Translations under genes and position numbers: made by a program | From: a virus | Taxonomy: Duplodnaviria; Caudoviricetes | Virus record (IMG/VR): IMGVR_UViG_3300020069_000003 | Span: 13,481 to 77,480 of that record | Reading direction: 5' to 3' (one strand) | Length of the DNA stretch: 64,000 nucleotides | Shown: piece by piece, positions 1 to 64,000 of the stretch | Numbering within the stretch: position 1 is the first letter of the stretch | How the letters are laid out: every line of letters begins with the position of its first letter | The notes under the pieces: model-generated | The model's input: only the letters and a program-made list of their open reading frames with translations | What the model was told of the DNA's origin: nothing | Database searches by the model: none

Positions 1-1
1 G

Positions 2-274
2 TTCGTCGACCACGGATACACCAGTACCGCTACTCACGCGGCGGTCGGCGGCGGATTCGGCGGCGGCATGGCCGGTAGCAACACCAACACGCTGGTCCGC
101 ATCCTGCATCCCCAGGGGTCCAAGGTGATGAAGCTGTCCGACACCAGCAGCTTCGGCGATTCCGAGCGGGAGATCCTGACACCGCGCGGCACCCGGTTCC
201 ACATCGCCGCCGACCGGATCGTCACGCTACAGAACGGCCGGACTCAGCGGCAGGTGGACCTGATCCGCAAGTAG
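2..274 (+). CDS. C-terminal ADP-ribosyltransferase domain (VIP2/R-S-E type), 5'-truncated
   Basis: The frame is open from base 2: FVDHGYTSTA (STS-like motif) ... SEREILTPRGTRFHI (ExE catalytic motif). Confidence 0.8.
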   Translation, partial: FVDHGYTSTATHAAVGGGFGGGMAGSNTNTLVRILHPQGSKVMKLSDTSSFGDSEREILTPRGTRFHIAADRIVTLQNGRTQRQVDLIRK

Positions 275-335
275 TTTATAGCGTGACACAAAGTCAATGG
301 GTATGATACAATTTTCTTAGATAAGGAGGTGTGTA

Positions 336-506
336 GTGAAGACACCCAAGACGCCGACTGACGAACGAACCGCCGACAAGATGACTTGGAAGCCCGGGGA
401 TGTCCAGTGGGTCAAGGACCCACCGGCCCGTCCGAAGAGAACCGCTGCCCAGCGGCTGGCCGACCGGATCCGGCGCAGTGACGGAACCGACCAACAGCGC
501 CGGTAA
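336..506 (+). CDS. Small hypothetical protein (56 aa)
   Basis: AGGAGG RBS, then GTG at 336; MKTPKTPTDERTADKMTWKPGDVQWVKD...QQRR, TAA at 504-506. Not in the ORF track. Confidence 0.6.
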   Translation: MKTPKTPTDERTADKMTWKPGDVQWVKDPPARPKRTAAQRLADRIRRSDGTDQQRR

Positions 507-528
507 CACCCCGGCCGAGCAACAGGCT

Positions 529-1602
529 GTGTCAACGGTGACGGTGGAGAACGCCGCCGCCGTCGCAGCCATGTTGGTGCTGGAGAAACATGCGGTCGAG
601 GCCGTGTCCGGACCCCTGCGCAGGCAGCTGTCCGACACTCTCCGGCTTCTGGCCAGCAGGTATGTGCTGATGTTCGGGGGACTGGACCGTTCCACCACCC
701 CCGCCCAGGCACAGCAGCTCGTCAGCGTATTGACTGTCGAGCTGGAGCAGATTCGACAGTACGACCCGGTACCGGCGCTGACCGCCGCCACCGACGATGC
801 CCGACGGGCGGGGGTGGTGTACGCCAACCGGCACCTGCCGGACCCGGTGTCGGAGGCAGAGGTACCGGTGGACAAGGCCGTACAGGACGCGGTCGAGGCT
901 GCCCCGGCCGCGATCTCCGACGCTGTGGACGCGGCGCAGCAGTTTGCGCAGCAGCTGCCCATCACCGGCTGGGACGACGCCGTGCGGGCGGTGGGCAAGG
1001 CCAGCCAGGCGGCCTCGAACCTGGAGGGGCGAACCTCCTGGGTGGTCAACCGGGCCAACTCGTCCTCGATCTCCTACATCGCCGCCCAGCGCGGCGCCCT
1101 GCTGCTGTGGGTGGCGGAGCCGGACGCCTGTGTAGTCTGTCTGGCGCTGTCTGGACACACGGTCAACCCGGCCGAGGGCGAAGGATTTGACGAGACGGCC
1201 ACTTTCGGAAAGCCGGGGTCGGCACCGGATATCTACCCGCCCGGTATGCCGCTGATGCGTCCGCCGCGTCACCGATATTGCCGCTGCCACCCGGAGATCT
1301 GGTACGGCCCGGCGGTACCGGCGGGCGGCCCCGAGGAGACCTCGCTGTACAACCGGCCGGGGGTCGGGGCCAACGTGGACCTGCCCGCCGCTCTGCGGCG
1401 CGAGGCCAAGCGGTCGATCCTGTACGGATGGTCGCTACCCAGCGAATCCAATATTTCACGACTCGATGCTGCGGCCCGTCTGCTGGCCAAGGGCGCAGGT
1501 CTTCCGAAGTCGGTTGAGGCCAAGTCCCGCGCGGCAGTCAACAAGGGCAAGTTCGACAACCGGGTACATCCGTCGAAGAGGCGCACTGCACACCGTCCGT
1601 AG
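529..1602 (+). CDS. Head morphogenesis / minor capsid protein (MuF, SPP1 gp7-like)
   Basis: ACVVCLALSG and PPRHRYCRC motifs; located just before the scaffold gene. Start is approximate (track start 400 overlaps the small ORF). Confidence 0.75.
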   Translation: MSTVTVENAAAVAAMLVLEKHAVEAVSGPLRRQLSDTLRLLASRYVLMFGGLDRSTTPAQAQQLVSVLTVELEQIRQYDPVPALTAATDDARRAGVVYANRHLPDPVSEAEVPVDKAVQDAVEAAPAAISDAVDAAQQFAQQLPITGWDDAVRAVGKASQAASNLEGRTSWVVNRANSSSISYIAAQRGALLLWVAEPDACVVCLALSGHTVNPAEGEGFDETATFGKPGSAPDIYPPGMPLMRPPRHRYCRCHPEIWYGPAVPAGGPEETSLYNRPGVGANVDLPAALRREAKRSILYGWSLPSESNISRLDAAARLLAKGAGLPKSVEAKSRAAVNKGKFDNRVHPSKRRTAHRP

Positions 1603-1666
1603 CCGATGTTAAACTGGCTACAGTTTGCAGATGCAGACAGCTGTCGCCCCCGTTGGGAGTTCGCAC

Positions 1667-2518
1667 ATGAGCCGTATCCGCCTGCTTCCCCCGCCCGGTC
1701 AACCGATCGGCCACCTCAGGGACGGACGTCCCGTCTACCCCGTGATCGGAGCAGCCTCCGACGAGTTCGAGATCGAGGCCGATGAGCCCGACGACGCGGA
1801 GGACGAGCCCGACGACGACGAGGAGGAGGACGAGGAGGAGAGTGGCCAGGACGGCAAGTGGACCCCTCCCTCGAAGACCGAGTGGCTGAAGGTCCAGAGC
1901 GCCCTGTCGAAGGCCAACGCGTCGGCCAAGGAGCGCCGTCTGGCGCTGGCCGAGAAGGAGAAGGCCATCGCGGAGCTGCAGAAGCGGGAGGCCGAGCGGG
2001 AGGCCGAGGCCGAGCGCAAGGCCCTACTGGACGGCCAGCAGCCGACACCGGCGGGCAAGGGTAAGAAGGGGGGCAGGGGTGGTGTAACGCCGCCTGCCCC
2101 GATGCTCCCGGACAGCGTGCTGACTAAGGCCCAGGTGCGGCAGCTGACCGCGCAGGCGGCGAAGGAGGCCGAGGAGCGTACAGCCGCCAAGTACCAGGAC
2201 AAGGTGGTGAAGGCGGCGGCTCGTGCGGCTCTGAAGGACGCCGGTGCAGCGGGCAACGTCTCCCGGCTGGTGGCGCTGCTGAATCTGGAGGAGGTCCAGA
2301 TCGACGACGACGGCGAGGTTGCCGAGGGTCTCGACGACCAGATCGAACAGCTGAAGCAGGAGCTGCCGCAGCTGTTCGCTCCGCCGGAGCCGCCCAAGCC
2401 GGTGCGCAAGCGGGCCCCGGCTCCGAAGGTCACGCCAGCCGGTCGCCAGGACATCGAGGAGCGTCCGCAGTCCTCAGCCGAGCGTATCGCCGCACTGGCA
2501 CTCGGCAACCGCGTATAG
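1667..2518 (+). CDS. Capsid scaffolding protein
   Basis: Acidic stretch plus coiled coil and an LK...P.LF motif; directly before the major capsid gene; GGGAG RBS before ATG 1667. Confidence 0.75.
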   Translation: MSRIRLLPPPGQPIGHLRDGRPVYPVIGAASDEFEIEADEPDDAEDEPDDDEEEDEEESGQDGKWTPPSKTEWLKVQSALSKANASAKERRLALAEKEKAIAELQKREAEREAEAERKALLDGQQPTPAGKGKKGGRGGVTPPAPMLPDSVLTKAQVRQLTAQAAKEAEERTAAKYQDKVVKAAARAALKDAGAAGNVSRLVALLNLEEVQIDDDGEVAEGLDDQIEQLKQELPQLFAPPEPPKPVRKRAPAPKVTPAGRQDIEERPQSSAERIAALALGNRV

Positions 2519-2632
2519 CTCTTGACGTCCTGACGTGGTAACATAGTCTCAGCTCGCGGGTGCGGGTGGGTACGGACCTGGATTGGTCTAAATCAACCAG
2601 CAACGACTCACCCAAACCCAGGAGACAAGCAG

Positions 2633-3679
2633 ATGTTCTCTGCTAACCGTCTGCCGGGCGGTCCTGGTATCGCCCCCAAGACGATCATCGGCTACATCGG
2701 CGACAGGCCGGTCTACGCCGTCGCGGGCGGTGCCCGAGACACGATGGAAGCGTGGATCCCCGAGGAGTTCGACTCCCAGGTGATCATGCGCGTGAACCAG
2801 ATCTCCGGCGTCGAGGCGCTGGGATCTCCGGTCCCCATGAACTCCGAGACCCGGTCGGTTCCCCGGTCCGCCGGTGTCGGCGTGGCGCTGGTCGCCAAGG
2901 GCGGCACCTACTCCGAGGACCAGTCGGTCAACGACTCGGTGATCCTGTCGGCGCAGAAGTTCGGCCAGGCGGTCCGGATCGCGGAAGAGGACATCGACGA
3001 CGCGATCGCCGACGTCATCGCGACCAAGCAGAAGGACTGGGCTACCTCCTACGGCAAGATGTTCGACAACGCCTGCCTGGCGACGTCGGCCGCCGTCGGT
3101 ACAGGCGTTCCGTTCGCGTCGGTGTACTACAGCCTGACCCAGACGAACTCGAACACCGGATACACCGCCAACGCCAACCTGACCCAGACCGGCAGCGCGG
3201 GCACCACCTACGCCACCCTCTCCAACTCGCTGGGCAACGTCGAGCGCGGCAACTACTTCGACATCTCGGAGATGGTCTGCCTCGCCCACCCGGCGTACCG
3301 CAACCTGCTGCGGAACATCAAGGACACGAACAACCGCCCGATCTTCCAGGAGTCGACGGCGGGCTTCCCCGGCGGCGGCATGGCCGCGTCTCCGGACACG
3401 ATCTTCGGTATCCCGATCCACTGGTCTCTCGGCGCGATGACCTCGGCGACGGCCACCCCGACCCCGACCGGCAACCCGCTGCTGATCTGGGCCAACCGCA
3501 ACTACATGATCATCGGCCGCCGGTCGGGTCCGGAGTCGGTGTTCATCGACGGCCGGAACGGCCTGTCGGCGCTGACCGACGAGTCGATCCTGAAGATGTG
3601 CGCCCGGCGCGCGTTCGCGGTCGGCCACGAGGCGGCGTTCGCGGTCCACGAGGACAACTCGGGCAACATCAACCTGTGA
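2633..3679 (+). CDS. Major capsid protein (HK97 fold)
   Basis: WIPEEF, LKDTNNRPIF-like and TIFGIPIHWS motifs typical of HK97-type capsids; position. Confidence 0.9.
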   Translation: MFSANRLPGGPGIAPKTIIGYIGDRPVYAVAGGARDTMEAWIPEEFDSQVIMRVNQISGVEALGSPVPMNSETRSVPRSAGVGVALVAKGGTYSEDQSVNDSVILSAQKFGQAVRIAEEDIDDAIADVIATKQKDWATSYGKMFDNACLATSAAVGTGVPFASVYYSLTQTNSNTGYTANANLTQTGSAGTTYATLSNSLGNVERGNYFDISEMVCLAHPAYRNLLRNIKDTNNRPIFQESTAGFPGGGMAASPDTIFGIPIHWSLGAMTSATATPTPTGNPLLIWANRNYMIIGRRSGPESVFIDGRNGLSALTDESILKMCARRAFAVGHEAAFAVHEDNSGNINL

Positions 3680-3716
3680 CGCGCGGCCTGACGGCCACCC
3701 GCGTCCCGCCACAGAC

Positions 3717-3774
3717 GGCGGACGGCGTCTCAGGCGGAACGCCGTCCGCCCAGCCGGTCCCTGCCGGGACCGGC
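3717..3774 (+). terminator. Double GC hairpin after the capsid gene
   Basis: GGCGGACGGCGT/ACGCCGTCCGCC and GCCGGTCCC/GGGACCGGC inverted repeats. Confidence 0.5.
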
Positions 3775-3802
3775 TCCGGTATACCGCCGAAGGAGCGACC
3801 AG

Positions 3803-4303
3803 ATGCCCGACTACACCGGGGGACAGTTCCCGTCCCTGGACGGCAACCCGGCGGCCGAGGTGGCGCAGCGGACCGAGCCCGACACCGAGGGCAACTGGTT
3901 CCGCAAGGTGTTCACGGTGCACAACCGGGCCCACACCGTCGGCCTGCCGGAGGATCACCAGATCCACCAGGACAACGCCGTGGGCGTACTGCAGGCGGCT
4001 CTCCAGCAGGGCCTGCATCCGAAGTCAGCCCCAGAGCTGGAGTCCGAGGAGCCGCACCCGTTCGACCCGAACCACACCAACCTGACCTACCGGGTACAGG
4101 TGGTTCCAGCGGTGGCGGACGAGGACCCCGGCTCGACGGTCACCCCGTCCACGATGATGGGCGGCCACGACCTGATGACCGAGCCGCTGCCGGTGTACCC
4201 CGAGACGGGCTCCGGTGCGGTCTCGGAGGACCCGGAAGAGACGCCCGGCCCTGAGGACCCGGAGCCCGTGGGACAGGCGCCGGAAGAGGCCACGGAGGGC
4301 TGA
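3803..4303 (+). CDS. Hypothetical virion-region protein
   Basis: GAAGGAG RBS, acidic C-terminus, position in the head module. Confidence 0.6.
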   Translation: MPDYTGGQFPSLDGNPAAEVAQRTEPDTEGNWFRKVFTVHNRAHTVGLPEDHQIHQDNAVGVLQAALQQGLHPKSAPELESEEPHPFDPNHTNLTYRVQVVPAVADEDPGSTVTPSTMMGGHDLMTEPLPVYPETGSGAVSEDPEETPGPEDPEPVGQAPEEATEG

Positions 4304-4309
4304 TCGCGG

Positions 4310-4939
4310 ATGTCCGCCACCGGGTACGGCCAGACGGCGGACCTGTCCAGGGTCGCCAAGGTAGGCGACATCATGTCCGGCCCGCTGGTACTCAGCGGCA
4401 GCCCGCCGCTCCAGGTGGCGGCGGGGGCGGCTGCGGGCGACGTCTGGACCTCGGACAGCCAGGGCAACGGGTCCTGGCAGCCACCGGCGGGCAGCAACAC
4501 CACCCCCTACCCGCGACAGTTCGAGGTGCGGGCAGACGGACCGGCCTCGACCCAGGTCGCCACGGTAGGTACTTGGACGCCGACCTACCTGTCGAACGCT
4601 GACACCGGCAACTTCGTCGGCTGGGTCAACATCTCCGACGGCGCCCAGAACGACAAGATCTCGTACGATCTGGCCTGCGCGGCCGGTACCTACACGGTCG
4701 AGCTTCTGCACCTGCCTTTTCAGAACCGGGGCATCTACACGATCCAGATCGACGGGGTGTCGGTCGGCACGGTCGACGGCTACGCTGCCAGCCTGACCCC
4801 GCAGCGTGCTAAGCTTACCGGCGTGGCGGTCAGCACGTCCGGGGTTCACACGGTCAGTCTGCTGATGGCGACCAAGAACGCAGCGTCCAGCAACTACGTG
4901 GGTGTGGCAGACCGGTTGACGTTCACTCGGACTGCTTAG
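4310..4939 (+). CDS. Putative virion structural protein with a beta-sandwich/CBM-like domain
   Basis: GIYTIQIDGVSVGTVDGY and VHTVSL beta-rich pattern. Confidence 0.5.
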   Translation: MSATGYGQTADLSRVAKVGDIMSGPLVLSGSPPLQVAAGAAAGDVWTSDSQGNGSWQPPAGSNTTPYPRQFEVRADGPASTQVATVGTWTPTYLSNADTGNFVGWVNISDGAQNDKISYDLACAAGTYTVELLHLPFQNRGIYTIQIDGVSVGTVDGYAASLTPQRAKLTGVAVSTSGVHTVSLLMATKNAASSNYVGVADRLTFTRTA

Positions 4940-4958
4940 GCGGGAGGGGGTGGTGTAG

Positions 4959-5807
4959 GTGACCATAAGCGTCAATCAAGGTCAGACAGCCGATCTGGTT
5001 GTGCAGTGGGACGCCTACCCGGGAGGTCCCCCTGCCGACGTTACCGGCCTGACCATAACCGTCAATCAGGTGGCCAACGGCAGCAACGTGCTAGGCCCCA
5101 CGTCGGCGGGGGTGGTGCACCAGGCTACCGGACTGTACACCTTCCAGTGGGCGGTGTCCACCAGCCAGGCGACCGGTGACTACGTGGCGATCTGGAACGC
5201 CACCTACGCCGGTTCTGCGGTCCAGACCTCCGAGATCGTAACGGTCGACGCGTACGACAACTCGGTGTTCCTGACCTGGTGCGACATCACGCTGGACGAG
5301 GATCTGATCGGCGGGCGCGGCAACGTGAACGCGGTGAATCCGGTCAACTGGGTGAACAACGTGACCGGGGTCACCCTCACCCCGCTGCAGATCCAGAACG
5401 CCCAGCAGGTACTGAACATGTTCAGCAACTACACCCCCGAGTCGTCCGGTTTCAACATGCAGCCGTCCGACCTGATGTATCTGCGCTACGGCCTGGCGTA
5501 CCAGGCGGTGTGGCAGGTGGGGCAGCCGGGCCTGCTGTACCGGAACAACGCGAAGCAGCTGTCGCAGGATGGCCTGTCGACCACGATGGACGACCAGGGC
5601 ACCGAGCGGTCTCTGATGCTGGCCCCGCTGGCGCTGCGGTCGCTGAAGCAGCTGTCCTGGCAGAAGTCCCGGTCGCTGCGGGTCCGTACGCCGTTCATCG
5701 ACGACCAGACCCCGATCTCGTCGGACCCGGACGCCGAGGCCAACGACCTGTACGAGCGCTGGGTCGACATGTACAACTTCGGCTATCGAGGAAGCTCGAC
5801 GCCGTAA
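4959..5807 (+). CDS. Head-tail adaptor-like protein with an N-terminal Ig-like domain
   Basis: Position; QDGLSTT and LAPLALRSLKQLSW pattern seen in actinophage adaptors. Confidence 0.55.
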   Translation: MTISVNQGQTADLVVQWDAYPGGPPADVTGLTITVNQVANGSNVLGPTSAGVVHQATGLYTFQWAVSTSQATGDYVAIWNATYAGSAVQTSEIVTVDAYDNSVFLTWCDITLDEDLIGGRGNVNAVNPVNWVNNVTGVTLTPLQIQNAQQVLNMFSNYTPESSGFNMQPSDLMYLRYGLAYQAVWQVGQPGLLYRNNAKQLSQDGLSTTMDDQGTERSLMLAPLALRSLKQLSWQKSRSLRVRTPFIDDQTPISSDPDAEANDLYERWVDMYNFGYRGSSTP

Positions 5808-6217
5808 TGAGCAAATCCGCCGACAGCATCGCCGCCCGCGAACAGGTGTACAAGCAGCTGTCCCGGCGGTTCCCGCCGGACGCCATCGCCTGGGTCAAGA
5901 CCGTACGCTGGGACCCGGCCGCCAAGATCGACCTGGACGAGTTCGACACCTCCGATCGGTCGGACTGGGCGGCAGCATCCGAGCCTAAGCAGGTGGAGCG
6001 CGAAGTCAGCAAGTGGCAGGACGGGACCGCCGCGCCAGCGGTCGCCATCCGGATCGGTGCCAGCCCGCAGTTGATCATCGTCGACGGACACCACCGGCTC
6101 ATGGCCCGGGAGCACATGCACAAGCGCCGCATGTTGACCTGGGTCGGGTACGTGCCGAACAACACCGGTCCGTGGATGGAGACCCACCTGTCCCAGTTTG
6201 GAGGCCCGTCAGGCTGA
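5807..6217 (+). CDS. ParB/Srx-like nuclease domain protein
   Basis: IIVDGHHRLMA motif; ATG 5807 overlaps the previous TAA. Confidence 0.7.
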   Translation: MSKSADSIAAREQVYKQLSRRFPPDAIAWVKTVRWDPAAKIDLDEFDTSDRSDWAAASEPKQVEREVSKWQDGTAAPAVAIRIGASPQLIIVDGHHRLMAREHMHKRRMLTWVGYVPNNTGPWMETHLSQFGGPSG

Positions 6218-6546
6218 TGCAAGCCTTCCCCACCACCACAGTCAGCATCCTGCGGGGCACCCACACCACCCCCGCCGGTGACACCGTGGACTCGCTCACC
6301 CCGGTCCACACCGGCATACCCGCATCCGTCATGGAGCGCAACCGCAACGGGATCGACTCCCAGACCCAGGACCCCCGGGTGTACCGATACACCGTCTGCC
6401 GCCTCCCGGCCGGTACCGACGTGCTCGACACGGACCTGCTGAAGGACGAGACCTCGGGCAAGATTTACTCCATCTCGGCGGTGTCTGTGCTCAACAGTCC
6501 GGTACACACGCCGGATCTGAGGCTGGACCTGCAGTACGTCAACTGA
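6217..6546 (+). CDS. Head-tail stopper/closure protein
   Basis: ATG overlaps TGA; TDLLKDETSGKIYSISAV and DLRLDL pattern; position. Confidence 0.6.
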   Translation: MQAFPTTTVSILRGTHTTPAGDTVDSLTPVHTGIPASVMERNRNGIDSQTQDPRVYRYTVCRLPAGTDVLDTDLLKDETSGKIYSISAVSVLNSPVHTPDLRLDLQYVN

Positions 6547-6609
6547 CACGGACCCGGTTCCAACTGTATACTTGGTCCAACATAAGCTTATCTTCGGAGG
6601 CGAAGCACC

Positions 6610-6834
6610 ATGGCCAACATTCCGGACCTGGGGAGCCGCGACCCGCTGAACGCGGACCGGCCTGCGGGCAACGCCTCCAACGGCGTCTCGCCCGGCCAGA
6701 CCGCGAAGCTCCTTCGCGGCCAGGGCGCGATCGGCGCGGCCCAGGAGGCGCACCACCAGCCGACCAAGGAAGCGCACCCGAACGGCCCGTTCGTCGACCG
6801 CGACGGCAGCCGCTACCGGGTCCCGAGCAAGTAG
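6610..6834 (+). CDS. Hypothetical protein
   Basis: GGAGG RBS, 74 aa. Confidence 0.55.
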   Translation: MANIPDLGSRDPLNADRPAGNASNGVSPGQTAKLLRGQGAIGAAQEAHHQPTKEAHPNGPFVDRDGSRYRVPSK

Positions 6835-6928
6835 CCCGGCGCTCGTCCCACAAGCAAGCACCAGCGCCGTCCCCTGCAGCCGGGGTAGACCCGGTAGGGG
6901 GTGGTGTAACGACCCGACGTAGAGGAGG

Positions 6929-7306
6929 GTGTGTTCGGTGGCCACTGAACTGCAGATCAACGACGGCTGGTACGAGGACCACGTCCTACCCAGGGTCAAC
7001 GAGGTTGTGATCCGTACCGCTGTCGCCGTGCGCGCAGATGCGCAGCAGATCTGCCCGGTGGATACCGGCGCACTCAAGGAGTCGTTGGTCGCTCTGAACG
7101 TGTCGCTGGGCGTCGCCCGCGTCTCCTCCCACCTGCCGTATTGCGCGGCGGTCGAGCTGGGCTTCCACGGCGAGGAGTACGTCAGGCCGTACATGCGCCA
7201 GGGTCACCAGGTGCGCGGCCACATCCGGCAGGGCAACAGTCCCGAGCAGCCGTTCCTGCGTCCGGCGCTGTACCGCGTCCGCGACCTGTCCGCGATCATG
7301 GCGTGA
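6929..7306 (+). CDS. HK97 gp10-like tail/neck protein
   Basis: CPVDTGALKES, AAVELG and EQPFLRPA motifs. Confidence 0.8.
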   Translation: MCSVATELQINDGWYEDHVLPRVNEVVIRTAVAVRADAQQICPVDTGALKESLVALNVSLGVARVSSHLPYCAAVELGFHGEEYVRPYMRQGHQVRGHIRQGNSPEQPFLRPALYRVRDLSAIMA

Positions 7307-7307
7307 C

Positions 7308-7778
7308 ATGACGTACACCTACCGCGCCAACACCGACCTGGTGACCGGGCTGTGGCTGTCCAGCCTGCCCGGTCTCAACTCCGGCATGAACGGACGCCAG
7401 GTGCCGGAGAAGGTCGAGCAGAACGCCAGCCTGGTCACCTCCGGTTTCGTAACCTGGGCGACGGTCGGCGGCAGCCCGAACATGTACGTACCCGAGCGCG
7501 AGCCGGTACTGTCGATCAAGTGCTATGGGTTCCCGGCCTTGACTGCCTCCCGCAAGCCCCAATGGGCCATAGCGAACGGTCTGGCCGAGAACATTGTCGC
7601 CGCCTGCCAGGATACCTCGAACTTCAACGCCAAGCTGATACTGCCCAGCGGATACCCGCCCGCTCGGGTCCAGCAGGCGCACGCGCTACAGGAACCGCGT
7701 CCGCTGTACGGGGACCGTGCGTACTGGGCGGTCTACCAATTCGATCTGCAGATGTACTGGTTGGAGCTGCCATCATGA
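7308..7778 (+). CDS. Tail terminator protein
   Basis: Position between gp10-like gene and major tail gene; size 156 aa; YQFDLQM end. Confidence 0.65.
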   Translation: MTYTYRANTDLVTGLWLSSLPGLNSGMNGRQVPEKVEQNASLVTSGFVTWATVGGSPNMYVPEREPVLSIKCYGFPALTASRKPQWAIANGLAENIVAACQDTSNFNAKLILPSGYPPARVQQAHALQEPRPLYGDRAYWAVYQFDLQMYWLELPS

Positions 7779-8002
7779 ACCGCAGGTACGCGATGGTGGG
7801 GGCAGTGTCGAACGAACCGCTGTCCTACGGCGGTCTGATCCTGATTCACGACGACCCGGCCGAGCTGGAGTTCCTGTTCCAGGGCGTGGCGAAGGTGGTG
7901 GAGCTGGGCGGCCAGTTCCCCGAGCACGACTGCATGTCGATCAAGCAGCACCCGGAACTGGCGTCGATGCGCTGGCCGCTGGACCGAGGGGATTTCACAT
8001 GA
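7775..8002 (+). CDS. Hypothetical protein
   Basis: ATGA overlap; MNRRYAMVG...DRGDFT. Confidence 0.55.
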   Translation: MNRRYAMVGAVSNEPLSYGGLILIHDDPAELEFLFQGVAKVVELGGQFPEHDCMSIKQHPELASMRWPLDRGDFT

Positions 8003-8223
8003 CCGAGCACCGGATCACCACCACGATGCAGCCCGACCGGGTGATCGAGGTCTCCGACGAGGAGCTGCAGGACCTGCAGCGCATGAACGTGGTCGCCTCC
8101 CTGCTGGGCGACGACCCGCCGACACAGGAGGTAGCCGACGGTGGCCAGGAAGAGTCCGAAGCTGACGGCGGACAAGCGCCGGAGCCTGAAGAAATCAGAT
8201 TTCGCCCTGCCGGGAAAGAGTAG
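7999..8223 (+). CDS. Hypothetical acidic protein
   Basis: GAGGGG RBS, ATG 7999; MTEHRITTTMQPD. Confidence 0.5.
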   Translation: MTEHRITTTMQPDRVIEVSDEELQDLQRMNVVASLLGDDPPTQEVADGGQEESEADGGQAPEPEEIRFRPAGKE

Positions 8224-8395
8224 CTCCACGCCCGGCGCGAAGGGATCGTACCCGATCGACACGCCGGGCCGGGCCCAGAACGCCCTCGGAAAGGCGAAGC
8301 GTTTCGCCAGCCCGGCGGAGCAGGCGACGGTCAAAAAGAACGTCGCCAAGAAATACCCGGGGATGAAGATCTCCGGCGGTAAGAAGAAGAAGTAA
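8141..8395 (+). CDS. Small basic protein (DUF6582-like)
   Basis: AGGAGG at 8126, GTG 8141; SDFALPG...YPIDTPGRAQNAL...KKYP motif. Confidence 0.6.
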   Translation: MARKSPKLTADKRRSLKKSDFALPGKSSSTPGAKGSYPIDTPGRAQNALGKAKRFASPAEQATVKKNVAKKYPGMKISGGKKKK

Positions 8396-8452
8396 CCACA
8401 CCACCCCCGCCCGAACCGCCTGCCGGGCCTCCACAGAAGACAGGAGTTCTCG

Positions 8453-9028
8453 GTGTCTGTCACCGTCACCAACCTGATCATGGGCCCCGGCACGATCTAT
8501 CAGGGCCTGTTCGGCGCGGCTGAGCCGCCCGACTACAACGTGAACCTGACTCCGGCGACGTCCTCCTGGACCGACATGGGGGGCACGCTCAACGGCATCA
8601 CCCTCTCGGTCGACCAGCAGTACACCGAGCTGATGGTCGACCAGCTGGTCGACTCGATCGGCCGCCGACTCACCAAGCGCGAGTTCCTGATCACGACCCA
8701 GCTGGCCGAGCCGACGCTGAACAACCTGGCGGTGTCGCTGAACGGCGCCACCACCACCTCCGGTGCCACCTCGGCCGCCGGTACCTACCAGACGCTGGAG
8801 CCGCTGTACGCCACCTCGGCCACCCAGCCGACCTACATCGCGATGGTGATCGACGGGTACGCCCCGAACTCGCTGCGCCGTCGCGCGATCTTCCGCCGGA
8901 TGCTGTCGACGGCCAAGGTCGACACCGCCATGGACAAGGTCAAGCAGACCGTGTTCACGGTGTCGTTCAACGGGCACTACGTCAGCTCCACCATCGCACC
9001 CATCCACGTCGTCGACCAGCTTTCCTGA
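8453..9028 (+). CDS. Major tail protein
   Basis: WTDMGGTLNGITL and LAEPTLNNL motifs; position before chaperones and tape measure. Confidence 0.85.
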   Translation: MSVTVTNLIMGPGTIYQGLFGAAEPPDYNVNLTPATSSWTDMGGTLNGITLSVDQQYTELMVDQLVDSIGRRLTKREFLITTQLAEPTLNNLAVSLNGATTTSGATSAAGTYQTLEPLYATSATQPTYIAMVIDGYAPNSLRRRAIFRRMLSTAKVDTAMDKVKQTVFTVSFNGHYVSSTIAPIHVVDQLS

Positions 9029-9060
9029 CCGGCGCGCCCCCACCTGAGGACACACCGCCT

Positions 9061-9501
9061 GTGGCCACCACCGTCAAAAAGACCGCCACCTCCCCGTCCA
9101 GCCGTGCCCGTACGGTCAAGGCGCCGACCGACCGCCCCCGGGCGCGTAAGAAGGCGGCTGCGGTCGAGGACATCCCGATGCCCGAGATCGACGTCCTCGA
9201 CCTCGACGCGGAGGACCTGGAGGAGGGGGAGCCGGATTTTGTAGAGATCTTCCGCCTGGGCGGGAAGTCCTACTACATCGACCGGAACATCGGGGCCGGG
9301 GCGGCGCTGCGGATGCTGAAGACCATCAACACCAGCGGCGAGAACGCGGCAGTGGGGGCGATGCTGATGGAGCTGCTGGGCGAGGAGGCGTTCGACGCCC
9401 TGGCCAACCACCGGGGCATCAAGCCGCAGCACCTGGCGCAGGTGCTGCTGTCCTGTCAGAAGGCCATCCTGGGGGACGACAAGATGGGCCCAAAAGCCTG
9501 A
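9061..9501 (+). CDS. Tail assembly chaperone (gpG-like)
   Basis: Position; ends in slippery C CCA AAA. Confidence 0.75.
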   Translation: MATTVKKTATSPSSRARTVKAPTDRPRARKKAAAVEDIPMPEIDVLDLDAEDLEEGEPDFVEIFRLGGKSYYIDRNIGAGAALRMLKTINTSGENAAVGAMLMELLGEEAFDALANHRGIKPQHLAQVLLSCQKAILGDDKMGPKA

Positions 9502-9899
9502 TCCTGCCCCGGCTGAAGTCCATGCTGTGGGTGCTGGAGATGGAGGGAGACGTAGAGTCCGACCTGTCGGTGTTCCACCGGGTAGACGACATGTACCGCA
9601 TGGGATCTCGTCGGTGGGCGGTACTGGTGCCCCGGCTGTCCGCCTACGGCGGGGCGGTCCAGTACAGACTGCGTACCTGGGACCAGCAGGAGACGGAGCA
9701 GCAGGCGCCAGCTTCAACCCCGGCACCAGCGGTTCAACCCGGGCGTACCCCGGCGGGGGGTGGTGTAGAAGTGCAGATAGCGGCAGACGGTACCCCGATG
9801 CTACCGGGCCCACCGTCGCCGTGGGACGGCAAGGAGGTCGAGGCGACACCGGCAGCTCTGCGGTTCTCGGATATCGGTGACATGTTCAGCTTCGGATGA
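9489..9899 (+). CDS. Frameshifted tail chaperone extension (gpT-like, -1 frame)
   Basis: The -1 frame is open from the heptamer through ESDLSVFHRVDD...PRLSAYGGAV. Confidence 0.7.
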   Translation, partial: PKSLILPRLKSMLWVLEMEGDVESDLSVFHRVDDMYRMGSRRWAVLVPRLSAYGGAVQYRLRTWDQQETEQQAPASTPAPAVQPGRTPAGGGVEVQIAADGTPMLPGPPSPWDGKEVEATPAALRFSDIGDMFSFG

Positions 9900-9916
9900 T
9901 CGGTTAGGAGACGTCG

Positions 9917-12900
9917 GTGTCGGACGACGGCATGGGTTTCGAGATAGCTCGTGCCTACATCCAGATCGCCGCCAAGGATCAGGGTCTGCGGGACCAGGTC
10001 AACGCCATGCTGGAGCAGGCGGTGGCGGGCCAGGTCATGCAGATCCAGATGGCCGCCAAAGACGACAACCTGCGCTCACAGGTGTCGTCCAAGGTAAAGG
10101 AAGCTGAAGCCGGGGAGCAGCTGGAGATCCCGCTGGTCTTCGAGAGCGAGGCGGCGACTGAGAAAGTCAAGGCCGAGATCGACGAGATCAAGGTCGAGTC
10201 TCACGTCGATCTGAACCTCGAGACCGGGGACGCCGAGGCCAAGCTGGCGGGAATCGCGGCCGAGGAAGAGGAGGTCAAGCGCAAGTCTGACGACCTCGGG
10301 AACAACGAAGGCATCGAACGCCTGCGTGCTTCGATAGACGGCCTGGCCGGGGACATCATCGGACTGAACCAGTCCACCGACGACGTCCGCAACGCCATGT
10401 CCAACATGAAGCGGTCGGTGGACGACGTCCAGTCGTCTTTCGGGTCCTCCAGGCGCGAGGCCCAAGATCTCGAGGTAGACATCGAGGTGGTGGCCGACAG
10501 GGCCGATCGCCTTGGGGAGTCTGCCTCAGGAGCCGCCTCCTCCGGCGGCGGCATGTCCTCCATGATGCTCGGCATGGCAGGTGCCGCGCTGGCGCTGGCC
10601 CCAGCGCTGGCCGCCATACCCGCCGCCATCGGCGGTTTCGCCCTGGGTCTGGGTACCGCCATGGGAGCGCTGAAGGGCGTGATGGCGGCGGTCTCGGCGG
10701 CGGGCCAAGAGGTGGGGTCGGCGGGGGCTGCGGGCAATCAGGCCGCGCAGACCGCCTTCTCGAACGCGATACAGATCCGGAACGCCGAGCAGGCGATCTC
10801 CGACGCCAAGCGCCAGTCTGCGATCGCGGCCCAGAACTCGGCCGACTCGATCACCTCCGCCGAGCAGCACATCGCCGACTCGATGTACTCGGTACAGCAG
10901 GCCGAACAGTCGCTGCAGAACGCTGAGCAGTCGGAGACGCTGGCCCAGCAGGCACTGACTCAGGCGCGGCAGGACGCGGCCAACGCGCTGATCGACTCCC
11001 AGAACGCAGCAGCCGACGCCCACCTGTCGGTGGAGGCGGCCCAGCTGGCAGTGGCGGACGCGCAGCAGAACCTGACTGCCGTCAACGACAACAGCCTGTC
11101 GACCGACTTGCAGAAGCAGCACGCGGCGCTGCAGCTGGCCCAGGCGCAGCAGCAGCTGATCGATGCCAAGCAGCGCGATGTCGAGGCCACGCAGAAGTCC
11201 AACCAGGCTACCCAGAACGGGGTGGACCAGGCACCGAACGTACTGTCGGCGCAGCGGGCTCTGCAGTCGGCCATCCAAGGTGTCGCGTCGGCCCAGCACG
11301 GCGTCACCCAGGCCAACCAGCAGGCGGCCGACGCACAGCATGCTCTGGCTGTCGCACAGCGCAACGCGGCCAACCAGCAGATCTCTTCGGCCGAGGCTGT
11401 ACAGAAGGCGGAGCAGAACCTCACCGACACCATCAAGCAGCAGCAGCTGGCCGCTGCCGCCGCAGCTGCGTCCGGGGCGGGCGGTGCGTCCGCCTACCAG
11501 CAGGCGATGCAGAAGCTCACGCCGGTCGGACGCGAGATCGTCGGTATCATCCTGCAGATGAAGCAGCAGCTGGACGGGGTGGCGCAGAACGCCTTTCTGC
11601 CTGGTTTTCTGAAGTTCCTGCAGGACATCCAGCCGCTGATGCCTGAGGTGAAGACCGCGATCACCGAAGCAGGCCAGGCGTTCGGCGGTTTCTTCGCCCA
11701 ATTGGGCAGCCTGTTCCAGAATAAGCAGTTCGTCCAGGATTTCTTCGAGGTCCTGCACCAGGGTGTCGGGTTCATGTCCACCGTCGGCGGCGGATTCCTG
11801 GACATGTTCGACAAGATCGTGACCGCCGCCTCACAGGCGGCTCCGATCGTCCAGGCTCTGGGGTCGGGACTGTCGGAGGTCCTATCCGGCATCGGGGACC
11901 TGTTCCAAGGTCTGGTCGAGGGTGGGTCGGGCGCAGGCGACACCATCCACATGATCCTGACTCTGATCTCGGACCTGATGGGTCCGGTCGGTAAGCTGGT
12001 GGGGGCGATATCGTCAGCGCTGGGTCCGGCACTGACTACGCTGATGCCTCCGCTGTCGCGTCTGATCAACGCTCTGGTTCAGATGCTGATGCCGGTAATC
12101 CAGGCTCTGTCGCCGTTCTTGAACCTGGTCGCCCAGATGCTGGGCGACATACTGGACGCGATCGACCCGATCCTGCCGCAGATCGGACAGCTGGCGGCTC
12201 TGTTGGTCAACCTGGCCACCCAGGTCCTGACTCCGCTGATGCCGCTGTTCCAGCAGCTGGTCAACATCATCGTAGCGTCTTTGTCCGGCAATATGTCGAA
12301 CCTGACCAAGCTGGTGCAGGAGCTGACCAGCGCGATGGTTCAGATCATGCCCGCGCTGATACCGCTGATCCAGGACTTCCTGAATCTGTTCCAGGCTGTG
12401 CTTCCGCTGATCTCGCTGTTCCAGCAATTCGAGACAGCGGTGGTGTCCAAGGTCATACCGCCGATTGCTTCGATCATCACGTGGCTGCTTCAGCTGGTGG
12501 ACAAGATCTTGGGCCCGGTCACCCAGGGGTGGACCATCCTGGTCCAGGAGATGACCGGGTGGATGTCTCACATCGCCAGCGACGTGCAGAGCTGGCTGGG
12601 ACACGTGGGGCAGTACTGGGACAACATGGTCTCGTTCGTGTCCGGGCTGCCGGGTCGTATCGCCAGGGCGGCCTCGGGCATGTGGGACGGGATCTGGAGA
12701 GAGTTCAAGCAGGTGTACAACAGCATCGCCAACGCGTGGAACAACCTGTCGTTCACGATCCCCGGCATCGACACCCACATCCCCGGTATCGGAACCATCG
12801 GCGGTATCACCGTCGGCATCCCGTCGTGGGCGGACATCCCCACCCTGGCGCAGGGCGCAAACATCACCCAAGGCGGTGTAGTCACCGTGGGCGACGCCGG

Positions 12901-13141
12901 TCCCGAGCGGCTGTATGTACCGGCCGGGGCCAAGGTCGAGCCACTGGGATACGGGTTCACGCAGGCACAGAGTCCGCAGCCGACGGGAGGGGGTGGTGTA
13001 GTGGTGCAGAACCTGATCGTCAACATCACCAACAAGATGATGGCCGATTTCAGCAGACCGAACTCGCTCGACGCTAACGCGAAACTGTATGCTAAGCAGA
13101 TTCGGGACGCGCTGATCACGGTACAGAGGGACAACCCATGA
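9917..13141 (+). CDS. Tape measure protein
   Basis: 1074 aa, Ala/Gln-rich helical repeats; IARAYIQI N-terminus; IPTLAQGA...VGDAGPE C-terminus. Confidence 0.95.
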   Translation: MSDDGMGFEIARAYIQIAAKDQGLRDQVNAMLEQAVAGQVMQIQMAAKDDNLRSQVSSKVKEAEAGEQLEIPLVFESEAATEKVKAEIDEIKVESHVDLNLETGDAEAKLAGIAAEEEEVKRKSDDLGNNEGIERLRASIDGLAGDIIGLNQSTDDVRNAMSNMKRSVDDVQSSFGSSRREAQDLEVDIEVVADRADRLGESASGAASSGGGMSSMMLGMAGAALALAPALAAIPAAIGGFALGLGTAMGALKGVMAAVSAAGQEVGSAGAAGNQAAQTAFSNAIQIRNAEQAISDAKRQSAIAAQNSADSITSAEQHIADSMYSVQQAEQSLQNAEQSETLAQQALTQARQDAANALIDSQNAAADAHLSVEAAQLAVADAQQNLTAVNDNSLSTDLQKQHAALQLAQAQQQLIDAKQRDVEATQKSNQATQNGVDQAPNVLSAQRALQSAIQGVASAQHGVTQANQQAADAQHALAVAQRNAANQQISSAEAVQKAEQNLTDTIKQQQLAAAAAAASGAGGASAYQQAMQKLTPVGREIVGIILQMKQQLDGVAQNAFLPGFLKFLQDIQPLMPEVKTAITEAGQAFGGFFAQLGSLFQNKQFVQDFFEVLHQGVGFMSTVGGGFLDMFDKIVTAASQAAPIVQALGSGLSEVLSGIGDLFQGLVEGGSGAGDTIHMILTLISDLMGPVGKLVGAISSALGPALTTLMPPLSRLINALVQMLMPVIQALSPFLNLVAQMLGDILDAIDPILPQIGQLAALLVNLATQVLTPLMPLFQQLVNIIVASLSGNMSNLTKLVQELTSAMVQIMPALIPLIQDFLNLFQAVLPLISLFQQFETAVVSKVIPPIASIITWLLQLVDKILGPVTQGWTILVQEMTGWMSHIASDVQSWLGHVGQYWDNMVSFVSGLPGRIARAASGMWDGIWREFKQVYNSIANAWNNLSFTIPGIDTHIPGIGTIGGITVGIPSWADIPTLAQGANITQGGVVTVGDAGPERLYVPAGAKVEPLGYGFTQAQSPQPTGGGGVVVQNLIVNITNKMMADFSRPNSLDANAKLYAKQIRDALITVQRDNP

Positions 13142-14394
13142 CGCAGTTCGGTGTAATCAACCTGGGGCGATTTCCGCTGGTGGAGTTCCCCACCCAGGCT
13201 GCCACCGACGCCAGCGCCGCGCCATCCTCCACCACCCCCACCGGCCGCACACTGAAGATTCAGGGGCAGGAGTCGGTCCCCTCAGCGACTGAGATCGCTA
13301 CCACGTCCGCGATGCTGGAGGCCTGGCGAGCGGACATGGGGGGTCTGGTCGGCAGCTTCGTACCGGTTACGTTCACCGACAAAACGGGCCTGAACGGGTA
13401 CTACACCGTGACCGACTCGACGGCGGATCTGCAGAACTGGGAGGGGGAGCAGCAGACCCTGACCTGGGCGATCGATCTGATGCGGGTGGGCACTGACTTC
13501 GAGGTCGATGTCGAGTCTCGGCTGACCGGTACCACCCGCAACAACTCGTTCGGCCTGTCCGGCGTACGGTGGCATTCCCCGAGCATCGGACACTACTCCT
13601 ACTTCAGCGCCCAAGGGAACACCCCGAGCGTGGTAAACCGGGTCGGGTCCGACGGTACCCACGTGGTTTATGTCGGGCTGCCCGCGTCCCTCACCACCAT
13701 CCCCCGCTGGGGATGCTCGGTGTCCAACTACATGAACGGCCGAGTGAACTTCGTAGACCAGAACGGTGTCGAGCGGTCCGGTATCCTGTTCACCCCGTCC
13801 AACCCGACGAGCTGGACGTTGGCCAACGGCCTGCTGAAGGTCACTCCGGTACCGTCCGGCGCAGGTGTTCTGCGCCTACAGACCTACAACAACCCGGCGG
13901 GGTACGCTGCTGTCAAGACGTGGGACCTGCTGTTCAACGGGGCTAGTCTGGGGCAGCCCCAGGGCGTGTCGCTGCTGCGGAACGAACCCGAGATCATCGT
14001 GCTGCGCATGGTGTTCACCTACCAGTCGGTGACCCGGGTCACCTGCGACTTGACCCTGAGGCGCGGTGCCCGGCACGTCGAGGTGTTTCTGCAGTCGCAG
14101 TCGTCCGGTCAGTTCAAGATCGTGCGCACGACGCCGGAGGTGGGATCGTCAGCCACCGGGTACATCTTCGCCACCTCGGCGGACGCAGCAGGGGACAAGT
14201 ATGTGGTAGGGTCGGCCCTGTCCTTCACTTCGGACCTGGTGAACGGGGGTATCTCCTCGTCCGCGTCTGTCGTGTACATGGACGCGATGGTGGGGGCCCA
14301 GGTGTCCACCTCGGCCGCTGGTGACCTGGCGGCCGATTTGTACAATCAGTACCTGGCCACCCCGTCCGAACTGGTGCAGGGGGTACGCCGATGA
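13138..14394 (+). CDS. Minor tail protein (distal-tail-like)
   Basis: Follows the tape measure gene with ATGA overlap; beta-rich. Confidence 0.7.
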   Translation: MTQFGVINLGRFPLVEFPTQAATDASAAPSSTTPTGRTLKIQGQESVPSATEIATTSAMLEAWRADMGGLVGSFVPVTFTDKTGLNGYYTVTDSTADLQNWEGEQQTLTWAIDLMRVGTDFEVDVESRLTGTTRNNSFGLSGVRWHSPSIGHYSYFSAQGNTPSVVNRVGSDGTHVVYVGLPASLTTIPRWGCSVSNYMNGRVNFVDQNGVERSGILFTPSNPTSWTLANGLLKVTPVPSGAGVLRLQTYNNPAGYAAVKTWDLLFNGASLGQPQGVSLLRNEPEIIVLRMVFTYQSVTRVTCDLTLRRGARHVEVFLQSQSSGQFKIVRTTPEVGSSATGYIFATSADAAGDKYVVGSALSFTSDLVNGGISSSASVVYMDAMVGAQVSTSAAGDLAADLYNQYLATPSELVQGVRR

Positions 14395-14409
14395 GGGGGG
14401 TGGTGTAGG

Positions 14410-17301
14410 GTGTCAGTTACTGAGGCGATCATGTCGCCGGGGTCTTGGTCGATCACGCTGTCGGCCAACACTCCGCGCTCGATCATCGACGCACTGCAAT
14501 ATTTTCAGTGCGTGGTGATCTCCACCGGGCGCCACAACCCGACGATCGAGGGCAACGGCCAGTTCAATTCGGGCCGGTACGCAGGGGTGATCACCGGTCT
14601 GGATTTCCAGTCGCTGTCTCAGGGACGCGGGCCCGTAATCTCGGGCGACGGGATGGCCACCTGGCTGGGTAACGCCTCCAAGGTCGGACCGGTGATCGAG
14701 GGCAACAACACCCCCGGCGGGTCCGGCAACGGGTCACAGTTCACCAGTGCGTCCTACGCCACAGTGGTCAACACGCTGCGGCCTTCGTCCGTCGGTGCAG
14801 GCACGATCTATTCGATGCCGACTTCGGCCACGTATACCGGCGGGTTCGTATGGAAGCTGCCGTCTGAAGCACTGACCTCGTTTGCCCAGCAGGTGACCCA
14901 GGGTCCGCTCCCTACCCAGATCGCTGAGTGGCGGGTCAACAACAACTGCACGCTGGACTTCGGCCCGGTAGCTTCTCTGTACCGCACCACCCCCACCGTC
15001 GCGATCGTGTCCAAGAACACCGGTCTCGATATGTCCGTGCGCGGTTTGTCCGGCGTGGCCGAGCTGATCGAGGATGTAAAGGACTACACCACGCGGGTGG
15101 TGGTGCTGGCGTCGGGCCAGGGTACCTCGACCGCGCTGGGCGCGGCCAACATTTCCGACGTCGGAGGGTCAAACCCTTACACCGACTTCTTCGGACATCC
15201 CGTGACTCTTACACGGATGGTGTCGGCGTCGTCGGTGTCCTCTCTCAACGCCACCCAGTCGGCGCAGGCTGCTCTGCTGCCCTACACCACCCCCGCCGAC
15301 CAGGTACGCCTGTCCAGCGACGAGTACGACATCAAGGGCGACCTGCAAGTAGGGGACTACGTCTGGCTGTACGACCCTGACGCCGGTTTTGTCGACACCA
15401 ACAACGAGATCGTGTTCCGGGGCCAGCGGATCAACCCGACCAAGCAGCGGGTGATTCAGGCGGACTGGCCGGTCACGTCAGACATGACTGTGTCGTACCG
15501 GGACCAGTCGGGCAACTGGTACGACCTTACCGACTACGTGATGTTCGAGGACGGGAACACCACCAACCTGACGGTAGGCGGGTTCAACAGGAACCTGATA
15601 TCGACTTCGGAGCCAGTCGGTACCCGGCCCCAGCCGGACAACACCACCCCCGGCGTTCCGGTGTTCGGTGCGTTCTCCTCCACCACGTACCAGGGCACGT
15701 CAGACGGGCGCACCAAATCTCAGATACAGGTGCAGTGGTCCACCCCGACCAACACCGACGGCACCACCCTGATCGACCTGGCCCACTATGAGGTCAGGTA
15801 CCGGCCGGATCTGGGTTTCTACACCACCAACCCCACTTACTCTGCCCTGAATCTGGCCGGATACACCTACGCCACTCTGAACGCGATAGGTGGGACCTAC
15901 GCCAACCTGATACCGACCACGGTGTCCGACTGGAAGGTGACGTTTGTTGCTGGCGGTGTGAACCAGCTGCTGATCCAGGAGCTTACTCCGAACGTCCTGT
16001 ACGACTTCCAGATCCGGGCGGTGGACACAGCCAACCCCCCGAACTACGGCGCCTGGTCGGCTACGTCCACCTACCAGGCACAGTCGGACACGATCGCACC
16101 TCCGACCCCGGATACGCCCACAGTCGCCACCAACATGGCGTCAGTACAGGTCACCTGGGACTGCGGCTCGGCCAGCGGCGGTACCTTCAACCAGGCGGTC
16201 GACCTGCACCACATCGAGGTACACGGATCATACGACCCGCTGTTCCTGCCGACGAACGCGACGAAGCTGGGCAACCTGCCCGCCAACATCGGCAACATCA
16301 CCGGCCAGATACCGGTGGTCGGGTCGTTCACGATCCCGCCGAACCTGCCACCGGCGAATGCGATGTACGTCAAGATCATCGCGGTGGACGAGGCGGGAAA
16401 CAAATCCAACCCCAGCGCCTCGGCCGGGTCGACCGCCACGCTGTGGTCGAACGCCTACATCACCGACCTGTCGGTGTCGAAGCTGACGGCGGGCACCGTC
16501 ACCGCCTCGATCATCATGGGCGGTGTGATCGAGACCGCCGCCGCTGGTCAGCGGGTGGCGATGGATTCGACCGGAGTCCACGCCTACGACTCGTTCGGAA
16601 ACATCACCTTCGACCTGAACAGCAACTCGTCGGTGCTGACCCTGTCGTCGTCCTCCGGCGGCGAGAAGATCACGATCGACGCCTCAGCCATATACCCCAT
16701 CATGAGGTTCTACGACACGGCCGGGTCGAACAACGCGTTCATCAACGCGTTCAATCTGGACAGCAACACAGCCGGTATCGGTGTCAACTCCGGTACGTAC
16801 GTGGTCGGTGGGTCCACCTACTTCAACCGCCTGATCATGGCGGGTCCGACCGGCGCTGCTCTGCAGGTGTTGGACACCACCCAGACTGCTCTGGGCGGAT
16901 TCGTCCAAGTCACCAGCAACTACGCCGCGCTGGGCATCTCCGGGGGTTCCGGGTCCAACAACGGGTCGTTGACCCTGACGTACGTAACCGGAAACACCGA
17001 TACCAACTGGATCTTGAACGGATACCACAACGACAACAGCCTGACGGCTCCGGGCGCTACAGAGGCGGTCGTCGCAGGCCAGATCCGCAACATATTGGCC
17101 GGTACCACCTCGTTGACTTGGACGTACGGGCCCACCATGGTCAGCCACATGACCCCAACAGGCAACATATTCTGCTCCACCACCTCCGCTACTCCCGCGT
17201 CCATGTTCACCAACGTGGCCACCACCGGTTTCACGTTCCAGGCAGCCGGTGCGCTGGGCGGCGGCTGGGACATATGCTTCTGGGCCCACAGGAACAGGTA
17301 A
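14410..17301 (+). CDS. Large minor tail protein with fibronectin-III-like domains
   Basis: YEVRYR, ELTPNVLYDFQIRAVD and YVKIIAVDEAGNKS FN3-type motifs; Ser/Thr-rich. Confidence 0.8.
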   Translation: MSVTEAIMSPGSWSITLSANTPRSIIDALQYFQCVVISTGRHNPTIEGNGQFNSGRYAGVITGLDFQSLSQGRGPVISGDGMATWLGNASKVGPVIEGNNTPGGSGNGSQFTSASYATVVNTLRPSSVGAGTIYSMPTSATYTGGFVWKLPSEALTSFAQQVTQGPLPTQIAEWRVNNNCTLDFGPVASLYRTTPTVAIVSKNTGLDMSVRGLSGVAELIEDVKDYTTRVVVLASGQGTSTALGAANISDVGGSNPYTDFFGHPVTLTRMVSASSVSSLNATQSAQAALLPYTTPADQVRLSSDEYDIKGDLQVGDYVWLYDPDAGFVDTNNEIVFRGQRINPTKQRVIQADWPVTSDMTVSYRDQSGNWYDLTDYVMFEDGNTTNLTVGGFNRNLISTSEPVGTRPQPDNTTPGVPVFGAFSSTTYQGTSDGRTKSQIQVQWSTPTNTDGTTLIDLAHYEVRYRPDLGFYTTNPTYSALNLAGYTYATLNAIGGTYANLIPTTVSDWKVTFVAGGVNQLLIQELTPNVLYDFQIRAVDTANPPNYGAWSATSTYQAQSDTIAPPTPDTPTVATNMASVQVTWDCGSASGGTFNQAVDLHHIEVHGSYDPLFLPTNATKLGNLPANIGNITGQIPVVGSFTIPPNLPPANAMYVKIIAVDEAGNKSNPSASAGSTATLWSNAYITDLSVSKLTAGTVTASIIMGGVIETAAAGQRVAMDSTGVHAYDSFGNITFDLNSNSSVLTLSSSSGGEKITIDASAIYPIMRFYDTAGSNNAFINAFNLDSNTAGIGVNSGTYVVGGSTYFNRLIMAGPTGAALQVLDTTQTALGGFVQVTSNYAALGISGGSGSNNGSLTLTYVTGNTDTNWILNGYHNDNSLTAPGATEAVVAGQIRNILAGTTSLTWTYGPTMVSHMTPTGNIFCSTTSATPASMFTNVATTGFTFQAAGALGGGWDICFWAHRNR

Positions 17302-17305
17302 CTCA

Positions 17306-17755
17306 ATGGACAAGATCACGCACACGATCACGGGGGTACGGGACGTCCGTGCCCCCGGATCTCCCGAACCGGTGTGGATGATCGACATGGCGTCGGACGA
17401 CGGTACCGCACGAGCGGCCGGGTTCCCGCACAGCACGCTGGCCTGGCGGGCAGCTGAGTACGGTATCGACCCATCAGATTTCGACACGCTGCTGGACGTG
17501 GTGCTCCACGAGCCGCATATGCAGCACACGGTGCACGATCCCACCTTCCTGTACAATACCGACCAGGACACCGCACGCGCGGCCCACCTGGAGCGAGTGA
17601 AGCAAGTGCGGCGGGGGGTGGTGCATCTGGACCCGGACGGGCACCTGAACCGGATTCAGGAGGCGTACGACCCCCAAGACCCGGCCGTCCATACGTTCCG
17701 GCGCCGGGTGGAGTCCATCCGACAGACCATGGCCGAGGAGGCTAGCGGTGGCTGA
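17306..17755 (+). CDS. Hypothetical tail-region protein
   Basis: WRAAEYGIDP...LDVVLHEP; ATG 17306. Confidence 0.6.
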   Translation: MDKITHTITGVRDVRAPGSPEPVWMIDMASDDGTARAAGFPHSTLAWRAAEYGIDPSDFDTLLDVVLHEPHMQHTVHDPTFLYNTDQDTARAAHLERVKQVRRGVVHLDPDGHLNRIQEAYDPQDPAVHTFRRRVESIRQTMAEEASGG

Positions 17756-18758
17756 CACAAACACACCAAACATCCTGCTGCTGCTGCCGGACACGGGCGA
17801 TACATTCAACTTCCCACTGCATGTTGAGAACAACTTCAGCGTGATCGACGGCCTGATGGGCGCTGTCGACTGCACGTCCACCACCCGCCCCAGCAACACC
17901 TACAAGGGCCAGGTCATCTTCGAGCACGACTCGGGCCGGTACGTGCAGAACACCGGTTCGAAGGCGTCCCCGGTGTGGACCTACATGTCCCACGCGGCGG
18001 AGTCGGTGACCAACAGCACCCACCCTACCTCCGGACTGACCTCCGGCCTGATGATCTACGAGACCGACACCAAGTATCTGCAGGTGTGGAACGGGTCGGC
18101 GTGGGAGCAGAAGGCCTTCTCCAACCTGACCTGCACCTCGTCCGCCCACCCGTCGGTTCCGTTCACCGGTCTGGAGATCTACGAGACCGACACCGGGATG
18201 TCGGCGGTGTACAACGGGAGCACCTACTCCTACAGCTCCCAGCAGGCGGCGGCCACCCAGGTGCTCGGCGGCACCACCGCATCGATCACCTTCTCCAGCG
18301 TCTCGTCCAAGTACACCAACGTCACGGTCTATTGGTCGGCTCGAGACACCAACGCGGCGCTGTCGGACAGCCTGCTTCTGCGTTTCAACGGAGACACCGG
18401 AAACAACTACGGCTATCAGTACGTAGAGGGTCAGGGCACCACCGCGCAGGCTGCATCCGGGGCGATGTCCGCTACCAGCTCCATCACGATCGGTAAGATC
18501 ACCGGTGCCTCCGCTACCGCCTCCTACTACAGCGGTGGCCGGTTCGACGTACTCGGGTGGAACAAGTCCGCTTCCGGGCGAAACGCGGTGGCGGTGGGTG
18601 TAGGATACGTGACGGGGTCCAACACCACCACCGGCCAGCTTACCGGGTCGTACGGTGGCGGCTACGTTCCGGCGGCCCAGCTGTCCAGCCTGACGCTGCT
18701 GCCCAGCGCCGGGTCGTTCGCGGCGGGGTCCCAGTTCTCCCTGTACGCCGAGATGTGA
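17748..18758 (+). CDS. Tail fibre / receptor-binding-like protein
   Basis: Repeated G..IYETDT...V.NG..W units; ITFSSV and LLRFNGDTGNNY motifs. Confidence 0.7.
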   Translation: MADTNTPNILLLLPDTGDTFNFPLHVENNFSVIDGLMGAVDCTSTTRPSNTYKGQVIFEHDSGRYVQNTGSKASPVWTYMSHAAESVTNSTHPTSGLTSGLMIYETDTKYLQVWNGSAWEQKAFSNLTCTSSAHPSVPFTGLEIYETDTGMSAVYNGSTYSYSSQQAAATQVLGGTTASITFSSVSSKYTNVTVYWSARDTNAALSDSLLLRFNGDTGNNYGYQYVEGQGTTAQAASGAMSATSSITIGKITGASATASYYSGGRFDVLGWNKSASGRNAVAVGVGYVTGSNTTTGQLTGSYGGGYVPAAQLSSLTLLPSAGSFAAGSQFSLYAEM

Positions 18759-18766
18759 GGTAGCGC

Positions 18767-19000
18767 ATGGTACGCAACGAAGACGACCGTCCGGTACACC
18801 TGGACGTCAACCTGGACACCGGGGCGGTCACCCACACCCCGGTCACAGACGCCGAATGGCTCGAGATCGAGGCCCGGGGTGCTGCAGCGGTGGCGGAGGA
18901 GATGGCGCGCCATCGGCAGGACGAGCAGCTGCGACAGGCCGTGGCCGACCACCCGGACCCGGTCGTGCAGGCGCTGGCCAAGAGGGCGGGGGTGGTGTAG
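18767..19000 (+). CDS. Hypothetical protein (possible fibre chaperone)
   Basis: GAGG RBS, 77 aa. Confidence 0.55.
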   Translation: MVRNEDDRPVHLDVNLDTGAVTHTPVTDAEWLEIEARGAAAVAEEMARHRQDEQLRQAVADHPDPVVQALAKRAGVV

Positions 19001-19185
19001 TGGCCGACTCCGACAACACCGAGCAGATCCCGAATCACCTGGTGATCGCGGAGCTGGAGCGGCAGCTGCACACGAAAACCTCGGAGCTGGTGCTGGCGAA
19101 CGCCCGCGTCCGGGCCCGGGACGAGAAGATCGCCGCTCTGCAGGAGTCGGTGCGCGACCTGGAGGAGAAGCTAACCCAGGTCTGA
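19000..19185 (+). CDS. Small coiled-coil protein
   Basis: GTG overlapping TAG; VIAELERQLHTKTSELVLANARV. Confidence 0.6.
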   Translation: MADSDNTEQIPNHLVIAELERQLHTKTSELVLANARVRARDEKIAALQESVRDLEEKLTQV

Positions 19186-19190
19186 TGCAC

Positions 19191-19248
19191 ACACCACCCC
19201 CGCCGGGGATCACTCGGCTGCCCAGAGCCGACCGGCGGGGGTGGTGTA
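19191..19248. terminator. Bidirectional hairpin between convergent genes
   Basis: ACACCACCCCCGCCGG / CCGGCGGGGGTGGTGT inverted repeat. Confidence 0.65.
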
Positions 19249-19261
19249 CGGGGGTTCGGGG

Positions 19262-19615
19262 TCAGAGTCCGAGCTTGGCGACCACCTCCTCGGGGGTGGT
19301 GCTGGCGTTGCTGTGGTCACAGACGAACAGCCCGTCCCACGACCGGCGGTTCCAGGTGCCGTCCGGGAACACCTTGTACTCGGTGCCGTCCGGGCACACC
19401 ACCCGGTGGTACTCGCTGCCGGGCACCGGCGGGTGGTTCTCGGCGACCTTTCGCAGCACCTCGTTGTCGGGGCCACCGTTTCCCACCCCCAAGAAAGACA
19501 CCTCGGAGACGAACGACCCGTCCCAGCAGCGTCGCACCCACGAACCGTCGGCGTACACCTCGTACTGGGTGCCGTCGGGGGCGACGATCTCGCGGGTGAT
19601 GGTGTTCTCGGACAT
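19262..19615 (-). CDS. Hypothetical protein with an internal duplication
   Basis: Two PDGT.Y.V..DG.W.RR.WDG.FV units; AGGAGG RBS. Confidence 0.75.
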   Translation of the reverse strand: MSENTITREIVAPDGTQYEVYADGSWVRRCWDGSFVSEVSFLGVGNGGPDNEVLRKVAENHPPVPGSEYHRVVCPDGTEYKVFPDGTWNRRSWDGLFVCDHSNASTTPEEVVAKLGL

Positions 19616-19681
19616 CTTGTCCTCCTGTCACGGCGGGCTGTACAGGGGACAGCCTAGCACGACCGTGACAGGAGGACAATA

Positions 19682-19999
19682 TTAGTCCTCCAGCGACGCC
19701 AGCAGGGCCTCGTACTTGGCCTCGGCGTCCTGCCGGGCCCGGCGCTCCTGCTCCAGCGCCACCTCGAACATGGCGTTCTCGTGGACCATCATCGCGATCA
19801 GGCGGGCGTTCTTGTTCTGCACCGCCTGCGCGAGCAGCTGCGGGTCGATCTGGATCTCGTCCCGGTCGACCGTCACGGCCCCGTTGGCGGACGCGCCCTC
19901 GCCCGGACCGGGGTCGGTGCCGTTGACGGCCTCGGCCACGGCCTGCGCGGCCAGCTCCTCAGCAGTCGGCTTGTGGTGGGCGCTCACGGGCTTGCTCAT
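19682..19999 (-). CDS. Hypothetical coiled-coil protein
   Basis: MSKPVSAHHK...; ATGA coupling to the upstream glycosyltransferase. Confidence 0.6.
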   Translation of the reverse strand: MSKPVSAHHKPTAEELAAQAVAEAVNGTDPGPGEGASANGAVTVDRDEIQIDPQLLAQAVQNKNARLIAMMVHENAMFEVALEQERRARQDAEAKYEALLASLED

Positions 20000-20856
20000 G
20001 TCAGGTCCTTCGCGATCTTGCGGTAGCGGTCCAGGATGTTGGTTGCCCGCACGGCCCGGCCCTGCGGGTAGAACGTGTAGTGCGAGACCAGGGCGTCCCC
20101 CACGATCACGTTGTCTTTGCCGATCAGCGGCGGCCGGTGCACCGTGATCCAGTGCTCCTCCTCCGGGTAGTCCAGCACCCCCGGTTCTGGCAGATCGCAG
20201 AAGTCCTGCCCGTCGATCACGTGGCACGACACGCTGAACTGCTGCTTCGGTGCCAGCGGGAAGTTCTGGTAGAAGAACGCCTTCTCGGGCTCGCCGTCGT
20301 CCAGCCACCCCAGCAGCAGGTTGTGGATCTTGACGGCAAAACCGCCGTCTCCCCACCCGACCGGGTCCATGCAGAACGGGGACTGCACCACCCCGTACTC
20401 CAGCGGGATCTTGTCCAGCTTCTGGGCGTACCAGGAGGTGATGGCGTTGTTCCACATCAGCGCGAAGCAGGCCAGGGTGCCGGGCAGGTTGACCTTGGCG
20501 TTGCACAGATTCGACACCGCGTCCTCGTGCACGTACACGATGTCGTCGTCGAACCGGAAGAACAGCGCGTCCGGGTCGGCCATGTACCGGTAGGCGTAGC
20601 CGGTGTTGCGCTGCTTGGGCTGCAGCCGGGGCAGGTGGACCGGCCGCTCGATCAGGCGGACCCAGTCCTTGTGGCGCCGCGCCAGCCGGTAGGCATAGGC
20701 CAGGTCCGACCCTTGGCTGTCGTCGGTGTTTAGGTACAGCCAGTACTCGTCGACCAGCCCGCGCTCGTGTTCCCGCCGCAGGTAGTCGAACAGGATGCTG
20801 ACGGTGGATTCACGCCCGTAGGGCGTCCACGCAACCACTTTCTTACCCGCGATCAC
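19996..20856 (-). CDS. Glycosyltransferase, GT-A fold
   Basis: WTPYGR N-terminus; FRFDDDIVYVH DxD motif. Confidence 0.75.
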   Translation of the reverse strand: MIAGKKVVAWTPYGRESTVSILFDYLRREHERGLVDEYWLYLNTDDSQGSDLAYAYRLARRHKDWVRLIERPVHLPRLQPKQRNTGYAYRYMADPDALFFRFDDDIVYVHEDAVSNLCNAKVNLPGTLACFALMWNNAITSWYAQKLDKIPLEYGVVQSPFCMDPVGWGDGGFAVKIHNLLLGWLDDGEPEKAFFYQNFPLAPKQQFSVSCHVIDGQDFCDLPEPGVLDYPEEEHWITVHRPPLIGKDNVIVGDALVSHYTFYPQGRAVRATNILDRYRKIAKDLT

Positions 20857-21884
20857 TTGCGGCCTCCGAACAGCAGCGGCTCCCAGTAGGTGGCGGCGAG
20901 CCTCTCGACGGTGAACTTCTGGGCGACCTCGCGCGCGGCCCGGCCCATGGACTCGCGCAGTTCGGGGTTGTTGATCAGCTCCCGGACCGGGGTTTCCCAG
21001 TCGCCGCCGGGCGGAATCAGGAAGCCGGTCTCACCTTCAACCACGAACTGGCGGTAGGGGGTGGTGTCGGAGGCGACGATCGGGATGCCGAGAAACGCGG
21101 CCTCCAGCGCCTTGGTGGCTACCTTCGCCTCGTTGTACTCGGTCCGGCGGTACGGCGCCAGCCAGATGTCGAAGTCGATGGTATCCAGGTACTTGTCGGT
21201 ACCCGGCACCCAGCCGGTGATCCGGGTGCCGGGCTGGGCGATACCGAGCTTCCGGGCGTGGTCGTACGGTACGCCGACGGTGTGCGCCCGGCCTCCCCAG
21301 TCGCCGACCGATGCCAGCACCCGTCTGACGTCTCCGGACAGCTCCCACTGGGTGAAGGCGGACCCGGCCCAGCCCACTACCGGCCGGTGTATCGCCGCAC
21401 CGACCCCGAGCTTATCCAGGCGTTCCCACGGCGCCTCGTACGCCAGGTACCGCTCAGGCAGGCCGTTCGGCACCATCACCACGTTGTTGCAGTAGATGTC
21501 GAAGATCTCGGCCAACCGCCAAGAGGCGCAGGTGGTGAAGGTGGCCGACGCGGCGTTGGCCAGCAGCCGCGCCTGCACCTGGGACTTGCTGTACTCGGTC
21601 GCCGCCGGTCCGAACTCCGGGTGCTGGTACATGTGGAAGTAGTCGTCGTCCGCGTCGAACACGGTGGTCTTCGAGTGCTCGAAGTTCCACCGGGCCCAGG
21701 AGGTGGTGGGTCCGGGCAGCGACAGCCGCTGGACCATGACCGCGTCTGCGTCCAGGTACTCGCCCTGGAACTCGATCCCCTGTCCGATGTCGTGGCCCCG
21801 GGCGCGCAGGGCCTCGGCGACGATGACGGTGCGGTACCAGCCGCACCCGCCCTCGTCGGCCGACCACAGCCACGCCTTACCCAC
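20853..21884 (-). CDS. Glycosyltransferase, GT-B (GT4-like)
   Basis: DEGGCGWYR, VFDADDDYF, VGWAGS, YNEAKVATKALEAAFLGIPIVASD and ETGFLI motifs; GTG at 21884. Confidence 0.9.
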   Translation of the reverse strand: MGKAWLWSADEGGCGWYRTVIVAEALRARGHDIGQGIEFQGEYLDADAVMVQRLSLPGPTTSWARWNFEHSKTTVFDADDDYFHMYQHPEFGPAATEYSKSQVQARLLANAASATFTTCASWRLAEIFDIYCNNVVMVPNGLPERYLAYEAPWERLDKLGVGAAIHRPVVGWAGSAFTQWELSGDVRRVLASVGDWGGRAHTVGVPYDHARKLGIAQPGTRITGWVPGTDKYLDTIDFDIWLAPYRRTEYNEAKVATKALEAAFLGIPIVASDTTPYRQFVVEGETGFLIPPGGDWETPVRELINNPELRESMGRAAREVAQKFTVERLAATYWEPLLFGGRK

Positions 21885-22860
21885 GGCGGTCGGACTGGTT
21901 CGCCGCCAGCCATGCCCGGTGGCCCGGCAGCCAGTGCTCGGCGTACCAGGCGACGGTACGCGACAGTCCGGAGTCCAGGGCCTCCAGTTCGGCCGGGTCC
22001 ATGCCGATCTGCCGCATGGTCTCGTTCTTCGCGACGACGCGGGCGCCGGGGGTCTCACCCGGCCGCATCGGCACGTGCTGCAGGTTCGGCTGCGGAACAC
22101 CGGTCGCCAGCGCCATCCCGCGCACCAGGTTCGCGACGTCGTTCACGGTGCGGTGCTCGGTCGGGCCGACCTCGACGATCTCCGGCAGCTCCAGGTGGTT
22201 CTCGGCGGTCCACTCCAGCGTGGACACCAGTGCCTTGGCCACGTCGCCGACGTAGACACAGTCCGAGATCTGCTCGCCGTCGCCGTAGACCTCGATCGGG
22301 GCGCCGGTGAGCGCACGGGCGATGAACGCCGGGACGATCTTGCGGACCTTGCCGGGGCCGTAGGGCCGGGCCATCAGCTGGCGCGGTCCGTAGGCGTTCA
22401 CCACCCGCACCTGGTTGATCTTGGTTCCTCGATCACGGGCGTACATGTGGCCGAGGGACTCAACGCAGGTCTTGGAGGCGGAGTACGGGTTGGACATCCC
22501 GGCGTTCCCGACGCAGATGTTGACCATCGGGATGTTGTACTGGGTGGCCGCCTCCATCACGTTCATGCCGGAGATGACGTTGGTCATGACGGCTGGGCGC
22601 GGGTTGGCCACGGTCTCCTGCGTGCCGAGAACCGAGGCCAGGTGGATGATCCCGTCGACGTGGGCGGCCAGCTCGGTCACGGCGACCTCGTCCCGGCAGT
22701 CCCCCAGCATCACCGGCCAGTAGGCCAGCTGGTTGTCCGCCACGGTGTGCCGCCGGTCGCGGCGGTGGTCGAAGATCACCGGAGTGTGTCCGCGCCGGTG
22801 CAGCTCGTCCACCACGTGCCCGCCGATGAATCCGGCTCCGCCGGTCACCGCTATCTTCAC
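21877..22860 (-). CDS. NAD-dependent nucleotide-sugar epimerase/dehydratase (extended SDR)
   Basis: VTGGAGFIG, HLASVLG, YSASK, NAYGPRQ and VYVGDVA motifs. Confidence 0.95.
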   Translation of the reverse strand: MKIAVTGGAGFIGGHVVDELHRRGHTPVIFDHRRDRRHTVADNQLAYWPVMLGDCRDEVAVTELAAHVDGIIHLASVLGTQETVANPRPAVMTNVISGMNVMEAATQYNIPMVNICVGNAGMSNPYSASKTCVESLGHMYARDRGTKINQVRVVNAYGPRQLMARPYGPGKVRKIVPAFIARALTGAPIEVYGDGEQISDCVYVGDVAKALVSTLEWTAENHLELPEIVEVGPTEHRTVNDVANLVRGMALATGVPQPNLQHVPMRPGETPGARVVAKNETMRQIGMDPAELEALDSGLSRTVAWYAEHWLPGHRAWLAANQSDRRG

Positions 22861-22934
22861 TCTGTGCTCCTGTCGGGGGACGCCGATTCTGTCGCGTCGA
22901 TTAGATCATGGCTCGGTAATGGTACGATACTATC

Positions 22935-23210
22935 ATGGTTGACTTGGTGTTCGAGGACCCCCCGGAGTACTGGCCCGATGCCGACAGCGTGAGAAAGAAC
23001 GCCGGTCGGGAACAGATCGTGGCGGAGCTTGTCCATCACCCTGGCCGGTGGGTGGTCGTCTCCCGCCACGTGTCCCGGCCCCGCGCCTCCCAGGTTGCCC
23101 GTAATCTACGGAGGCAGAATCCGCCCCCGTACGAATTCCGGGCCTCTGCCAACCGTGCGGGGGAGGGGGTGGTGTATGGCCGATACTCGGCTCCTGATGC
23201 TAACATTTGA
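22935..23210 (+). CDS. Hypothetical protein (probably leaderless)
   Basis: TACGAT -10 box 6 nt before the ATG. Confidence 0.55.
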   Translation: MVDLVFEDPPEYWPDADSVRKNAGREQIVAELVHHPGRWVVVSRHVSRPRASQVARNLRRQNPPPYEFRASANRAGEGVVYGRYSAPDANI

Positions 23211-23234
23211 GTCAACGTAGCTGACTAAGGAGCC

Positions 23235-23603
23235 TTGAGTGTCCCTACTCAGTATGATGCTGGGGGTTCGGATCAGATGACGACGTCCGTTGTCTTCCAG
23301 CAAGCCGGGCCCTGGGGTATCGTGGCTCTTGTGGTGGGAGCGGTGGTGTTCGGGTACCTGGTGCCCAGACCCCTGCTGAAGGAGACCCGCCGGATCGCAG
23401 ATATTTGGAAAGAGGCCTACGAGCACGAACGGGAAGGCCGGGTTAAGGCAGAGGAGCAGCGTGACACACTACTGGTCGGGTATGCCAAGACCGCGAATCA
23501 GGTTATCAGCGCCCTTCCTGCCCCGAGCCACGGTTCCCCGCCAGCTGTTACAGGCCAACACTCCGACCCCAAGGGCGAGTCTGATGCGACTGTGGCAGTC
23601 TAG
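23235..23603 (+). CDS. Membrane protein, holin-like
   Basis: One TM segment (WGIVALVVGAVVFGYLVP), then W..AYE.ER coiled coil. Confidence 0.55.
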   Translation: MSVPTQYDAGGSDQMTTSVVFQQAGPWGIVALVVGAVVFGYLVPRPLLKETRRIADIWKEAYEHEREGRVKAEEQRDTLLVGYAKTANQVISALPAPSHGSPPAVTGQHSDPKGESDATVAV

Positions 23604-23889
23604 GAAGACGGCGCAGCTGAAGCGGGAGAGACGGGAGGCTGAGGCCGCCCGGCAGGAGGCTAGTATGCAGAAGGCTCGTGTCCAGGCGCAGAATTCCCGG
23701 GTCAAGGGGATGGTTGCGCAGCTGGCTCGCAACCGGGACGCCGACCAGCTGGCGGGCCGTATACAGACTGCCTTCCAGCACAAGTGGGCGGCAGACGCCA
23801 GCCGTACCGTCGGCAAAGTCAACTCTTTCGCGCAGGAGCTGACTGCGGAGGCCGACAGGAGGCGCGAGGGAGGTCCAGCACATGACTGA
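23584..23889 (+). CDS. Hypothetical protein
   Basis: MRLWQSRKTAQ..., coiled coil; coupled to neighbouring genes. Confidence 0.55.
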   Translation: MRLWQSRKTAQLKRERREAEAARQEASMQKARVQAQNSRVKGMVAQLARNRDADQLAGRIQTAFQHKWAADASRTVGKVNSFAQELTAEADRRREGGPAHD

Positions 23890-24280
23890 GTCCGACAACT
23901 TGGCAACCGTGGGCAGCCAGCTGGCGCAGGAGGTGCGGGGTCTGTCCCAGCGGCTTCGCCTGTTGAAGCGTCTGACGATAGGCTTGGCGATCAGCTTCGC
24001 GATCGACCTCACCATCACCGCGATCTTGGCTACCGTGGTGAACGACCAGCGGAACACCGACCGCCGCCTGCAACAGGCACTGTCTCAGAACTACACCACC
24101 TCCCAGCAGCAGCAGCAGTTGCGGACCGAGAACCTGTGTCCGCTGTACCAGCTGCTGATCGGGCTGGCAGACGATCCGGTACGCCCTCCGAATCAGACTG
24201 CTGAGCAGCTGGCGAACACGGCGAAGGCCTCCGCCGCCCTGCACAAGCAGTACGCCCGGCTGAGGTGTTCGAGTCCCTGA
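23882..24280 (+). CDS. Membrane protein (lysis-cassette type)
   Basis: TM segment LTIGLAISFAIDLTITAILATVV; two Cys residues in the C-terminal part. Confidence 0.6.
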   Translation: MTESDNLATVGSQLAQEVRGLSQRLRLLKRLTIGLAISFAIDLTITAILATVVNDQRNTDRRLQQALSQNYTTSQQQQQLRTENLCPLYQLLIGLADDPVRPPNQTAEQLANTAKASAALHKQYARLRCSSP

Positions 24281-24323
24281 CCCGGTATAGCCAGGGTGTC
24301 AATCCTTGTGCTACCATACAGGT

Positions 24324-24605
24324 ATGGACAGCCCCACTGAAACACCCGTGAGCAACGCCTCATTCGGCAAAGCTATCGGCGTGCACTTCACGACGGCTTC
24401 CCGCTATCGCAATGGGGAGCGGGTGCCGTCCATCGACGTGGCACGCAAGATCGTCCAGGCGTACGACCTGGACCTGAACGAGATGACCGAGGCGATGGCC
24501 GGTGGCCGGGAGACGTTCGGCCACTACATCCGCATGCACGTCTTCGGTCCCGAACCCGCCGTCGATCTCAACGAGGACGGCACCGAGAGAAAGGCAGCCG
24601 CATGA
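24324..24605 (+). CDS. XRE-family HTH transcriptional regulator
   Basis: NASFGKAIGVHFTTASRYRNGERVPS; leaderless (TACCAT, then 6 nt, then ATG). Confidence 0.85.
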   Translation: MDSPTETPVSNASFGKAIGVHFTTASRYRNGERVPSIDVARKIVQAYDLDLNEMTEAMAGGRETFGHYIRMHVFGPEPAVDLNEDGTERKAAA

Positions 24606-24919
24606 CCGTCACCCACATCGACCTGCACGAACAGACTCGCCTCGACGTGTCCCGGCGGGCCCTGGAGGCCAGATCGGCGCTGGGTTTCGCCCGTACCCTG
24701 ATGGCCAAGGCCGGGTACCTGCAGACCCGGTTCGACCAGTACCAGCACCCGGACCGCAAGACCATGGTGGAGACCGGGTACACCTACGGTGAGACCCGGC
24801 TGGTGGTCCACATCAGCCGTGGGGGGTCTTTCGAGCAACCGCCGGTCGACGTCCGTCTGGTCGGCGGCGAGTCTCAGAATCGGCTGCTGAAGGCGTTCGA
24901 GAACCTGATCCACGTCTGA
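24602..24919 (+). CDS. Hypothetical protein
   Basis: ATGA coupling. Confidence 0.55.
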   Translation: MTVTHIDLHEQTRLDVSRRALEARSALGFARTLMAKAGYLQTRFDQYQHPDRKTMVETGYTYGETRLVVHISRGGSFEQPPVDVRLVGGESQNRLLKAFENLIHV

Positions 24920-24954
24920 TCCGGGCGGGGGTGGTGTAGCGGGTTTCGCACTAC

Positions 24955-24983
24955 TTGACAACGGGTCAATAGTAGGATAGACT
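24955..24983 (+). promoter_or_regulatory. Sigma70/HrdB-type promoter with a palindromic operator
   Basis: TTGACA-N17-TAGACT; TTGAC-N5-GTCAA overlaps it. Confidence 0.8.
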
Positions 24984-25024
24984 GGTCCCCACAAGCCAGG
25001 AACACGAAGCTGGGGGTTCAGGAA

Positions 25025-25645
25025 ATGCCGAAGCTCGAGATCCGCAACTGCAACCCGCTGTTCGCTCTGAACAGCTCCGACGCCGAGAAGATCGCGGCCG
25101 AGACCGTGCGGCGCCACTCGCACCCGCAGCAGGCGGCCGAGGCCACCGACAAGGCCCGCAACTTCGCCTTGTCGCTGCTGGGCAGCCGCGAGCACAGCCT
25201 GTCCGAGGCGCCAATCGTGTCGGCGCTGCAGTCCGGGTCGTACGTCTCGGCCCGCGACTGCAGCCGCCTGATCGACTCGCTGAAGCCGCTGCCGTACAAG
25301 GCTCGCCCGGCGGTGTCCGCCCCCAAGACCACCAAGGTCGGCGACGGGTTCTATCTGCTGCCCGACCCGGACGGCGAGTTCTCCTCCTATGTGAAGGTGC
25401 AGGAGGCCCGCAACGGCAGCGGTCGGCTGTACGCCAAGCGCTGGGACGGCGAGCACTGGCAGTACGAGCCGGGCCTGGTCTACAAGATCACCCCCGAGAT
25501 GACGCTGACCGCCGAGCAGGCGAAGGCGTGGGGCAAGCTGTACGGAAACTGCATCTACTGCAGCCGCGACCTGACCGACGACCGCAGCATCACCGCCGGT
25601 TACGGCCCCATCTGCGCCGAGAAGCGCGGACTGCCCTGGGGCTGA
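25025..25645 (+). CDS. DUF6011-domain (zinc ribbon) protein
   Basis: CIYCSRDLTDDRSITAGYGPICAEK. Confidence 0.85.
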   Translation: MPKLEIRNCNPLFALNSSDAEKIAAETVRRHSHPQQAAEATDKARNFALSLLGSREHSLSEAPIVSALQSGSYVSARDCSRLIDSLKPLPYKARPAVSAPKTTKVGDGFYLLPDPDGEFSSYVKVQEARNGSGRLYAKRWDGEHWQYEPGLVYKITPEMTLTAEQAKAWGKLYGNCIYCSRDLTDDRSITAGYGPICAEKRGLPWG

Positions 25646-25688
25646 GCACAGACCGCCGGGCCCGGACTGCAGACGGGCCCGGCTCCAC

Positions 25689-25821
25689 GGACCAGAAATC
25701 GGATGCGTCAAGCCCGTTCAAACCGGGCGTCCCCTCGGACGGGGTGTGGGGTTCGATTCCCCTTGATGTCGGCACAAAAAGGGCGGCGGCCCGCGCGCAG
25801 GTTCGAGTCCTGCCTGGTCCA
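25689..25821 (+). ncRNA. tRNA-like RNA with three T-arm-like hairpins
   Basis: GGACCAG/CTGGTCC acceptor-like stem enclosing GCCCG-TTCAAAC-CGGGC, GGGG-TTCGATT-CCCC and GCAGG-TTCGAGT-CCTGC. Confidence 0.5.
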
Positions 25822-25864
25822 CTCGATATGCAAACAACGTATATACAAACGGAAGGCGTAGACG

Positions 25865-26637
25865 TGAGCGACGAGAAGATGACCGACCCGGGGGACCCGT
25901 ACGGCTGGATCGCGGCGGTGGAGCGCCACCCGGACCCGCAGGAGTGGTCGCACGCCGACCCCGAGGGCACGAACGGACCGAACGGAGAGCCCGCCCCGGC
26001 CACGGTCGAGAACACCCAGGGCGAGCAGGTCCCGGTGTCCAGCGGACCGTACGTGGCGGTGACCCCGTCGAACTCGCTGTCCCCCACGGACGTGTTCCAC
26101 GACGCGGTGGCCACGGTGCTTCCGAACGGCACGCTGCTGGTGACGCTGCCCGGCCGTACCGTTCCGCTGAAGGGGTACGCCCCCGGCTCCTGGCTGACTT
26201 TCGAGCACGTCGGTGCCGACTACTTCCGCAAGCCCGTCCGCTACACCCCGCCCACCCCTGCCGAGCGCAAGAACGAGATTCTGCGCGAGGACGCGCGCCG
26301 CAGGCAGGACCGGCCTACCGTCCCTTCGGAGATGCTGGACCTGCACGGTTACTCCACCGACGACGTCCTGACCCACCCGCAACGCCGCCAGCCGCCGACG
26401 CTGGAGCAGGACGCCGACGAGGACACCGCCGACGTGAAGTCGTTCGAGCAGATCGCGGATGAGAGGGCGGGGGTGGTGCAGGGCCCAAAAGCCCGTGGCG
26501 TCCGACCGGACGCGGGGTACGACGGGCACCCGGACCGACCCGCTACCGGCGCCCCCGGCGAGACCGAGGAGAAAACCCCCGGTCGACTCCGGTCGCTGTG
26601 GCAGTCGCTGATGAGCCCGGACTGGTCCGAGGACTGA
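25865..26637 (+). CDS. Hypothetical protein
   Basis: GGAAGG RBS before GTG near 25865; start uncertain. Confidence 0.55.
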
Positions 26638-26754
26638 CCGCCGCGTTCCGACCGAAGTACGGACCGACCTCCTACACCCCCACCAAGCTCTACCCCCGCA
26701 CCACTGTCATACCTACCCGATAGGATACGCACCACCGACTGAAAGGCATCAGAG

Positions 26755-27465
26755 ATGAACGCCGTCAAAGAGCACCGGCCCGTGGAGTCCTTCGAGCTGA
26801 ACGGTAAGTGGTGCGCTCCGTGCGCCTGCGGCGAGAAGTTCACCGCCCCCTCCCCCAGCGGGGCGTACGTCAAGTGCCAGAAGCACGTGAAGAAGTACGA
26901 GTCGACAACCGACCAGACCCCCACCACCTCCGCCCCGGCACGCGCCAAGATCTGCGGCTGCGGCTGCGGCGAGGCGCTGGCGGTGCGGGCGGGCGGGCTG
27001 TTCCGGTCCGGCCACGACGCCCGGTTCAAGTCGATCCTGACCCAGGCGCACGCGTCCGGCGACCCGGTCCGCCACCCCATGACCGGCGAGCCGGGTGAGG
27101 CGATCGAGATCGCAAGCTGGCTGGACGAGCGTCGCGGTGGCGGCAGCTTCTGGCGCGACAAGGTGCTGGCCGGTCACCGCCCCCAGCCGGAGCGGCGGGC
27201 GCCCCGGGCGGCGGCCGTCCAGGACAGCCAGGCCCGCACCCAGGCCAGCATCGCCCGAGTGGATGCGATCATGCAGTTCCAGGCCACCCGCCGCCCCGCG
27301 TCCGGGGACGTCGGGGTGGTGAATCTCCGATCGGGTCGGTTCGGGGCCCAGGTCCTGCGCAGGCAGGGCAACGAGAACCTGCAGATCCGCCTGTTGGAGG
27401 GTTCCGCGCGTGGACAGGAGATCGTGGTCGCGGACACCAAGTTCACGAAGTCGGGGAAGAAGTAA
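26755..27465 (+). CDS. Zinc-binding hypothetical protein (F.xGHDA family)
   Basis: CACG...HVKK and CGCGCGE...FRSGHDARFKS. Confidence 0.7.
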   Translation: MNAVKEHRPVESFELNGKWCAPCACGEKFTAPSPSGAYVKCQKHVKKYESTTDQTPTTSAPARAKICGCGCGEALAVRAGGLFRSGHDARFKSILTQAHASGDPVRHPMTGEPGEAIEIASWLDERRGGGSFWRDKVLAGHRPQPERRAPRAAAVQDSQARTQASIARVDAIMQFQATRRPASGDVGVVNLRSGRFGAQVLRRQGNENLQIRLLEGSARGQEIVVADTKFTKSGKK

Positions 27466-27489
27466 CCGAGCGAGAGGCTAGGGAAACGC

Positions 27490-28371
27490 GTGGCAACAGC
27501 AGGCAAGATCACGGTGTCGTGGAGTGAAGTCGACGCCTACCGCCAGTGCCCCCACAAGCACGACCTGACGTACAAACAGCGGTGGGTGGGCAAGACCACC
27601 AGCAAGTCCCTGTCCATCGGGTCGCTGTACCACAAGGTGATGGAGGGACACTATCGGTCGCTGATGGAGCGGCCCGGAGACCTGATCTCGGCCCGGCTGG
27701 CGGCCGAGCAGTGGCTGACCGAGTGGTCGGCCGACTGGGGCGGTGAGGACAACGAGTTCGCCGAGCTGGTCTGGTGGATGTACGACGGGTACGTGCAGAA
27801 GTGGGGTTCGGACGAGGATTGGGACATCCGGGGGGTGGAGCAGAAGCTGGAGGTCCCGATTCTGACCGCCCAGGGACGTCCCAGCCGGTTCAACCTGAAG
27901 ATGCAGATCGACCTGATCGTGCGCATCCGGTCGATGAAGAACAAGCTGGCGATCGTGGACCACAAGTCCGGGGCCGAGCTGCCCAAGCGCAAGAACCTGG
28001 ACATGGCCGACCAGTTCGCACTCTACATCTGGGGCATGCGCCAGCTGAAGCATCCGGTGTTCATGGGCATCTGGAACGCTGCCCGAACCAGGCGGCTCAA
28101 GACCAAGGAGTCGCCGCTGGACGAGCGCTTCTCCCGCGAGCCGCTGGCCCGCACCGACCACGAGCTGGATGTGATCGTGCGGGAGGCCTACGACACCTTC
28201 CGCAAGGCCTACGCCGCCAAGGCGGTCGCCGAGCGGCATCCGGACGCCGACACCTGCACCTGGAAGTGCGGGTTCCTGGACGCCTGTCTACTCGGTCGCA
28301 AGACCGACGCCGGGCGCGAGCGTCAGTTCCTGCTGGACACCGGCTACATCCAAGACGACACCCGCCACTGA
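27490..28371 (+). CDS. PD-(D/E)xK exonuclease (RecB/Cas4-like)
   Basis: YRQCPHK, IDLIV, IVDHKS and C-terminal CTWKCGFLDAC. Confidence 0.9.
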   Translation: MATAGKITVSWSEVDAYRQCPHKHDLTYKQRWVGKTTSKSLSIGSLYHKVMEGHYRSLMERPGDLISARLAAEQWLTEWSADWGGEDNEFAELVWWMYDGYVQKWGSDEDWDIRGVEQKLEVPILTAQGRPSRFNLKMQIDLIVRIRSMKNKLAIVDHKSGAELPKRKNLDMADQFALYIWGMRQLKHPVFMGIWNAARTRRLKTKESPLDERFSREPLARTDHELDVIVREAYDTFRKAYAAKAVAERHPDADTCTWKCGFLDACLLGRKTDAGRERQFLLDTGYIQDDTRH

Positions 28372-28380
28372 GGGGACACC

Positions 28381-28566
28381 GTGATCTACGTGCGACACAG
28401 GCACCACGTCTACGCGTGGCAGCTGCCGTTCATCGGTCTGTGGTACATCCTGGCCGGGTGCGCGTGGATCACGGTGTGGAGCGCGGTGTGGTGCTACGAG
28501 GTGTATGTCGGGGCTACCTACCGGGCGTACAAGACCACGCGCGGCCTGTTCGGCTGGCCCAGATAG
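28381..28566 (+). CDS. Small membrane protein
   Basis: Hydrophobic 61-aa ORF. Confidence 0.5.
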   Translation: MIYVRHRHHVYAWQLPFIGLWYILAGCAWITVWSAVWCYEVYVGATYRAYKTTRGLFGWPR

Positions 28567-28671
28567 ACAGGCTGCCCGGCGGTGTGGGACGATAGCCGGG
28601 CGGTGCAGTACCCACCGTGTTCCCAGAGGGCAGCCCGTCTGCGGGGTCCACTGTCAGGGACAGGTCGGGGT

Positions 28672-28812
28672 GGTGGCAGATGGACTGTGGAGCTGAATCC
28701 CTCCGCAGTTCTGAGTACAGGCGGCTTTCCGCCGGTGTCGGTTCTAGGTTCATCTCCCGACGCCGGTGTCTTTCCCGTCGCTAAGCCGGTTGGATTCCGG
28801 CTGCCACCCCGG
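28672..28812 (+). ncRNA. Structured RNA with an acceptor-like stem and T-arm
   Basis: GGTGGCA/TGCCACC stem; GCCGG-TTGGATT-CCGGC arm; three internal hairpins. Confidence 0.4.
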
Positions 28813-28875
28813 CCGCACAAAGCAGACAGAAGAGAATAAAACAGAAACCAACATCAACCAACAAGAGAGAACAGA

Positions 28876-29814
28876 GTGGAACAACCGAACAAGTACAACC
28901 AGTCGCTGGACGACATGGCCGAGTACCTGAACATCCTGTACTACGGCGACCCCGGGTCGGGCAAGACCTCCGCCGCCGCCGCCATGGCTCATCTCGGTAC
29001 GGTCTACCTGCTGGACGTCGAGTCCGGCGCCAAGAAAAAGCCGCTGCGCAAGCTGGGTATCCCGGTCCAGCGGATCCGGCCGGTGACGATCGCCTGCTAC
29101 AAGGACATCGACGACTTCTACTGGTACCTCAAGCAGGAGCTGGAGGACGGCGCCGACGTCGCGGGCGTGGTGTTCGACTCGATCACCGAGATCCACGATA
29201 CCCTGATCGCCGAGCAGGTGGGCGTTCGGCACGCCAAGGCTGTGAAGAAGGTCACCGCGCGCGACGGGTCCCTGATCCAGGACGTCGACGACAACGAGTT
29301 CCTAGTCGAACTCCCCGAGCGCGGCATCGTGACTGAGCAGCTGCGCCGGATCACCCGCCGGTTCCGCGATCTGCCGTGCCACACCGCGTTCACCGCGCTG
29401 GCCAAGCGCGACGTCGACGCGAACGGGGAGGGGGTGGTGTATCTGCCCCAGCTCCCGCCGAAGTTCGGCACCCAGCTGCGCGGTTTCGTGGACGTGGTCG
29501 GATACTGCTCGAAGGCCCCGTCGATCGATGACGCGTCCGGGTACCTGGGTGTGTTCCGGGACGTGGGCAAGTACAAGGGCAAGGACCGCCTGGGCGGTCT
29601 GCCGGTGGTGATGGCGGATCCGTCGTTCCACCGGGTGAACCAGGTGATCTTCGAGGAGCTGGACCTGGGGTCCGACCCCACCCAGTCCCGGTACCTGGAC
29701 CGGATCCAGGCCTCGCGCACGCCGGACCCGGCGCCGGAGGAACCCACCGGCCCGCAGCCGGAGAAGTTCGACGAGAACCAGCCCGCCGACGACCAGGAGT
29801 CGGCTGCCGCATAG
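28876..29814 (+). CDS. AAA ATPase (AAA_24, Sak4-like recombinase)
   Basis: ILYYGDPGSGKTS Walker A; VVFDSITE; FVDVVGY; KDRLG. Confidence 0.9.
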   Translation: MEQPNKYNQSLDDMAEYLNILYYGDPGSGKTSAAAAMAHLGTVYLLDVESGAKKKPLRKLGIPVQRIRPVTIACYKDIDDFYWYLKQELEDGADVAGVVFDSITEIHDTLIAEQVGVRHAKAVKKVTARDGSLIQDVDDNEFLVELPERGIVTEQLRRITRRFRDLPCHTAFTALAKRDVDANGEGVVYLPQLPPKFGTQLRGFVDVVGYCSKAPSIDDASGYLGVFRDVGKYKGKDRLGGLPVVMADPSFHRVNQVIFEELDLGSDPTQSRYLDRIQASRTPDPAPEEPTGPQPEKFDENQPADDQESAAA

Positions 29815-29890
29815 GGATTGACTCCCTGGCAAGCTGTCAATTACTATGGGGCCAGCAGACGGAACTGGCCGCCGCGAGAGGATACACGAA

Positions 29891-30364
29891 ATGCCCAAGC
29901 TGAGCACCGCAACCGCCACCAAGGTCGAAGAGGCCGAGGACTCCTTCAAGCCGATCCCGGAGGGGATCTACAACGCCGTGCTGGACGGCGAGGTGGAGGT
30001 GAAGGACGGCACGAACGGTCCCTACTGGAAGTGGACCTTCAAGATCACCGAAGAGGGCTACGAGGGCCGCCAGCAGTGGCTGAACACGTCGCTGTCGGAG
30101 AAGGCGCTGTGGAAGCTGAAGGAGGTCTTCGAGGCCTTCGGCTACCCGGCCGACACCAACACCGACGACCTGATCGGCAAGCCGGTCAAGCTGATGATCG
30201 TTCAGAAGATCATCGACGGCGGCACCCGCAAGGGAGACACCGGCAACGACATCCGGCAGGTCCTGCCGCACAACCAGGCCACGACCGACGCCCCGGCGGC
30301 GTCCGGTGGCGCCAAGGCCAAGTCGAAGGCCAAGACCGCCGAGGAAGACGTCCCGCTGTTCTAG
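29891..30364 (+). CDS. DUF669-like ssDNA-binding protein
   Basis: FKPIPEGIY, SEKALWKLK and DLIGKPVK; acidic DVPLF tail. Confidence 0.85.
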   Translation: MPKLSTATATKVEEAEDSFKPIPEGIYNAVLDGEVEVKDGTNGPYWKWTFKITEEGYEGRQQWLNTSLSEKALWKLKEVFEAFGYPADTNTDDLIGKPVKLMIVQKIIDGGTRKGDTGNDIRQVLPHNQATTDAPAASGGAKAKSKAKTAEEDVPLF

Positions 30365-30386
30365 ACGCGCGGGCGTAGAAACACCG

Positions 30387-30423
30387 CAGCCCCCGCCGTT
30401 CCCGTATCGGACGGCGGGGGCTG
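30387..30423 (+). terminator. Hairpin terminator
   Basis: CAGCCCCCGCCGT/ACGGCGGGGGCTG. Confidence 0.65.
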
Positions 30424-30478
30424 CCCTATCTCCGATACACTCGGGCCTAGTCTCTCCAACAATTAAGCGGGTGGGCGT

Positions 30479-32941
30479 GTGCGTAACGAGCGGGTAGAGC
30501 AGCAGTGGCTGGAGCTGTTCGAGCAGGGGGTCTGGGTGTTCCCCCTGCCCGCTGGAGGAAAGAACCCTGGGGATCTGGGGGTGAAGTGGCAGAAAACCTG
30601 GGTCGAGAAGGGGCGCAACCCCTGGCCCCAGCTGGCTGCCGCGCAGTTCGACGCCGAGGGGCTGTGGATGGCCTGCGGTCAGGTGTCCAAGCGGGTGGTG
30701 CTGGACATCGACAAGCCCGAGGCCGGAGAGTACTGGCGAGACAAGATCGGGGCCAAGGTCTACGACCGGGCACTGCGGGTCACCACTGGCAAGGGCTACC
30801 ACCTGCACTTCCGCATCCCGCCGGACGACGCCCGCGAGTGGCCCAGCCACTCCGATAACGAACTGGGGTACGACCTGCGGGGGGACGGGGGTGGTGTAGT
30901 GATCCCGCCGTCCGTACACGCTTCCGGACGTACGTACGAGTGGGCGGGCGGCGAGCTGCTCGACGTCCCGGAGGCCCTACGCCACCCCACCCGCGCGACT
31001 GCGTCCAACGTTAAATCACTGGACCGGGCGCGGGAGAAGCGGGAGCCGGGCAGCACGCTCACCGGCCTGCTGGCGGATCCGCCTAGCGAGGGCGGACGCA
31101 ACAACTGGCTGACCAAGGTGGGCGGGCATCTGGCCAAGCTGTGGCCGGGCCCGATGCAGGACGCTTATCTGCAGCTGATGCAGTACATCGGCCAGAATCT
31201 GCCGGACCCGATGGACGACGGCGAGATGGCCAAGACCGCCGAGTCGGTGTGGGATCGGGAGAAGAACCACTCGGGTGTCCTGTCGCACGAGGCAGAGTCG
31301 GGCTGGCTGGCCGGTCGCGACGGCAAGCTGTACACGCGTCGCAAGGGCGAGGACGGCAACATTCACGTGGTCGAGTGGGCAGACTTCGACGTCAAGGCCA
31401 GGCGGGTGGTGCAGGAGCAGGAAGAACGGGTGTTCTATGTCGACATCCACACCGCCCACACCACCTACCTCAACGAGCCCCTGCGGGCGGAGGTACTCGG
31501 CAGCATCAACCGCCTGAACGTCTGGCTGGCGGCTCACCACATCGGCATCGTGGGCCACCCGCAGGACCTGTGCAAGGTGGCGTACGGTACCCGCCTGATC
31601 CGCTACCTGCTGGCACAGAACCCGGAGGAGGGGCGCATAGCCGATTTCTACGGGCAGCAGGAGGACGGCTCGTTCCTTACGCCGAACGGGCTGATCGAGG
31701 AGGGTGGTGTGACGCCCCACCGGACGGTGGTACCGGCGGCCCATCTGTCCGGCTGGGTAGGGTACCACTACGGGACCTGCCCCAAGGACGAGGCGGTGGA
31801 GGTGCTGCGCGAGGTGCTGACTTTCCAGGAGGAGACTGCCGCCTCGGTGTTCGGCGCCTGGTGGGCGATGTCGATTCTGAAGGGGCGCTACCCGGCCTCT
31901 CTGTTCCCGTTCATGCTGCTGGAGGCGGGTTCGGAGTCGGGCAAGACCACCGGGTTCTTCGCCATGATGGTGGCGCTGGCAGGCTCGCGGGACGGCGCGG
32001 GCCAGCACACCCCCGCCAGCTTCCGTGACGCCGTTGCCGCCCACCGCAACGGTATCGCGTGGCTGGACGACCTGACCGACGTGTCCGGCGGGCAGGTGGT
32101 GGACATCATCCGACAGGCTACGTCGGAGGGCACCCGGGGCAAGAAAGGCCAGGACTCTAGGAAGACCGAGCGGGTGTCTCTGCTGTCTCCTATCCTGGTG
32201 TCGGGCGAGGGCTCGGGCACGATGATGTCTGAGAAGGCGATGCACGACCGGGCGGTAAAGCTGACGTTCGAGTCCCCCAAGGGGCGCCGGTCGCTGCGGG
32301 ATCCGGACCGCCCCCAGTGGGACGACGTGGTGGCCCTGACGGCGCGGTACGGGGGCCACACGTCCGGCCTCACAGCGGTGGCCGGTACCCTCGTGGCCCA
32401 GGTGCTGTCCGAGACCCCCCGTTTGTCTCTCCTGGCCTCTCTGCGGCCAGCGGGAGCCGGGCGGCACGCGGACAAGATGGCGATTCTTCGGATGGGTGCC
32501 CGCATCCTGGCGGCGGTGACCGGTGACGAGGACCACGTGAAGCGGGTGGACGACTGGGTGGAGACCCAGGTGGATACCGGCGCGGCGAACCTGGCGGTGA
32601 ATGTGATCATCCCGTGGGCGCTGCGCAGCGCAGGGGGTGGTGTACCGGTCTCGGCCCGGATGTGGCAGCCGGTGTACCTGGATGAGCGCTCCGGGGTTAT
32701 CTGGGTGTCCATCCCCCGGCTGGCGGACGCCTGGCACAACCGGCAGAACCTGTCGGCTCGGGAGCGCCAGCTGGGGACGGAGGAGGCCATCCGTACCGAG
32801 CTGCGGGCGGTGGTGGGGGACACCTTGGGCAAGACCAAGCACGTGGACGCCGAGGGCACGAAGAAGCGGTACGTGGCGCTCCCAGTGGAGCTGACCGGGA
32901 CCGTCCTGGAACGGGCGGGTGTGGACGTAGACGAAGACTGA
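30479..32941 (+). CDS. Bifunctional primase-polymerase fused to PriCT and helicase-like domains
   Basis: VFPL..GGKNP, VLDID, GYHLHF, DLRGDGGGVVIPPSVHASG, EGGRNNWL and GSESGKTT. Confidence 0.9.
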   Translation: MRNERVEQQWLELFEQGVWVFPLPAGGKNPGDLGVKWQKTWVEKGRNPWPQLAAAQFDAEGLWMACGQVSKRVVLDIDKPEAGEYWRDKIGAKVYDRALRVTTGKGYHLHFRIPPDDAREWPSHSDNELGYDLRGDGGGVVIPPSVHASGRTYEWAGGELLDVPEALRHPTRATASNVKSLDRAREKREPGSTLTGLLADPPSEGGRNNWLTKVGGHLAKLWPGPMQDAYLQLMQYIGQNLPDPMDDGEMAKTAESVWDREKNHSGVLSHEAESGWLAGRDGKLYTRRKGEDGNIHVVEWADFDVKARRVVQEQEERVFYVDIHTAHTTYLNEPLRAEVLGSINRLNVWLAAHHIGIVGHPQDLCKVAYGTRLIRYLLAQNPEEGRIADFYGQQEDGSFLTPNGLIEEGGVTPHRTVVPAAHLSGWVGYHYGTCPKDEAVEVLREVLTFQEETAASVFGAWWAMSILKGRYPASLFPFMLLEAGSESGKTTGFFAMMVALAGSRDGAGQHTPASFRDAVAAHRNGIAWLDDLTDVSGGQVVDIIRQATSEGTRGKKGQDSRKTERVSLLSPILVSGEGSGTMMSEKAMHDRAVKLTFESPKGRRSLRDPDRPQWDDVVALTARYGGHTSGLTAVAGTLVAQVLSETPRLSLLASLRPAGAGRHADKMAILRMGARILAAVTGDEDHVKRVDDWVETQVDTGAANLAVNVIIPWALRSAGGGVPVSARMWQPVYLDERSGVIWVSIPRLADAWHNRQNLSARERQLGTEEAIRTELRAVVGDTLGKTKHVDAEGTKKRYVALPVELTGTVLERAGVDVDED

Positions 32942-32950
32942 TCCCGGCCC

Positions 32951-33285
32951 TGGAACAGCCGGGTGTGTTCCATGTGCCCCCTCCCTATGTTCCGTTTGCA
33001 GCGCGTTACTGTTCTGTAACGCGCTGCAACTGTGTTTGGACACCTCATCCTACAATGGAACACACATGGAACATATATCTACTTTAAGAAGGAACATAGG
33101 TATGTTCCATGTGCTGCATAGGGTGTGACCTGCGGTGCGATACATGATGGAACGGGTGGAACAGTCTCTCGGGGAGAAGCCTCGTGTGTGTGCGCTCTCG
33201 GATGAGTGCGTGCGTGCGATATCCCCGGCTTTTTGCGGGAGGTGTTCCATCCCCCCCGGAACGGCCTCCTGGGGGCCCGTTCCCT
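32951..33285. repeat. Putative replication origin with GGAAC(A)/TGTTCC iterons
   Basis: About 12 GGAAC/GTTCC units, a GGAACATA-GG-TATGTTCC palindrome, a 14-bp hairpin and locally lower GC, directly after the primase gene. Confidence 0.6.
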
Positions 33286-33298
33286 GGGTTTTATCCGG

Positions 33299-33388
33299 GC
33301 CGGAATTGACAGCCTGGCAACTGGTCCGGTACCGTGGTCCCCAGAACGAGATGAACGGCAGTGGGTTACCCCAGTTATCGGAACCGGC
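33299..33388 (+). ncRNA. Short Y-RNA-like element
   Basis: GAGATGAACG...GGTTACC unit, with a GTTATCG 3' strand; ends uncertain. Confidence 0.45.
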
Positions 33389-33450
33389 TAGTACCGCCCG
33401 CAGCCAAATCCGTTTCTCGTTCGCAAGACAGCACAGACACACGTACATAC

Positions 33451-33514
33451 GGTCCGAATTGACGCAGATCGGTTACCTGGCATGGAGAATCCGGCCTGCA
33501 CCCGTTATTCGGAC
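33451..33514 (+). ncRNA. Short Y RNA without a tRNA-like domain (YrlB-like)
   Basis: GTCCGAATTGA pairs with TTATTCGGAC; shares CGCAGATCGGTTACC with the 33726 RNA. Confidence 0.6.
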
Positions 33515-33550
33515 GACCGTTTGAAGCACGACAGCCCCACCTGGTCTCCA

Positions 33551-33691
33551 GACCAGCCGAGATGAACGAGTGTCGGTTACCGTCTCAAAACCGGACAACG
33601 CGGGTTCGAATCCCGTCGCCGTCTCCGGACGGTGTAGTGTAGCGGCCTAACACGTTAAACCCGGCAGTCACCCCAGCTTTCTCGGCTGGTC
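33551..33691 (+). ncRNA. yrlA: YrlA-type Y RNA 1 (permuted tRNA-like domain)
   Basis: GACCAGCCGAGA/TCTCGGCTGGTC terminal stem; T arm GCGGG-TTCGAAT-CCCGT; closed acceptor hairpin CGCCGTC-TCCG-GACGGTG; D arm GTGT...ACAC. Confidence 0.85.
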
Positions 33692-33725
33692 CCACCAGGG
33701 CACGGCCACGCACCACCCCGGATCT

Positions 33726-33838
33726 ACCGGGCGAGATGAACGCAGATCGGTTACCACTGTTAATGGAGTGTTGCAGGTTCGAGTCCTGTCGCCAGCCCCC
33801 GGGCGGCGTAGCTTAACTGGCAAAGCACTTATCCCGGT
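33726..33838 (+). ncRNA. yrlA: YrlA-type Y RNA 2
   Basis: ACCGGGCGAG/CTTATCCCGGT Ro-type stem; CCA-CTGTTAA-TGG; T arm GCAGG-TTCGAGT-CCTGT; acceptor hairpin; D arm GCTT...AAGC. Confidence 0.85.
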
Positions 33839-33869
33839 CCGCACGTCCCTTTTCTCGTCCGGCCCAGGA

Positions 33870-33933
33870 GGGCCAGTAGCTCAACACGGCAGAGCGGCGC
33901 AGGTTGCGGGTTCGAACCCCGCCTGGTCCACCA
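33870..33933 (+). ncRNA. tRNA-like RNA lacking the anticodon arm, with encoded CCA
   Basis: GGGCCAG/CTGGTCC acceptor, TA, D arm GCTC...GAGC, 10-nt linker, T arm GCGGG-TTCGAAC-CCCGC, then A-CCA. Confidence 0.75.
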
Positions 33934-34007
33934 GCCCGGCCCGTAACCCCCCCCCCGGCGGGCCGGGTGTCTTATTCGCACAACGAATTGAAGGGAGCAT
34001 CACCGCC

Positions 34008-35693
34008 ATGTCTGACGCACTGTCCAGGCACAACCCGTACGATCCGCCGCAGACCCAGCCGCTGCCGGGTCGCGAAACCGAGATGGTTCGCAACCCCGAG
34101 GGCGGCTACGTCTTCGTCAAGGACGTGTGGACCCGGCTGTCCGATTTCCTGGTGCTGGGTACCGAGGGCGGGACCTACTACGCCGACGAGCGCACCCACA
34201 CCTACCAGAACATCGAGGCGGTGCGGCTCGCGCTGCTGGAGGACGGCCCCCGGGCGGTCCAGACCGCAGTGGAGTACTCCACCGGACGCCCGCCCCGCGC
34301 CCCGCGCAACCACCCGGCCCTGTACGTCGTCGCCTACGCGCTGGCGGCGGGCGACCTGGAGACCAAGCGGGCGGCGGCCAAGGCCGTGCCCAAGGTCGCC
34401 CGCACCACCGACCACCTCGCCCACCTGTTCGGCTACTGGAAGCAACTCAGCTCGAAGCCGGGCGGGCGGGGTGGTGCAGGGCGCGCCCCGGTCGGTGCGA
34501 ACTCCCGGGCGACCCGCCGTGCCTGGATCAGCTGGTTCACGGACCGCACGCCGGAGCAGGTGGCGTACACCCTGCTGAAGGGACGGTCCCGCAAGACCGG
34601 GTCGGGCGAGGACTTCAGCCCCGGACACCTGCTGTCGCTGGTCCGGCCGGTGCCGTCGAACGAGGCCGAGCAGGCGCTGTACGCACTGGCCACCGGCCGC
34701 AAGACCCCGATGGAGGTGTCGGGCCACTTCGCCGCCGCGAAGGCCTTCTACGAGGCGCAGCGTGCGGACACCCCGGCCAAGGCGGTCAAGGTGATCAACG
34801 CCTACCACGTCCCGTGGGAGTTCCTGCCGGACGAGGTGCTGAAGGACGCCAGGGTGTGGCGGGCGCTGATCCCCCACCTGGGCATGACCGCCCTGATCCG
34901 CAACCTCGCCCGGATGACCAGTCTCGGGGTGTTCGAGCCGTTCGACGAGTCGGTGGGGCGGGTGGTGTACCGACTGACCGACGCGGGCGAGCTGCATCGG
35001 GGCCGAATCCACCCGTTCGATCTGCTGCTGGCGCGTCTGGTGTACTCTTCCGGGTTCGCCCAGCCGAATCTGAAGGCACCGGCCCGTACCTGGGTGCCGG
35101 ACGGACAGATAGTCGATGCGCTGGATCTGGCGTACACGCTGGCCGTCCAGGTTGCCGACAAGTCCCCCGGCCGCCTGGTCGTCGCGGTCGACTCATCCGG
35201 TTCGATGGGCCAGATGGTCCGGCACGGCGGGTCCCACCTCGGGTCGTGCTACCACCTCGGTACGGCGGTCGCGGCCACCCTGATGCGCAGCTTCGACGGC
35301 GACTGCTACCCGGTCGAGTTCGACAGCGTCTGCAGGCCGTCGAAGCTGCGGGCGGGGATGTCGCTGGGCGAGATCTACAGCCTGCGGCACGACGGCGGCG
35401 CCACCGACTGCTCCGCCCCGATCGAGTGGGCGCTGCGGAACAACGTCGTGTGCGATGCGTTCGTGCTGATCACCGACAACGTCAGCTGGTCGGGCAACCG
35501 CCACACCTCGAAGGTCCTGGAGGACTACCGGCGCTCGATCAACCCCCAGGCGCGTGTGATCGTGTCGGCGATGGTGGCGAACGGACACTCGGTGGCCGAT
35601 CCGACGGACCCGGGTGTGGTCAACGTCGGCGGTTTCGACTCCAGCCTGCCGACCCTGATCGCGGGCTACATGCGGACCGGCGGCGCGTTCTGA
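34008..35693 (+). CDS. rsr: Ro60 / TROVE-domain RNA-binding protein (Rsr) with a vWA domain
   Basis: NPEGGYVF, FLVLGTEGGTYY, MTALIRNLARM, IHPF, VAVDSSGSM, GATDCS.PI and FVLITDN motifs. Confidence 0.97.
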   Translation: MSDALSRHNPYDPPQTQPLPGRETEMVRNPEGGYVFVKDVWTRLSDFLVLGTEGGTYYADERTHTYQNIEAVRLALLEDGPRAVQTAVEYSTGRPPRAPRNHPALYVVAYALAAGDLETKRAAAKAVPKVARTTDHLAHLFGYWKQLSSKPGGRGGAGRAPVGANSRATRRAWISWFTDRTPEQVAYTLLKGRSRKTGSGEDFSPGHLLSLVRPVPSNEAEQALYALATGRKTPMEVSGHFAAAKAFYEAQRADTPAKAVKVINAYHVPWEFLPDEVLKDARVWRALIPHLGMTALIRNLARMTSLGVFEPFDESVGRVVYRLTDAGELHRGRIHPFDLLLARLVYSSGFAQPNLKAPARTWVPDGQIVDALDLAYTLAVQVADKSPGRLVVAVDSSGSMGQMVRHGGSHLGSCYHLGTAVAATLMRSFDGDCYPVEFDSVCRPSKLRAGMSLGEIYSLRHDGGATDCSAPIEWALRNNVVCDAFVLITDNVSWSGNRHTSKVLEDYRRSINPQARVIVSAMVANGHSVADPTDPGVVNVGGFDSSLPTLIAGYMRTGGAF

Positions 35694-36055
35694 TGACCCG
35701 CCGGGACGAGTTCGTACGCTGGGACGGGGACAAGCGGGTGTCGAACCCGCTAGACCAGTGGGAGGGCGACTGGAACGGTCTGTCAGCCCGCGACCTGACC
35801 GGCCGGGAGATCGAACCCGGTATGTGGCTGGTCAAGGCCTACCAGTCTGGTCGCTCCAGCAACCTGGAGATCCGTCAGGTGCGGGAGGTCCGTACGGTCA
35901 CCTCCAAAGACTGGGACGGCAACAAGATCGTGTCCGAGCCCCGGGTGTTCCTGGACACCTCGAAGGTACCGGTGCAGTACCCCGGCCGGTGTCTGATCGT
36001 CGACTGGGATCCGGTGCTGGAGGCAGTCCGCACCCGAGCGGGCGGGGTGGTGTAA
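35693..36055 (+). CDS. Hypothetical protein (SH3-like)
   Basis: DLTGREIEPGMWLV; TGATG coupling to Ro60. Confidence 0.6.
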   Translation: MTRRDEFVRWDGDKRVSNPLDQWEGDWNGLSARDLTGREIEPGMWLVKAYQSGRSSNLEIRQVREVRTVTSKDWDGNKIVSEPRVFLDTSKVPVQYPGRCLIVDWDPVLEAVRTRAGGVV

Positions 36056-36231
36056 GTGACCGCGTATCAGGTGTTCAAGATCCTGATCGTGGCGCCTGCG
36101 CTGTCTCTGATCGTGCTGGCGGCGTGCATGCCCCACCTGTCCGACAGGTTCGAGAAGGTGGCGGAGTGGGTCGGCGGCGTGCTGCTGGTCGTGATGGCGG
36201 TGGCCACGGTCTGTGAGCTGACGGTGTACTG

Positions 36232-36732
36232 ATGCCTCTGAAGGAGAGGGTCGAGGTGTTCTGGGACGGTACCCGGGTCGGCCGGGTACCGCTGCCCCAC
36301 GAGATCGAGGCGGTGGTCCTGCTGTCCGAGTCGTCGGGCGTCCGGGAGGTCTCGAAGAGGCTGGGCCTGCAGGAGCAACGGGCCCAGTACTGGATCCGGG
36401 GCGCGATGTACAAGCTGCACGCGGCCTGCTCCTCCGAGGCCCTGTACCAGCTGTACCGGCTGCAGCTGGTGAAGACCCCGTCGAACCCGTGGCTGCAGCC
36501 GATCCTGGAGCCCGACCAGCGCGACCTGCTGTACATGCTGTGCCGGGAGGGCCTGAACTACGACCAGGTAGCCGCCCGCCTGAAGATCGGACACAACCAG
36601 GTCGGTAACCGGACCCGGTACATGTTTGAGATCTTGGGGGCGACCCACCGGGTCCAGGCCCTGCGTCTGGCGGTAGAGCGCGGGGACGTCAGGATACGGC
36701 CGCCGAAGGACCTGTGGAAGGGGGTGGTGTAG
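36232..36732 (+). CDS. Tandem LuxR/GerE-type HTH regulator
   Basis: Two HTH units; VAARLKIGHNQV...ILGATHRVQAL..AVERG. Confidence 0.8.
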   Translation: MPLKERVEVFWDGTRVGRVPLPHEIEAVVLLSESSGVREVSKRLGLQEQRAQYWIRGAMYKLHAACSSEALYQLYRLQLVKTPSNPWLQPILEPDQRDLLYMLCREGLNYDQVAARLKIGHNQVGNRTRYMFEILGATHRVQALRLAVERGDVRIRPPKDLWKGVV

Positions 36733-36850
36733 GGTGACTGTGCACATTACGGCGGCCGGGGTTCTCCAGACCATCGGGGCGCTGGCGGTCGTGGCGGCGG
36801 TGGTCGCCGTCATCGCGGTGCTGGTGTTCTTTCACGACTGAGGAGTCAAG

Positions 36851-37042
36851 TTGTCAGACCACATCCCGGTTACGGTGGCGTACGACCACCCGGCCAACGC
36901 GGGACAGCCGAACCCCCGCACCCAGTACACGGTGTCGATGGACCCGGACGCCGTCGGCCAGGTGCTGATCCTGCTGGACGCACTGGACGGCGCCGACCCG
37001 GACCGGATCGACGAGGTACAGCAGCTGCTGACCCAGCTGTAG
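36851..37042 (+). CDS. Hypothetical protein
   Basis: AGGAG RBS. Confidence 0.5.
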   Translation: MSDHIPVTVAYDHPANAGQPNPRTQYTVSMDPDAVGQVLILLDALDGADPDRIDEVQQLLTQL

Positions 37043-37090
37043 CACGTACCGGCCCCAGCCTGCGGTGTCGAGCGGGCCGGGGCCTCATAC

Positions 37091-37120
37091 TTGACAAATA
37101 GACAAAGATGGGGATAGACT
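37091..37120 (+). promoter_or_regulatory. Promoter for a leaderless helicase mRNA
   Basis: TTGACA-N18-TAGACT, ATG 7 nt later. Confidence 0.75.
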
Positions 37121-37127
37121 GCTCCCT

Positions 37128-39098
37128 ATGACACCTACACTGACTTGGGGTCAGGCCGAGCAGGGTCTGGCCGAGCACTGGGGCAGCTTCTCCAGCCGCA
37201 CCCAGCAGCGCGACTACGCGCACGCCGTTACCGAGACCCTGCACCGCAACGCCAAGAACCGGGTGCGCATGGCCCAGGCGGGCGTCGGCTGCGGCAAGTC
37301 CCTGGGCTACCTGATCCCGGCGATCGCCACCGGCGGACGCGTGGTGGTCGCGGTGTCCACCAAGGCGCTGCAGGACCAGCTGTTCCTGAAGGACCTGCCT
37401 TTGCTGAAGCAGGCGCTGTTCCCGGACCTGACCTACGCAATACTGAAGGGCCGGTCCAACTACGTCTGCCTGCGGGCGGCCGACAAGTCGGGCCACCCGG
37501 CGGGGGTGGTGCAGGGCTCGGCGGGCGAGCGCACCGACCTGGTAACCCCGGTTACCGACGAGCAGTGGCGCGAGATGACGGTAGACGCCGAAGGCTGCGT
37601 CGGCCGCAAGGCCTGCCCGTTCTCGGACAACTGCTACAGCGAGGCGGCGAAGCTGCGCGCGCTGTCGGCCCGGGTGCTGGTGGTCAACACCAGCCTGCTG
37701 ACCCAGGACCTGAAGCTGCGGGCGATGACCCGGGGCAAGGCCTCCCTGTTCGGCGATTACGACTGCCTGATCGTGGACGAGGCGCACGAGATGCCCGACA
37801 TCGTGGCCGGTGGCCTGTCCATCCAGGTCACGCTGCACCGGATCTTGGACGCCACCTCGAAGCTGGCCTACCACCTGGACGCGGCCGGTGCCCCGTCCCA
37901 GGTCGAGAAGGTCAACACCGTGGCCAGCCAGTACTTCAACCAGATCTCGGACTGGTTCCGGGGCCAGCGCGACGCCCGCACCGCCGATCTGGCCGAGGAC
38001 GACCGCCGGTCGGTCGGCCAGATCGTCGACGCCCTGCAGCCTCTGGTCGAGTGGGTCTCGCGTGCTCAGTGCAACTGCGAACCGATCATCGACCCGGAAA
38101 CCGGCGAGGAGGACCTGGTGTGCGAGTACAACCGCCGGATGTCCTCCCTCATGACCGACCTGTGCAAGTTCGCCGCTCCGGAGTCCGAGGACTCGCCCAC
38201 CGACGTGGTGTGGATGGAGACGGTCGGACGTCGCGGTGCGGTGGCGCTGAAGTCGTCCCCGGCCGAGGTCGGCGGCTGGCTGCGCGCGGTGCTGTGGGAG
38301 GGTTTCAACACCTCCCGGGGTGAGCGCGAGCTGCCGACGGTGCTGACCTCGGCGACGCTGGCGGTCGGCGGAGACTTCACCTACCTGGCCCGCAGGCTCG
38401 GTATCCCGGCCTACGACGACATCGACGTCGGCACCCCGTTCGACTACGGCAAGCAGGCGATGCTGTACCTGCCCCCGATGTCCGCCCCCAGCCCGAAGAA
38501 GGGACTGGAGTGGAAGCAGTGGGCGCAGGACCAGATGTACCAGCTGGTCGAGGCGTCCGGCGGTGACGCGCTGATGCTGTTCACCAGCGTCTCGGCGATG
38601 CGGGAGGCTCACGAGAGGGTGGGCCCGCGTCTGGAGCGGCTGGGGATCGCCAGCCGGATGCAGGGCGATGGCATGGACAACCGGGCGCTGGCCGGGTGGT
38701 TCGCCAGCAATCGCCGGAACGTCCTGTTCGCCACCCGGTCGTTCATGACCGGGGTGGACTTCCAGGGCGACACCTGCCGCCTGGTGGTGGTGGACAAGAT
38801 GCCGTTCCAGCCGCCGGAGGACCCGGTGTTCAAGACCCGGTGCAAGCTGGTGGAGCAGCGGTTCGGCGAGCGCTCCTCCTTCAGCCGGGTATCCATCCCC
38901 GACATGGGGATGGTTCTGCAGCAGGCGGGCGGGCGCCTGATTCGGTCGGTCCACGATCGGGGGGTGCTGGCGATCCTGGACCCCCGGATGCGGGCGGGAT
39001 GGGCGGCCCCGATCCGGCGCAGCCTGCCGAAGATGGCCGACGCCCAGACGATCGAGCAGGTCCGGCAGTTCTACCGCCAGCTGGCGCTGGTGGACTGA
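37128..39098 (+). CDS. dinG: DinG/YoaA-family Fe-S SF2 helicase
   Basis: AGVGCGKS, STKALQDQL, KGRSNYVC, CVGRKACPF..NCY, DEAHE, SATL, GVDFQG and QQAGGRLIRS. Confidence 0.95.
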   Translation: MTPTLTWGQAEQGLAEHWGSFSSRTQQRDYAHAVTETLHRNAKNRVRMAQAGVGCGKSLGYLIPAIATGGRVVVAVSTKALQDQLFLKDLPLLKQALFPDLTYAILKGRSNYVCLRAADKSGHPAGVVQGSAGERTDLVTPVTDEQWREMTVDAEGCVGRKACPFSDNCYSEAAKLRALSARVLVVNTSLLTQDLKLRAMTRGKASLFGDYDCLIVDEAHEMPDIVAGGLSIQVTLHRILDATSKLAYHLDAAGAPSQVEKVNTVASQYFNQISDWFRGQRDARTADLAEDDRRSVGQIVDALQPLVEWVSRAQCNCEPIIDPETGEEDLVCEYNRRMSSLMTDLCKFAAPESEDSPTDVVWMETVGRRGAVALKSSPAEVGGWLRAVLWEGFNTSRGERELPTVLTSATLAVGGDFTYLARRLGIPAYDDIDVGTPFDYGKQAMLYLPPMSAPSPKKGLEWKQWAQDQMYQLVEASGGDALMLFTSVSAMREAHERVGPRLERLGIASRMQGDGMDNRALAGWFASNRRNVLFATRSFMTGVDFQGDTCRLVVVDKMPFQPPEDPVFKTRCKLVEQRFGERSSFSRVSIPDMGMVLQQAGGRLIRSVHDRGVLAILDPRMRAGWAAPIRRSLPKMADAQTIEQVRQFYRQLALVD

Positions 39099-39120
39099 TA
39101 CGAAACGAACGGGAGGCAAC

Positions 39121-39261
39121 ATGCGCATCAAGAAATGGGTTGCGGCGGCGGCTGTACTGCTGGCGCTTCCGCTGGTCGCCGCCGGGAAGTGCGGAGACTG
39201 CCACAACAACGTCCAGGCCAACGGGCCGGGCAAGACGTTTACCACCACACAGTGCAAGTAG
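39121..39261 (+). CDS. Small secreted/lipoprotein-like peptide (46 aa)
   Basis: GGGAGG RBS; MRIKKWVAAAAVLLALPLVAAGKCGDCHNN...TTQCK. Confidence 0.65.
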   Translation: MRIKKWVAAAAVLLALPLVAAGKCGDCHNNVQANGPGKTFTTTQCK

Positions 39262-39270
39262 GACGTAGGC

Positions 39271-39313
39271 GGGCGGGGGTGGTGTAGGGCGCTGCTCTGC
39301 ACCACCCCCGCCC
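39271..39313. terminator. Hairpin built from two opposed copies of the G-rich motif
   Basis: GGGCGGGGGTGGTGTAG / CTGCACCACCCCCGCCC. Confidence 0.6.
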
Positions 39314-39328
39314 CGGGGGAGGGAGAAC

Positions 39329-39628
39329 ATGGGAGACACGCAGACGGGGTTCTACCACCCGGAGTACGACGAAGCTCTGAAGGACGCCCGAAACCGGCTG
39401 TTGCTGGGTCGCAGGCTAAAGGAGCTGGCCGACGCGCACAACCAGTCGGGGGACGCGCTTCTGCTGACCCGGGACTGGGACGGGGCCGACCTGCACTGGA
39501 GGGTCGGGGCCCAGTGTATGAGGGCCAGCCAGGCGATATCGTTCGCAAAACCCACCAACCGGACAGACTGGCTGCTGATTGAGGCAGCTTGGCTGGACAT
39601 ACGAGCAGGAAAGAAGGCGCAGAGATGA
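39329..39628 (+). CDS. Hypothetical protein
   Basis: GGAG RBS. Confidence 0.55.
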   Translation: MGDTQTGFYHPEYDEALKDARNRLLLGRRLKELADAHNQSGDALLLTRDWDGADLHWRVGAQCMRASQAISFAKPTNRTDWLLIEAAWLDIRAGKKAQR

Positions 39629-39918
39629 GCAGGCACACGACCGGACACACCACCAACCCGACGTACCGGGCGCGGAACGAGATTCGGGACCGGCTGCAGC
39701 GGCTGGCGGAGGAGGCCCGAGCCACCGCAACCAGCTTCTCCACGTTCGAGATGCCGGACACTGAGATGTGGAATCTGGTGGACAAGATGGCGTCGGGCAT
39801 GGCCGACAGCCTGGACACCGCCAACCAGATCGACCAGGAGAACGCCGACCGCGTCCGCCAGGACGCCCGGCAGTCCAGCGCCGTCGGCTACGAGCTGCCG
39901 GACCTGGAGCAGCTGTGA
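39625..39918 (+). CDS. Hypothetical protein
   Basis: ATGA coupling; MSRHTTGHTT. Confidence 0.55.
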   Translation: MSRHTTGHTTNPTYRARNEIRDRLQRLAEEARATATSFSTFEMPDTEMWNLVDKMASGMADSLDTANQIDQENADRVRQDARQSSAVGYELPDLEQL

Positions 39919-40120
39919 CCCCGGCCGAGCACCTGCGGCGCGGGCAGGAGCTGCTGGACCAGGCCGACGCCACGGCAGCGGCCAAGTGGGAGATCCGGTA
40001 CGCTACCGCTGTCGTGGCGCAGGCTCACTTCCAGGCGGCGCAGGCGCTGGCCGAGATCGCGCACCTGGAGCGCCTGGACAACCCGCAGATCCAGGTCAAC
40101 CCGAGTGAGGAGATACTTTC

Positions 40121-40528
40121 GTGGCCGACGAGCTGAGGATGCGCCGGGTTTTGGCGCACATCGAGTCCAACCTGCCCCTGTGGGACCAGAACAACTGGGT
40201 CGTCGAGACCTCCTGCGGCACCGCCTACTGCTACGCGGGCTGGACGGTGGTCCTGGAGGGCATCCCGGTGCACACCAACGTGGACGGCCTGCCGTACGTG
40301 GACCGCAGGACCCTGCCGCAGCCGTGGCTGGACCGTCTGGAGGCGCTGGACCTGGCCTACCTGGCGGACGGTGAGTACCACGTGGGGGTGTCCGACATGG
40401 CGGCCCTGATCCTCGGCCTGTACGACGACGGGCGCGAGCGCGATAAGTGGCACCTGTTCGGGGCCTGTCTGGGCCTGGACGGGCTGCGCCAGGCGATCGA
40501 CTGGCTGTGTACGGGGAGACGAGGATAG
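40121..40528 (+). CDS. Hypothetical phage protein
   Basis: WDQNNW...CGTAYCYAGW motif. Confidence 0.65.
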   Translation: MADELRMRRVLAHIESNLPLWDQNNWVVETSCGTAYCYAGWTVVLEGIPVHTNVDGLPYVDRRTLPQPWLDRLEALDLAYLADGEYHVGVSDMAALILGLYDDGRERDKWHLFGACLGLDGLRQAIDWLCTGRRG

Positions 40529-40531
40529 GCG

Positions 40532-40735
40532 ATGTCCGAACGGGGCAGGCGGATACGTAAGAAGCTGCGGGGCCTGGGGTCGAACATCCCGGTGGCCAGC
40601 CAGTCGGTGGAACCGGGGGACAGCATCTGCTTCTACTGCCGACAGTCCTACAACCCCGGCCAGGAGGGGCAGCACCACTTCCCGGCCTGCGACATTTGCG
40701 GGGATCTGGGGCACGCAGGGTGCAAGCACAGCTAA
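40532..40735 (+). CDS. Small zinc-finger protein
   Basis: CFYC...CDICGDLGH...CKH. Confidence 0.55.
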   Translation: MSERGRRIRKKLRGLGSNIPVASQSVEPGDSICFYCRQSYNPGQEGQHHFPACDICGDLGHAGCKHS

Positions 40736-40770
40736 ACTCAACGAAAGACACGCAGAAGGGAAGTTCCGAG

Positions 40771-41175
40771 ATGAGCCGATACCCGCTGCAGGCGGTCGCA
40801 CTGGACACGGACGGCGCCCCGTGGTATCCGTTCCGGGTGCCGGGGAACCCCGGCACGACGCTGTACGTTCAGAAGCCGGTATTGCCGACCGGACAGGCCG
40901 AGTGGGCGACCGTACCGCCGGAGTTCGCCGACCGGCCCCACCTGGACCTGGACGAGCTGCACCTGGCCGAGGTGTTCTACCTGGCCTCGACCGAGATCGA
41001 CCTGGACACGCCCACCCCCGAGCAGGTCACGGAGGTCCTGGACCGCCAGCTGCGGGCGTGCGGGTGCGACGCCGGGCGGCTGGACAGCTGGTGCAGCGGC
41101 AGGCCGTACGAGGTCGTGCACCACAACCGGATGAACAAGTGCCTGGCGCTGTCGCGTCGGCTGCTGGCTGCCTGA
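40771..41175 (+). CDS. Hypothetical protein
   Basis: GAAGGG RBS, GAGATG start. Confidence 0.55.
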   Translation: MSRYPLQAVALDTDGAPWYPFRVPGNPGTTLYVQKPVLPTGQAEWATVPPEFADRPHLDLDELHLAEVFYLASTEIDLDTPTPEQVTEVLDRQLRACGCDAGRLDSWCSGRPYEVVHHNRMNKCLALSRRLLAA

Positions 41176-41347
41176 CCGGGCGGGGTGGTGTGGGGCGCGG
41201 CCTTGCACCACCCCGCCGCATATTGAGAGGTTTGACGTGTTGGGGATCGTGAACACAGTGTTCAACGCGGCGGTTCTGGTCACGGTGATCGTGCTGTCGG
41301 TCAAGACCAGGCGAAACATCAAGAAACGGAACAGGGAGTAATCCGAT

Positions 41348-42130
41348 ATGGAAGACAATCTGATCTACCACGACTGGGAGTTCCTGGAGGACGGGCGCAG
41401 CATCGTACCGATCAGCGTGGGGATGGTCACCGAGGCCGGTGACGAGTACTACGCGGTCAACGCCGACATGCCGTGGCTGCGAGTTTGCGGGCACCCGTGG
41501 CTGCGTAATCACGTCGTGCCCCACCTGCCGCTGGCGGGGGAGGTCGGGCCCGATCGGATGCCGGTCCTGGACCTGCTGCACCCGTCGGTCAAGACCGCCC
41601 GGCAGATCCGGCAGGAGGTGCGGGGGTTCATCCTGTCCCACCCCCGGCCGAAGCTGTGGGGCTGGTACTCGGACTTCGACCAGGTGGCGCTGGCGTGGCT
41701 GTACGGACCGATGATCAGCCTGCCGCAGGGTATGCCGATGCGTACCTCCGACGTCCAGCAGGAGATCGACCGGCTGCAGGTGCCGGACAAGGAGCTGCCG
41801 CAGCAGGACCCGGACGGACTGCACGATGCCCTGTCCGACGTCCGGCACATCCGCGTCCTGCACCGGTTCCTGCGGCAGCTGGAGCAGCAGCGTGTCCAGC
41901 AGCGCCAGAACCTGTCGTACCAGATGGCTCGCGCAGCCGAGGCCCGTATGGACCTGCAGACCACCCGGATGCTGGCGCTGCTGGTCTCGCGCCTGGACAA
42001 CCGGGTGGAGATCTCCGACGCCGACCTGGCCGCCGTGGACTCCGACCGGCTGGTCACCTACCGGCAGTCCCAGCTGGACCAGGCGTCCCCGCTCGTGATC
42101 GAATACCGTCCCAAGGAGGTGCAGACGTGA
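41348..42130 (+). CDS. 3'-5' exoribonuclease (Rv2179c/RNase AS, DEDDh-like)
   Basis: IYHDWEFLEDG, ISVGMV, EYYAVN, LWGWYSDFD.V, PMRTSDVQQE and HDALSD. Confidence 0.9.
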   Translation: MEDNLIYHDWEFLEDGRSIVPISVGMVTEAGDEYYAVNADMPWLRVCGHPWLRNHVVPHLPLAGEVGPDRMPVLDLLHPSVKTARQIRQEVRGFILSHPRPKLWGWYSDFDQVALAWLYGPMISLPQGMPMRTSDVQQEIDRLQVPDKELPQQDPDGLHDALSDVRHIRVLHRFLRQLEQQRVQQRQNLSYQMARAAEARMDLQTTRMLALLVSRLDNRVEISDADLAAVDSDRLVTYRQSQLDQASPLVIEYRPKEVQT

Positions 42131-43290
42131 GCAGACGATACAGGACACTGGTCCGGGCGGTGCTGCTGGCGGCGGTGGTCACGGCGTCTGCCCCCCAGGT
42201 GCAGGCTGCCGGGCCGGTGTACAACGCGTCCGGCGGTGTCGCCGAGGCCTACGCCCCGACCCAAGGCGCCTGGGACAACCAGACCCTGCGGCAGATCGTC
42301 GACCTGTCCAGCGGCGGTACACAGATCCGGGTCCGGCTGACCGACGCCTACTCCGCCCAGCCCGCGTGGATCGGGCACGTAACCGTCGGTGTCCAGGAGT
42401 CGGCGGCCCAGTCGATCGACACCCCCGTTACCGCCACGTTCAACGGCAGCCAGTCGGTGACGATCCCCGCCGGTGGCGACGCGGTGTCGGACCCGATCGC
42501 CCTGGCGGTGGCACCGGCCACCCGGCTGGCGGTCAGCATCTACCTGCCGCACGGGGCCAACCTGTCGCAGGCGCCCCGGCACGATTTCGCCGACGAGACC
42601 AACTACAACTACGTCGGCGGCGACGTGTCGGGCGTCCAGGCGATGCCGGTCACCAACACGTTCACGTTCGACACCCTGATCTCCGGTGTCGACGTCCTCG
42701 GTACCGCCCCCCACACGGTCGTGGTGGCGGGGGATTCGATCTCCGACGGCCTGGGGTCGGGCGCCTCGACCGACACCCGCTGGCCGAATTACCTGGCCGA
42801 GCGCATGCCCGGCTGGTCGGTCCTGGATCAGGGCATCGGCGGCAACCAGGTCACGTCGGACCAGGGTGCCTCCGGGCTGTCGCTGCAGAACCGGCTGGCC
42901 CGGGACGTGTACGCGGTGCCGGGGGTGGTGGACCTGGTCGACGCCGACGGAATCAACGATCTGCGCAGCGGGGTCAGCGCGGACACGCTGGAACAGGCCC
43001 AGGCGGGGGTGGTGCAGCAGGCCCACCAGCACGGTATACGGGTGCTGCTGACGACCCTGACCCCGTGTGTAGGCGAGGTCAGGTGCACCCCGGCGGTGCA
43101 GGCTCAACAGACGGCCTACAACGCCTGGGTGATGTCCAACACCGTCGCCGACGGGTCGATAGATTTCTACCGGGTGCTGGTATCGGCGAACGGGGCGATC
43201 GACCCGGCGCTGGACTCGGGCGACCACCTGCACCCGAACTCGGCCGGATACCGGGTCATGGCCAACTACGTCGACCTGAGCAAGTTCTGA
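42127..43290 (+). CDS. Secreted SGNH/GDSL hydrolase
   Basis: Signal peptide; AGDSISDG, GIGGN, GINDL and DSGDHLHPN. Confidence 0.92.
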   Translation: MSRRYRTLVRAVLLAAVVTASAPQVQAAGPVYNASGGVAEAYAPTQGAWDNQTLRQIVDLSSGGTQIRVRLTDAYSAQPAWIGHVTVGVQESAAQSIDTPVTATFNGSQSVTIPAGGDAVSDPIALAVAPATRLAVSIYLPHGANLSQAPRHDFADETNYNYVGGDVSGVQAMPVTNTFTFDTLISGVDVLGTAPHTVVVAGDSISDGLGSGASTDTRWPNYLAERMPGWSVLDQGIGGNQVTSDQGASGLSLQNRLARDVYAVPGVVDLVDADGINDLRSGVSADTLEQAQAGVVQQAHQHGIRVLLTTLTPCVGEVRCTPAVQAQQTAYNAWVMSNTVADGSIDFYRVLVSANGAIDPALDSGDHLHPNSAGYRVMANYVDLSKF

Positions 43291-43302
43291 GGAGAACCGC
43301 AC

Positions 43303-44298
43303 ATGGCAGCTATGCTGGGGCCGGATATCAGCTCGTACCAGAACGGGCTGGACCTGTCCAGACTGAGGTACGCCTCGTTCGTGATCGCCAAGACCACCGA
43401 GGGCACCTACTACACCGACAAGAACTACCAGGGCTGGCGCCAGCAGGCCGCCGCGCTGCGCAAGCAGTTCCTGTGGTACCACTTCCTGTCGGGCGAGGGC
43501 TCGGCGATCCAGGCGGAGCACACCAAGGCGAACGTCGGTGACCTGTCGCTGCCCGGCATGCTCGACGCCGAGCCCGCAGGGTCGTACAGCCCGACCCTGG
43601 CCCAGATCATCGGATACATCGACGCGGCGCACTCGGCCGGACTGAATCTTCGGCTGTGCTACCTGCCGAAGTGGTACTGGGAGCAGATGGGCAGCCCGAA
43701 CCTGGGCGAGCTGCTCGCCCGAGGCGTCCATCTGGTGGCGTCCAGCTACCCCGGCGGCACCGGCGATCCCCGTACCCTGTACCCCGGCGACAGCTGGTCC
43801 GGGTTCGAGGCTTACGGCGGCGTCCCGGTCGAGATCGCCCAATACACGAACAAGGCGTCCGACGGCGGCCAGCCGCTGGACTACAACGCCTACCTAGGCA
43901 CACCCGAACAGTTCCAGCAGCTGCTGTACGGCAGCGGCGCCACACCCGCAGGAGGAACCGACATGTCCTACACCATCAGCGCCAACTGGCAGAACGACTA
44001 CCCGGACGCGGCGGCCGAGCTGCAGAAGCACGCCGCCCCGGGCACGGTGCTGGAGACCGACCAGGCGGCCGGTATCGCGGCGGTCCGGTCGGTGGTGATC
44101 GCCTACCGGGCCGGACAGCTGGAGGCGGGCCAGGCGAACCTGAACTCCAAGCTGGACCTGATCATCAGCACCCTGGCGAACCCGGCCGCGCTGGGCGCTG
44201 CGATCGCCAGCCACCTGCAGGCGGGGGGTGGTGCAGACGCGGCGGCCCTGACCGAGGCGATCGCCTCCCACCTGCGCGTCAACCTGAGCACCCAGTGA
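43303..44298 (+). CDS. GH25 lysozyme (endolysin)
   Basis: DISSYQ, KTTEGT.Y, YHFL, LDAE, QYT and LDYN. Confidence 0.92.
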   Translation: MAAMLGPDISSYQNGLDLSRLRYASFVIAKTTEGTYYTDKNYQGWRQQAAALRKQFLWYHFLSGEGSAIQAEHTKANVGDLSLPGMLDAEPAGSYSPTLAQIIGYIDAAHSAGLNLRLCYLPKWYWEQMGSPNLGELLARGVHLVASSYPGGTGDPRTLYPGDSWSGFEAYGGVPVEIAQYTNKASDGGQPLDYNAYLGTPEQFQQLLYGSGATPAGGTDMSYTISANWQNDYPDAAAELQKHAAPGTVLETDQAAGIAAVRSVVIAYRAGQLEAGQANLNSKLDLIISTLANPAALGAAIASHLQAGGGADAAALTEAIASHLRVNLSTQ

Positions 44299-45584
44299 GC
44301 ACACTCAAGGTCGACGACCGGGTGGTCTGGAACCGGGGACCCGGGTACGGGCTGCACCGGGGGCGGGGGGTGGTGAAGAGCTTCGAGACGTACAGCGGCG
44401 TGTACTACGTCCACGTCCGGTTCGACGACCCCGGCCTGGACGACGAGATGATACCGGCGTCCGAGCTGACCCGGGTTGAGCCTGTACCGGCGCTGTCCGA
44501 GCAGGCCGACCCGGTCCCGAACAACCTGCCGCAGATCGCCGACCTGGTGAAGGCCGACATCGACGCGCGCCGGGCTCGGGGCATCGAGACCTACGGGCAG
44601 CCGCTGCAGCCGATGAACGGCCGGGACGCGCTGCAGGACATGTACGAGGAGCTGCTGGACGGGGCGCACTACGTCCGCCAGCGGATCGAGGAGGAGCGTG
44701 TGCACCTGGCCCGGCTGGCCGATGACGACGACGCCCCGGCCCGTATCGCCGAGATCACCAGCCTCGCCAACGGGATCGGGCGGAACGCCCCGGAGACCAG
44801 CGCGGCGCACGACCTGGCCAAGGGCACGCTGTACCTGCTGCGACTGTTCCACGCGCAGGCCCACGAGCTGCGCAAGGCGGTGCAGGCGCTGGTGCGGGCG
44901 GAGCACCCGCCAGCCGATCTGGAGGTGGCGGGGTACCAGTACCGCGTCGCCCACCCGACCGAGTCCCCGGTCTACGACCCGTACAGCTACGACCAGAACT
45001 GGATCGACCGCTGGTGCGCCAACCCGGACCGGAAGGGGGAGCTGGTCGAGGGCTACTTCCCGGAGTACCGGCCGGTGTACGGGGGCGCCTGGCGTCCGGT
45101 GGACCCGGAGAAGCCACCGGAGCCCCCTCCCGGGGGCTGCAGTGTGCCGGTGGCCACTGACACCCCGGAGGTCTCCGCGAGGCCGCCGGAGACGTCTCCG
45201 GAGCCGTGGGCCCCGATCGGTCCGGAAGACAGCCTGCCCCACCTGATCCGGCGGATCTGTGTCCGGGAGTGCCTCACCCAGATGCGGATGGCCGACAAGA
45301 CAGGCATCCCCCTGTCCACCCTGGTCCAGATCCAGAACTACTATGTCCCGGTCGATCCGCATCTGATCACGTTGATCCACGACGCGTTCAACCTGCCCGA
45401 CCAGGAGCTGGAGCACCTGGTCGAGCTGGCCGTGCGCAGCTGCAACAGCCCGGCGTCGTGTCCCAGCGCCAGCTGCGGGCACTCCCCCAGCCAGCACAGC
45501 CGCAATTGGGGCTGCATCCGGTGCACCTGCAAGTGGGGCAGGGTCCTGTCCAACCCTGATTTGACAGACAGTCAATCCCAGTAG
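44295..45584 (+). CDS. Multidomain protein: SH3-like, putative all-alpha NTP pyrophosphohydrolase and XRE-HTH domains
   Basis: GIETYGQPLQPMNGRDALQDMYEELLDGAHY; TQMRMADKTGIPLSTLVQI. Confidence 0.6.
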   Translation: MSTLKVDDRVVWNRGPGYGLHRGRGVVKSFETYSGVYYVHVRFDDPGLDDEMIPASELTRVEPVPALSEQADPVPNNLPQIADLVKADIDARRARGIETYGQPLQPMNGRDALQDMYEELLDGAHYVRQRIEEERVHLARLADDDDAPARIAEITSLANGIGRNAPETSAAHDLAKGTLYLLRLFHAQAHELRKAVQALVRAEHPPADLEVAGYQYRVAHPTESPVYDPYSYDQNWIDRWCANPDRKGELVEGYFPEYRPVYGGAWRPVDPEKPPEPPPGGCSVPVATDTPEVSARPPETSPEPWAPIGPEDSLPHLIRRICVRECLTQMRMADKTGIPLSTLVQIQNYYVPVDPHLITLIHDAFNLPDQELEHLVELAVRSCNSPASCPSASCGHSPSQHSRNWGCIRCTCKWGRVLSNPDLTDSQSQ

Positions 45585-45590
45585 TAACCT
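45561..45590 (+). promoter_or_regulatory. Promoter with a TTGAC-N5-GTCAA operator
   Basis: TTGACA-N18-TAACCT. Confidence 0.7.
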
Positions 45591-45807
45591 GGTGTAGACA
45601 GACCGGACAGACCAGGGAAGGAATCGAGATGAACATCCACGGATTCATCACGAACAGCATGGAATCGGGGTGTGTGGCCCTGATCCTGGGGGTGTGGGCC
45701 GGTACCAGCCTGCTGGTGTCGGCGCGGATGCCCGCCCGGCGTACGCGGCGGACCCGGCGACCTGCCGCCACCACCACCGGCTCGATGCGGGTGCGCGGGG
45801 TCAGCCG

Positions 45808-46305
45808 TTGAACGCCCGCAAGGTACAGGTAGCGGCGGTGACCAGCTCGATGGTGACCGCCGCTACCTCCGCGTTTGCCTGGGCACTGACCCGGTGGGTC
45901 GACAGCCTGGCCCTGCGCTACACGGTGCCGCTGGTGGTGTTCGGCACGGTCTGGGTTCTGACGGTGTCGTTCGCCGCCGGTGTCGCCTGGACGGCGGCCG
46001 AGCAGTTCGGTGTGTGGGCGGCCAAGCCCAAGCCGCCGCGCCCCCCGGGCCCGACGCCCCCGCCGCCGCAGCCGGGCGAGACACCGCGTCCGGCGCCCGG
46101 CCCGATCCAGCCCAGACCGCCCCGCCCGCCCAGGCAGGAGCTGCTGGCCGAGACCACCCTGGTCGACATGGAACCAGTCACCGAGACCCGGGAGATACCG
46201 GCGTGTGTCGACCGGATGGAAGAGCCGGTCGGGTACGTCCCGGTCTGGCGTCCCCCTGCGTCCAGTACCGCCCGCGAGCTTGTGGAAGGGAAGGCCGTTA
46301 AATGA
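45808..46305 (+). CDS. Membrane protein with a Pro-rich tail
   Basis: Two TM segments, then PKPPRPPGPTPPPP; start approximate. Confidence 0.5.
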   Translation: MNARKVQVAAVTSSMVTAATSAFAWALTRWVDSLALRYTVPLVVFGTVWVLTVSFAAGVAWTAAEQFGVWAAKPKPPRPPGPTPPPPQPGETPRPAPGPIQPRPPRPPRQELLAETTLVDMEPVTETREIPACVDRMEEPVGYVPVWRPPASSTARELVEGKAVK

Positions 46306-48713
46306 TTGAACCATCCGGCACCCTCGTCGGCGACGTCCTGCTGCCGGAGCTGCCGCCCGGTACCTGGGTCGCCTACGACACCGAGACCAACGGGCTGCAC
46401 CCGGACGGCGACCCCGGCACCGACAGCGGCGACCCCGGCTCGCCCCCCGCGCGCGTGGCAACCGCCAGCATCGCGTACCGGGATCCGGGGGACCCCGGTC
46501 GGATATTGAAGTACGCCTGGGGGTTCGACCAGGGCCCGCACCCCAGCAAGGACGGGCGGATACGGCGCCCCCGGGAGGGGGGTGGTGTAGAGCCGCTGGA
46601 CGTCGAGAAGCTGCTGGCGAACCTCGCCAAAGCCGGATACAACAACGGCTGGCGGGACCAGATCGGCAAGAACGGCAAGCCGCTGAAGACCCGGCTGGCG
46701 GTGCCGTGGACGGTTGAGCAGTCGTACGAGGCGGTCGGGCTGGACTCGTGGCTGCGGCTGCTGGCGTGGCTGCAGCGCCGCGACCAGCTGGTGATGCACC
46801 ACCGAAAGTTCGACGAGTGGATGACCTGGGTCGGCCCCCGCAACTGGCGCATCCGCCACGAGTGGGTGCACAACCCGGCGCTGCGCCAGACCGTCCAGCA
46901 GCTGGGGGTGTACGACCCGGAGCTGATCGATCAGCTGATGGCGGATGACCCCGATCGGGACGTAGGAGGGTGGTTCGGTGCCGATCTGGATCTGACGGCC
47001 GACGGTCACGAACGACCCGTGCGGGGTATCTGGGACACCATGCTGGTGCAGGCGTTCTTCGACCCGGACCAGTCGGTCGCGCTGAAGAAGTCCGCCAAGC
47101 GGCTGTTCGGGGTGGACGCCGACGCCGACCAGAAGGCATTGCTGGCGGCGATGGGCAAGCAGGGTACCGGACTCACCAAGCGGTACGACCTGACCCCGTG
47201 GAAGATCATGGGGCCGTACGCCGCCACCGACCCCGAGCTTACCCTGCTGCTGGCGGAGAATCAGCTGCGCCGGATCTCCGAGGGCGACCACCCCGGGGAC
47301 TCCCGGTTCCCGCAGCACCCGCACCTGCGCAACCCCAACCTGGTGTGGGACCAGATCGACAAGGAGTTCGAGCTGTCCCGGGTCCTGCTGAAGATGGAGA
47401 AGCGGGGGGTGGGATACGACGTCCAGACGTCCAAGCTGGGGGCCCGGCGTCTGCAGGCCGAGATGGAGCGGGTGCGCCAGACCATCCCGTACGACCCGAC
47501 CAAGCTGGACGAGATCCGCAGGTTCTATTTCGCACCGAAGTCCGAGGGCGGGCTCGGGGTCATGCCGCTGAAGCTGTCGGAGAAGACCAACGTGCCCTCG
47601 GTCGACGAGGCCCAGATGCGGCTGCTGATGCAGTCGGGGCACCCGGGCGCGGCCGAGTACGACCAGTGGTCGCACTGCAAGTCCGCCCTGGGCAAGTGGT
47701 ACCGGGGATGGGCCGACCGCACTGGTACGGACGGGCGTCTGCGCACCAGCTTCAAGCAGTGCGTGATGGCGGAGGAGCGGGCCGGTGCGAAACCCGGCGG
47801 CACGATCTCCGGCCGCCTGGCCGTCGGCCGGGTCCAGCTGCAGGCGATACCGCACAACGGCCAGCTGCCGGAGGTGGTCCGGGACATCCCGGTGCGCGAC
47901 CTCATCCACGCCCGGCCGGGCCACGCCCTGTGGGAGATGGACCTGCCGCAGGGCGAGGTCCGGATAGCCACGGTGGTGGTGAACTGCCGGGCGATGTGGG
48001 ACGTGATCGACTCGGGCGAGGATCTGCACGGGGCCAACGCCAAGCGTATCTTCGGCGTCACCGAGGACGACCCCCGGTTCAAGGACCTGCGGGGCGTGGC
48101 CAAGCGCATCGTGTTCGGCACGCTGTACGGCGCGGGGGTCCGGACCCTGCGCAAGCAGATACTGGAGTTCACCGGGATCGACTACTCGGAGGACGAGACC
48201 CGGGAGGCGAAGCAGGCTTTCGAGCACACCTACCCGGAGTTCCCCCGAGTCGCCCGCCAGATCCAGCGCAAGGCCGACCGCACGCTGGGCGGCGCGGGGT
48301 ACGTGAACCTGGTCGACGGGCGCAAGCGCTGGTTCGGTCCGGACGAGTTCGGCCACAAGGCCTTCAACGCGGTGATCCAGGGCGGCCTGGCCCAGTCGGG
48401 CAAGACCTGGATGATCCAGGTCGAGCGCCAGCTGCCGGGCATCCAGGTGCTGGCGATCCACGACTCGATCGTGGTGGAGGTTCCGGACAACGAGGCTGGG
48501 GCGGCGCAGGCCGCGCAGGTCGCCGCGATCGGCAAGCAGGTGTACGAGCGCGACTACGGCACCCGGGGACGCACGATGTACTTCGACATCGTCCCCGAGC
48601 GCTGGGACGAGAAGGAGCCCCCGGCGCCGACAGGCCTGGCGGACAAGGTTCGCGCCCAGCTGGCCGAGCACCGTGCCAACTCGGTAGAGGGCTTTAGGCA
48701 GCTGACCTCATGA
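46302..48713 (+). CDS. polA: DNA polymerase I (family A) with a 3'-5' exonuclease domain; candidate DpoZ
   Basis: YDTETNG, YAATD, TISGRL, LQAIP, MDLPQGEVR, RGVAKRIVFGTLYG and IHDSI. Confidence 0.95.
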   Translation: MIEPSGTLVGDVLLPELPPGTWVAYDTETNGLHPDGDPGTDSGDPGSPPARVATASIAYRDPGDPGRILKYAWGFDQGPHPSKDGRIRRPREGGGVEPLDVEKLLANLAKAGYNNGWRDQIGKNGKPLKTRLAVPWTVEQSYEAVGLDSWLRLLAWLQRRDQLVMHHRKFDEWMTWVGPRNWRIRHEWVHNPALRQTVQQLGVYDPELIDQLMADDPDRDVGGWFGADLDLTADGHERPVRGIWDTMLVQAFFDPDQSVALKKSAKRLFGVDADADQKALLAAMGKQGTGLTKRYDLTPWKIMGPYAATDPELTLLLAENQLRRISEGDHPGDSRFPQHPHLRNPNLVWDQIDKEFELSRVLLKMEKRGVGYDVQTSKLGARRLQAEMERVRQTIPYDPTKLDEIRRFYFAPKSEGGLGVMPLKLSEKTNVPSVDEAQMRLLMQSGHPGAAEYDQWSHCKSALGKWYRGWADRTGTDGRLRTSFKQCVMAEERAGAKPGGTISGRLAVGRVQLQAIPHNGQLPEVVRDIPVRDLIHARPGHALWEMDLPQGEVRIATVVVNCRAMWDVIDSGEDLHGANAKRIFGVTEDDPRFKDLRGVAKRIVFGTLYGAGVRTLRKQILEFTGIDYSEDETREAKQAFEHTYPEFPRVARQIQRKADRTLGGAGYVNLVDGRKRWFGPDEFGHKAFNAVIQGGLAQSGKTWMIQVERQLPGIQVLAIHDSIVVEVPDNEAGAAQAAQVAAIGKQVYERDYGTRGRTMYFDIVPERWDEKEPPAPTGLADKVRAQLAEHRANSVEGFRQLTS

Positions 48714-48985
48714 GCGCCAGGGAGCGGATGGTCGAGGTGGTTCGCCAGGCGCTGGCGCGGGAGGCCGTGTGTGAACAGACTGTGGAGTCGCTGACCGCCC
48801 ACGTGGCCGAGGCCGTGGTCGGCGCGCTGGTGGCGCACGGACCGGCTGTCGACGGCGGCAGCTACCGGGCCGGGTGGCTCATCGGTTACGGCCGGGTGCA
48901 CGACGTCACCGAAACCAGTATGGAGGACGGACTGTACCACGTCTGGACCCGGGACCTCGACCCGGACAGCCCGGACTACGACTAG
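48710..48985 (+). CDS. Hypothetical protein
   Basis: ATGA coupling. Confidence 0.5.
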   Translation: MSARERMVEVVRQALAREAVCEQTVESLTAHVAEAVVGALVAHGPAVDGGSYRAGWLIGYGRVHDVTETSMEDGLYHVWTRDLDPDSPDYD

Positions 48986-48999
48986 AGAGACGAGGGACA

Positions 49000-49314
49000 A
49001 TGAAACCGCTGATCAACGAGGAAGACCCGGGGTACTACAGCGCCCAGACCGAGGCGGTCGAGGCGGTGGGGGAGTCGATCCGACGGGACGGTGACCTCAG
49101 GTCCGACCACACCGTCTCCGCCTACGCCTGGGCGGCGATGGGGGCGCTGTGCGAGACCGACCCGGATCTGCCGGAGGGCGGCTGGCTGTTCGTCCGAGGC
49201 CGGGTGTACCGGGTGACCGAGGCCGAGCAGGTCGACGACGGCGAGAACCGGGACGGCGTCCTGTGGGCCGTCGAGACCCGACCGGAGCGGGACGAGGAGG
49301 AGGACGAGCAGTGA
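49000..49314 (+). CDS. Hypothetical protein
   Basis: GAGGG RBS; MKPLINEED. Confidence 0.5.
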   Translation: MKPLINEEDPGYYSAQTEAVEAVGESIRRDGDLRSDHTVSAYAWAAMGALCETDPDLPEGGWLFVRGRVYRVTEAEQVDDGENRDGVLWAVETRPERDEEEDEQ

Positions 49315-49541
49315 CCACCGTCAAGACCGTGATCGAGGTGTCGGACGGCGCCGAGATGCACGTCGGTGTGAACGCCGAGGGACGGATGTACGTCCGGATC
49401 GGCGGTGAGCACGAGCAGCAGGTCGAGATCGTGTGCTCCAGCTACGACACCATCCGGATGGCGTCCGAGATCATGGACCGGACCGCCGGATACGTCTCGG
49501 AGCTGGAGCGCCAGCTGGCCCGGTGGGTGAACACCGGGTGA
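49311..49541 (+). CDS. Hypothetical protein
   Basis: GTGA coupling; MTTVKTVIEV. Confidence 0.5.
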   Translation: MTTVKTVIEVSDGAEMHVGVNAEGRMYVRIGGEHEQQVEIVCSSYDTIRMASEIMDRTAGYVSELERQLARWVNTG

Positions 49542-49601
49542 CCCGGTTTACCTCGTCAGTCTGACTGTACACCGGTGGGGCGGGGGTGGTGTACTGGCGC
49601 G

Positions 49602-50111
49602 GTGCAGACCATCGATTGGGGTACCGACCTGTTCTGGGCGATCGACCCTGGTGAGACCAAATGCGGGGTGGCGATCTTCCAGCACGGCCGGTGTGTCCAG
49701 GCACTCGCCAGCACCCCCGACGAGTGCCTGGACAAGCTGTGGGAGCACCTCGGGTACGACCTTGCGGGTCCTACCCGGCCACGGGGGGTCGTGCTGGAGA
49801 CGTTCGCGCTGCGTGCCGACCTGGCTGCACAGCAGACAGGTAGCGAGATGGGTACCTCCCAGATGATCGGGGCGGTCCGGTGGATGTGCCGCCACCGGGA
49901 GGCACCGCTGGTGATGCAGACCCCCCGCCAGGCCCACAGCATCGACGAGAACCCCGGCACCGAGCCGTTCCGCAGCTGGCCGCTGCGCCGGTGGGCCAGC
50001 TACGGCCAGGGCAGGGACGCCAAGATGGCCGAGCGTCACGGGCTGTTCCGGGTGTCGACCTCGTGGGAGACCCGGGAGCAGCGAGAGGCGTGGCGTGTAT
50101 CAATGTCCTGA
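49602..50111 (+). CDS. RuvC-like Holliday junction resolvase
   Basis: WAIDPGETKCGVA, VVLETF and SQMIGAV. Confidence 0.8.
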   Translation: MQTIDWGTDLFWAIDPGETKCGVAIFQHGRCVQALASTPDECLDKLWEHLGYDLAGPTRPRGVVLETFALRADLAAQQTGSEMGTSQMIGAVRWMCRHREAPLVMQTPRQAHSIDENPGTEPFRSWPLRRWASYGQGRDAKMAERHGLFRVSTSWETREQREAWRVSMS

Positions 50112-50200
50112 TAGGACTTGACTACGGGGCAAGCTGTAGGGAAAAATACTGGTACAGCCGCCTGCACGTGCAGCGGCGCGGGCATGAGAGGCAGGTAGGT

Positions 50201-51403
50201 ATGGCCAGTAACCTGTACGTGGTGGTTGGCGGACAGTACGGGTCCGAGGGCAAGGGAGCCGTTGCCGGACGCATCTGCGCGGACATGCAGGTCCGGGGGC
50301 AGGAGGTGGTGAACGTCCGGGTCGGCGGACCCAACGCCGGGCACACGGTGATCGGGAGGTGTCCGGCCGACTGCGGCGACACCCACGAAGTGGGCAAGCA
50401 CCCGTGGCGGCTGCGCCAGGTGCCGGTGGCGGCGGTCACCGCAGCCGACAGCACGCTGGTGATCGCGGCCGGGTCGGAGGTCGACCCGTATGTGCTGGCC
50501 GACGAGATCGGACAGCTGAACGCGGCCGGATACGACGTGGACGCCCGGCTGATCGTCGACCGGTCGGCCACGGTGCTGACTGGCGCCCACGTCACGGCCG
50601 AGCAGGTCAACGGACTGAACGCCCGGATCGGGTCCACCGCCAAAGGAATCGGCGCCGCGCGCTCCGACCGTATCTGGCGCCAGGCGCAGACCTGGGACGA
50701 GTGGGCGTCGAAGGGTGCGACACCGGCGGGCATGCTGCTGTCGGACGCGAAGGTACTGCACCAGCTGACGCGGCGCGACACCTCCCGCTGGATGTCGGTC
50801 CTGCTGCACGACTCGGCACGGGCGTCGGTGGTGATCGAAGGCACCCAAGGCTACGGGCTGGGGCTGCACACCGGCAACTACCCCAAGGTCACCTCCGGGG
50901 ACTGCCGCGCGATCGACTTCCTGGCGCAGGCGGGTATCTCCCCGTGGCAGCAGGACTGCGGCGGCTGGCCGCTGAATCTGAAGGTGGTGGTTGCGATCCG
51001 GCCCCACCCGATCCGAGTCGCAGGCGACTCGGGGTGGCTGAAGGGAGAGACCACCTGGGCAGATTTGGGCCTCCCCGACGAGCACACCACCGTCACCCGG
51101 AAGGTGCGCAGGGTCGGCGCCTGGGACCCGGAGCTGGTCCAGCAGGCGGTCCGGGCGAACGGGGGCCCGAGGCAGGGGGTGGTGTGGATGGCGCTGACCA
51201 TGGCGGACAGCGTCGAGCCCCGGCTGGCCGGTATCGACCAGGCCGTGCGCAACTGGGCCGGGGCCAGAGACGGGACAGAAGGGGAGCTGACGTTCGACAC
51301 CGTCAGCAGGTACCTGTCGACCCTCGGCACCGGTGCCCAGCACCTCGGGTACGTCGGCACCGGACCCGACACCGCGATCGTCAACGAGAGGATGTACGAC
51401 TGA
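50201..51403 (+). CDS. purZ: PurZ0-type 2-amino-deoxyadenylosuccinate synthetase (PurA homolog)
   Basis: GQYGSEGKG (Ser in place of the PurA Asp13), GGPNAGHT, IGSTAKGIG, EGTQG..L, YPKVTSGDC, EHTTVTRKVRRV, TMAD and GTGP. Confidence 0.8.
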   Translation: MASNLYVVVGGQYGSEGKGAVAGRICADMQVRGQEVVNVRVGGPNAGHTVIGRCPADCGDTHEVGKHPWRLRQVPVAAVTAADSTLVIAAGSEVDPYVLADEIGQLNAAGYDVDARLIVDRSATVLTGAHVTAEQVNGLNARIGSTAKGIGAARSDRIWRQAQTWDEWASKGATPAGMLLSDAKVLHQLTRRDTSRWMSVLLHDSARASVVIEGTQGYGLGLHTGNYPKVTSGDCRAIDFLAQAGISPWQQDCGGWPLNLKVVVAIRPHPIRVAGDSGWLKGETTWADLGLPDEHTTVTRKVRRVGAWDPELVQQAVRANGGPRQGVVWMALTMADSVEPRLAGIDQAVRNWAGARDGTEGELTFDTVSRYLSTLGTGAQHLGYVGTGPDTAIVNERMYD

Positions 51404-51903
51404 TGGCACAGCAGTTGAGCCCGCAAGAGCGGGACGTGGTCCGCGAGCAGAACGAGGCGGAGCTGGTGGCCGACGCGGCCGACCCGCAGCTGACCCAGGT
51501 GTTCGAGGTGGTGGATCCGGCCATGCCCAACCTGGCCCACTCGCTGGCGCAGCTGGGGCCCCGCACCACCACCCACGGCACCGGCAACGTCGCCCCGCCC
51601 AGCTTCGGCGAGTGGGTCGGCAAGTGGGCGGCCGAGCACATCCCGCAGGCGGAGGCCAAGGCCGTGCAGTACGGCAGCAACTCGCTGGCGAAGAAGGGAC
51701 ACCGGTTCGCGGCGGCGGTGGGCCAGCGGGTCAACCAGGGCCAGGCGCTGGAGCTGGGCGTGGCCCAGTACACCGCCGAGAAGGCCGACCGGATCGAGGA
51801 CGCGATCCTGCGGGGCCAGCTGCCGACCGAGGACACCTGGGTCGACGTCGCGATCTACGCCCTCATGGCCCAGTACATCCGGCAGTATGGGCGCTGGGCC
51901 TGA
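51403..51903 (+). CDS. Putative all-alpha NTP pyrophosphohydrolase (DUF1599/MazG-like)
   Basis: KAVQYG...EKADRI...DTWVDVAIYA; coupled to purZ. Confidence 0.6.
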   Translation: MAQQLSPQERDVVREQNEAELVADAADPQLTQVFEVVDPAMPNLAHSLAQLGPRTTTHGTGNVAPPSFGEWVGKWAAEHIPQAEAKAVQYGSNSLAKKGHRFAAAVGQRVNQGQALELGVAQYTAEKADRIEDAILRGQLPTEDTWVDVAIYALMAQYIRQYGRWA

Positions 51904-51931
51904 CCTGCGGCGGTCGGCCCGTCGGGACCGG

Positions 51932-52252
51932 GTGAACGGCGTCACCGCCGCTCCCCCGGCCCGTCACCTGCGGATCGCACCGACAGCCCAGGACCAGCTG
52001 TCCGCGTCGCTGAACTGGATAGACGTAGCCGCGCGCGGACGCCTCGGCCGCGAGGTGATCGAGTCGGCGATGTCCCACCAGCGGGAGGTCGATTGCCCGC
52101 CGGGTATCTTGATCGCCGCTGCTGTCCAGTACCTGATCTCCGACTCGGACCGCGAGCCGGATTTCCTGAACCGGTTCTGGACGATAGCCAACCTGGTGTC
52201 GGCCCGGGAGCGGGCCCGATACCTCAACATGGAAGAGGATGCACTGTCTTGA
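51932..52252 (+). CDS. Hypothetical protein
   Basis: In frame with the track ORF; lies between two nucleotide-metabolism genes. Confidence 0.5.
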   Translation: MNGVTAAPPARHLRIAPTAQDQLSASLNWIDVAARGRLGREVIESAMSHQREVDCPPGILIAAAVQYLISDSDREPDFLNRFWTIANLVSARERARYLNMEEDALS

Positions 52253-52794
52253 GCAGCACCGAGGAAACGTCAGGCGCTTTCGGCGAGGCCCTGCGCAAGA
52301 TGGCCGACGTCGTGCGCGAGGCCATGAGCAACAAGCCGCTGGTGTTCGAGCCGGTCGTGCCGCAGGGGCGGGGGGTGGTGCAGACCCCGACCGGGCCGCA
52401 GCACCTGCTGCCCACCCGGGGATACGCCGACGACGCCGGACTGGATCTGTACGTCGTTCGGGACTGCGCCATCGGACCGCACGAGTTCGTGGACGTCGCG
52501 GCCGGGGTGAAGATCGACATCCCGGACAGGCTGTGGGGTCTGATCATCGGTCGTTCGTCGACCCTGCGCAAGAAAGGACTGCTGGTCAACCCCGGGGTCA
52601 TCGACGCCGGTTGGACCGGGGAGCTGTTCGCGGGCGTGCAGAACCTGACCGACAAGACGGTCGAGGTCAGCGCCGGTGACCGGCTGGCCCAGCTGATCCT
52701 GCTGCCCGCGCCGGTGGTCGGCTACGACCCCCAGTGGGGCAGAGTGCGCGACAAGTCGCGCGGCGAGCGCGGGTTCGGGTCGACCGGAAGCTGA
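52249..52794 (+). CDS. dut: Trimeric dUTPase-family protein
   Basis: AGLDL, GRSS, GVIDAGWTGEL, GDRLAQL and RGERGFGSTG. Confidence 0.92.
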   Translation: MSSTEETSGAFGEALRKMADVVREAMSNKPLVFEPVVPQGRGVVQTPTGPQHLLPTRGYADDAGLDLYVVRDCAIGPHEFVDVAAGVKIDIPDRLWGLIIGRSSTLRKKGLLVNPGVIDAGWTGELFAGVQNLTDKTVEVSAGDRLAQLILLPAPVVGYDPQWGRVRDKSRGERGFGSTGS

Positions 52795-53062
52795 CGGTTG
52801 ACGACGGGCCGGGGTGTGGACCCCGGCCCGTTCTGTATGGGAGGATGGTACACATGCTCGGACCTGGAGGCGGGTCGATACACGACCCGAGCGCGTCGCT
52901 GCCCGCGCCGATGTGGGACCGGGCGCAGCGCCAGTCGGAGATCCGCTGCCGCAGCTGCGCCAGCACAGGCAAGCAAAGGGTCGGCAAGTCGTTCCTGAGC
53001 ACGTCAGGCACGGTGTGGTGGATGTGCCAGCACTGCGACGGGGGCGTGTGGGCGACCCGAAC

Positions 53063-53091
53063 TTGACACCTGGTCAATGGGCTGCTTTACT
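53063..53091 (+). promoter_or_regulatory. Promoter with a TTGAC-N5-GTCAA operator
   Basis: TTGACA-N17-TTTACT. Confidence 0.7.
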
Positions 53092-53135
53092 TGTTTTAGA
53101 GACAAGATTTTCCAATAAGACACAAGGAGTCCGAG

Positions 53136-53774
53136 ATGAACGCCAAGCCCGAGACCTTGGGTACCAGCAAGACCCGTTGCGCGTGCCACGCCTACGAGAT
53201 CGAGTCGTGGATCGGGGAGGTGCCGGAGGACGGCGACCCCAACGACTACGTGCAGTACGAGGGCACCGGCTGCACCCAGTACACCGAGCGGATCTTCGCG
53301 CCGGGCCACGACGCCAAGCTCAAGTCGCTGCTGATCAAGGCCGGTGCCGCCGGTCTGGAGGTCGTGCTCCACGACGGCGGCGTGAACTCCCACGCCAGCG
53401 CCGAGCACTTCGCCAAGGGCCTGGGTTTCGAGCACCAGGTGCTGGCCGGGATCAAGCGGGCGCTGGCCAAGGCGATGGCGCGCGCCGAGAAGAAGGCCGC
53501 GAAGGTCGAGCAGAAGCTGATGTACAACGCGGAGCAGGCTGAGGCCAAGATCAAGAAGGCCCAGGCGGCTGCGAAGCAGTCGCGGGCGCCCCGCACCCAG
53601 CAGCAGCAGGTCGCCGAGAAGGCGCTGGAGACGCCCCCGTACACCATCAAGGTCGGGCGCTGGACCTACCAGGCCGTGATCGACCAGAAGGGAAACGCGA
53701 CCTACCAGACCAGCGGCGGCCAGACCAAGACCGTGAAGAAGAGCGGGTACAAGCTGGTCCCCGAGACCGCGTGA
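53136..53774 (+). CDS. Zinc-binding hypothetical protein (FAPGHDAKLKS family)
   Basis: CACH...CTQ...FAPGHDAKLKSLL. Confidence 0.75.
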   Translation: MNAKPETLGTSKTRCACHAYEIESWIGEVPEDGDPNDYVQYEGTGCTQYTERIFAPGHDAKLKSLLIKAGAAGLEVVLHDGGVNSHASAEHFAKGLGFEHQVLAGIKRALAKAMARAEKKAAKVEQKLMYNAEQAEAKIKKAQAAAKQSRAPRTQQQQVAEKALETPPYTIKVGRWTYQAVIDQKGNATYQTSGGQTKTVKKSGYKLVPETA

Positions 53775-53844
53775 GAACGCGGCGACGACACGGCCCCCGA
53801 CCCGACCCGGGCGGGGGTCGGTCCATGACCGGAGAGGAGATGTA

Positions 53845-54261
53845 GTGGACGTGGAAGACCGGGTGGCCGACGCGGTGGCAGCTTGGGCTCCGGACCTCGC
53901 CGCGCAGGCCGAGGTACTGGCGGCGCTGTTCGACGACGTGATCGACCGCACGCCGGACGGCCGGATGTCAGACAGGTGCGGTACGCCCTGGGGATACGAG
54001 CTGCACCGGTCCCGAGACGAGGAGGCTTGCACCAGGTGCAAGGCAGCCAACGCCGAGCGATCCCGCAAGGCACGGGTCCGGCGGGCGGCGAAGGCCTGCA
54101 AGGAACGGCCGGAGGGGCAGCAGAGACTGCCTTGCGGTTCCAACGCCGCCTACCACCAGCATCTGTACTACCGGGAGCTGCCGGTGGACCCGGCGTGCCT
54201 GGCCGCGCACGCAGATTTCGAGTCGATGTGGGCGGCAGCCCGCCGGGTAGCGGCCAAGTGA
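53845..54261 (+). CDS. Protein with two CG..Y..H...C zinc-binding repeats
   Basis: CGTPWGYELHR...CTRCK and CGSNAAYHQH...C. Confidence 0.65.
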   Translation: MDVEDRVADAVAAWAPDLAAQAEVLAALFDDVIDRTPDGRMSDRCGTPWGYELHRSRDEEACTRCKAANAERSRKARVRRAAKACKERPEGQQRLPCGSNAAYHQHLYYRELPVDPACLAAHADFESMWAAARRVAAK

Positions 54262-54273
54262 ACACGGCAACGC

Positions 54274-54298
54274 CCCCTGTTCAATCGCTGAACAGGGG
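54274..54298. terminator. Bidirectional hairpin
   Basis: CCCCTGTTCA-N5-TGAACAGGGG between convergent genes. Confidence 0.65.
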
Positions 54299-54340
54299 AC
54301 GGTGGTGTAGCCGGGCCGCGCGTCGCCGTGCGACGGGCGG

Positions 54341-54562
54341 TCAGTAGGTCCGGCCGGTGGTGTTCAACAGAGCGATACGGCGGCGGATCTTGCGCAGCGA
54401 GTGGCTCAACCCGACCTCGGCGTGCGGCGACCCGGACACCGACCCGACCAGTACCCCGCCGTAGGTGACTCGCCAGTGTCCGTTCCCGCCGGACTCGATC
54501 TCACACCCTTCCTTCTCCAATGTGTTCAACGTGCGTGCGACGGATGCTTTTGTAGATGCCAT
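54341..54562 (-). CDS. HicA-like small protein
   Basis: LEKEGCEIESGGNGHWRV...VSGSPH...RKIRR. Confidence 0.6.
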   Translation of the reverse strand: MASTKASVARTLNTLEKEGCEIESGGNGHWRVTYGGVLVGSVSGSPHAEVGLSHSLRKIRRRIALLNTTGRTY

Positions 54563-54634
54563 GCGCCCACGGTACTGCGCGTCTTGCCCGGGTGACAATA
54601 TCCGCCGTCCAGAACCGCGTGTTACGCTGGGTTC

Positions 54635-55066
54635 ATGAGCGAAGGCGGTACGCGGCCGACAGCCGCCAAGTCATACCAGACACCGGCCGATTCTGGTCTG
54701 AAGGCCGGGTCGACCTACAGCCCGCCCGGCCAGCCCGCCCCTCGAGAACCGGAGGCCACGCTGGGGGTGCGCCGGAACAGCCCCGAGACGGCCTCCGACA
54801 GCCACCGGACGGACCCTACGCCTGCGGTGGGGGATCGGGTGGTCCACAGAATCTCCGGGCAGACGGGAGAGGTCGTGGGACACGCCCAGCACGGCTACGG
54901 GCACGCCGCCCCCACGGTTCGCTGGGAGGGTGAGGAGACCAGCTGGCCGCAGGGAGTGGCGGCCAATTCGGTGCGGGTGGTGGGGTCGACCCCCGACGAT
55001 CTGTACCGGTACAACCAGGACGCGACCAGCAGCCGACCCTTGAACAGGAATACCGGTGCGACATGA
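54635..55066 (+). CDS. Protein with an SH3/KOW-like domain
   Basis: VGDRVVHRISGQTGEVV...VRWE. Confidence 0.65.
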   Translation: MSEGGTRPTAAKSYQTPADSGLKAGSTYSPPGQPAPREPEATLGVRRNSPETASDSHRTDPTPAVGDRVVHRISGQTGEVVGHAQHGYGHAAPTVRWEGEETSWPQGVAANSVRVVGSTPDDLYRYNQDATSSRPLNRNTGAT

Positions 55067-55335
55067 GCAACCCGGCATACGACGCGCGGGACGCGTCGCC
55101 CCAACTGCGCAGCTCGACCGATCCGCTGCCGCGCGACCTGTCCGGTACGGGTGAAACCCAGCGGCTGGCGGTCGGCGACCAGGTCCGGCACCGGATCTCG
55201 GGTCAGACGGGGGAGGTGGTGGACCTGCACGCCGACCCGTTCGTGAAGGACGTCACTCACGGTATCGTCAACTGGACCGGCGACGGAGACGGGTTCGGCC
55301 AGGGATACGCCAACACCAGTTTGATCAAGTTCTGA
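55063..55335 (+). CDS. Protein with an SH3/KOW-like domain (paralog)
   Basis: VGDQVRHRISGQTGEVV...VNW. Confidence 0.65.
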   Translation: MSNPAYDARDASPQLRSSTDPLPRDLSGTGETQRLAVGDQVRHRISGQTGEVVDLHADPFVKDVTHGIVNWTGDGDGFGQGYANTSLIKF

Positions 55336-55382
55336 CCGGCGCCGCTGCGCGACACGCGGCCCCCCACATACAGGAGCATGTC

Positions 55383-55643
55383 TTGAACAAGCCGATAATT
55401 GGACAGGCAGTGCACTACGTCAGCCACGGTACCCCGGTGCGCGAGGACGGCACCCAGGCGTACACCTCGCAGTGCCGGGCGGCGACGGTGACCGAGGTCG
55501 AGGCGGGCACCACGCCCCAGATGGTCGGACTGCATGTGGTCAACCCCACCGGGCAGTTCTTCCACTCGCTGGCTGACGGCGGCTGCGTGCAGGACGAGGC
55601 CGACCGTTTCGGCGGCACTTGGCACTGGGCGGATCACGCCTGA
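55383..55643 (+). CDS. Conserved small phage protein
   Basis: PIIGQAVHYV...CRAATVTEV...NPTGQFF...TWHW. Confidence 0.7.
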   Translation: MNKPIIGQAVHYVSHGTPVREDGTQAYTSQCRAATVTEVEAGTTPQMVGLHVVNPTGQFFHSLADGGCVQDEADRFGGTWHWADHA

Positions 55644-55923
55644 CATGGGGTATACGCCCGGCTTTGAAGGACCGCACCCGAGCGAGCTGCCGGTATACGA
55701 CCCGGACGCTGACGAACCGGCCGACCGGTGCGCGCACAACGGGCTGTCGGACCACTGGCGCGGCGACGACAAGACCCCGCCCGGGTATGTCTGGTCGTGT
55801 CTGGAGCGGTGCGGCCGGGTCGGCAGCCAGACGTTCTACCCGGACGACCCGGACGGGTCGAACGTGCTAGGCTGGGGACGCGCGTCTCAGATACAGTAGT
55901 CAAACAACTCGGAGGTACGCCCG

Positions 55924-56171
55924 TGGCGGTGGAGACCAGATACATCTGTACCCGGAAGCGGGTGATCGACCAGGCCTCGGTCAAGGTCGAGCTGACCGCG
56001 TCGATCTACGGCCGGGACAACGTCGAGTGGTCGCCGTATACGCCGTCCGGCTCGATAGAGATGGTGGTGAACGGCCCGGCCGGGGCTGTCTTCGTCGAGG
56101 GCGGGTACTACCGGATCTTGATCGAGAAGACCTCGCCGGACCCGGACTACACCACCCCGCCCGGTCACTGA
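55924..56171 (+). CDS. Hypothetical protein
   Basis: GGAGG RBS; WSPYTPSGSIEM. Confidence 0.6.
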
Positions 56172-56186
56172 CCAGACACGACAGCG

Positions 56187-56217
56187 CCCCCTGTTCAGTT
56201 ACTGAACAGGGGGCGGT
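56187..56217. terminator. Bidirectional hairpin
   Basis: CGCCCCCTGTTCAG/CTGAACAGGGGGCG between convergent genes; related to the hairpin at 54274. Confidence 0.65.
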
Positions 56218-56233
56218 GGTGTAGGGGTCGGGG

Positions 56234-56443
56234 TCAGCAGCCGTGCTCGCGGACTGCCGTGTACAACGCCGCCGCCAGCGGCGACAGCACCAGCTCCGCC
56301 AGGTCGATCTCGGCGTCGGTGGTCCCGCCGTGGCTGTAGGAGCTGGCCGCCGACTCTGCCTCGTCCGCCAGCTCCCGCAACCGGTCGACCGGCAGGGTAA
56401 GGGAGATCTGGACGACGGCCTCGGGGTTCTCGGACAGTGCCAT
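56234..56443 (-). CDS. Hypothetical early protein
   Basis: GAGATG start with a leftward promoter upstream. Confidence 0.6.
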   Translation of the reverse strand: MALSENPEAVVQISLTLPVDRLRELADEAESAASSYSHGGTTDAEIDLAELVLSPLAAALYTAVREHGC

Positions 56444-56553
56444 CTCGTTAACTTCTTTCTGTCGGGGAGGGCGTCTCTCGTCCGCCTAGGACCAGTCAAC
56501 CATAGATTTGTCCCCCTGTCAATGTTGCCGACAGGGGGACCGGGCGTGGCGGA

Positions 56554-57333
56554 TCAGTCGCCAGCCGCTGCCTTCAGAGTGGCCTCGCGCTTGGCCTCGC
56601 GCAGCTGGCGCCCCTGCGGCGACAGCATCGACTCGGCCAGCTCGGTGCGGGTCGACCACGGCATGTCCTCGGAGTAGGCCGACTCCCAGCGGGTGCTGTC
56701 CGGGCGCATGTGACAGAACATCGTGCCGATGAAACGTCCGTTCTCGCGCAGCGACCACGTGACCAGGACGCCCGACTTGTGCCTGGTCTCCGACATCCCG
56801 GTGTAGGAGATCCAGCCCCGGGCGTTCACCGGCTGGCGCTCGACCGGGGTGACGAACCAGATCCGGGTGTCGTAGTCGATCCGGTACGCCCCCAGGGAGT
56901 CGCAGCTGGCGAGCAGGCACTGGGATCGGTCGTCGGCGCGCCGTGCCAGCGCCCACGTCCCGCTGGGTGCCACCTCGGCGACCTCCCAGATGTGGTCGGG
57001 GTCGTCGGACAGGGCGTTGCCCGGAACCATCGGGGTCATCAGGTCGCCGACCCGGGGACTGTCGGAGTGTCCGACACCGGCGGTGTCGGCGTGCGGCAGC
57101 TCGCTAGGGACGGCAAACTGCACCGGGCGCCGGGTGCCGTCGGCCAACGACCAGCTGAACCGGCCGCGCACGACCTGCAGGGCCCGGTTCGTGACGGTGT
57201 GCCGGACGGTGCCGCGCCCGGTGCTGTAGTTCACGCGGGTGACGCGGTACGGCAGCAGCTGCGGGTTGGAGTCGGTGCTCAAGGCGGAGACCACGAAGTC
57301 TCCGACGGACGGGGAGTAGTGGTGTGTGCTCAT
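56554..57333 (-). CDS. Hypothetical early protein
   Basis: 259 aa, GAGATG start. Confidence 0.6.
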   Translation of the reverse strand: MSTHHYSPSVGDFVVSALSTDSNPQLLPYRVTRVNYSTGRGTVRHTVTNRALQVVRGRFSWSLADGTRRPVQFAVPSELPHADTAGVGHSDSPRVGDLMTPMVPGNALSDDPDHIWEVAEVAPSGTWALARRADDRSQCLLASCDSLGAYRIDYDTRIWFVTPVERQPVNARGWISYTGMSETRHKSGVLVTWSLRENGRFIGTMFCHMRPDSTRWESAYSEDMPWSTRTELAESMLSPQGRQLREAKREATLKAAAGD

Positions 57334-57447
57334 CTCGGTAACCTTTCGACCGGCGGGGCCGGTCGGCCCCTATTTCCATCCAAGCATGGGGTTGCCCCAC
57401 TGTCAATATTTCCAACAGTGGGGCAACAGGCGGCATTCCCGCAGGGA

Positions 57448-58695
57448 CTACCGCACCGGGATCACCGTGGGTACAGGCTCCGCCGCCAGGTCCTCGTTGA
57501 TGACCCGCATCGCCACCCACTTCAGCCGGGCCTCGCGCACACCGTCGCGCGGTCCGTACCAGTAGGTGTGCCAGTGCGCCCGCCGGATGTGGGTGCGCCG
57601 CCTCCTGCCGGAGTTGTCGGCGCGGGCAGCCAGGACGGCCTGAGAACGGCGTTCGGCGGTCCTGGTGAGGGCGGGCCCGACCCGGTAGCCCAGGCTGTAC
57701 GTCTGGGCCGTCGGTGCGGCCTTCTCGGCCTGGCGCTTGCCGCTCTTGCGGGGCGGCCGGACCGGACGTGCAGCTGCCTGCAGGTCGGCGTTGACCGAGC
57801 AGCAGTACATCAGCACCGGCAGACAGATCCGCAGGATCGTACGGGTCCAGGCGCGGACCTGATCCCGGTCTCCCTTCTCCACCTCGACAGCGTCCCACTC
57901 GGCGGCACTCAGGTCGGACGCCGAGTCCACTGTGAACTCGTGGTCCAGCGGGACCGACACGCCCGACAGGTCCCAGTCGGTGGGCGTGTCCCCCGGCCGT
58001 CCGATCGAGGACAGCGCACAGATCTGGTAGTGCGACGCGGTCTCGTCGGCGGTGGAGGTGGAGTACTGGCCCAGACCCAGGCCGCGCACGAAGAAAGCCC
58101 ACGTGGTACCTTCGGACCCGTCCGCCAGCACCACCGGGATACCCTGCGGCAGCAGGAACACCGGGTCGGCGTGCGGCAGCTGGCGCAGGATCTGCGGCGG
58201 GATGGGGGAGCCGCCGGGGTCGGTGTCTATCAGGGCGCGGTGCAGGGCGGGGTCGACCGAGTAGGCGACTCGAAGTTTCTCCCAGTTCAGCGCCAGCTGC
58301 GTGTCGGACACCGACCTGCGCACGTAGGCCCGGTGCTCCGCAGTCATCTGGCGGAACACCTGCACCGCCGCCAGCCACCGGACCGAGGACCGGGTCTGTG
58401 TCCTCTTGGTGTCGGCCAGCGCCTCCAGGTTGAACTTCCACAGCACCCCGCGCCCGACGCCGAAGTACGCCTCGATCATCTCCAGCGCTCGCTTGGTCGA
58501 CATGTTCGGCGGGAGGGGGTGGTGTAGCGCCTTGGTTCTCTCGTAGGCCTGGTGGGCGCGCTGCCTCTGGCACCGGATGAGGTTGCGTATCTCCTCGGCG
58601 ACCTGTTCGGCAGGAACGTCGCCCGGGGCGTCGTACGCCATGACCTCGAACAGGTTCAGGTCGATCGGTATACCGGCTTCTCGATTCAGGTCCAC
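57448..58695 (-). CDS. Hypothetical protein
   Basis: Long ORF with RRRTHIRRAHWHTYWYGP and W...RVIN C-terminus; start uncertain. Confidence 0.7.
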   Translation of the reverse strand: MDLNREAGIPIDLNLFEVMAYDAPGDVPAEQVAEEIRNLIRCQRQRAHQAYERTKALHHPLPPNMSTKRALEMIEAYFGVGRGVLWKFNLEALADTKRTQTRSSVRWLAAVQVFRQMTAEHRAYVRRSVSDTQLALNWEKLRVAYSVDPALHRALIDTDPGGSPIPPQILRQLPHADPVFLLPQGIPVVLADGSEGTTWAFFVRGLGLGQYSTSTADETASHYQICALSSIGRPGDTPTDWDLSGVSVPLDHEFTVDSASDLSAAEWDAVEVEKGDRDQVRAWTRTILRICLPVLMYCCSVNADLQAAARPVRPPRKSGKRQAEKAAPTAQTYSLGYRVGPALTRTAERRSQAVLAARADNSGRRRRTHIRRAHWHTYWYGPRDGVREARLKWVAMRVINEDLAAEPVPTVIPVR

Positions 58696-59003
58696 AGCGA
58701 CTCCGGATCCTTCAATATCTTGATGGCCAAGGTAGCCGACACCTGATCCTGGCTGGTCGGCGACCACGGGTAGGTGCAGCGCCGGACCACGATCGACCAG
58801 GCGCGGTCGTTCTTGGCGATCGACACGAACACCAGGCGGCGATAGGTCGGCTCGGACCACAGGCGCCCGTACGCGTCGGCGGGGGTGGGCTCGTCGGCCG
58901 AGACCCACATCAGCGTCTCGAAGATGTCGTCGACCTTGTACCACGCCGATGAGGCGGCGGCCTGTTCGAAGGCCGCCGCCAGCTGCTCGTTCGGACTGGT
59001 CAC
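58686..59003 (-). CDS. Hypothetical protein
   Basis: Coupled ORF. Confidence 0.55.
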   Translation of the reverse strand: MTSPNEQLAAAFEQAAASSAWYKVDDIFETLMWVSADEPTPADAYGRLWSEPTYRRLVFVSIAKNDRAWSIVVRRCTYPWSPTSQDQVSATLAIKILKDPESLWT

Positions 59004-59332
59004 GCGATCACCAGCATCAACGCGTCGCCCAGCCGCTCGGCGGTGAGGGTGCGCGGGAACTCCTTGCCCTTGCGGCAGGTGCCGATGATCGCGTCCGCGC
59101 CGTTCCGGACCATCTTCTCGATGTTGACCGGGTTGGTGATGTAGGCGCGCCGGTCGGCCAGGTCGCCCGGGTAGGTCTCGACCGCACCGGCGCCCAGGTC
59201 TCCGCGCTGCCAGTTCTCGGCCGACGCGATGTAGCAGCGGGCCATCGTCAGGGCCATCCCGGACAGCGACAGCTCGGCCGCGATCTGGTCCAGGGTGACG
59301 GGGGAGGCGATGTTCTCGGTCATCTCGGTCAT
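59000..59332 (-). CDS. Hypothetical protein
   Basis: GAGATG start. Confidence 0.55.
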   Translation of the reverse strand: MTEMTENIASPVTLDQIAAELSLSGMALTMARCYIASAENWQRGDLGAGAVETYPGDLADRRAYITNPVNIEKMVRNGADAIIGTCRKGKEFPRTLTAERLGDALMLVIA

Positions 59333-59499
59333 CTCATTTCGACGTGGGGGCCGGGCGGCCCCGCTAAGACGATCCAATCATAGAATTGTCCCGCTGTCAA
59401 TATCGACAGCGGGACGTCGGCCACTAGTCGCGGTTGCGTATCCACACCACCGCGATGATGGTTGCGCAGATCGCGACTATCTCGATCACGTCGGGCCAG

Positions 59500-59733
59500 T
59501 TATCCATCGGCGTCCTCATCCCTCAGGTCGATCTCGTGGGTGCGCAGGTGGCCCCCGTACAGCCGGTACACGGCCTCCGATTTGCGGCGGTAGACTCTCT
59601 CCCAGCCGCAGTCGCACCAGGCCTGCCAGGCCCGGCGCCGCAGGCAGATACCGAACAGCTTGCGGCACCGAACGTTCGACCGGCGGTGGATTTGGTGTAC
59701 ACCGCACCTAGCCACGGCGGCTCTCCTCGACAC
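59500..59733 (-). CDS. Small zinc-finger protein
   Basis: WCDCGW...YGGH. Confidence 0.5.
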   Translation of the reverse strand: MSRRAAVARCGVHQIHRRSNVRCRKLFGICLRRRAWQAWCDCGWERVYRRKSEAVYRLYGGHLRTHEIDLRDEDADG

Positions 59734-59790
59734 CCGCGCGAAATGCGTCGGCGATCGAGGCCCACCACGCGCGGTGGAATATCTTGAACA

Positions 59791-60072
59791 TCAGTAGCCC
59801 TCCTCCAGGCCCCAGGCGGGCCAGTTCTCGAAGATGCGGAACAGGCCGTCGGCGACGGTGTCCTCCATGCTGCCCTCGGCGCAGTGTCCGCTGTCGACGT
59901 AGGTGCCCAGCGACACCGGCTGGCCGGTGGCGTCGTACGACACGCCGCCACTGAACAGCTCCCAGCGGCCCGACCGGGCCCGGTAGTACACCCCGACCCC
60001 GTTGACCTTGCCCTCGATCTGGATGGGGCAGGCGTCCGGGAACACCTTCAGGTGGATCTCGATCCCGGCCAT
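59791..60072 (-). CDS. Hypothetical protein
   Basis: ACPIQIEG...YYRARSGRW. Confidence 0.6.
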   Translation of the reverse strand: MAGIEIHLKVFPDACPIQIEGKVNGVGVYYRARSGRWELFSGGVSYDATGQPVSLGTYVDSGHCAEGSMEDTVADGLFRIFENWPAWGLEEGY

Positions 60073-60605
60073 CTCTCGTCCTCCTCGTGTCGCCGCTGCC
60101 TGGCGTTGTCCGCCGCCCGGCTGATGCTCCGGTCGGCCTCGGCCAGCAGCTCCATGGTGCGGGTGTTGGCGGGGTCGCCCCCGCCGTCCAGGTAGATCTG
60201 TGTCGCGGTTCTGGTCTCCGTCTCCGGCTCGTCCGTGGGCGGCTCGTAGGTCAGCATCCGCAGGTTGGCCTGCAGCTGAGCCGGGGTTCCGTGAAACGCG
60301 GGCTGGGTGAAGCACGAGAACCATTCGCTGACGTCCGGGCCCAGCGGCGGGTCGCCCGCCTTCGCCAGGTCCGGTCGGGTGACGCGGACGTTGCCGACCC
60401 GCTGGTCGTACGCCGGGAACTGCGCCAGCCGGGCGCCGATCAGCTCCACCCCGCGCTGCGACAGGTTGCGGATGTACCGCTTCCGCTCGCCGTACCGGTC
60501 CACCGCCTCGTAGGACAGGACATACGGGCGGGTGTTCTTGGGCGGGCGCAGACCGAACAGCCGACGCTTGGTCGACTGCGGCTTGCGCATGTCCACGGTG
60601 CGCAT
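60048..60605 (-). CDS. Hypothetical protein
   Basis: AAGGAG RBS, ATG 60605. Confidence 0.55.
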   Translation of the reverse strand: MRTVDMRKPQSTKRRLFGLRPPKNTRPYVLSYEAVDRYGERKRYIRNLSQRGVELIGARLAQFPAYDQRVGNVRVTRPDLAKAGDPPLGPDVSEWFSCFTQPAFHGTPAQLQANLRMLTYEPPTDEPETETRTATQIYLDGGGDPANTRTMELLAEADRSISRAADNARQRRHEEDERWPGSRST

Positions 60606-60667
60606 GTTACTCCTTGTATGAACGGCCCGGCGGCCGGGTGACCGCCGGGCGGGGGTGGTGCAGCGGG

Positions 60668-60871
60668 TCAGCCGTTCAGCTCGTCCTGGATCAGGCCCAG
60701 CGCGCCGTCGTGGCTGGCGACCTGCCCGAGGTGCTCCACGCCGCCGTCGGCCACGACGTGCACGTCGTACAGGTTGGACAGCTGCGCCACGACCAGGAAC
60801 ACCGTGCCGCCGGTCCGCACGGACCACAGGACGCCGTCGGTCTCTTCCACCAGCTTCAGATCGTTGCTCAT
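60668..60871 (-). CDS. Hypothetical protein
   Basis: GAGGAA RBS, GAGATG start. Confidence 0.55.
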   Translation of the reverse strand: MSNDLKLVEETDGVLWSVRTGGTVFLVVAQLSNLYDVHVVADGGVEHLGQVASHDGALGLIQDELNG

Positions 60872-60909
60872 CTCGGTTCCTCTTCCTACTTGACTAACTG
60901 ACAAGGGCC

Positions 60910-60938
60910 AGCTTACCAGTACCCTGCCCGGTTGTCAA
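60910..60938 (-). promoter_or_regulatory. Leftward promoter
   Basis: TTGACA-N17-TAAGCT on the minus strand. Confidence 0.7.
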
Positions 60939-61070
60939 GCCCTGGCTTGGGCTGCCCGGAGCGTGGCGCCGCACAGCCGCGCCGTGCTAGGGTGGTACCC
61001 GTCGCCGCTGCGGTTCGTGGGACCCAGGGATGTGTCCGAAGAAGCTCGGGTCGCAGCGGCGACGACCAAT

Positions 61071-61139
61071 GCGGGTGTGGTGGAGTAGTACCACGTCGGC
61101 CTCATAAGCCGAAGGCGCCGTGCGAATCGGACACCCGCT
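61071..61139 (+). tRNA. tRNA-Met(CAT), atypical T arm
   Basis: GCGGGTG/CACCCGC acceptor; GTGG/CCAC D stem; TCGGC-CTCATAA-GCCGA anticodon arm; T loop TGCGAAT; no encoded CCA. Confidence 0.75.
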
Positions 61140-61315
61140 ACGACTACTTGCAGCTGCTGCATTCGCTGGTAAGCCCGACCGATCCGGACCCGTTGTCGAC
61201 CGGTTTCCCGGGGGAGCAGCCTAAGGCGTGTAAGCAGGCTCAAGAGTCACCTGACCCCCGTCTTCCTCACTCGGTCGGCGGGGGTCAGCTATACTATCTA
61301 CCGGGGAGGTATCTG

Positions 61316-61408
61316 ATGAACTGGATGAAGAAGGTCGCACGTCGCTGGCCGTGCCTGTGCGGTGCGTCCTCGCACTGCGGGCGCTGCACCTGCTGCCCTG
61401 CCAAGTAG
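61316..61408 (+). CDS. Cys-rich micropeptide (30 aa)
   Basis: GGGGAGG RBS; MNWMKKVARRWPCLCGASSHCGRCTCCPAK. Confidence 0.55.
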   Translation: MNWMKKVARRWPCLCGASSHCGRCTCCPAK

Positions 61409-61464
61409 GCAGACACCGGGCCCGTCCGATCGCGTCGGACGGGCCCGAGGTGTACTCTGGGTCT

Positions 61465-61755
61465 ATGGACACCGCCGAAAGCTCCGCGTACGACTCGTAC
61501 CTGGGCGGCATGAACCCCGGTCCGAGGTACGACGGCCAGCCGAACGTCAAACCGGGCGACGACTCGCGCGGTACACCACCCCCTGCCGGTACACGCGTCC
61601 GCCACGTGCGTTCAGGAGAGACCGGCGAGGTCACCGGCGTGCACGTTCACGGCCACACGGGCGAGCGGATGCCGACGGTACGCTGGGACGGCCAGGCCGC
61701 CTCTGGCTTCACCTCCGACCAGGGATACAGTCTGGACAGCTTGACCAATCCGTAA
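61465..61755 (+). CDS. SH3/KOW-like domain protein (third paralog)
   Basis: AGTRVRHVRSGETGEVTG...PTVRWDG; leaderless. Confidence 0.6.
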   Translation: MDTAESSAYDSYLGGMNPGPRYDGQPNVKPGDDSRGTPPPAGTRVRHVRSGETGEVTGVHVHGHTGERMPTVRWDGQAASGFTSDQGYSLDSLTNP

Positions 61756-61764
61756 GGAGACGAC

Positions 61765-61935
61765 ATGTTCGGTGTTGCAGCGGTGGTTCTGTTCACGATC
61801 GCCACGATCTTCTCGGGCGCTGCCGTCCACGTCGACAGTGCGTGGCTTCAGCCGGGCACGCTGGTCGACGCCGGTCTGGCCTGCCTCTCGGTTCATCTGC
61901 TGTGGCCGACCCCGGTGCCCTGGCGTCGTCCGTAA
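61765..61935 (+). CDS. Small membrane protein
   Basis: AAGGAG RBS; MFGVAAVVLFTIATIF...WRRP. Confidence 0.55.
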   Translation: MFGVAAVVLFTIATIFSGAAVHVDSAWLQPGTLVDAGLACLSVHLLWPTPVPWRRP

Positions 61936-61957
61936 GCACCGTGCTAGCCTGCTCGGC

Positions 61958-62257
61958 ATGAGCCAATACCCCGAGCACGACAAGATGGAGACGGTCCAGG
62001 ACGAAGCTCGCGCGGTCAGCGCATTCTTGGAGTGGCTGATCGAAGAGCGCGGCGTTACGCTGTGCCGGGACGACGGCCGGGGACGCCTGGAGCCATTCCC
62101 GGTCAACATCGAATCCCTGCTGGCCGGGCACTTCAAGATCAATTTGTCCAAGATCGACGCCGAGAAGGAGCAGATGCTCCAGGACTTGCGTACGGCCAAC
62201 GAACAAGCCCGTGCCGGTGTGGTAGAATCCCGGGGACGCACAGCCGACACCCCCTGA
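61958..62257 (+). CDS. Hypothetical protein
   Basis: YPEHDKM...FLEWL...GVTLC; leaderless. Confidence 0.65.
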   Translation: MSQYPEHDKMETVQDEARAVSAFLEWLIEERGVTLCRDDGRGRLEPFPVNIESLLAGHFKINLSKIDAEKEQMLQDLRTANEQARAGVVESRGRTADTP

Positions 62258-62789
62258 CCGGACCGAGAACGGGCCAGCCCGCGTGGTGACGGGTTCCAAC
62301 AGGCGTTCTCTGCGTGGCAGGGGTCGGGTCGACGGATTCGGGGGCTGTGAGACGTCGGCTTACGGGACGGTATCGACCTCCAGAGAGGTTCCGGGTCAGT
62401 GACCACGGGGCAGCAGCTCCACGGTCCAGCGCGACGTTACACTTCTCCCCCGGTGGCCGAAAGCACGGGGGAGAAGCTGTGTGCTAGGGTGGTCCCAGGT
62501 ACGAGACAAGATCAGCATCCAGCTGGAGTCGAGTGCCGTCGCGTGGTTTACGGGCTTACTCCCCAAGGTGCCCGGCGCCTCAGCGACTACGCCTGTTGAG
62601 CGAGCTTGGGAGAAGGCGGCAGTGTCGCGCCGTATCCCTCGTGACGCGAAAGATGGGCTGATTGACAGTGTCGAGGCCGACCCCGGTTTAGGTGGAGCAG
62701 GGCTGCGGACCGTATCCCGCAGCACGCAGAGAAGCCGCCCCCAGGTGGATACGGTGGGGTTAGAAGCCGGGGCCGGTCTCGACACGCAC

Positions 62790-62873
62790 GGAGAAGCCGC
62801 CGATTTGGCGACGGCAGCACACTGCTAATGTGTAGGCCCCCGGGTCTTGCGGGTTCGACTCCCGCCTTCTCCG
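62790..62873 (+). tRNA. tRNA-Ser(GCT)
   Basis: GGAGAAG/CTTCTCC acceptor; GCCG/CGGC D stem; GCACA-CTGCTAA-TGTGT; long variable arm; GCGGG-TTCGACT-CCCGC; G discriminator; no encoded CCA. Confidence 0.85.
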
Positions 62874-62913
62874 CTCCTCGCCGCACCCCAGAACCGCGTG
62901 CTATCCTGGCGTC

Positions 62914-63168
62914 ATGACAGCTGTATTCGCCTCGCCGCCGGAGCCGGGTACCAGACCTAAGTACCCGTTCGCCGAGTGGCTGAACGGTCAGCAGTGGGTG
63001 CTGACCCGGGGCCGGGACTACTGGGGACACCCCGACGTCCTGATCCGCAGCATCGAGGCCTCCGCCCGCGCCCGGCGCCTGCGGGTAACCTGCACCTACG
63101 ACACCAACACCCGCTGCGTCTACGTGCGCGCCTCTACCTGGAACCCTGATGGTGAGACTGACGCCTGA
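62914..63168 (+). CDS. Small hypothetical protein (YPW.EW.DG type)
   Basis: KYPFAEWLNGQQWVLTRGRDY. Confidence 0.65.
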   Translation: MTAVFASPPEPGTRPKYPFAEWLNGQQWVLTRGRDYWGHPDVLIRSIEASARARRLRVTCTYDTNTRCVYVRASTWNPDGETDA

Positions 63169-63343
63169 CCACTGGGCGGCTATGACCATGCGCGCCGACG
63201 GACACACCTACGCCACCATCGCCCTCGAACAGGACTGCAGCCTCGACGAGGCCAAGAATCGGGTGCAGGCGGTGGTGAAGGTGCTGCAACTGCGCCTGCT
63301 GAACGAAGTGGGGAACGATGGTGGCGAAGAGAACGGCAGCTGA
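63149..63343 (+). CDS. Small HTH-like protein
   Basis: GHTYATIALEQDCSLDEAKNRV. Confidence 0.5.
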   Translation: MVRLTPDHWAAMTMRADGHTYATIALEQDCSLDEAKNRVQAVVKVLQLRLLNEVGNDGGEENGS

Positions 63344-63617
63344 GCGCTATGCCGCCCGCAAGATACGGGTGGCGGTTGACTTACGTGCCCGTACGATCGC
63401 GGCGGCCGACCAGGGAGCGCACCACGCCCGCCTGCGCGCGAGGTACGGTCCGGACTGGCGCGGGGTGCTGCACAGGAGTCTACAGCGTCAACTGGACGAG
63501 TGGTACGCCGTGGTCGAGCGTAACCCATACCGCAGCCTGTCCGACCCCGAAATCGGGTATTATGACTCGGAACGCGCCGGGCTGTTTCTGCGCCGACCGG
63601 GCAGAGGGGGGTGGTGA
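63318..63617 (+). CDS. Hypothetical protein
   Basis: Coupled ORF. Confidence 0.5.
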   Translation: MVAKRTAAERYAARKIRVAVDLRARTIAAADQGAHHARLRARYGPDWRGVLHRSLQRQLDEWYAVVERNPYRSLSDPEIGYYDSERAGLFLRRPGRGGW

Positions 63618-64000
63618 AGGTGGTGTCCGAGGACGAGAAGAACAAGCCCCGGTCGGCTGCCGCGATCGCCCGCTGGGAGCGGGAGAAGGCCCAGCAGCGG
63701 GCGGGCCAGCGACAGGCCCTGGAGCTGCGCCAGCTGGGGTATTCGTACCGCCAGATCGCCGAGCTGCAGAACATCTCGGTACGGTCGGCCACGCTGCGCT
63801 GCAAGAAAGCGGCCCAGCGGGACATACCGACTGAGCTGGTGGAGACGGTACGCAACCTGGAGCTGGACCGCCTGGACACCATCACCACCATGAACCTCAA
63901 GCTGATGCAGAAGGCATATGAAGCAGGTGACGTTGAGTCCTTCTGCAAGCTTCAGGACCGGGTGCACGCCGTACACGACCGGCGTAAGAAGATGGTACCG
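63614..64000 (+). CDS. terS: Terminase small subunit (HTH type), 3'-truncated
   Basis: QALELRQLGYSYRQIAE...RNLELDRLD...AGD...DRRKK, typical of actinophage TerS. Confidence 0.75.
   Translation, partial: MKVVSEDEKNKPRSAAAIARWEREKAQQRAGQRQALELRQLGYSYRQIAELQNISVRSATLRCKKAAQRDIPTELVETVRNLELDRLDTITTMNLKLMQKAYEAGDVESFCKLQDRVHAVHDRRKKMVP

Follow-up and report, generated by a model that had tools for sequence, protein, structure and literature searches.

The PF09250 primase-polymerases (PrimPols) ORF904 of pRN1 and that of phage NrS-1 require the template trinucleotide 5'-GTG-3', preferably as GTGG or GTGA, and start just 5' of it; the primer of ORF904 is about 8 nt long, and the site of NrS-1 also spans 8 nt (PMC2034472, PMC8718748). 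Of the Chi-saturated phages LLS and MD8, the former has 20 of its 23 sites in the active orientation, with one site per 1.86 kb, and the latter has all sites so oriented (32/32). The Chi-rich members among lambdoid phages are those without recombination genes (PMC12315714).

The uncultured soil phage examined here, labelled a Z-genome phage, carries a G-rich word of 13–18 letters at about one copy per kb, mostly on one strand and also inside genes. The window analyzed spans 64 kb (bases 13481–77480) of the whole 77.5-kb genome, which is rated 100% complete. The window holds 53 copies (38 plus, 15 minus; Table 1) of the word's core, GGGGTGGTG, against an average of only 2.37 (maximum 6) in 100 dinucleotide-preserving shuffles. 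The original prediction had listed about 50 copies and estimated about 2 by chance; all 53 were recovered within 0–3 bases of where it had placed them. Genome-wide there are 67 exact copies (50 plus, 17 minus) versus 19 near copies, so degenerate forms are few. The full motif, C-GGG-C-G-GGGGTGGTG-T-A-G, has about 13 informative positions and is the same in genic and intergenic copies, flanks included. The most over-represented 10–11-mer is GGGGGTGGTG(T), with 55 copies versus 1.1 expected under an order-3 Markov model (z = 42).

Table 1. Motif copies, hairpins and replication or candidate reader genes, in window coordinates. "Kept in" names the related phage contigs that retain the site.
Feature	Position	Strand	Remark
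Motif copy	693..701	-	antisense in + gene 478-1602
Motif copy	811..819	+	sense in + gene 478-1602
Motif copy	2076..2084	+	sense in + gene 1742-2518
Motif copy	4498..4506	-	antisense in + gene 4310-4939
Motif copy	4947..4955	+	gene junction; start at 4959 3 nt downstream
Motif copy	5109..5117	+	sense in + gene
Motif copy	6264..6272	-	antisense in + gene
Motif copy	6898..6906	+	intergenic; kept in G003
Motif copy	8399..8407	-	intergenic; kept in G003
Motif copy	9757..9765	+	sense in + gene
Motif copy	12990..12998	+	sense in tape-measure gene; kept in G004
Motif copy	13230..13238	-	antisense in + gene; kept in G004
Motif copy	14397..14405	+	gene junction, start at 14410 next; kept in G003, G004
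Motif copy	14985..14993	-	antisense in + tail gene
Motif copy	15285..15293	-	antisense in + tail gene
Motif copy	15642..15650	-	antisense in + tail gene
Motif copy	17615..17623	+	sense in + gene
Motif copy	18989..18997	+	TAG stop at 19000 directly after
Hairpin, inverted motif pair	19191..19247		convergent junction; -47 kcal/mol, z -4.5
Motif copy	19192..19200	-	left hairpin arm, convergent gene junction
Motif copy	19238..19246	+	right hairpin arm, convergent gene junction
Motif copy	19293..19301	+	within - gene
Motif copy	20386..20394	-	sense in - gene
Motif copy	21058..21066	+	within - glycosyltransferase gene; kept in G003, G004, G002
Motif copy	23166..23174	+	724-nt stretch between divergent gene blocks, no gene called
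Motif copy	24928..24936	+	intergenic
DUF6011 protein	25025..25645		candidate DNA binder
Motif copy	26470..26478	+	sense in + gene
Motif copy	27313..27321	+	sense in + gene
PD-(D/E)XK exonuclease	27490..28371	+	recombination module
Motif copy	28667..28675	+	intergenic
AAA_24 protein	28876..29814	+	Hiyaa homologue annotated Sak4-like annealing protein
Motif copy	29431..29439	+	sense in Sak4-like gene
PrimPol	30479..32941	+	candidate reader; 820 aa, pRN1-type PF09250 and PriCT_1; no match in motif-poor relatives
Motif copy	30888..30896	+	sense in PrimPol-helicase gene
Motif copy	32634..32642	+	sense in PrimPol-helicase gene
Motif copy	33711..33719	-	1-kb non-coding stretch upstream of Ro60 gene
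Motif copy	34468..34476	+	sense in Ro60/TROVE gene
Motif copy	36044..36052	+	TAA stop at 36055 directly after
Motif copy	36721..36729	+	TAG stop at 36732 directly after
DinG-family helicase	37128..39098	+	four Cys invariant among four aligned homologues
Motif copy	37503..37511	+	sense in DinG gene
Hairpin, inverted motif pair	39271..39313	+	-45.8 kcal/mol, z -5.2
Motif copy	39276..39284	+	left arm, intergenic hairpin
Motif copy	39300..39308	-	right arm, intergenic hairpin
Hairpin, inverted motif pair	41179..41217	+	-38.6 kcal/mol, z -4.2
Motif copy	41182..41190	+	left arm, intergenic hairpin
Motif copy	41206..41214	-	right arm, intergenic hairpin
Motif copy	42922..42930	+	sense in + gene
Motif copy	43006..43014	+	sense in + gene
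Motif copy	44225..44233	+	sense in + gene
Motif copy	44367..44375	+	sense in + gene
Family A DNA polymerase	46302..48713	+
Motif copy	46579..46587	+	sense in PolA gene
Motif copy	49583..49591	+	gene start 10 nt downstream
Adenylosuccinate-synthetase homologue	50201..51403	+	PurZ-like
Motif copy	51176..51184	+	sense in PurZ-like gene; kept in G001, G003, G005
Motif copy	52372..52380	+	sense in dUTPase-like gene
212-aa protein	53136..53774	+	weak candidate DNA binder; homologue only in Hiyaa
Motif copy	56150..56158	-	antisense in + gene
Motif copy	58516..58524	+	within - gene; kept in G005
Motif copy	60652..60660	+	between two - genes; kept in G005
Motif copy	61574..61582	-	antisense in + gene; kept in G005
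Motif copy	63608..63616	+	intergenic by gene calls made; kept in G005

About two thirds of the copies are genic, and the 22 of 67 that are intergenic fall in 12% of the genome (2.7-fold enrichment). The 45 fully genic copies compare with 7.8 ± 2.2 (maximum 15) under synonymous-codon shuffling, an approximately 6-fold enrichment, and with 2.5 ± 1.6 when codon order is shuffled; 45 of the 67 word positions permitted by the proteins are filled. As predicted, proteins read the word as G-V-V, G-G-V or T-T-P, and copies directly precede two gene starts. Three of the four stop codons attributed to the word are indeed supplied or abutted by it; at the fourth (63617), a TGA overlaps the word and no gene was called that ends there. 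Orthologous sites are kept in related phage contigs (12/18 in G004, 11/21 in G003 and 8/10 in G005) above the 13–16% of random 9-mers, and identity to relatives is 0.84–0.91 in the motif core versus 0.71–0.75 in the flanks. G001 keeps only 5 of 18 sites yet has 36 copies, a high turnover that points to selection on density. The word is thus a genuine selected signal at the DNA level, cis-acting and strand-polar, which selection holds at a density near one copy per 1.2 kb.

The polarity is the same wherever the copies lie. In pooled counts, plus and minus copies stand at 71:24 within plus genes, 15:6 within minus genes and 43:14 in the spacers, a plus-strand share of about 75% in each; what the signal tracks is therefore the axis of the DNA rather than transcription. 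This bears out the core inference of the original prediction, which had noted the plus bias inside minus-strand gene blocks (4/5 copies in this genome, 15/21 pooled over five related genomes), while three of its four candidate functions fail or lose support. Of the 17 minus copies, 11 lie in the structural genes and the minus-strand genes next to them, a region with a plus:minus ratio of about 13:11. In each of the three complete genomes the copies are spaced more evenly than random (CV 0.56–0.76, P 0.0005–0.04). On the direction and origin of replication, GC skew is only weakly suggestive, and the 724-nt stretch at 22860–23584 yielded no iterons.

The word belongs to the phage lineage and is not a host word. 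In the phage it reaches a density of 0.7–0.9 per kb, compared with no more than 0.03 per kb across 301 Actinomycetes genomes and 0.02–0.04 per kb for an Actinocrinis MAG and four Streptomyces genomes; over all 306 actinobacterial genomes the density is more than 20-fold below that of the phage and does not exceed about 2.4 times the reversed-word control. Word presence tracks the replication module. For example, G002 and G006p have the structural genes in common with this phage (72–79% nucleotide identity) but only 8 and 6 copies, and tblastn found no match in them to PrimPol, PolA, DinG, exonuclease, Sak4 or PurZ. A contig whose PrimPol is 75% identical has an 8:0 plus:minus ratio in 13 kb. 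Streptomyces phage Hiyaa, which has the replication module and a lineage PrimPol 48% identical, carries its own variant, GG(G/C)GGTGGCGG (77 copies versus 15 expected), and the word thus varies by lineage. Bennie and Parvaparticeps also carry PrimPol; their top words are weaker, contain GGTGG and are divided 18:4 and 8:23 between the strands. What is shown directly is that the word is enriched, oriented along the genome axis, evenly spaced, conserved, absent from host-type genomes and found together with the replication module.

We tentatively rank first, as a possible rather than a probable function, a preferred start site for the phage's own pRN1-type primase-helicase, a reader missing from the candidates of the original prediction. 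The PrimPol gene product matches PF09250 (1.8e-18), the family of ORF904 and the NrS-1 enzyme, and the word contains a GTG(G)-type element. The reader, the direction of replication and the priming itself are inferred. Several observations argue against the proposal. Plain GTG(G) is abundant anyway, the word's link to the module is not specific to the primase, and we know of no primase that requires at least 13 informative positions. Furthermore, Bennie, Ghobes and PermaG encode homologous PrimPols and have no word of comparable strength. The Hiyaa 8-mer is nearly unbiased (43:34), and the quarter of copies on the other strand is explained only ad hoc.

A Chi-like role, proposed originally, survives as a rival that we consider rather unlikely. 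The word would attenuate a helicase-nuclease entering phage DNA at a free end, whether a host enzyme (AdnAB or RecBCD) or two phage proteins acting together, for example the DinG helicase with the PD-(D/E)XK exonuclease; concatemers would be protected, Sak4-mediated recombination-dependent replication would be fed and phage DNA would possibly be marked as self. This G-rich, asymmetric word shares TGGTG with E. coli Chi (GCTGGTGG), from which the Hiyaa variant GGTGGCGG differs by at most 2 of 8 letters. With the terminase genes at the left, about 75% of copies lie on the top strand, the active orientation in LLS and MD8, which the phage also resembles in density and genic location. Word content splits relatives by early module, as in lambdoid phages, and the DinG-family helicase is common only to the two motif-bearing lineages. 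However, over-representation in the host genome is expected of a host Chi, and the actinobacterial counts do not sustain a host-wide Chi; in the Streptomyces genomes surveyed, a set without the recorded host, S. lividans, the Hiyaa word is just 1.3 times as frequent as its control. Known Chi sites have 5–8 letters, fewer than the informative positions here. Word-rich relatives carry recombination genes, opposite to lambdoid phages, the copies are spread evenly with no concentration at one end, distant DinG-encoding phages lack such a word, and we know of no phage-encoded enzyme that reads Chi.

Less likely still, the copies could be sites for a phage-encoded, sequence-specific double-strand DNA binder acting as a global silencer, stoperator-like roadblock, or nucleoid or condensation organizer. 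The sharply defined, asymmetric site of 13–18 bp resembles the operator arrays of Cluster A mycobacteriophages, and the lineage-specific variant of Hiyaa and the intergenic enrichment are consistent with a binder. Two small proteins are common only to this phage and Hiyaa, and the candidate binders are the DUF6011 protein and the 212-aa protein, which has a Cys-containing N domain, a Lys/Ala-rich helix and a weakly SH3-like C domain, although its fold matches are not significant (E about 0.1). Yet a double-strand binder alone leaves the 75% strand bias unexplained, and even genome-wide spacing better suits a tracking process than local regulation. The stoperator-like repressor site originally suggested fails: the word keeps its orientation in minus-strand genes, two thirds of its copies are genic, the XRE gene is also present in motif-poor relatives, and a search of the complete genome found no integrase or serine recombinase. 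The LuxR-like HTH protein loses support as reader: its gene is unique to this genome, and the motif also occurs in relatives without it. A parS or packaging site is disfavored by the asymmetry and dispersal of the word and by its absence from relatives that share the terminase, portal and ParB-like gene.

The two-tier G-quadruplex seed of the original prediction is retained as an improbable rival, in which the G-rich single strand would fold into a two-tetrad structure (GG-N-GG-N-GG-N-GG) handled or exploited by the phage DinG helicase. DinG/XPD-family helicases unwind G4 DNA, 49 of the 67 copies show four GG runs separated by loops of 1–3 nt, and GG-G-GG-T-GG-C-GG of Hiyaa retains the pattern with a loop position of G or C. 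However, 18 of 67 copies lack it, two-tetrad DNA quadruplexes are weak, and distant DinG-encoding phages have no G-rich word. Nor does a quadruplex need T5, T8, T10 and A11, which are among the most constrained positions, or explain why TG follows GGGGTGG in 67 of 92 cases. The least credible function, a very strong Shine-Dalgarno-like mRNA sequence for translational coupling or pausing, draws on 9 positions of pairing, G-U wobbles included and worked by hand, between GGGGGUGGU and the 16S rRNA 3' end, and on copies 3–10 nt upstream of starts or giving stops (4947, 14397, 49583, 18989, 36044, 36721), but as a main function it is contradicted by the strand statistics: only about 6–10 of 67 copies lie at junctions, and copies antisense to the mRNA make up 15 of 21 in minus-strand genes (P = 1e-5 if the word followed transcription) and 24 of 95 in plus-strand genes, the latter with the extended consensus unchanged. 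An uptake sequence was also considered and failed its test.

Under the primase-site reading, the phage's own replisome would read the word on single-stranded DNA through its primase-helicase. GTGGTGTA would be the recognition element, itself uncopied, and the G/C-rich 8–9 nt on its 5' side (CGGGCGGGG) would be copied as a short, very stable primer. Inverted word pairs may have been co-opted as intergenic hairpins, and junction copies may double as ribosome-binding sites or stop codons. Plus copies, about every 1.5 kb, would mark Okazaki fragment starts on the lagging-strand template for forks that travel rightward, in the direction of most genes, and minus copies would serve forks or restarts of the opposite direction.

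The G-rich 9-mer GGGGTGGTG is a real, strongly selected and lineage-specific polar DNA word. The enrichment noted in the original prediction is confirmed in the window, which carries 53 copies (38 plus, 15 minus) versus 2.4 in shuffles; the whole genome has 67 (50 plus, 17 minus). Against an order-3 Markov background, GGGGGTGGTG(T) is the top over-represented 10-11-mer (55 copies versus 1.1 expected) and ranks first in four related contigs too. Under a maximal-order Markov model the k-mer test gave no information, as sub-words of the word are themselves enriched. The word is sharply defined (TG follows GGGGTGG in 67 of 92 cases) and extends to the consensus C-GGG-C-G-GGGGTGGTG-T-A-G, with approximately 13 informative positions over 18 nt. 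No more than 19 near copies clear a position-weight-matrix threshold, set where shuffled sequence gives about two. The extended consensus is equal, if anything stronger, in intergenic compared with genic copies, and the flanks are therefore not a coding artefact. Codon usage does not account for the 45 copies (of 67) located fully inside genes, as protein-preserving synonymous shuffles left 7.8 ± 2.2 and codon-order shuffles 2.5 ± 1.6. Furthermore, the word is present at 45 of the 67 positions where the encoded proteins allow it. Thus, the proteins themselves have been shaped to carry G-V-V, G-G-V or T-T-P.

The polarity of the word follows the DNA, not the genes. Pooled plus:minus counts for the five word-rich genomes in a common orientation, some orthologous sites included, are 71:24 in plus-strand genes, 15:6 in minus-strand genes and 43:14 in intergenic regions. 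Word strand is independent of gene strand in this pooled set (Fisher P = 0.79), and the 15 of 21 copies in minus-strand genes would have a probability of 1e-5 if the word followed transcription. The persistence of the plus-strand bias inside minus-strand genes, first noticed in the window, is seen in four of five copies in the phage genome alone, and the whole-record relatives G001 and G003 contribute sites from other regions. Spacing is more even than random in all three complete genomes (CV of 0.56-0.76 versus ~0.97; P 0.0005-0.04). Plus copies are distributed uniformly along the genome. Minus copies are clustered, with 11 of 17 at genome coordinates 14-34 kb (structural and adjacent minus-strand genes), and they also cluster in the equivalent region of G003.

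Searching viral contigs for the extended word brought up relatives at 72-98% nucleotide identity. G001 (74.6 kb) and G003 (77.3 kb) carry 36 and 44 copies and the fragments G004 and G005 carry 13 each, compared with 0-2 copies of a reversed-word control in these contigs. Conservation in related phages was borne out: aligned sites are kept exactly in 12 of 18 cases in G004, 11 of 21 in G003 and 8 of 10 in G005, with 13-16% of random 9-mers kept as a control. Core identity is 0.84-0.91 versus 0.71-0.75 for the flanks. G001 keeps 5 of 18 aligned sites yet has a density that is still high, a pattern that points to turnover under selection for density. Alignments with motif-poor homologues revealed substitutions, not insertions, at the word sites inspected. 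G001 and G003 also have a second strand-biased word, AAGGCCAA(G) (27:5 and 28:4), whose bias may be a coding effect (Lys-Ala-Lys).

The phage is an actinophage-like siphovirus. Its tape-measure protein has weak matches to Gordonia, Mycobacterium and Rhodococcus phages and its major capsid protein is ~50% identical to Streptomyces phage homologues. Public runs containing the phage are rhizosphere metagenomes and metatranscriptomes from several studies; a near-identical search of a cultured-phage collection returned no match. The phage looks lytic because neither a tyrosine integrase (PF00589) nor a large serine recombinase (PF07508) was found in the record, which is rated 100% complete. The record spans 77,480 bp (G+C 67%; the window is bases 13481-77480) and has a 123-bp exact direct repeat at its termini. 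The repeat starts within a gene, and the related contig G005 spans the junction without a break. Most simply, it looks like the assembly overlap of a circular or permuted genome, which would not give the physical ends.

The early region has the same gene order as the cultured Streptomyces phage Hiyaa: a PD-(D/E)XK exonuclease, a Sak4-like AAA_24 protein, DUF669, an 820-aa PrimPol/PriCT_1 protein and a DinG-family helicase, followed by a family A polymerase, an adenylosuccinate-synthetase (PurZ-like) gene and a dUTPase-like gene. The PurZ-like protein is 52% identical to the product of a Hiyaa gene annotated as 2-aminooxy adenylosuccinate synthetase (PurZ), and adenine is probably replaced by 2-aminoadenine (Z) in the phage genome. 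Other features are collected in the table. Among these, the Ro60 gene is found also in the word-poor relative G002 (59% aa), and the glycosyltransferase/epimerase block is kept in all relatives, word-poor ones included. The adjoining GDSL-type lipase/esterase and GH25 muramidase may form a lysis cassette.

Features of the phage genome in window coordinates
Feature	Window position	Strand	Details
Glycosyltransferase/epimerase block	19996-22860	minus	group-1 glycosyltransferase and NAD-dependent epimerase/dehydratase; between tail and early genes
Stretch searched for origin-like features	22860-23584		724 nt; no iterons, no AT-rich block seen
PrimPol-helicase	30479-32941	plus	820 aa; Prim-Pol (PF09250) 1.8e-18, PriCT_1 7.2e-9
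Non-coding stretch	32942-34007		1 kb, upstream of Ro60 gene
Ro60-type protein	34008-35693		TROVE E 2e-20, Ro60 vWA 7e-36
DinG-family helicase	37128-39098	plus
GDSL-type lipase/esterase and GH25 muramidase	42160-44298		lipase/esterase 376 aa
Gene cluster	46302-52794		family A polymerase, 169-aa protein, PurZ-like, 166-aa protein, dUTPase-like
212-aa protein	53136-53774	plus
Terminal repeat	63878-64000		identical to bases 1-123 of record

For the genomes searched, the word is a phage word and not a host word; the true host may lie outside those genomes. A capsid search identified a relative of 65 kb within the bin of an Actinocrinis MAG, as well as Streptomyces capsid genes that are prophage-like. 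The 9-mer occurs at 0.02-0.04 per kb in the Actinocrinis MAG and four Streptomyces genomes, ~1.5 times the reversed-word control, and the 10-mer never exceeds ~0.03 per kb in 301 Actinomycetes genomes versus 0.71 per kb in the phage. Eight of the 301 genomes are unpublished (G272, G016, G045, G039, G052, G041, G033 and G024), and the conclusion is independent of them. Each of the 306 bacterial genomes counted has the word at a more than 20-fold lower density than the phage and at no more than ~2.4 times the control. A host-wide motif of the Chi or USS type was rejected, as neither the Actinocrinis MAG, the four Streptomyces nor the 301 Actinomycetes genomes are enriched. The uptake sequences of Pasteurellaceae (USS) and Neisseriaceae (DUS) resemble the word in density (~1 copy per kb), in their extended consensus, in being accommodated in preferred reading frames and in building intergenic hairpins from inverted pairs. 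However, USS and DUS saturate the host chromosome, whereas the word is specific to a phage lineage.

The distribution of the word among relatives matches that of a replication module. G002 (57 kb) and G006p (a 65-kb MAG contig) have terminase, portal, capsid (88% aa) and tail genes in common with the phage at 72-79% nucleotide identity, and they carry 8 and 6 copies of the word, with 3 of 18 aligned sites kept. In neither contig did tblastn detect PrimPol, PolA, DinG, exonuclease, Sak4, DUF669, PurZ-like or dUTPase-like genes, although with G002 rated 75% complete this negative is less secure for G002. The ten largest early-region ORFs of G006p gave a single Pfam match, an ECF sigma factor (L140:12058-12675, minus strand), and none to polymerase or primase families. 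The top repeated word of G006p (loci L140-L143) is TGACCGGAAC (8 copies), which includes the GGAAC typical of -35 elements in ECF promoters; that of G002 (loci L125-L127) is CCCTCGCGGCG (10 copies). Among the binders proposed originally, the LuxR-like HTH gene occurs in no other genome compared and the XRE, ParB-like and TerS genes are also present in word-poor phages, which argues against all four. By contrast, DinG, along with the exonuclease and Sak4, is confined to word-rich phages among the relatives compared.

The word and PrimPol are present together in G000, G001, G003, G004, L182 and the Hiyaa lineage and are both missing from G002 and G006p; in the phages Bennie, Ghobes and PermaG, however, PrimPol is accompanied by a weak word or by none at all. 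Solely common to the word-rich clade and Hiyaa are DinG, the 212-aa protein and a DUF6011 protein. DinG is not a sufficient predictor, as 13 distant DinG-encoding viral contigs lack a G-rich word, and a single-protein scan for DinG relatives gave no match. An unrelated 75%-GC DinG-encoding phage contig (L167, IMGVR_UViG_3300033067_002578) has its own word, TGGCACCAGT(G), with 7-9 copies in 17.9 kb versus 0.02-0.6 expected. The 212-aa and DUF6011 proteins have no informative Pfam, PHROG, PDB or Atlas match. For an AlphaFold model of the 212-aa protein (pLDDT 80.5, four input sequences), Foldseek returned nothing below E = 0.08 and weak SH3-like matches only.

Hiyaa (NC_048139.1; 83 kb, host S. 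lividans; loci L144, L132 and L145) carries a variant of the word, GG(G/C)GGTGGCGG. GGTGGCGG has 77 copies (43:34) versus 15 expected, or ~0.9 per kb; its extended version GGGTGGCGG is distributed 27:12. The Hiyaa 9-mer occurs in four Streptomyces genomes at 0.08-0.09 per kb, 1.3 times control. The word of the present phage occurs 8:0 over 13 kb of a contig whose PrimPol is 75% identical, and the Hiyaa version occurs in a Hiyaa-like contig. A second word, GGGGGTAACGG, is over-represented in Hiyaa and the Hiyaa-like contig L186 (10 copies versus 0.04 expected). PurZ (Z-genome) phages do not carry the word in general: Bennie, Ghobes, PermaG, S-2L and Parvaparticeps show no enrichment of GGGGGTGG, and de novo k-mer scans of these five found no word with z above 9. 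Other PurZ phages encode homologous exonuclease, Sak4, PrimPol and PolA, yet lack a strong word. Modest top words containing GGTGG are present in Bennie (GGGTGGCG, 18:4) and Parvaparticeps (GGTGGCGG, 8:23). A literature search found no paper on the word or its Hiyaa variant.

These data call for a reader that tracks DNA one way over the whole genome and comes with the phage replication and recombination genes. The word is not a member of any known family among those tested and behaves most like primase sites or Chi. We rank first, tentatively and short of an even chance, the possibility that the copies are sites of the pRN1-type PrimPol primase. The two studied family members both require 5'-GTG-3' in the template and work best with GTGG or GTGA. 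ORF904 of pRN1 uses the template site 5'-GTG-3' and NrS-1 uses 5'-GTGG/GTGA-3' and 5'-TTTGGTTA-3' (8 nt); both start immediately 5' of GTG and leave the site uncopied, and the ORF904 primer is ~8 nt long (PMC2034472, PMC8718748). In the phage, GTGG at core positions 4-7 is invariant in 67 of 67 copies; five further conserved letters follow it on the 3' side, and 8-9 G/C-rich letters, likewise conserved, precede it on the 5' side. The 5' stretch would be the primer template and the plus copies, every 1.5-2.5 kb, would be the starts of Okazaki fragments. This spacing approximates the usual Okazaki fragment length, with both that length and the direction of replication assumed. The word thus resembles pRN1-type sites in its GTGG core, its conserved 5' 8-9 nt, its strand specificity and the PF09250/PriCT_1 gene carried by the phage. 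However, known pRN1-type sites are 3-8 letters long, with no report of over-representation or even spacing, and a site with ~13 informative positions is without known precedent. Also weighing against a primase reader are the phages that carry PrimPol but no strong word, the weak strand bias of the Hiyaa word and the clustering of minus copies. Rather doubtful is a more specific version, a long (13-18 nt) lineage-specific priming code whose even, polar sites would position each Okazaki start of a pRN1-type primase-helicase. Such a code would change together with its primase (GGGGTGGTGTA in this phage, GGGGGTGGCGG in Hiyaa) and might mark phage DNA as self in what is probably a Z-type genome.

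The main rival, which we consider unlikely, is a Chi-like signal for a helicase-nuclease; Chi makes such an enzyme change over from degradation to recombination. As proposed originally, it stays a candidate, but no host enrichment accompanies it in the 306 genomes. Like the word, Chi (E. coli GCTGGTGG) in the Chi-saturated phages LLS and MD8 is G-rich, asymmetric and genic, with a TGGTG core and ~1 copy per 1-2 kb (PMC12315714). Top-strand bias with the terminase genes on the left is 75-100% over the two systems, and in both the content of related phages varies by early module. In this orientation, 75% of the word copies are on the top strand, although the terminal repeat looks like an assembly overlap and would not mark the DNA end that a nuclease enters. 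Yet Chi is shorter (5-8 nt versus ~13 informative positions) and host-enriched, the word copies are spread evenly and not concentrated near one end, and the word-rich phages have recombination genes of their own. The host-enrichment objection would fall away for a reader encoded by the phage itself (DinG plus exonuclease), although such a reader is without known precedent. The polar words KOPS and SRS, read by FtsK and SpoIIIE, are also G-rich and orient a DNA translocase along the replicon. The skew of the word is weaker than that of KOPS and there is no dif-like convergence point; no homologue of the Hiyaa gene annotated as FtsK/SpoIIIE-like was found among the predicted phage proteins.

Sites for a double-strand DNA-binding protein are a clearly weaker candidate, which we regard as quite improbable. 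Stoperators of Cluster A mycobacteriophages (L5 gp71) are 13-bp asymmetric sites that are oriented along transcription and located mostly in short intergenic gaps of temperate phages with an immunity repressor. They resemble the word in the many genome-wide copies of an asymmetric site of at least 13 bp and in their lineage-specific variants. A stoperator array is nonetheless contradicted by an orientation independent of transcription, the lack of an integrase or recombinase and the copies inside genes. Microbacterium phage repeats are also intergenic and transcription-oriented, unlike the word. Neither does a parS or packaging site fit, which would be palindromic or localised, as the word is asymmetric and evenly dispersed, and TerL (84% aa), TerS, portal and ParB-like genes are also in word-poor relatives. 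A two-tetrad G-quadruplex is very unlikely. The pattern suggested originally, four G runs with short loops, fits 49 of 67 copies, but loop letters should be free to vary, and T5, T8, T10 and A11, none of them G, rank with the most conserved positions. An RNA-level, Shine-Dalgarno-like role is scarcely credible, since the independence of word strand from gene strand eliminates both RNA-level and stoperator readings as the main function.

Secondary uses of the word are nevertheless apparent. Several copies at gene junctions are, as first noticed, just upstream of start codons (here by 3-10 nt) or supply stop codons. Three inverted word pairs form strong intergenic hairpins (-39 to -47 kcal/mol, z -4.2 to -5.2). 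The hairpins and the start- and stop-codon copies look like co-option of an abundant word.

Few genome-wide polar words are known (Chi, KOPS, uptake sequences), and each has shown how a machine moving along DNA recognizes direction, or self as against non-self. If a helicase-nuclease is the reader, the word would be a first of its kind, as to our knowledge no Chi-like signal has been described for actinobacteria or for an enzyme that a phage encodes. If the primase is the reader, it would be part of a sequence-coded Okazaki priming system. The growth of Hiyaa on S. lividans, with its variant word, makes the reader accessible to a bench search, and the word itself is a simple metagenome marker for recognizing this phage group. 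In this phage lineage the proteins have been remodelled to accommodate the word, which fills two thirds of the permitted positions, and sister phages without the matching replication module are also without the dense word.

What the first reader, a model, noticed from the sequence alone, without database searches (positions are those of the whole stretch)
33299..35693. Phage Ro60 preceded by an array of at least four Y-RNA modules
Seen: four near-identical units, GAGATGAACG-N6-GGTTACC (33348, 33559, 33733) and GAATTGACG-N6-GGTTACC (33455), each followed downstream by a complementary 3' strand, (G/C)TTAT(T/C)C in three of them. Two units (33551-33691 and 33726-33838) enclose a circularly permuted tRNA core in the order T arm, loop-closed acceptor stem, D arm. 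They carry anticodon-like loops CTCAAAA (Leu) and CTGTTAA (Asn). Two units are short and have no tRNA domain. Established: Ro60 (Rsr) binds Y RNAs, YrlA RNAs mimic tRNA, and some mycobacteriophages carry Ro60 with YrlA. Inference: an expanded set of different effector domains on one Ro60 suggests a modular RNP, for example decoys for host anticodon nucleases or tethers for nucleases and repair enzymes. I do not know of such an array being characterised in a phage.
Basis: partly seen in the sequence, partly recalled or inferred. Interest (0 to 1): 0.88.

Follow-up and report, generated by a model that had tools for sequence, protein, structure and literature searches.

The report
Phage Ro60 with four Y RNAs
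An uncultured soil phage of actinobacteria carries the RNA-binding ring protein Ro60 behind a small operon of four partner "Y RNAs", two of which imitate tRNA; this is real, but it is a larger-than-usual case of an arrangement already known in bacteria and phages.

Summary
Four units sharing GA(G/A)(A/T)TGA(A)CG-N6-GGTTACC lie at 33344-33862 on the + strand, upstream of a full-length Ro60 gene (34008-35693). A covariance model built from relatives finds all four and nothing else in the 77-kb phage. Its helices co-vary strongly: 94% of cells paired against 65% shuffled, and 28 of 30 pairs have compensatory changes.

Two units are short stem-loop Y RNAs. Two are YrlA-type, with a T arm, a closed acceptor stem and a D arm.

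Unit 4 ends at 33862, not 33838.

The arrangement is not exceptional:
- Five related phages have the same array.
- Other Ro60 loci carry 3-7 units, and cultured actinophages carry 2-5.
- Published work describes at least two Y RNAs per locus, including a phage (phiLo).
- This scan has found similar arrays on other DNA.

The decoy idea is untested.

- one promoter (33306);
- a tRNA-like RNA without an anticodon arm (33870-33933);
- a leader that looks like a circularly permuted Y RNA overlapping the Ro60 ribosome-binding site, suggesting autoregulation.

Verdict: new member of a known kind, of moderate interest.

The parts
33306..33335 (+). Promoter-like site, TTGACA-18 nt-TACCGT. The predicted start is about 7 nt downstream, at the 5' end of unit 1.
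   Evidence: Read from the sequence. The same TTGACA/G-18-TAnnnT layout lies directly before the first unit in L008, L002, L003 and L010. The stricter sigma-70 consensus scan did not call it.
33344..33422 (+). Unit 1, a short Y RNA. Closing helix GAACGAGA/TCTCGTTC, motif GAUGAACG, a 9-bp second helix GGCAGUGGG/CCCGCAGCC, and GGUUACC at the apex.
   Evidence: Closing helix found by script. Model R1 scores 25.9 bits, E 9e-6, although the unit was not in the training set. Orthologues in L008, L002 and L003 carry compensatory changes.
33449..33520 (+). Unit 2, a short Y RNA. Helix GUCCGAAU/AUUCGGAC, extendable to ACGGUC...GACCGU, with motif UUGACG and GGUUACC.
   Evidence: R1 scores 21.1 bits, E 1e-4, and the unit was not in the training set. 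The orthologue is L008 368-428, with CCCGAAU/AUUCGGG.
33551..33691 (+). Unit 3, a YrlA-type Y RNA. 12-bp closing helix, GAUGAACG, an inner helix, a hairpin with loop CUCAAAA, T arm 33600-16, closed 7-bp acceptor stem 33617-34 and D arm 33637-53.
   Evidence: R1 scores 128 bits. RNAfold z = -4.1. The Rfam YrlA partial match is 20.6 bits.
33727..33862 (+). Unit 4, a YrlA-type Y RNA of a second paralogue class. Closing helix CCGGGCGAGA/UCUCGUCCGG, hairpin CCA-CUGUUAA-UGG, T arm 33773-89, closed acceptor stem 33790-808 and D arm 33811-26.
   Evidence: R1 scores 109 bits. Rfam YrlA scores 28.9 bits, below the gathering score of 69.
33870..33933 (+). tRNA-like RNA lacking the anticodon arm. It has a 7-bp acceptor stem with G3:U70, A73 and an encoded CCA, and intact D and T arms.
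   Evidence: Rfam tRNA scores 46.2 bits, with 13 model positions of the anticodon arm missing. ARAGORN does not call it. A complete tRNA occupies this slot in L008 (Arg), L002 (Asp) and L010 (Asp).
33934..33968 (+). Strong 11-bp hairpin with a C-rich loop. It could be a terminator or attenuator, or the 'second helix' of a permuted Y module.
   Evidence: A comparable strong hairpin directly precedes the leader motif in L003, L008, L010 and L002. The poly-C length varies between runs.
33971..33997 (+). Ro60 leader, CUUAUUCG-cacaa-CGAAUUGAAGGGAG. It holds the two strands of a unit-2-type Ro60-binding helix in reverse order, closed by a loop and running into the Shine-Dalgarno sequence.
   Evidence: The leader's 5'-strand motif matches each phage's own Y units (8-11 nt) better than those of the other lineages (5-7 nt).
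34008..35693 (+). Ro60 (Rsr) gene, 561 aa.
   Evidence: Pfam TROVE and vWA_Ro60, PHROG 850, PDB 1YVP, 9NEN and 2NVO. The nearest cellular relatives are Actinomadura and Nonomuraea at 45-48% identity.

Best explanation
The stretch is a Y-RNA operon with its Ro60 gene.

Inferred: one promoter at 33306 drives a precursor that carries four Y RNAs, an anticodon-armless tRNA-like element and, by read-through, the Ro60 mRNA.

Shown: each Y RNA is closed by a helix formed by its own 5' and 3' ends. Next to that helix lies the conserved GNYGAA-type motif, followed by a second helix and UUAYC. This is the Ro60-docking module known from bacterial and animal Y RNAs.

Shown: beyond the shared module the four units differ. 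Two end in small loops. Two carry a circularly permuted tRNA-like domain, and these belong to two paralogue classes conserved across the phage clade.

Inferred from characterised systems: host RNases, including RNase P at the tRNA-like parts, cut the precursor. Phage Ro60 binds each Y RNA. The variable domains tether the ring to host partners such as PNPase, or gate its cavity, so the phage redirects host RNA decay or quality control during infection.
For: Ro60 identity.

Four units, on the + strand only:
- The composite motif occurs 3 times here against 0.26 expected.
- Model R1, trained on 10 tRNA-like units from 5 phages, scores 128, 109, 25.9 and 21.1 bits here. The next-best hit on either strand is 9.8 bits.
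- These four are the top hits in the whole 77-kb genome.

Covariation:
- 20 of 32 pairs are compensatory in 10 sequences.
- In 36 sequences 94.2% of cells pair against 65.3% shuffled (0 of 500 shuffles reach this). 28 of 30 pairs have double changes. Slid controls pair at about 41%.

Synteny: the same promoter-array-tRNA-leader-Ro60 order occurs in L008, L002, L003 and L010.

Association with Ro60: all 72 R1 hits in 83 Ro60 loci are on the Ro60 strand, and nearly all lie upstream.

Not coding: the overlapping ORFs give only short translated matches to the relatives, and those matches switch frame. GC is 0.55-0.65 against 0.70 in genes.

Weak hint of RNA abundance: in one metatranscriptome run the only high-depth contig in 10 kb is 33353-33859, at depth 26 against 5 or less beside it.

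Literature:
- M. smegmatis YrlA and YrlB are cut from one precursor upstream of rsr.
- D. radiodurans Yrn2, tRNA-Asp and Yrn1 come from one precursor.
- YrlA is an RNase P substrate (all three PMC4201824).
- Phage phiLo Ro60 binds two upstream Y-like RNAs and forms a complex with host PNPase (PMC12135203).
Against: - No unit reaches Rfam's YrlA gathering score: 28.9 and 20.6 bits against 69.
- The motif here is GAUGAACG or UUGACG, not the exact published GNCGAA.
- Ro60 binding, discrete transcripts and any partner such as PNPase are not shown for this phage.
- The RNA-library evidence rests on contigs only. A sister library from the same sample holds the whole phage at flat depth, which looks like DNA.
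- The strong hairpin at 33934-68 may terminate transcription before Ro60, so co-transcription with Ro60 is an inference.
Confidence: 0.85

Rival explanations
1. The tRNA-like units, with their anticodon-like loops, act mainly as decoys or sponges for host tRNA-targeting defences such as anticodon nucleases or tRNA-modifying toxins. Ro60 serves only as a stabiliser.
For: The hairpins carry 7-nt loops with U at position 2 and A at position 6. The class-B units of five phages keep CU-N-UU-AA, which resembles a Lys or Asn anticodon loop, on co-varying 3-4 bp stems. The armless tRNA-like RNA next door keeps alanine identity elements.
Against: - The same kind of loop is seen in about half of 36 YrlA-type RNAs from many, probably cellular, Ro60 loci. 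The M. smegmatis YrlA primer sequence in PMC4201824 shows it too. It is therefore a family trait, not a phage adaptation.
- The stems are 3-4 bp, not the 5 bp of an anticodon stem.
- The hairpin sits at the variable-arm position.
- No nuclease or defence context was found, and the genome has no RtcB or CCA-adding enzyme.
Confidence: 0.1
2. The array is not a set of separate RNAs. It is one long structured leader that only regulates Ro60 expression in cis.
For: There is a single promoter-like site and no obvious promoter between the array and Ro60. The leader element overlaps the ribosome-binding site.
Against: - Units are separated by unconserved spacers of about 30 nt.
- Each unit is a self-contained fold closed by its own helix.
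- Unit number and order vary between relatives.
- Homologous units in M. smegmatis and D. radiodurans are processed into discrete Ro60-bound RNAs (PMC4201824).
- A strong hairpin separates the array from the gene.
Confidence: 0.07
3. The units are decayed or rearranged tRNA genes, or tandem tRNA remnants, with no function of their own.
For: The T and D arms closely resemble tRNA, and real tRNAs neighbour the arrays in relatives. Chen et al. warn that dimeric tRNAs can mimic YrlA.
Against: - The acceptor stem is closed by a 4-6 nt loop inside one unit, so no two-tRNA layout exists.
- The non-tRNA helices and the motif are conserved, with compensatory changes, over Ro60 identities of 57-77% and beyond.
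- The short units contain no tRNA part at all.
Confidence: 0.03

Closest known systems
YrlA/YrlB of Mycobacterium smegmatis and YrlA of mycobacteriophages such as ET08 (Chen et al. 2014, PMC4201824; Rfam RF02553; structure in Wang et al. 2018, bioRxiv 10.1101/312249)
   Same: - It lies upstream of Ro60 on the same strand.
- It has a 5' GNCGAA-type motif and a YUAY (here UUAC) before a variable-arm hairpin.
- The order is T arm, closed 7-bp acceptor stem, D arm.
- A short second Y RNA sits beside the tRNA-like one, and a polycistronic precursor is likely.
- My model finds one YrlA-type plus one short unit in ET08, Tonenili and Sparky.
   Different: - This phage has four units, two tRNA-like paralogues and two short, instead of two.
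- Scores are far below Rfam's gathering threshold.
- The motif has U where the consensus has C.
- Ro60 is only about 33-35% identical to mycobacteriophage Ro60.
Thermus phage phiLo Ro60 with Yrl1 and Yrl2 (Nucleic Acids Res 2025, PMC12135203)
   Same: A phage-encoded Ro60 has several Y-like RNAs directly upstream, sharing a stem, a bulge with the CGAA motif and a second stem. For phiLo, binding to phage Ro60 and a ternary complex with host PNPase were shown.
   Different: phiLo has two units, and that paper does not use the term 'tRNA-like' (0 occurrences). The host lineage is different. Nothing has been tested biochemically for this phage.
Deinococcus radiodurans Yrn1/Yrn2 and the Ro60-Y RNA-PNPase complex (RYPER)
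   Same: Several Y RNAs and a tRNA (tRNA-Asp) are made as one precursor upstream of rsr. Relatives L002 and L010 also carry tRNA-Asp at the end of the array.
   Different: Yrn1's tRNA-like part is oriented differently. In this phage the tRNA in that slot has lost its anticodon arm.
Animal Y RNAs and nematode stem-bulge RNAs (Rfam RF01656)
   Same: The 5' and 3' ends pair to form the Ro60-binding helix with a conserved 5'-strand motif. Short units in two other Ro60 loci (L060, L072) reach the RF01656 gathering score.
   Different: The window's own short units do not match RF01656. There is no polymerase III context.

Membership tests
Ro60/Rsr (TROVE family) | TROVE HEAT-repeat ring plus a C-terminal vWA domain, at full length | tested here: met
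   PF05731 at 2e-20 and PF25045 at 6.6e-36. Alignment covers residues 15-551 against 1YVP and 3-556 against 2NVO.
Bacterial/phage Y RNA (YrlA-like, Chen et al. 2014) | Encoded within 4 kb of Ro60 on the same strand | tested here: met
   The units lie 146-664 nt upstream on the + strand. All 72 model hits in 83 loci are on the Ro60 strand.
Bacterial/phage Y RNA (YrlA-like, Chen et al. 2014) | GNCGAAN0-1G motif near the 5' end, next to a helix formed by the 5' and 3' ends | tested here: inconclusive
   The helix is present and co-varies. The motif here is GAUGAACG (U for C) in three units and AUUGACG in one. Orthologous units in L002 and L003 carry the exact form, GACGAACG and GCCGAACG.
Bacterial/phage Y RNA (YrlA-like, Chen et al. 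2014) | tRNA-like domain in the order variable-arm hairpin, T arm, closed acceptor stem, D arm, with YUAY before the hairpin | tested here: met
   Units 3 and 4 have this layout. Pairs in the T arm, acceptor stem and inner helix co-vary, and UUAC lies within GGUUACC.
Rfam RF02553 (YrlA) | Score at or above the curated gathering threshold of 69 bits | tested here: not met
   Scores are 28.9 bits (33744-33843) and 20.6 bits (33599-33653). None of 20 related loci reaches the threshold either. I therefore file the units as divergent YrlA-type RNAs, not as RF02553 members by score.
Bacterial/phage Y RNA | Discrete stable transcripts bound by Ro60 | not testable with these tools
   The only hint is a 507-nt contig, 33353-33859, at depth 26 in one RNA library, against 5 or less in the flanks. 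Contigs cannot show RNA ends or binding.
tRNA (for 33870-33933) | Complete cloverleaf including an anticodon arm | tested here: not met
   The Rfam alignment lacks 13 positions of the anticodon arm. ARAGORN makes no call.

The most novel reading that the evidence does not exclude
The locus is a self-balancing RNP operon. The Ro60 leader (33934-33997) is a circularly permuted Y RNA made of a strong hairpin, the 3'-strand motif, a closing loop and the 5'-strand motif running into the Shine-Dalgarno sequence.

Free Ro60 would bind its own mRNA there and block translation, and the four Y RNAs would relieve this by titrating Ro60. I have not seen such autoregulation by a partner-RNA mimic described for any Ro60.

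The anticodon-armless element with alanine identity would be kept as an RNase P/CCA processing signal, or as a chargeable non-decoding RNA, rather than being a dead tRNA.
Probability: 0.35. Interest if true: 0.6.

Novelty: new member of a known kind. Interest (0 to 1): 0.38.

Why it matters
It adds a clean, comparatively well-supported case of a phage that brings both Ro60 and a diversified set of Y RNAs. The phage is complete (77 kb) and belongs to a clade of at least five genomes.

It also shows that current Rfam thresholds miss these RNAs, and that genome records sometimes annotate them as small proteins or pseudo-tRNAs.

The clade gives natural variation for asking what the different Y-RNA heads recruit:
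- the number and order of units;
- two tRNA-like paralogue classes;
- a tRNA slot that holds Arg, Asp or an armless alanine-type element.

The leader that mimics the Ro60-binding helix offers a simple, testable model for how the Ro60 level could be matched to the Y-RNA level. None of this changes the known picture of Ro60-Y RNA biology unless the autoregulation or the armless tRNA-like RNA proves functional.

Tried and rejected
- Megablast of 33100-35700 against GenBank phages gave no match.
- The genome-contig scan with the Ro60 alignment found no relative.
The contigs of closer Ro60 relatives, P0002 at 88% and P0003-P0027, several on 73-75 kb contigs, could therefore not be fetched. This limits the test of the armless tRNA-like RNA and of the leader.
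- The RNA libraries are contigs only. One holds the entire phage as a 77,367-nt contig at flat depth, so presence in an RNA library does not show transcription. No start or end places could be read.
- The leader mimic was looked for in more distant Ro60 loci and in ET08, Sparky and Cashline. No clear equivalent was seen, except a possible 3'-motif-like CUUUGUUC before the ribosome-binding site in L020 and L024.
- In the window alone the leader match is weak. An 8-nt match has P about 0.04 against shuffles, and 3 of 24 control leaders reach 8 nt.
- I considered folding 33903-33993 as a further YrlA-like unit (R1 local hit, 16.6 bits). I dropped it because L008 does not conserve it.
- The overlapping ORFs 33135-33524 (+) and 33050-33448 (-) were rejected as genes, because relatives show only fragmentary matches that shift frame.
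- The small protein downstream of Ro60 has no Pfam or PHROG hit, and its model has no significant PDB match.
- The phage encodes no RtcB and no CCA-adding enzyme.
- Anticodon-armless tRNA-likes found in four other viral contigs have no Ro60 nearby, so they say nothing about this locus.
Full report
**What the window is.** It is the last 64 kb of a complete 77,480-bp IMG/VR virus record with direct terminal repeats. The finding lies in the replication module. In order, that module holds a PD-(D/E)XK nuclease, an AAA_24 ATPase, a primase-polymerase (30479-32941), the non-coding stretch in question, Ro60, two small genes, a sigma/HTH-like protein, a DinG-type helicase, an RNase H-like protein, lysis genes and a family A DNA polymerase.

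**Ro60.** The gene at 34008-35693 encodes 561 aa. It has TROVE and vWA_Ro60 domains and aligns over its full length with Xenopus, human and Deinococcus Ro60.
- It is under 35% identical to the Ro60 of 361 GenBank phage records, mostly Mycobacterium and Streptomyces phages.
- It is 57-88% identical to about 25 metagenomic proteins, several on 73-77 kb contigs.
- It is 45-48% identical to Ro60 of Actinomadura, Nonomuraea and related Streptosporangiales. That suggests the host lineage.

**Checking the observation.** TGAMCG-N6-GGTTACC occurs three times in 64 kb, all in this array, against 0.26 expected.

A script that looks for the helix between the 5' flank of each GGTTACC and downstream sequence finds these closing helices:

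| Unit | Span | Closing helix |
|---|---|---|
| 1 | 33344-33422 | GAACGAGA/TCTCGTTC |
| 2 | 33452-33514 | GTCCGAAT/ATTCGGAC |
| 3 | 33551-33691 | GACCAGCCGAGA/TCTCGGCTGGTC |
| 4 | 33727-33862 | CCGGGCGAGA/TCTCGTCCGG |

Folding the whole 720-nt stretch recovers units 1-3 as separate domains.

**Relatives.** Five related phage loci have the same layout upstream of their Ro60. They are L008 (Ro60 77% identical), L010 (61%), L002 (59%) and L003 (57%), plus fragments L009 and L011. The layout is a TTGAC(A/G)-18-TAnnnT promoter-like site directly before the first unit, then 3-5 units, usually a tRNA, a strong hairpin, a short leader and the gene.

**Covariation in the tRNA-like units.** I aligned the ten tRNA-like units of the five phages.
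- They fall into two paralogue classes, with D loops AGCGGCCUAA and AAYUGGCARA. Both classes are present in four of the five phages (L003's second tRNA-like unit is intermediate), and their order differs in L002.
- RNAalifold predicts 32 pairs, 20 of them with compensatory changes.

**Covariance model R1.** I built R1 from that alignment.
- In the window it scores 128 and 109 bits on units 3 and 4.
- It scores 25.9 bits (E 9e-6) and 21.1 bits (E 1e-4) on the short units 1 and 2, which were not used to build it.
- The next-best hit on either strand is 9.8 bits.
- These four are also the best hits in the whole phage genome.
- Across 36 hits from 23 loci, 94.2% of cells pair against 65.3% in shuffles (0 of 500 shuffles reach this). 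28 of 30 pairs show double changes. Sliding the partner columns drops pairing to about 41%. That alignment was fitted to the model, which inflates pairing somewhat, but the margin is large.
- The short units also share a co-varying 9-bp second helix: GGCAGUGGG, GGCAGCGGG, CGCAAUGGG, GACCGUGGG and GGACGUGGG, each with its own complement.

**The stretch is not coding.** Its GC content is 0.55-0.65 against about 0.70 in genes. The overlapping ORFs give only short translated matches to relatives, and those matches change frame.

**What the units are.** They match the published description of bacterial Y RNAs (PMC4201824):
- a motif of the GNCGAAN0-1G type near the 5' end, next to a helix made by the two ends;
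- a conserved YUAY (here UUAC, inside GGUUACC) opening a variable-arm hairpin;
- then a T arm, a loop-closed acceptor stem and a D arm.

The motif here has U in place of C (GAUGAACG). Orthologous units in L002 and L003 have the exact form.

Rfam's YrlA model sees units 4 and 3 at only 28.9 and 20.6 bits, against a gathering score of 69. It calls no unit in 20 related loci. They are therefore divergent YrlA-type RNAs that standard annotation would miss.

As in M. smegmatis YrlA, which RNase P cleaves and which receives CCA in vivo, unit 3 has a 7-bp acceptor stem. Its closing loop begins UCC.

**How unusual the array is.** It is not unusual.

| Locus or phage | Units found by R1 |
|---|---|
| L015 | six, plus a seventh seen by eye |
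| L060 | four |
| L020, L024, L028, L079, L006 | three each |
| ET08, Tonenili, Sparky | one tRNA-like and one short |
| Cashline | two tRNA-like |
| Gilson | three |
| Trina | five |

- Across 83 Ro60 loci, R1 finds 72 hits, all on the Ro60 strand.
- Some of those units are annotated as small CDSs or as 'tRNA-OTHER'.
- Chen et al. listed 355 YrlAs in 254 bacteria and 22 phages, and found at least two Y RNAs in each species studied.
- Thermus phage phiLo has two Y-like RNAs upstream of its Ro60. They bind Ro60 and form a complex with host PNPase.
- Earlier notes of this scan report similar arrays on other DNA.

**Expression.** Rhizosphere metatranscriptome runs hold the stretch.
- In one run the whole phage is a single 77,367-nt contig at flat depth, which looks like DNA.
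- In a second library from the same sample, the only high-depth contig within 10 kb spans 33353-33859, almost exactly units 1-4. Its depth is 26, against 5 or less on either side.
- This is a weak hint of abundant array RNA, no more.

**Mechanism.**
- Shown: the modular anatomy, its conservation and its linkage to Ro60.
- Inferred from characterised systems: a single precursor is processed, each unit docks on Ro60 through the shared module, and the differing heads tether the ring to host factors or gate it.
The 7-nt loops with U at position 2 and A at position 6 are common among YrlA-type RNAs from many loci.

1. The element at 33870-33933 is a tRNA-like RNA with perfect acceptor, D and T arms, G3:U70, A73 and an encoded CCA, but no anticodon arm.
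   - L008 has tRNA-Arg in the same slot, L002 and L010 have tRNA-Asp, and L003 has nothing.
   - It may be a decayed tRNA-Ala.
   - It may be a retained processing signal. D. radiodurans also has a tRNA inside its Y-RNA precursor.
   - It may be a chargeable non-decoding RNA.
   - With one sequence I cannot tell which.

2. The Ro60 leader holds, in reverse order, the two strands of a unit-2-type docking helix: CUUAUUCG, a loop, then CGAAUUGAAGGGAG. It runs into the Shine-Dalgarno sequence and is preceded by a strong hairpin, so the whole resembles a circularly permuted Y RNA.
   - Each of the five phages has this arrangement, built from its own motif type.
   - Leader-to-unit matches are 8-11 nt within a lineage and 5-7 nt between lineages.
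   - The L003 leader hairpin differs from its unit 1 by a compensatory G-C to C-G change.
   - In the window alone the match is only marginally significant. No clear equivalent was seen in distant loci.
   - I rate Ro60 autoregulation at about one in three.
   - Two first-reader notes on this window, seen after I had reached these points, make the same two observations.

**Verdict.** The Y-RNA reading is well supported. The claim of an exceptional array is not supported. I file this as a new member of a known kind, with two attached features worth a separate test.

Noticed in passing
window 33870-33933: A 64-nt tRNA-like RNA without an anticodon arm. It keeps G3:U70, A73 and an encoded CCA, and intact D and T arms. 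Relatives carry tRNA-Arg or tRNA-Asp in the same slot.
   Followed up: partly
window 33934-33997: The Ro60 leader resembles a circularly permuted Y RNA: a strong hairpin, the 3'-strand motif, a loop, and the 5'-strand motif overlapping the Shine-Dalgarno sequence. It is conserved in five phages, each with its own motif type. It may allow autoregulation.
   Followed up: partly
window 32951-33249: Seven of the window's 21 TGGAACA copies cluster here, in both orientations, where GC dips to 0.43. The cluster lies between the primase-polymerase terminator and the Y-RNA promoter. It could be iterons of an origin, or operators. L002 has a different repeated word (ATGACG) at the same place.
   Followed up: partly
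window 35693-36055: A 120-aa gene overlaps the Ro60 stop codon (TGATG). It is conserved behind Ro60 in L008, L010, L002 and L009 at 51-82% identity. It has no Pfam or PHROG hit. The AlphaFold model (pLDDT 72) is a small beta-rich fold with no significant PDB match. It could be a Ro60 partner.
   Followed up: partly
L002 2411-2511: An extra structured unit inside the array has a long closing helix and GAGCAGCAAG...CCAACCA, but no GGTTAYC and no clear GNCGAA. It looks like a second RNA class co-transcribed with the Y RNAs.
   Followed up: no
L008 1004-1085: A possible fifth Y-like unit lies between the tRNA-Arg and the Ro60 leader: CCGGCGUCCCGCCGAAAGCG...GUAAGCGGGACGCCGG. The window has no counterpart.
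   Followed up: no
L094 (ET08) 1195-1446; L098 (Trina) 2065-2416: In GenBank records, Y-like units found by my model overlap an annotated 'hypothetical protein' (ET08 gp219) and a 'tRNA-OTHER' pseudogene (Trina). These annotations are probably wrong.
   Followed up: partly
alignment A3 (36 YrlA-type RNAs from 23 loci): About half of the variable-arm hairpins have 7-nt loops of the form C-U-NNN-A-A/C on 3-4 bp stems, for example CUUCUAA, CUCAUAA and CUNUUAA. This anticodon-loop look is a family trait. In the sections of Chen et al. 2014 that I read, this hairpin is described only as 'less-conserved', with no mention of anticodon-like loops.
   Followed up: partly
L088, L089, L090, L091: Four other viral contigs, two of them proviruses, carry contiguous tRNA-like elements with D and T arms but no anticodon arm. 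None has a Ro60 gene.
   Followed up: partly
L011 about 130-175: A 14-nt direct repeat (ATGACCCGCACCCG) duplicates the start of the Ro60 reading frame just upstream, flanking the CGAGTTGAAGGAG leader motif.
   Followed up: no
window 33946-33956: The poly-C loop of the hairpin varies by one C between runs. It is also the break point of a circularly permuted 77,367-nt assembly of the phage.
   Followed up: no

Follow-up and report, generated by a model that had tools for sequence, protein, structure and literature searches.

Does the gene cluster at positions 46302-52794 equip its phage to replace adenine with 2-aminoadenine (Z)? The cluster lies in a window of 64,000 nucleotides (positions 13,481 to 77,480 of IMG/VR record IMGVR_UViG_3300020069_000003) from an uncultured soil phage with a complete genome of 77,480 bp. 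No DNA-level match to this phage was found among deposited phages. The 77-kb phage carries the known PurZ0-type gene set, which is predicted to swap adenine for Z. Bounded by the ATG of a family A polymerase gene and the last stop-codon base of a dUTPase-like gene, the cluster is likely a module for nucleotide supply and replication in a PurZ0-type "Z-genome" phage (Table 1). The sequence analysis shows directly which genes the module contains, the clades to which they belong, their order and which other pathway genes are missing.

Table 1 Features of the predicted PurZ0-type module (window coordinates; motif rows refer to the PurZ0 protein).
Feature	Coordinates	Strand	Details
Family A DNA polymerase with 3'-5' exonuclease domain, DpoZ-like	46302..48713	+	803 aa; Pfam DNA_pol_A 3e-32, DNA_pol_A_exo1
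Three small ORFs	48710-48985; 48997-49314; ~49383-49541	+	High in-frame GC3; start codons uncertain
Cas4-family-exonuclease-like protein	49575..50111	+	178 aa from longest start
PurZ0-type succino-2-amino-deoxyadenylate synthase	50201..51403	+	400 aa, ATG start; assigned by NCBIfam, 7VF6, tree and motifs; Pfam Adenylsucc_synt 3e-28
Motif GSEGKG	50240-50257	+	Residues 14-19
Motif VTSGDC	50888-50905	+	Residues 230-235
Motif TTVTRKVRRV	51086-51115	+	Residues 296-305
Motif LTMAD	51194-51208	+	Residues 332-336
Protein with four-helix "X domain"	51403..51903	+	166 aa; domain at residues ~63-166; slot directly after PurZ0
Conserved small ORF	51887..52252	+	121 aa from ATG; conserved core ~85 aa
DutZ-type dUTPase homologue without DmtZ domain	52249..52794	+	181 aa from TTG 52249; Pfam dUTPase 2e-27

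A sequence-only reading of the locus had recognised a PurA homologue of the PurZ0 type from the motifs GSEGKG, VTSGDC, TTVTRKVRRV and TMAD. All four indeed belong to one plus-strand gene, and its product proved to be of the PurZ0 type. The protein passed the curated NCBIfam PurZ model (NF038379; 310.7 bits against a cut-off of 300 bits, E = 9e-93) and failed every PurA model, the best PurA equivalog giving 162.5 bits against a cut-off of 368. In view of this match and of the Pfam E values of the module proteins (Table 1), the assignments of the synthase, the polymerase and the dUTPase-like protein are not due to chance. The best solved relative was PDB 7VF6 (E = 4.6e-73), the PurZ0 of Gordonia phage Archimedes (PMC12884076). 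PurZ structures (6FM1, 1e-20; 7ODX, 2e-14) and PurA structures scored far below it. The phylogeny of PurA, PurZ and PurZ0 that had been proposed as a check gave the same placement. In an ML tree of 31 rows, with one bacterial PurA as the sole outgroup and archaeal PurA left out, the protein formed one clade with five known PurZ0 proteins, those of 7VF6/Archimedes, Galactica, Litotes, PermaG and Parvaparticeps (support 99/99), apart from the PurZ clade (98/93). The P-loop also bears out the predicted Ser at the position of PurA Asp13, being GSEGKG in this protein, GSTGKG in PurZ and GDEGKG in PurA, including that of Salmonella. This Ser is present in 100% of 147 phage PurZ-group sequences (PMC12884076). 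No cultured relative of the PurZ0 exceeded 53% identity, and a Cys/His-containing insertion is common to it and Hiyaavirus PurZ0.

TMAD had been aligned with the NTP-specificity motif, and that alignment held. LTMAD aligned with LTKLD of Salmonella PurA, VTMLD of Pyrococcus PurA and LSMAD of 7VF6, and it keeps the Asp of the PurA (T/S)KxD element, which we take to serve guanine recognition and specificity in E. coli PurA. At this position PurZ has LNFAN, LNFCN or LNFAQ (NFxN or NFxQ), in which the Asp is not kept. This one conserved Asp, the homology to 7VF6 and the work of Tong et al. 2023, reportedly the source of the GTP-donor claim for PurZ0, suggest that the phosphate donor may be GTP. 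A preprint agrees that PurZ uses ATP/dATP (10.1101/2025.10.22.683976); one sentence of PMC12884076 states the ATP/GTP preferences in reverse order.

The sequence-only reading had also named a family A polymerase and nucleotide hydrolases at the locus. The polymerase belongs to a PurZ0-linked clade, and one hydrolase is a dUTPase homologue of the DutZ type. The best NCBIfam model for the polymerase was phage_DpoZ_2 (257.3 bits, below its cut-off of 350), with a score 2.6 times that of the best generic PolA model (generic models, at most 98 bits). The DpoZ of PurZ0 phages bears this name in NCBIfam and is called DpoZ-1 in PMC12884076. About 135 of the 147 matches among phage records at E<1e-20 came from genera carrying PurZ0, and in an ML tree the polymerase fell into a clade (97/98) with 21 PurZ0-linked PolAs. 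Streptomyces phage Intolerant, which has no PurZ0 match, nests in the same clade. For this reason, and because the score is below the DpoZ cut-off, clade membership is no proof of a preference for dZTP. The Exo I motif (YDTETNGL) is intact, as are motifs A, B and C. PurZ0 and the polymerase share their nearest relatives (loci L017, L023, L018 and L019), indicating co-inheritance.

In the dUTPase-like gene, the TTG start codon shares bases with the stop codon before it (TTGA); an alternative ATG at 52300 would give 164 aa. The protein scored 90.9 with the NCBIfam canonical dut model, below the cut-off of 102.55. Its top phage matches were all from PurZ0 phages (48-54% identity, E ~1e-37). Wayne, Microbacterium and other PurZ0 phages matched at E 1e-31 to 1e-37, the next matches being to canonical Dut, with E values no better than 3e-15; this grouping is by BLAST rank and not by a tree. 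All five Dut motifs are present (DDAGLDL, GRSSTLRKKG, GVIDAGWTGEL, DRLAQLIL and RGERGFGSTG), with Trp in motif III where Wayne, Ghobes and Hiyaa have Tyr. The DutZ proteins of Ghobes and Wayne have dATP/dGTP diphosphatase activity, and a dutZ gene occurs in 98 of 98 PurZ0 genomes (PMC12884076). In an alignment with the DmtZ-DutZ fusions of loci L018 and L023, the N-terminal leader matched their linker; in this phage the DmtZ domain is gone and the linker is retained. DmtZ was lost in the lineage of this phage, and since these close relatives still have the fusion, a dAMP-destroying activity was presumably lost with it.

The sequence-only reading had recognised no HD-domain DatZ in the window, and none is encoded in the whole genome. 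PF01966 was not matched anywhere in the complete 77,480 bp at E<=1; in a control search it was found in 14 of 14 reference genomes. The absence of DatZ poses no problem for a Z genome, because DutZ, whether or not accompanied by DmtZ and DUF5664-1, takes the place of DatZ in PurZ0 phages (PMC12884076). NDT/DmtZ (PF05014) had no match in the whole genome, and a custom NDT HMM detected the domain in 64 of 81 related loci, this phage, L016 and L017 not being among them. PurB and MazG are likewise absent from the whole genome, as is DUF5664 (PF18909) from the complete genome, and the phage also encodes no (d)GMP/AMP kinase or NDK. The order PurZ0, X domain or DUF5664, optional DmtZ and DutZ was found in 81 of 81 loci. 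DmtZ is missing in 17 of these loci and in 13 of 98 PurZ0 genomes (PMC12884076), so modules without DmtZ persist in nature. With DmtZ, DatZ and DUF5664 all absent, dATP removal in this phage would rest on DutZ alone, together with the X-domain protein.

Nucleotide hydrolases had been announced in the plural. The Dut-like gene is a recognisable hydrolase, but sequence searches linked the 166-aa gene downstream of PurZ0 to no hydrolase family. The ATG of this gene and the PurZ0 stop codon overlap (TGATG), and the gene product contains a domain of ~100 residues and four helices, which we named the X domain. The protein had no sequence match in Pfam, PHROG, NCBIfam or PDB, including PF18909 (DUF5664) and PF03819 (MazG), and hhalign of the X profile against the DUF5664 profile, S-2L MazZ, Vibrio H1_0026 and SH-Ab DUF5664-DUF550 gave probabilities of <=0.4%. 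An AF2 model of the domain had a pLDDT of 97.6. The PDB matches spanning all four helices were MazG-like only, and all lay in the noise band of helical proteins: 2a3q (Z 5.9, rmsd 3.3, 76 aa), 2yxh (Z 5.8, rmsd 2.5, 69 aa) and DR2231 (Foldseek TM 0.42, E ~3). The family comprises 779 clusters. Between PurZ0 and DutZ, the X domain was found in 65 of 81 loci, DUF5664 in 16 and both in none, and every PurZ0 locus without DUF5664 has the X domain directly after PurZ0. PurZ0 was upstream in 14 of 14 loci retrieved with the X domain as seed, and rare PurZ0-X fusions exist. The domain goes unmentioned in the 2026 paper on the enzymes of PurZ0 phages (PMC12884076). The X-domain protein probably either hydrolyses nucleotides or acts as a partner of PurZ0. 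We hold with less than even confidence the more specific view that the domain is a new dedicated family of the PurZ0 pathway that replaces DUF5664-1/MazZ, either by acting as a pyrophosphohydrolase on dATP and dGTP or by handling nucleotides in partnership with PurZ0.

The remaining ORFs of the module are less distinctive. The three small ORFs after the polymerase gene had no Pfam or PHROG match. The Cas4-like protein showed 31% identity to gp60 of Streptomyces phage Galactica, annotated by its depositors as a Cas4 family exonuclease, and matched phrog_5202 (no assigned function; 4e-12), with no match in Pfam or NCBIfam; a Cas4-like gene lies upstream of PurZ0 in many related loci. The ORF preceding the dUTPase-like gene (GC3 ~0.86 in its own frame) has homologues at the same position in L016, L017, L018, L019/L020 and L023. 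It had no significant family match, the Lsr2_DNA-bd hit being weak (E = 0.035).

The module might work as follows. PurZ0 would join dGMP and aspartate, with GTP as phosphate donor, into succino-2-amino-deoxyadenylate, which host PurB, host (d)GMP/AMP kinase and host NDK would convert to dZTP. The DutZ-type homologue would turn dATP into dAMP, removing the competitor, and dGTP into dGMP, feeding PurZ0. The X-domain protein, in the slot of the MazZ/DUF5664 pyrophosphohydrolases of other Z phages, probably has a related job in nucleotide hydrolysis or binding for PurZ0. The PurZ0-linked polymerase would then copy the genome with dZTP opposite T. These enzymatic specificities, and with them Z in virion DNA, are predictions from homology and gene context, and evasion of restriction through Z DNA would be a possible benefit.

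Would the substitution be complete? If dZTP were made and dATP incompletely excluded, virion DNA would be a mixture of A and Z. The absence of HD, NDT and PF18909 from the complete genome, the loss of DmtZ in a lineage whose relatives L018 and L023 retain the fusion and a polymerase under the curated DpoZ cut-off are all in keeping with such leakage. However, Ghobes DutZ alone turns dATP fully into dAMP, and dATP is the substrate on which its apparent kcat is highest (PMC12884076), modules without DmtZ persist, and the X-domain protein may add hydrolase activity. We therefore regard a mixed genome as unlikely.

A Z genome would be dispensed with altogether if the synthase converted IMP to adenylosuccinate, boosting AMP, beside a normal dUTPase and a normal PolA in a phage with ordinary adenine. 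All three gene families are large and have housekeeping members. Against this very improbable reading stand the Ser at the catalytic Asp13 position, the scores of the synthase below every PurA equivalog cut-off and above the PurZ cut-off, its place in the PurZ0 clade, a Dut that is under the canonical dut cut-offs and groups with the Dut of PurZ0 phages, and a conserved gene order that is that of known Z phages. The genes could also be relics out of use, and this lineage does have a changing module, as shown by the loss of the DmtZ domain. Nevertheless, none of the module frames is interrupted and their GC3 bias is strong. PurZ0, Dut and PolA retain their catalytic motifs, and there are overlaps between start and stop codons of the kind seen in coupled operons. 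The genes are also kept in a relative with a 95% identical PurZ0 and in relatives at 60-66%. All this makes decay extremely unlikely.

With a functional PurZ0-type module, this uncultured soil phage of 77 kb would represent a further lineage among the known Z-genome phages of the PurZ0 type. Predicted to work without DatZ, DmtZ, DUF5664 or a phage PurB, the module contributes to defining the smallest set of PurZ0 genes, which is relevant to engineered synthesis of Z-DNA. The X domain after PurZ0 is a more useful lead than the lineage itself. Should it act in the pathway as an enzyme or partner, then the scheme published so far (PurZ0, DutZ, DmtZ and DUF5664-1) misses a component that is carried by about four-fifths of PurZ0 loci.

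Among known Z systems, the PurZ/DatZ/MazZ(/DpoZ) clusters of cyanophage S-2L, phiVC8-type vibriophages and Acinetobacter phage SH-Ab 15497 follow the same logic: a PurA-derived synthase with Ser at Asp13, dATP removal and dGMP supply. They also have a small nucleotide pyrophosphohydrolase gene directly 3' of purZ. However, their PurZ belongs to another subfamily (26-31% identity; GSTGKG and NFxN versus GSEGKG and TMAD), their polymerase to another clade, and they use an HD-domain DatZ, which this phage lacks. Gordonia phages Archimedes and Ghobes and Arthrobacter phage Wayne, whose type of PurZ0 system has had its DutZ, DmtZ and DUF5664-1 characterised (PMC12884076), are closer. They have the same order of PolA, PurZ0, a small all-helical protein and DutZ, with identities of 43-47% for PurZ0 and 48-54% for Dut, and the same X domain is found in Archimedes gp51 and its Ghobes homologue. 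Their genomes are smaller (~43-45 kb versus 77 kb), they have DmtZ, separate or fused, unlike this phage, and Wayne-type phages have DUF5664-1 where the X domain stands here. The Streptomyces Hiyaavirus phages (Galactica, Hiyaa, Keanu and Spocter), which also carry Z clusters, differ in structural genes without detectable similarity to those of this phage. Galactica moreover encodes a DmtZ-DutZ fusion and a phage PurB, lacking here, and its X-domain protein has an extra N-terminal part (315 aa versus 166 aa). In its replication module, Hiyaavirus has in common with this phage a Cas4-like nuclease, a RecA-like protein, a second Cas4-like exonuclease, PolA (36% identity), PurZ0 (53%), the Dut domain (54%), a primase/polymerase (48%) and the X domain (39%), there at the C-terminus of gp66.

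The 77,480-bp record, of which the window covers bases 13481-77480, bears direct terminal repeats and is rated complete, with a GC content of about 67%, and it represents a new, divergent and uncultured carrier of the PurZ0 module. PurZ0 phages, as well as the nucleotide hydrolase DutZ and the polymerase DpoZ, have already been published, with about 100 cultured genomes carrying the module (PMC12884076), and at least 97 IMG/VR loci were found to contain it. When the region was compared by megablast with 50,697 phage records, no similar DNA turned up among deposited phages. Genes were called by GC3 frame analysis and ORF listing. The identities and order of the module genes are as listed below, and the limits 46302-52794 that the sequence-only reading had drawn around them coincide exactly with gene boundaries.

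Genes of the PurZ0 module, in window coordinates
Feature	Position	Strand	Remark
PolA	46302-48713	+	
Three small ORFs	48710-49541	+	
Cas4-like gene	49575-50111	+	
PurA homologue (PurZ0)	50201-51403	+	
166-aa X-domain gene	51403-51903	+	start overlaps PurZ0 stop as TGATG
Conserved small ORF	51887-52252	+	
dUTPase homologue	52249-52794	+	TTG start overlaps preceding stop; alternative ATG at 52300

The conserved small ORF that precedes the dUTPase homologue is kept in the related IMG/VR loci L016, L017, L018, L019/L020 and L023. A W-x5-RGRL motif lies in its core, and a weak Pfam match (E = 0.035) to the DNA-binding domain of Lsr2 covers residues 41-59. Neighbouring genes at 37128-39098, 41348-42130 and 43303-44298 encode an XPD/DinG-type helicase (Helicase_C_2, 2e-31), a weak match to Rv2179c-like 3'-5' exoribonuclease that was below the cut-off (E = 1e-4), and a GH25 muramidase domain (2e-9) located inside the replication region.

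At the Pfam level, the PurA homologue is recognized only as an adenylosuccinate synthetase, and the subfamilies were split by finer tests. The protein passed the curated NCBIfam PurZ model (310.7 bits versus a cut-off of 300) and missed every PurA equivalog of NCBIfam by a wide margin. The best solved structure in a PDB comparison was 7VF6 (E = 4.6e-73), which is the PurZ0 of Gordonia phage Archimedes (PMC12884076), followed by archaeal PurA (3e-27), phiVC8 PurZ (1e-20) and S-2L PurZ (2e-14). Among deposited phages, actinophage PurZ0 proteins were 41-53% identical (E = 1e-63 to 1e-95), and a clean gap separated this set from the PurZ proteins of Vibrio, Acinetobacter and S-2L phages (26-31% identity, E about 1e-20). 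In a maximum likelihood tree, in which PurA was represented by one bacterial sequence as outgroup, the protein grouped at 99/99 support with five known PurZ0 proteins, PurZ being placed apart; inside this PurZ0 clade it belongs to a subclade that consists solely of uncultured sequences. The passed PurZ model, the nearest structure and the clade thus uphold the PurZ0 identity proposed in the sequence-only reading, and all the motifs quoted there sit in this protein (GSEGKG at residues 14-19, VTSGDC at 230-235, TTVTRKVRRV at 296-305 and LTMAD at 332-336).

E. coli PurA uses Asp13 as its catalytic base, and its Asp333 recognizes the guanine of GTP. In our alignment, PurA proteins have GDEGKG and TKLD, PurZ proteins have GSTGKG and NFxN or NFxQ, and PurZ0 proteins, together with the window protein, have GSE[A/G]KG and (T/S)MxD. 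Tong et al. reportedly showed in 2023 that PurZ0 uses GTP. The later PurZ shifted to ATP/dATP (preprint 10.1101/2025.10.22.683976). One sentence of PMC12884076, in the section on dutZ and dmtZ enrichment, gives the opposite ATP/GTP order; being the reverse of both the preprint and the conserved Asp, it is probably a textual slip. The window PurZ0 also bears an insertion at residues 54-67 (50360-50401) that reads C54-P-x-x-C58 ... H62 ... H67-P-W. This insertion is common to the Hiyaavirus PurZ0 proteins and the uncultured subclade and is missing from Archimedes (7VF6), Arthrobacter and Microbacterium PurZ0. C54, P55 and H67 are invariant across 28 sequences, and the insertion may form a small metal-binding knuckle.

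The exonuclease and polymerase motifs of PolA are intact. Its best curated model was NCBIfam phage_DpoZ_2 with 257 bits, under the cut-off of 350, and generic PolA models gave at most 98 bits. A search with PolA retrieved 147 phage records at E < 1e-20, including 105 of Arthrobacter, 18 of Microbacterium, six of Gordonia, one of Curtobacterium and five of Hiyaa-type phages, and these five counts equal those in the PurZ0 search. In the tree, PolA fell in a clade (support 97/98) that holds 21 polymerases whose genes lie beside PurZ0, distant from phiVC8-type DpoZ and T7. Therefore, model scores, search composition and tree indicate a polymerase of the PurZ0-linked kind. The polymerase of Streptomyces phage Intolerant (L099: 572-2916), a phage without a PurZ0 match, nests within the same clade, and the nucleotide preference of PolA is not settled by phylogeny. 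Directly upstream of the Intolerant polymerase is a gene annotated as 'nucleotide pyrophosphohydrolase'.

The dUTPase homologue contains the dUTPase domain with all five Dut motifs and scores under the canonical dut cut-offs of NCBIfam. The phage proteins most similar to it were Dut homologues from PurZ0 phages, Wayne among them (48-54% identity, E = 1e-31 to 1e-37), and the next match was a canonical dUTPase (E = 3e-15); these BLAST ranks are the basis of its assignment to DutZ. The Ghobes and Wayne proteins, which were named DutZ, hydrolyse dATP, dGTP and also dUTP, and dutZ is present in 98 of 98 PurZ0 genomes (PMC12884076).

No HD-domain DatZ had been recognized in the window, and this holds for the whole genome, in which the NDT domain (DmtZ), DUF5664, MazG, PurB, ThyX and guanylate kinase were not found either; a tblastn search with the PurB of Streptomyces phage Galactica also failed to find PurB. 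Absence of DatZ is normal among PurZ0 phages (PMC12884076). Loci L018 (8924-9880) and L023 (8889-9815), with PurZ0 about 60% identical to that of the window, encode a fusion of the NDT-like DmtZ with DutZ. In the window phage (52249-52420), L016 and L017, DmtZ is cleanly gone and the linker is kept as the N-terminus of the Dut domain. DmtZ was lost in the lineage of the window phage, and from these sequences the loss looks recent.

By analogy with characterised homologues at 43-54% identity, from which we infer each activity, DutZ would convert dGTP to dGMP and dATP to dAMP, perhaps assisted by the X-domain protein. PurZ0 would then consume dGMP together with aspartate and GTP, dZTP would be completed by PurB and kinases of the host, and the PurZ0-linked PolA would build Z:T DNA.

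The X-domain protein is the sole element of the module for which no description was found. The 166-aa sequence had no match in Pfam (E up to 5), PHROGs, NCBIfam or a PDB profile search. Its C-terminal roughly 100 residues belong to a family of 779 clusters at 50% identity, whose members include Archimedes gp51, the Ghobes homologue of gp51, PermaG gp55 and the C-terminus of Galactica gp66. W71, K86, Y90, G91, E117, K127, R130, D144, D148, Y152 and W165 are nearly invariant, and the conserved residues map to single faces of three helices. A model of the domain only comprised four helices (pLDDT 97.6) and found nothing in PDB above noise; the AF2 model of the whole protein (pLDDT 82) retrieved helical hairpins only (Foldseek PDB, wide VIA search). 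The only matches spanning the whole domain were MazG-like structures with scores in the noise band. At the sequence level, a divergent DUF5664, MazZ or MazG was ruled out, profile comparison giving no homology; an early hhalign hint (YGSNS..KG versus YEPHNWRKG) vanished with better profiles. ESM Atlas gave only unnamed viral clusters, in one of which 14% of members carry DUF1599. The nearest structures outside the family in BFVD were DUF6378 proteins, for which papers mentioning DUF6378 give no function.

An HMM census of the window locus and the best 80 of at least 97 IMG/VR PurZ0 loci found, between PurZ0 and DutZ, the X domain in 65 of 81 loci and DUF5664 in the other 16, mostly Arthrobacter phage records; no locus had both or neither (0/81 each). 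In a reverse test seeded on the X domain and spanning the YG[ST]NSL subfamily only, PurZ0 was directly upstream in 14 of 14 loci. Single-chain PurZ0-X fusions occurred in six of the best 120 PurZ0 homologues, plus P0247 (P0036, P0038, P0055, P0074, P0108, P0111 and P0247; 485-582 aa; from large protein collections), and in none of the 81 loci. We conclude that the X-domain protein is a dedicated component of the PurZ0 pathway that probably handles nucleotides.

In PurZ phages, the gene directly after purZ encodes MazZ (S-2L), an 86-aa protein (phiVC8-type phage) or a 385-aa protein annotated as hypothetical (SH-Ab 15497). A DUF5664-DUF550 fusion of SH-Ab 15497 is described as the dGTP/dATP pyrophosphohydrolase of that phage (PMC12884076) and may be the 385-aa gene product. 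The replication module of the window phage resembles at the protein level that of Streptomyces Hiyaavirus phages, with which it shares primase/polymerase (48% identity), PurZ0 (53%), PolA (36%), a RecA-like protein and two Cas4-like nucleases, while the structural genes show no similarity. Whole-genome comparison with Galactica revealed only replication and nucleotide genes in common, but not head and tail genes. The PurZ0 module moves together with the replication module between phages that are otherwise unrelated. The genome is therefore mosaic and probably that of an actinobacterial phage.
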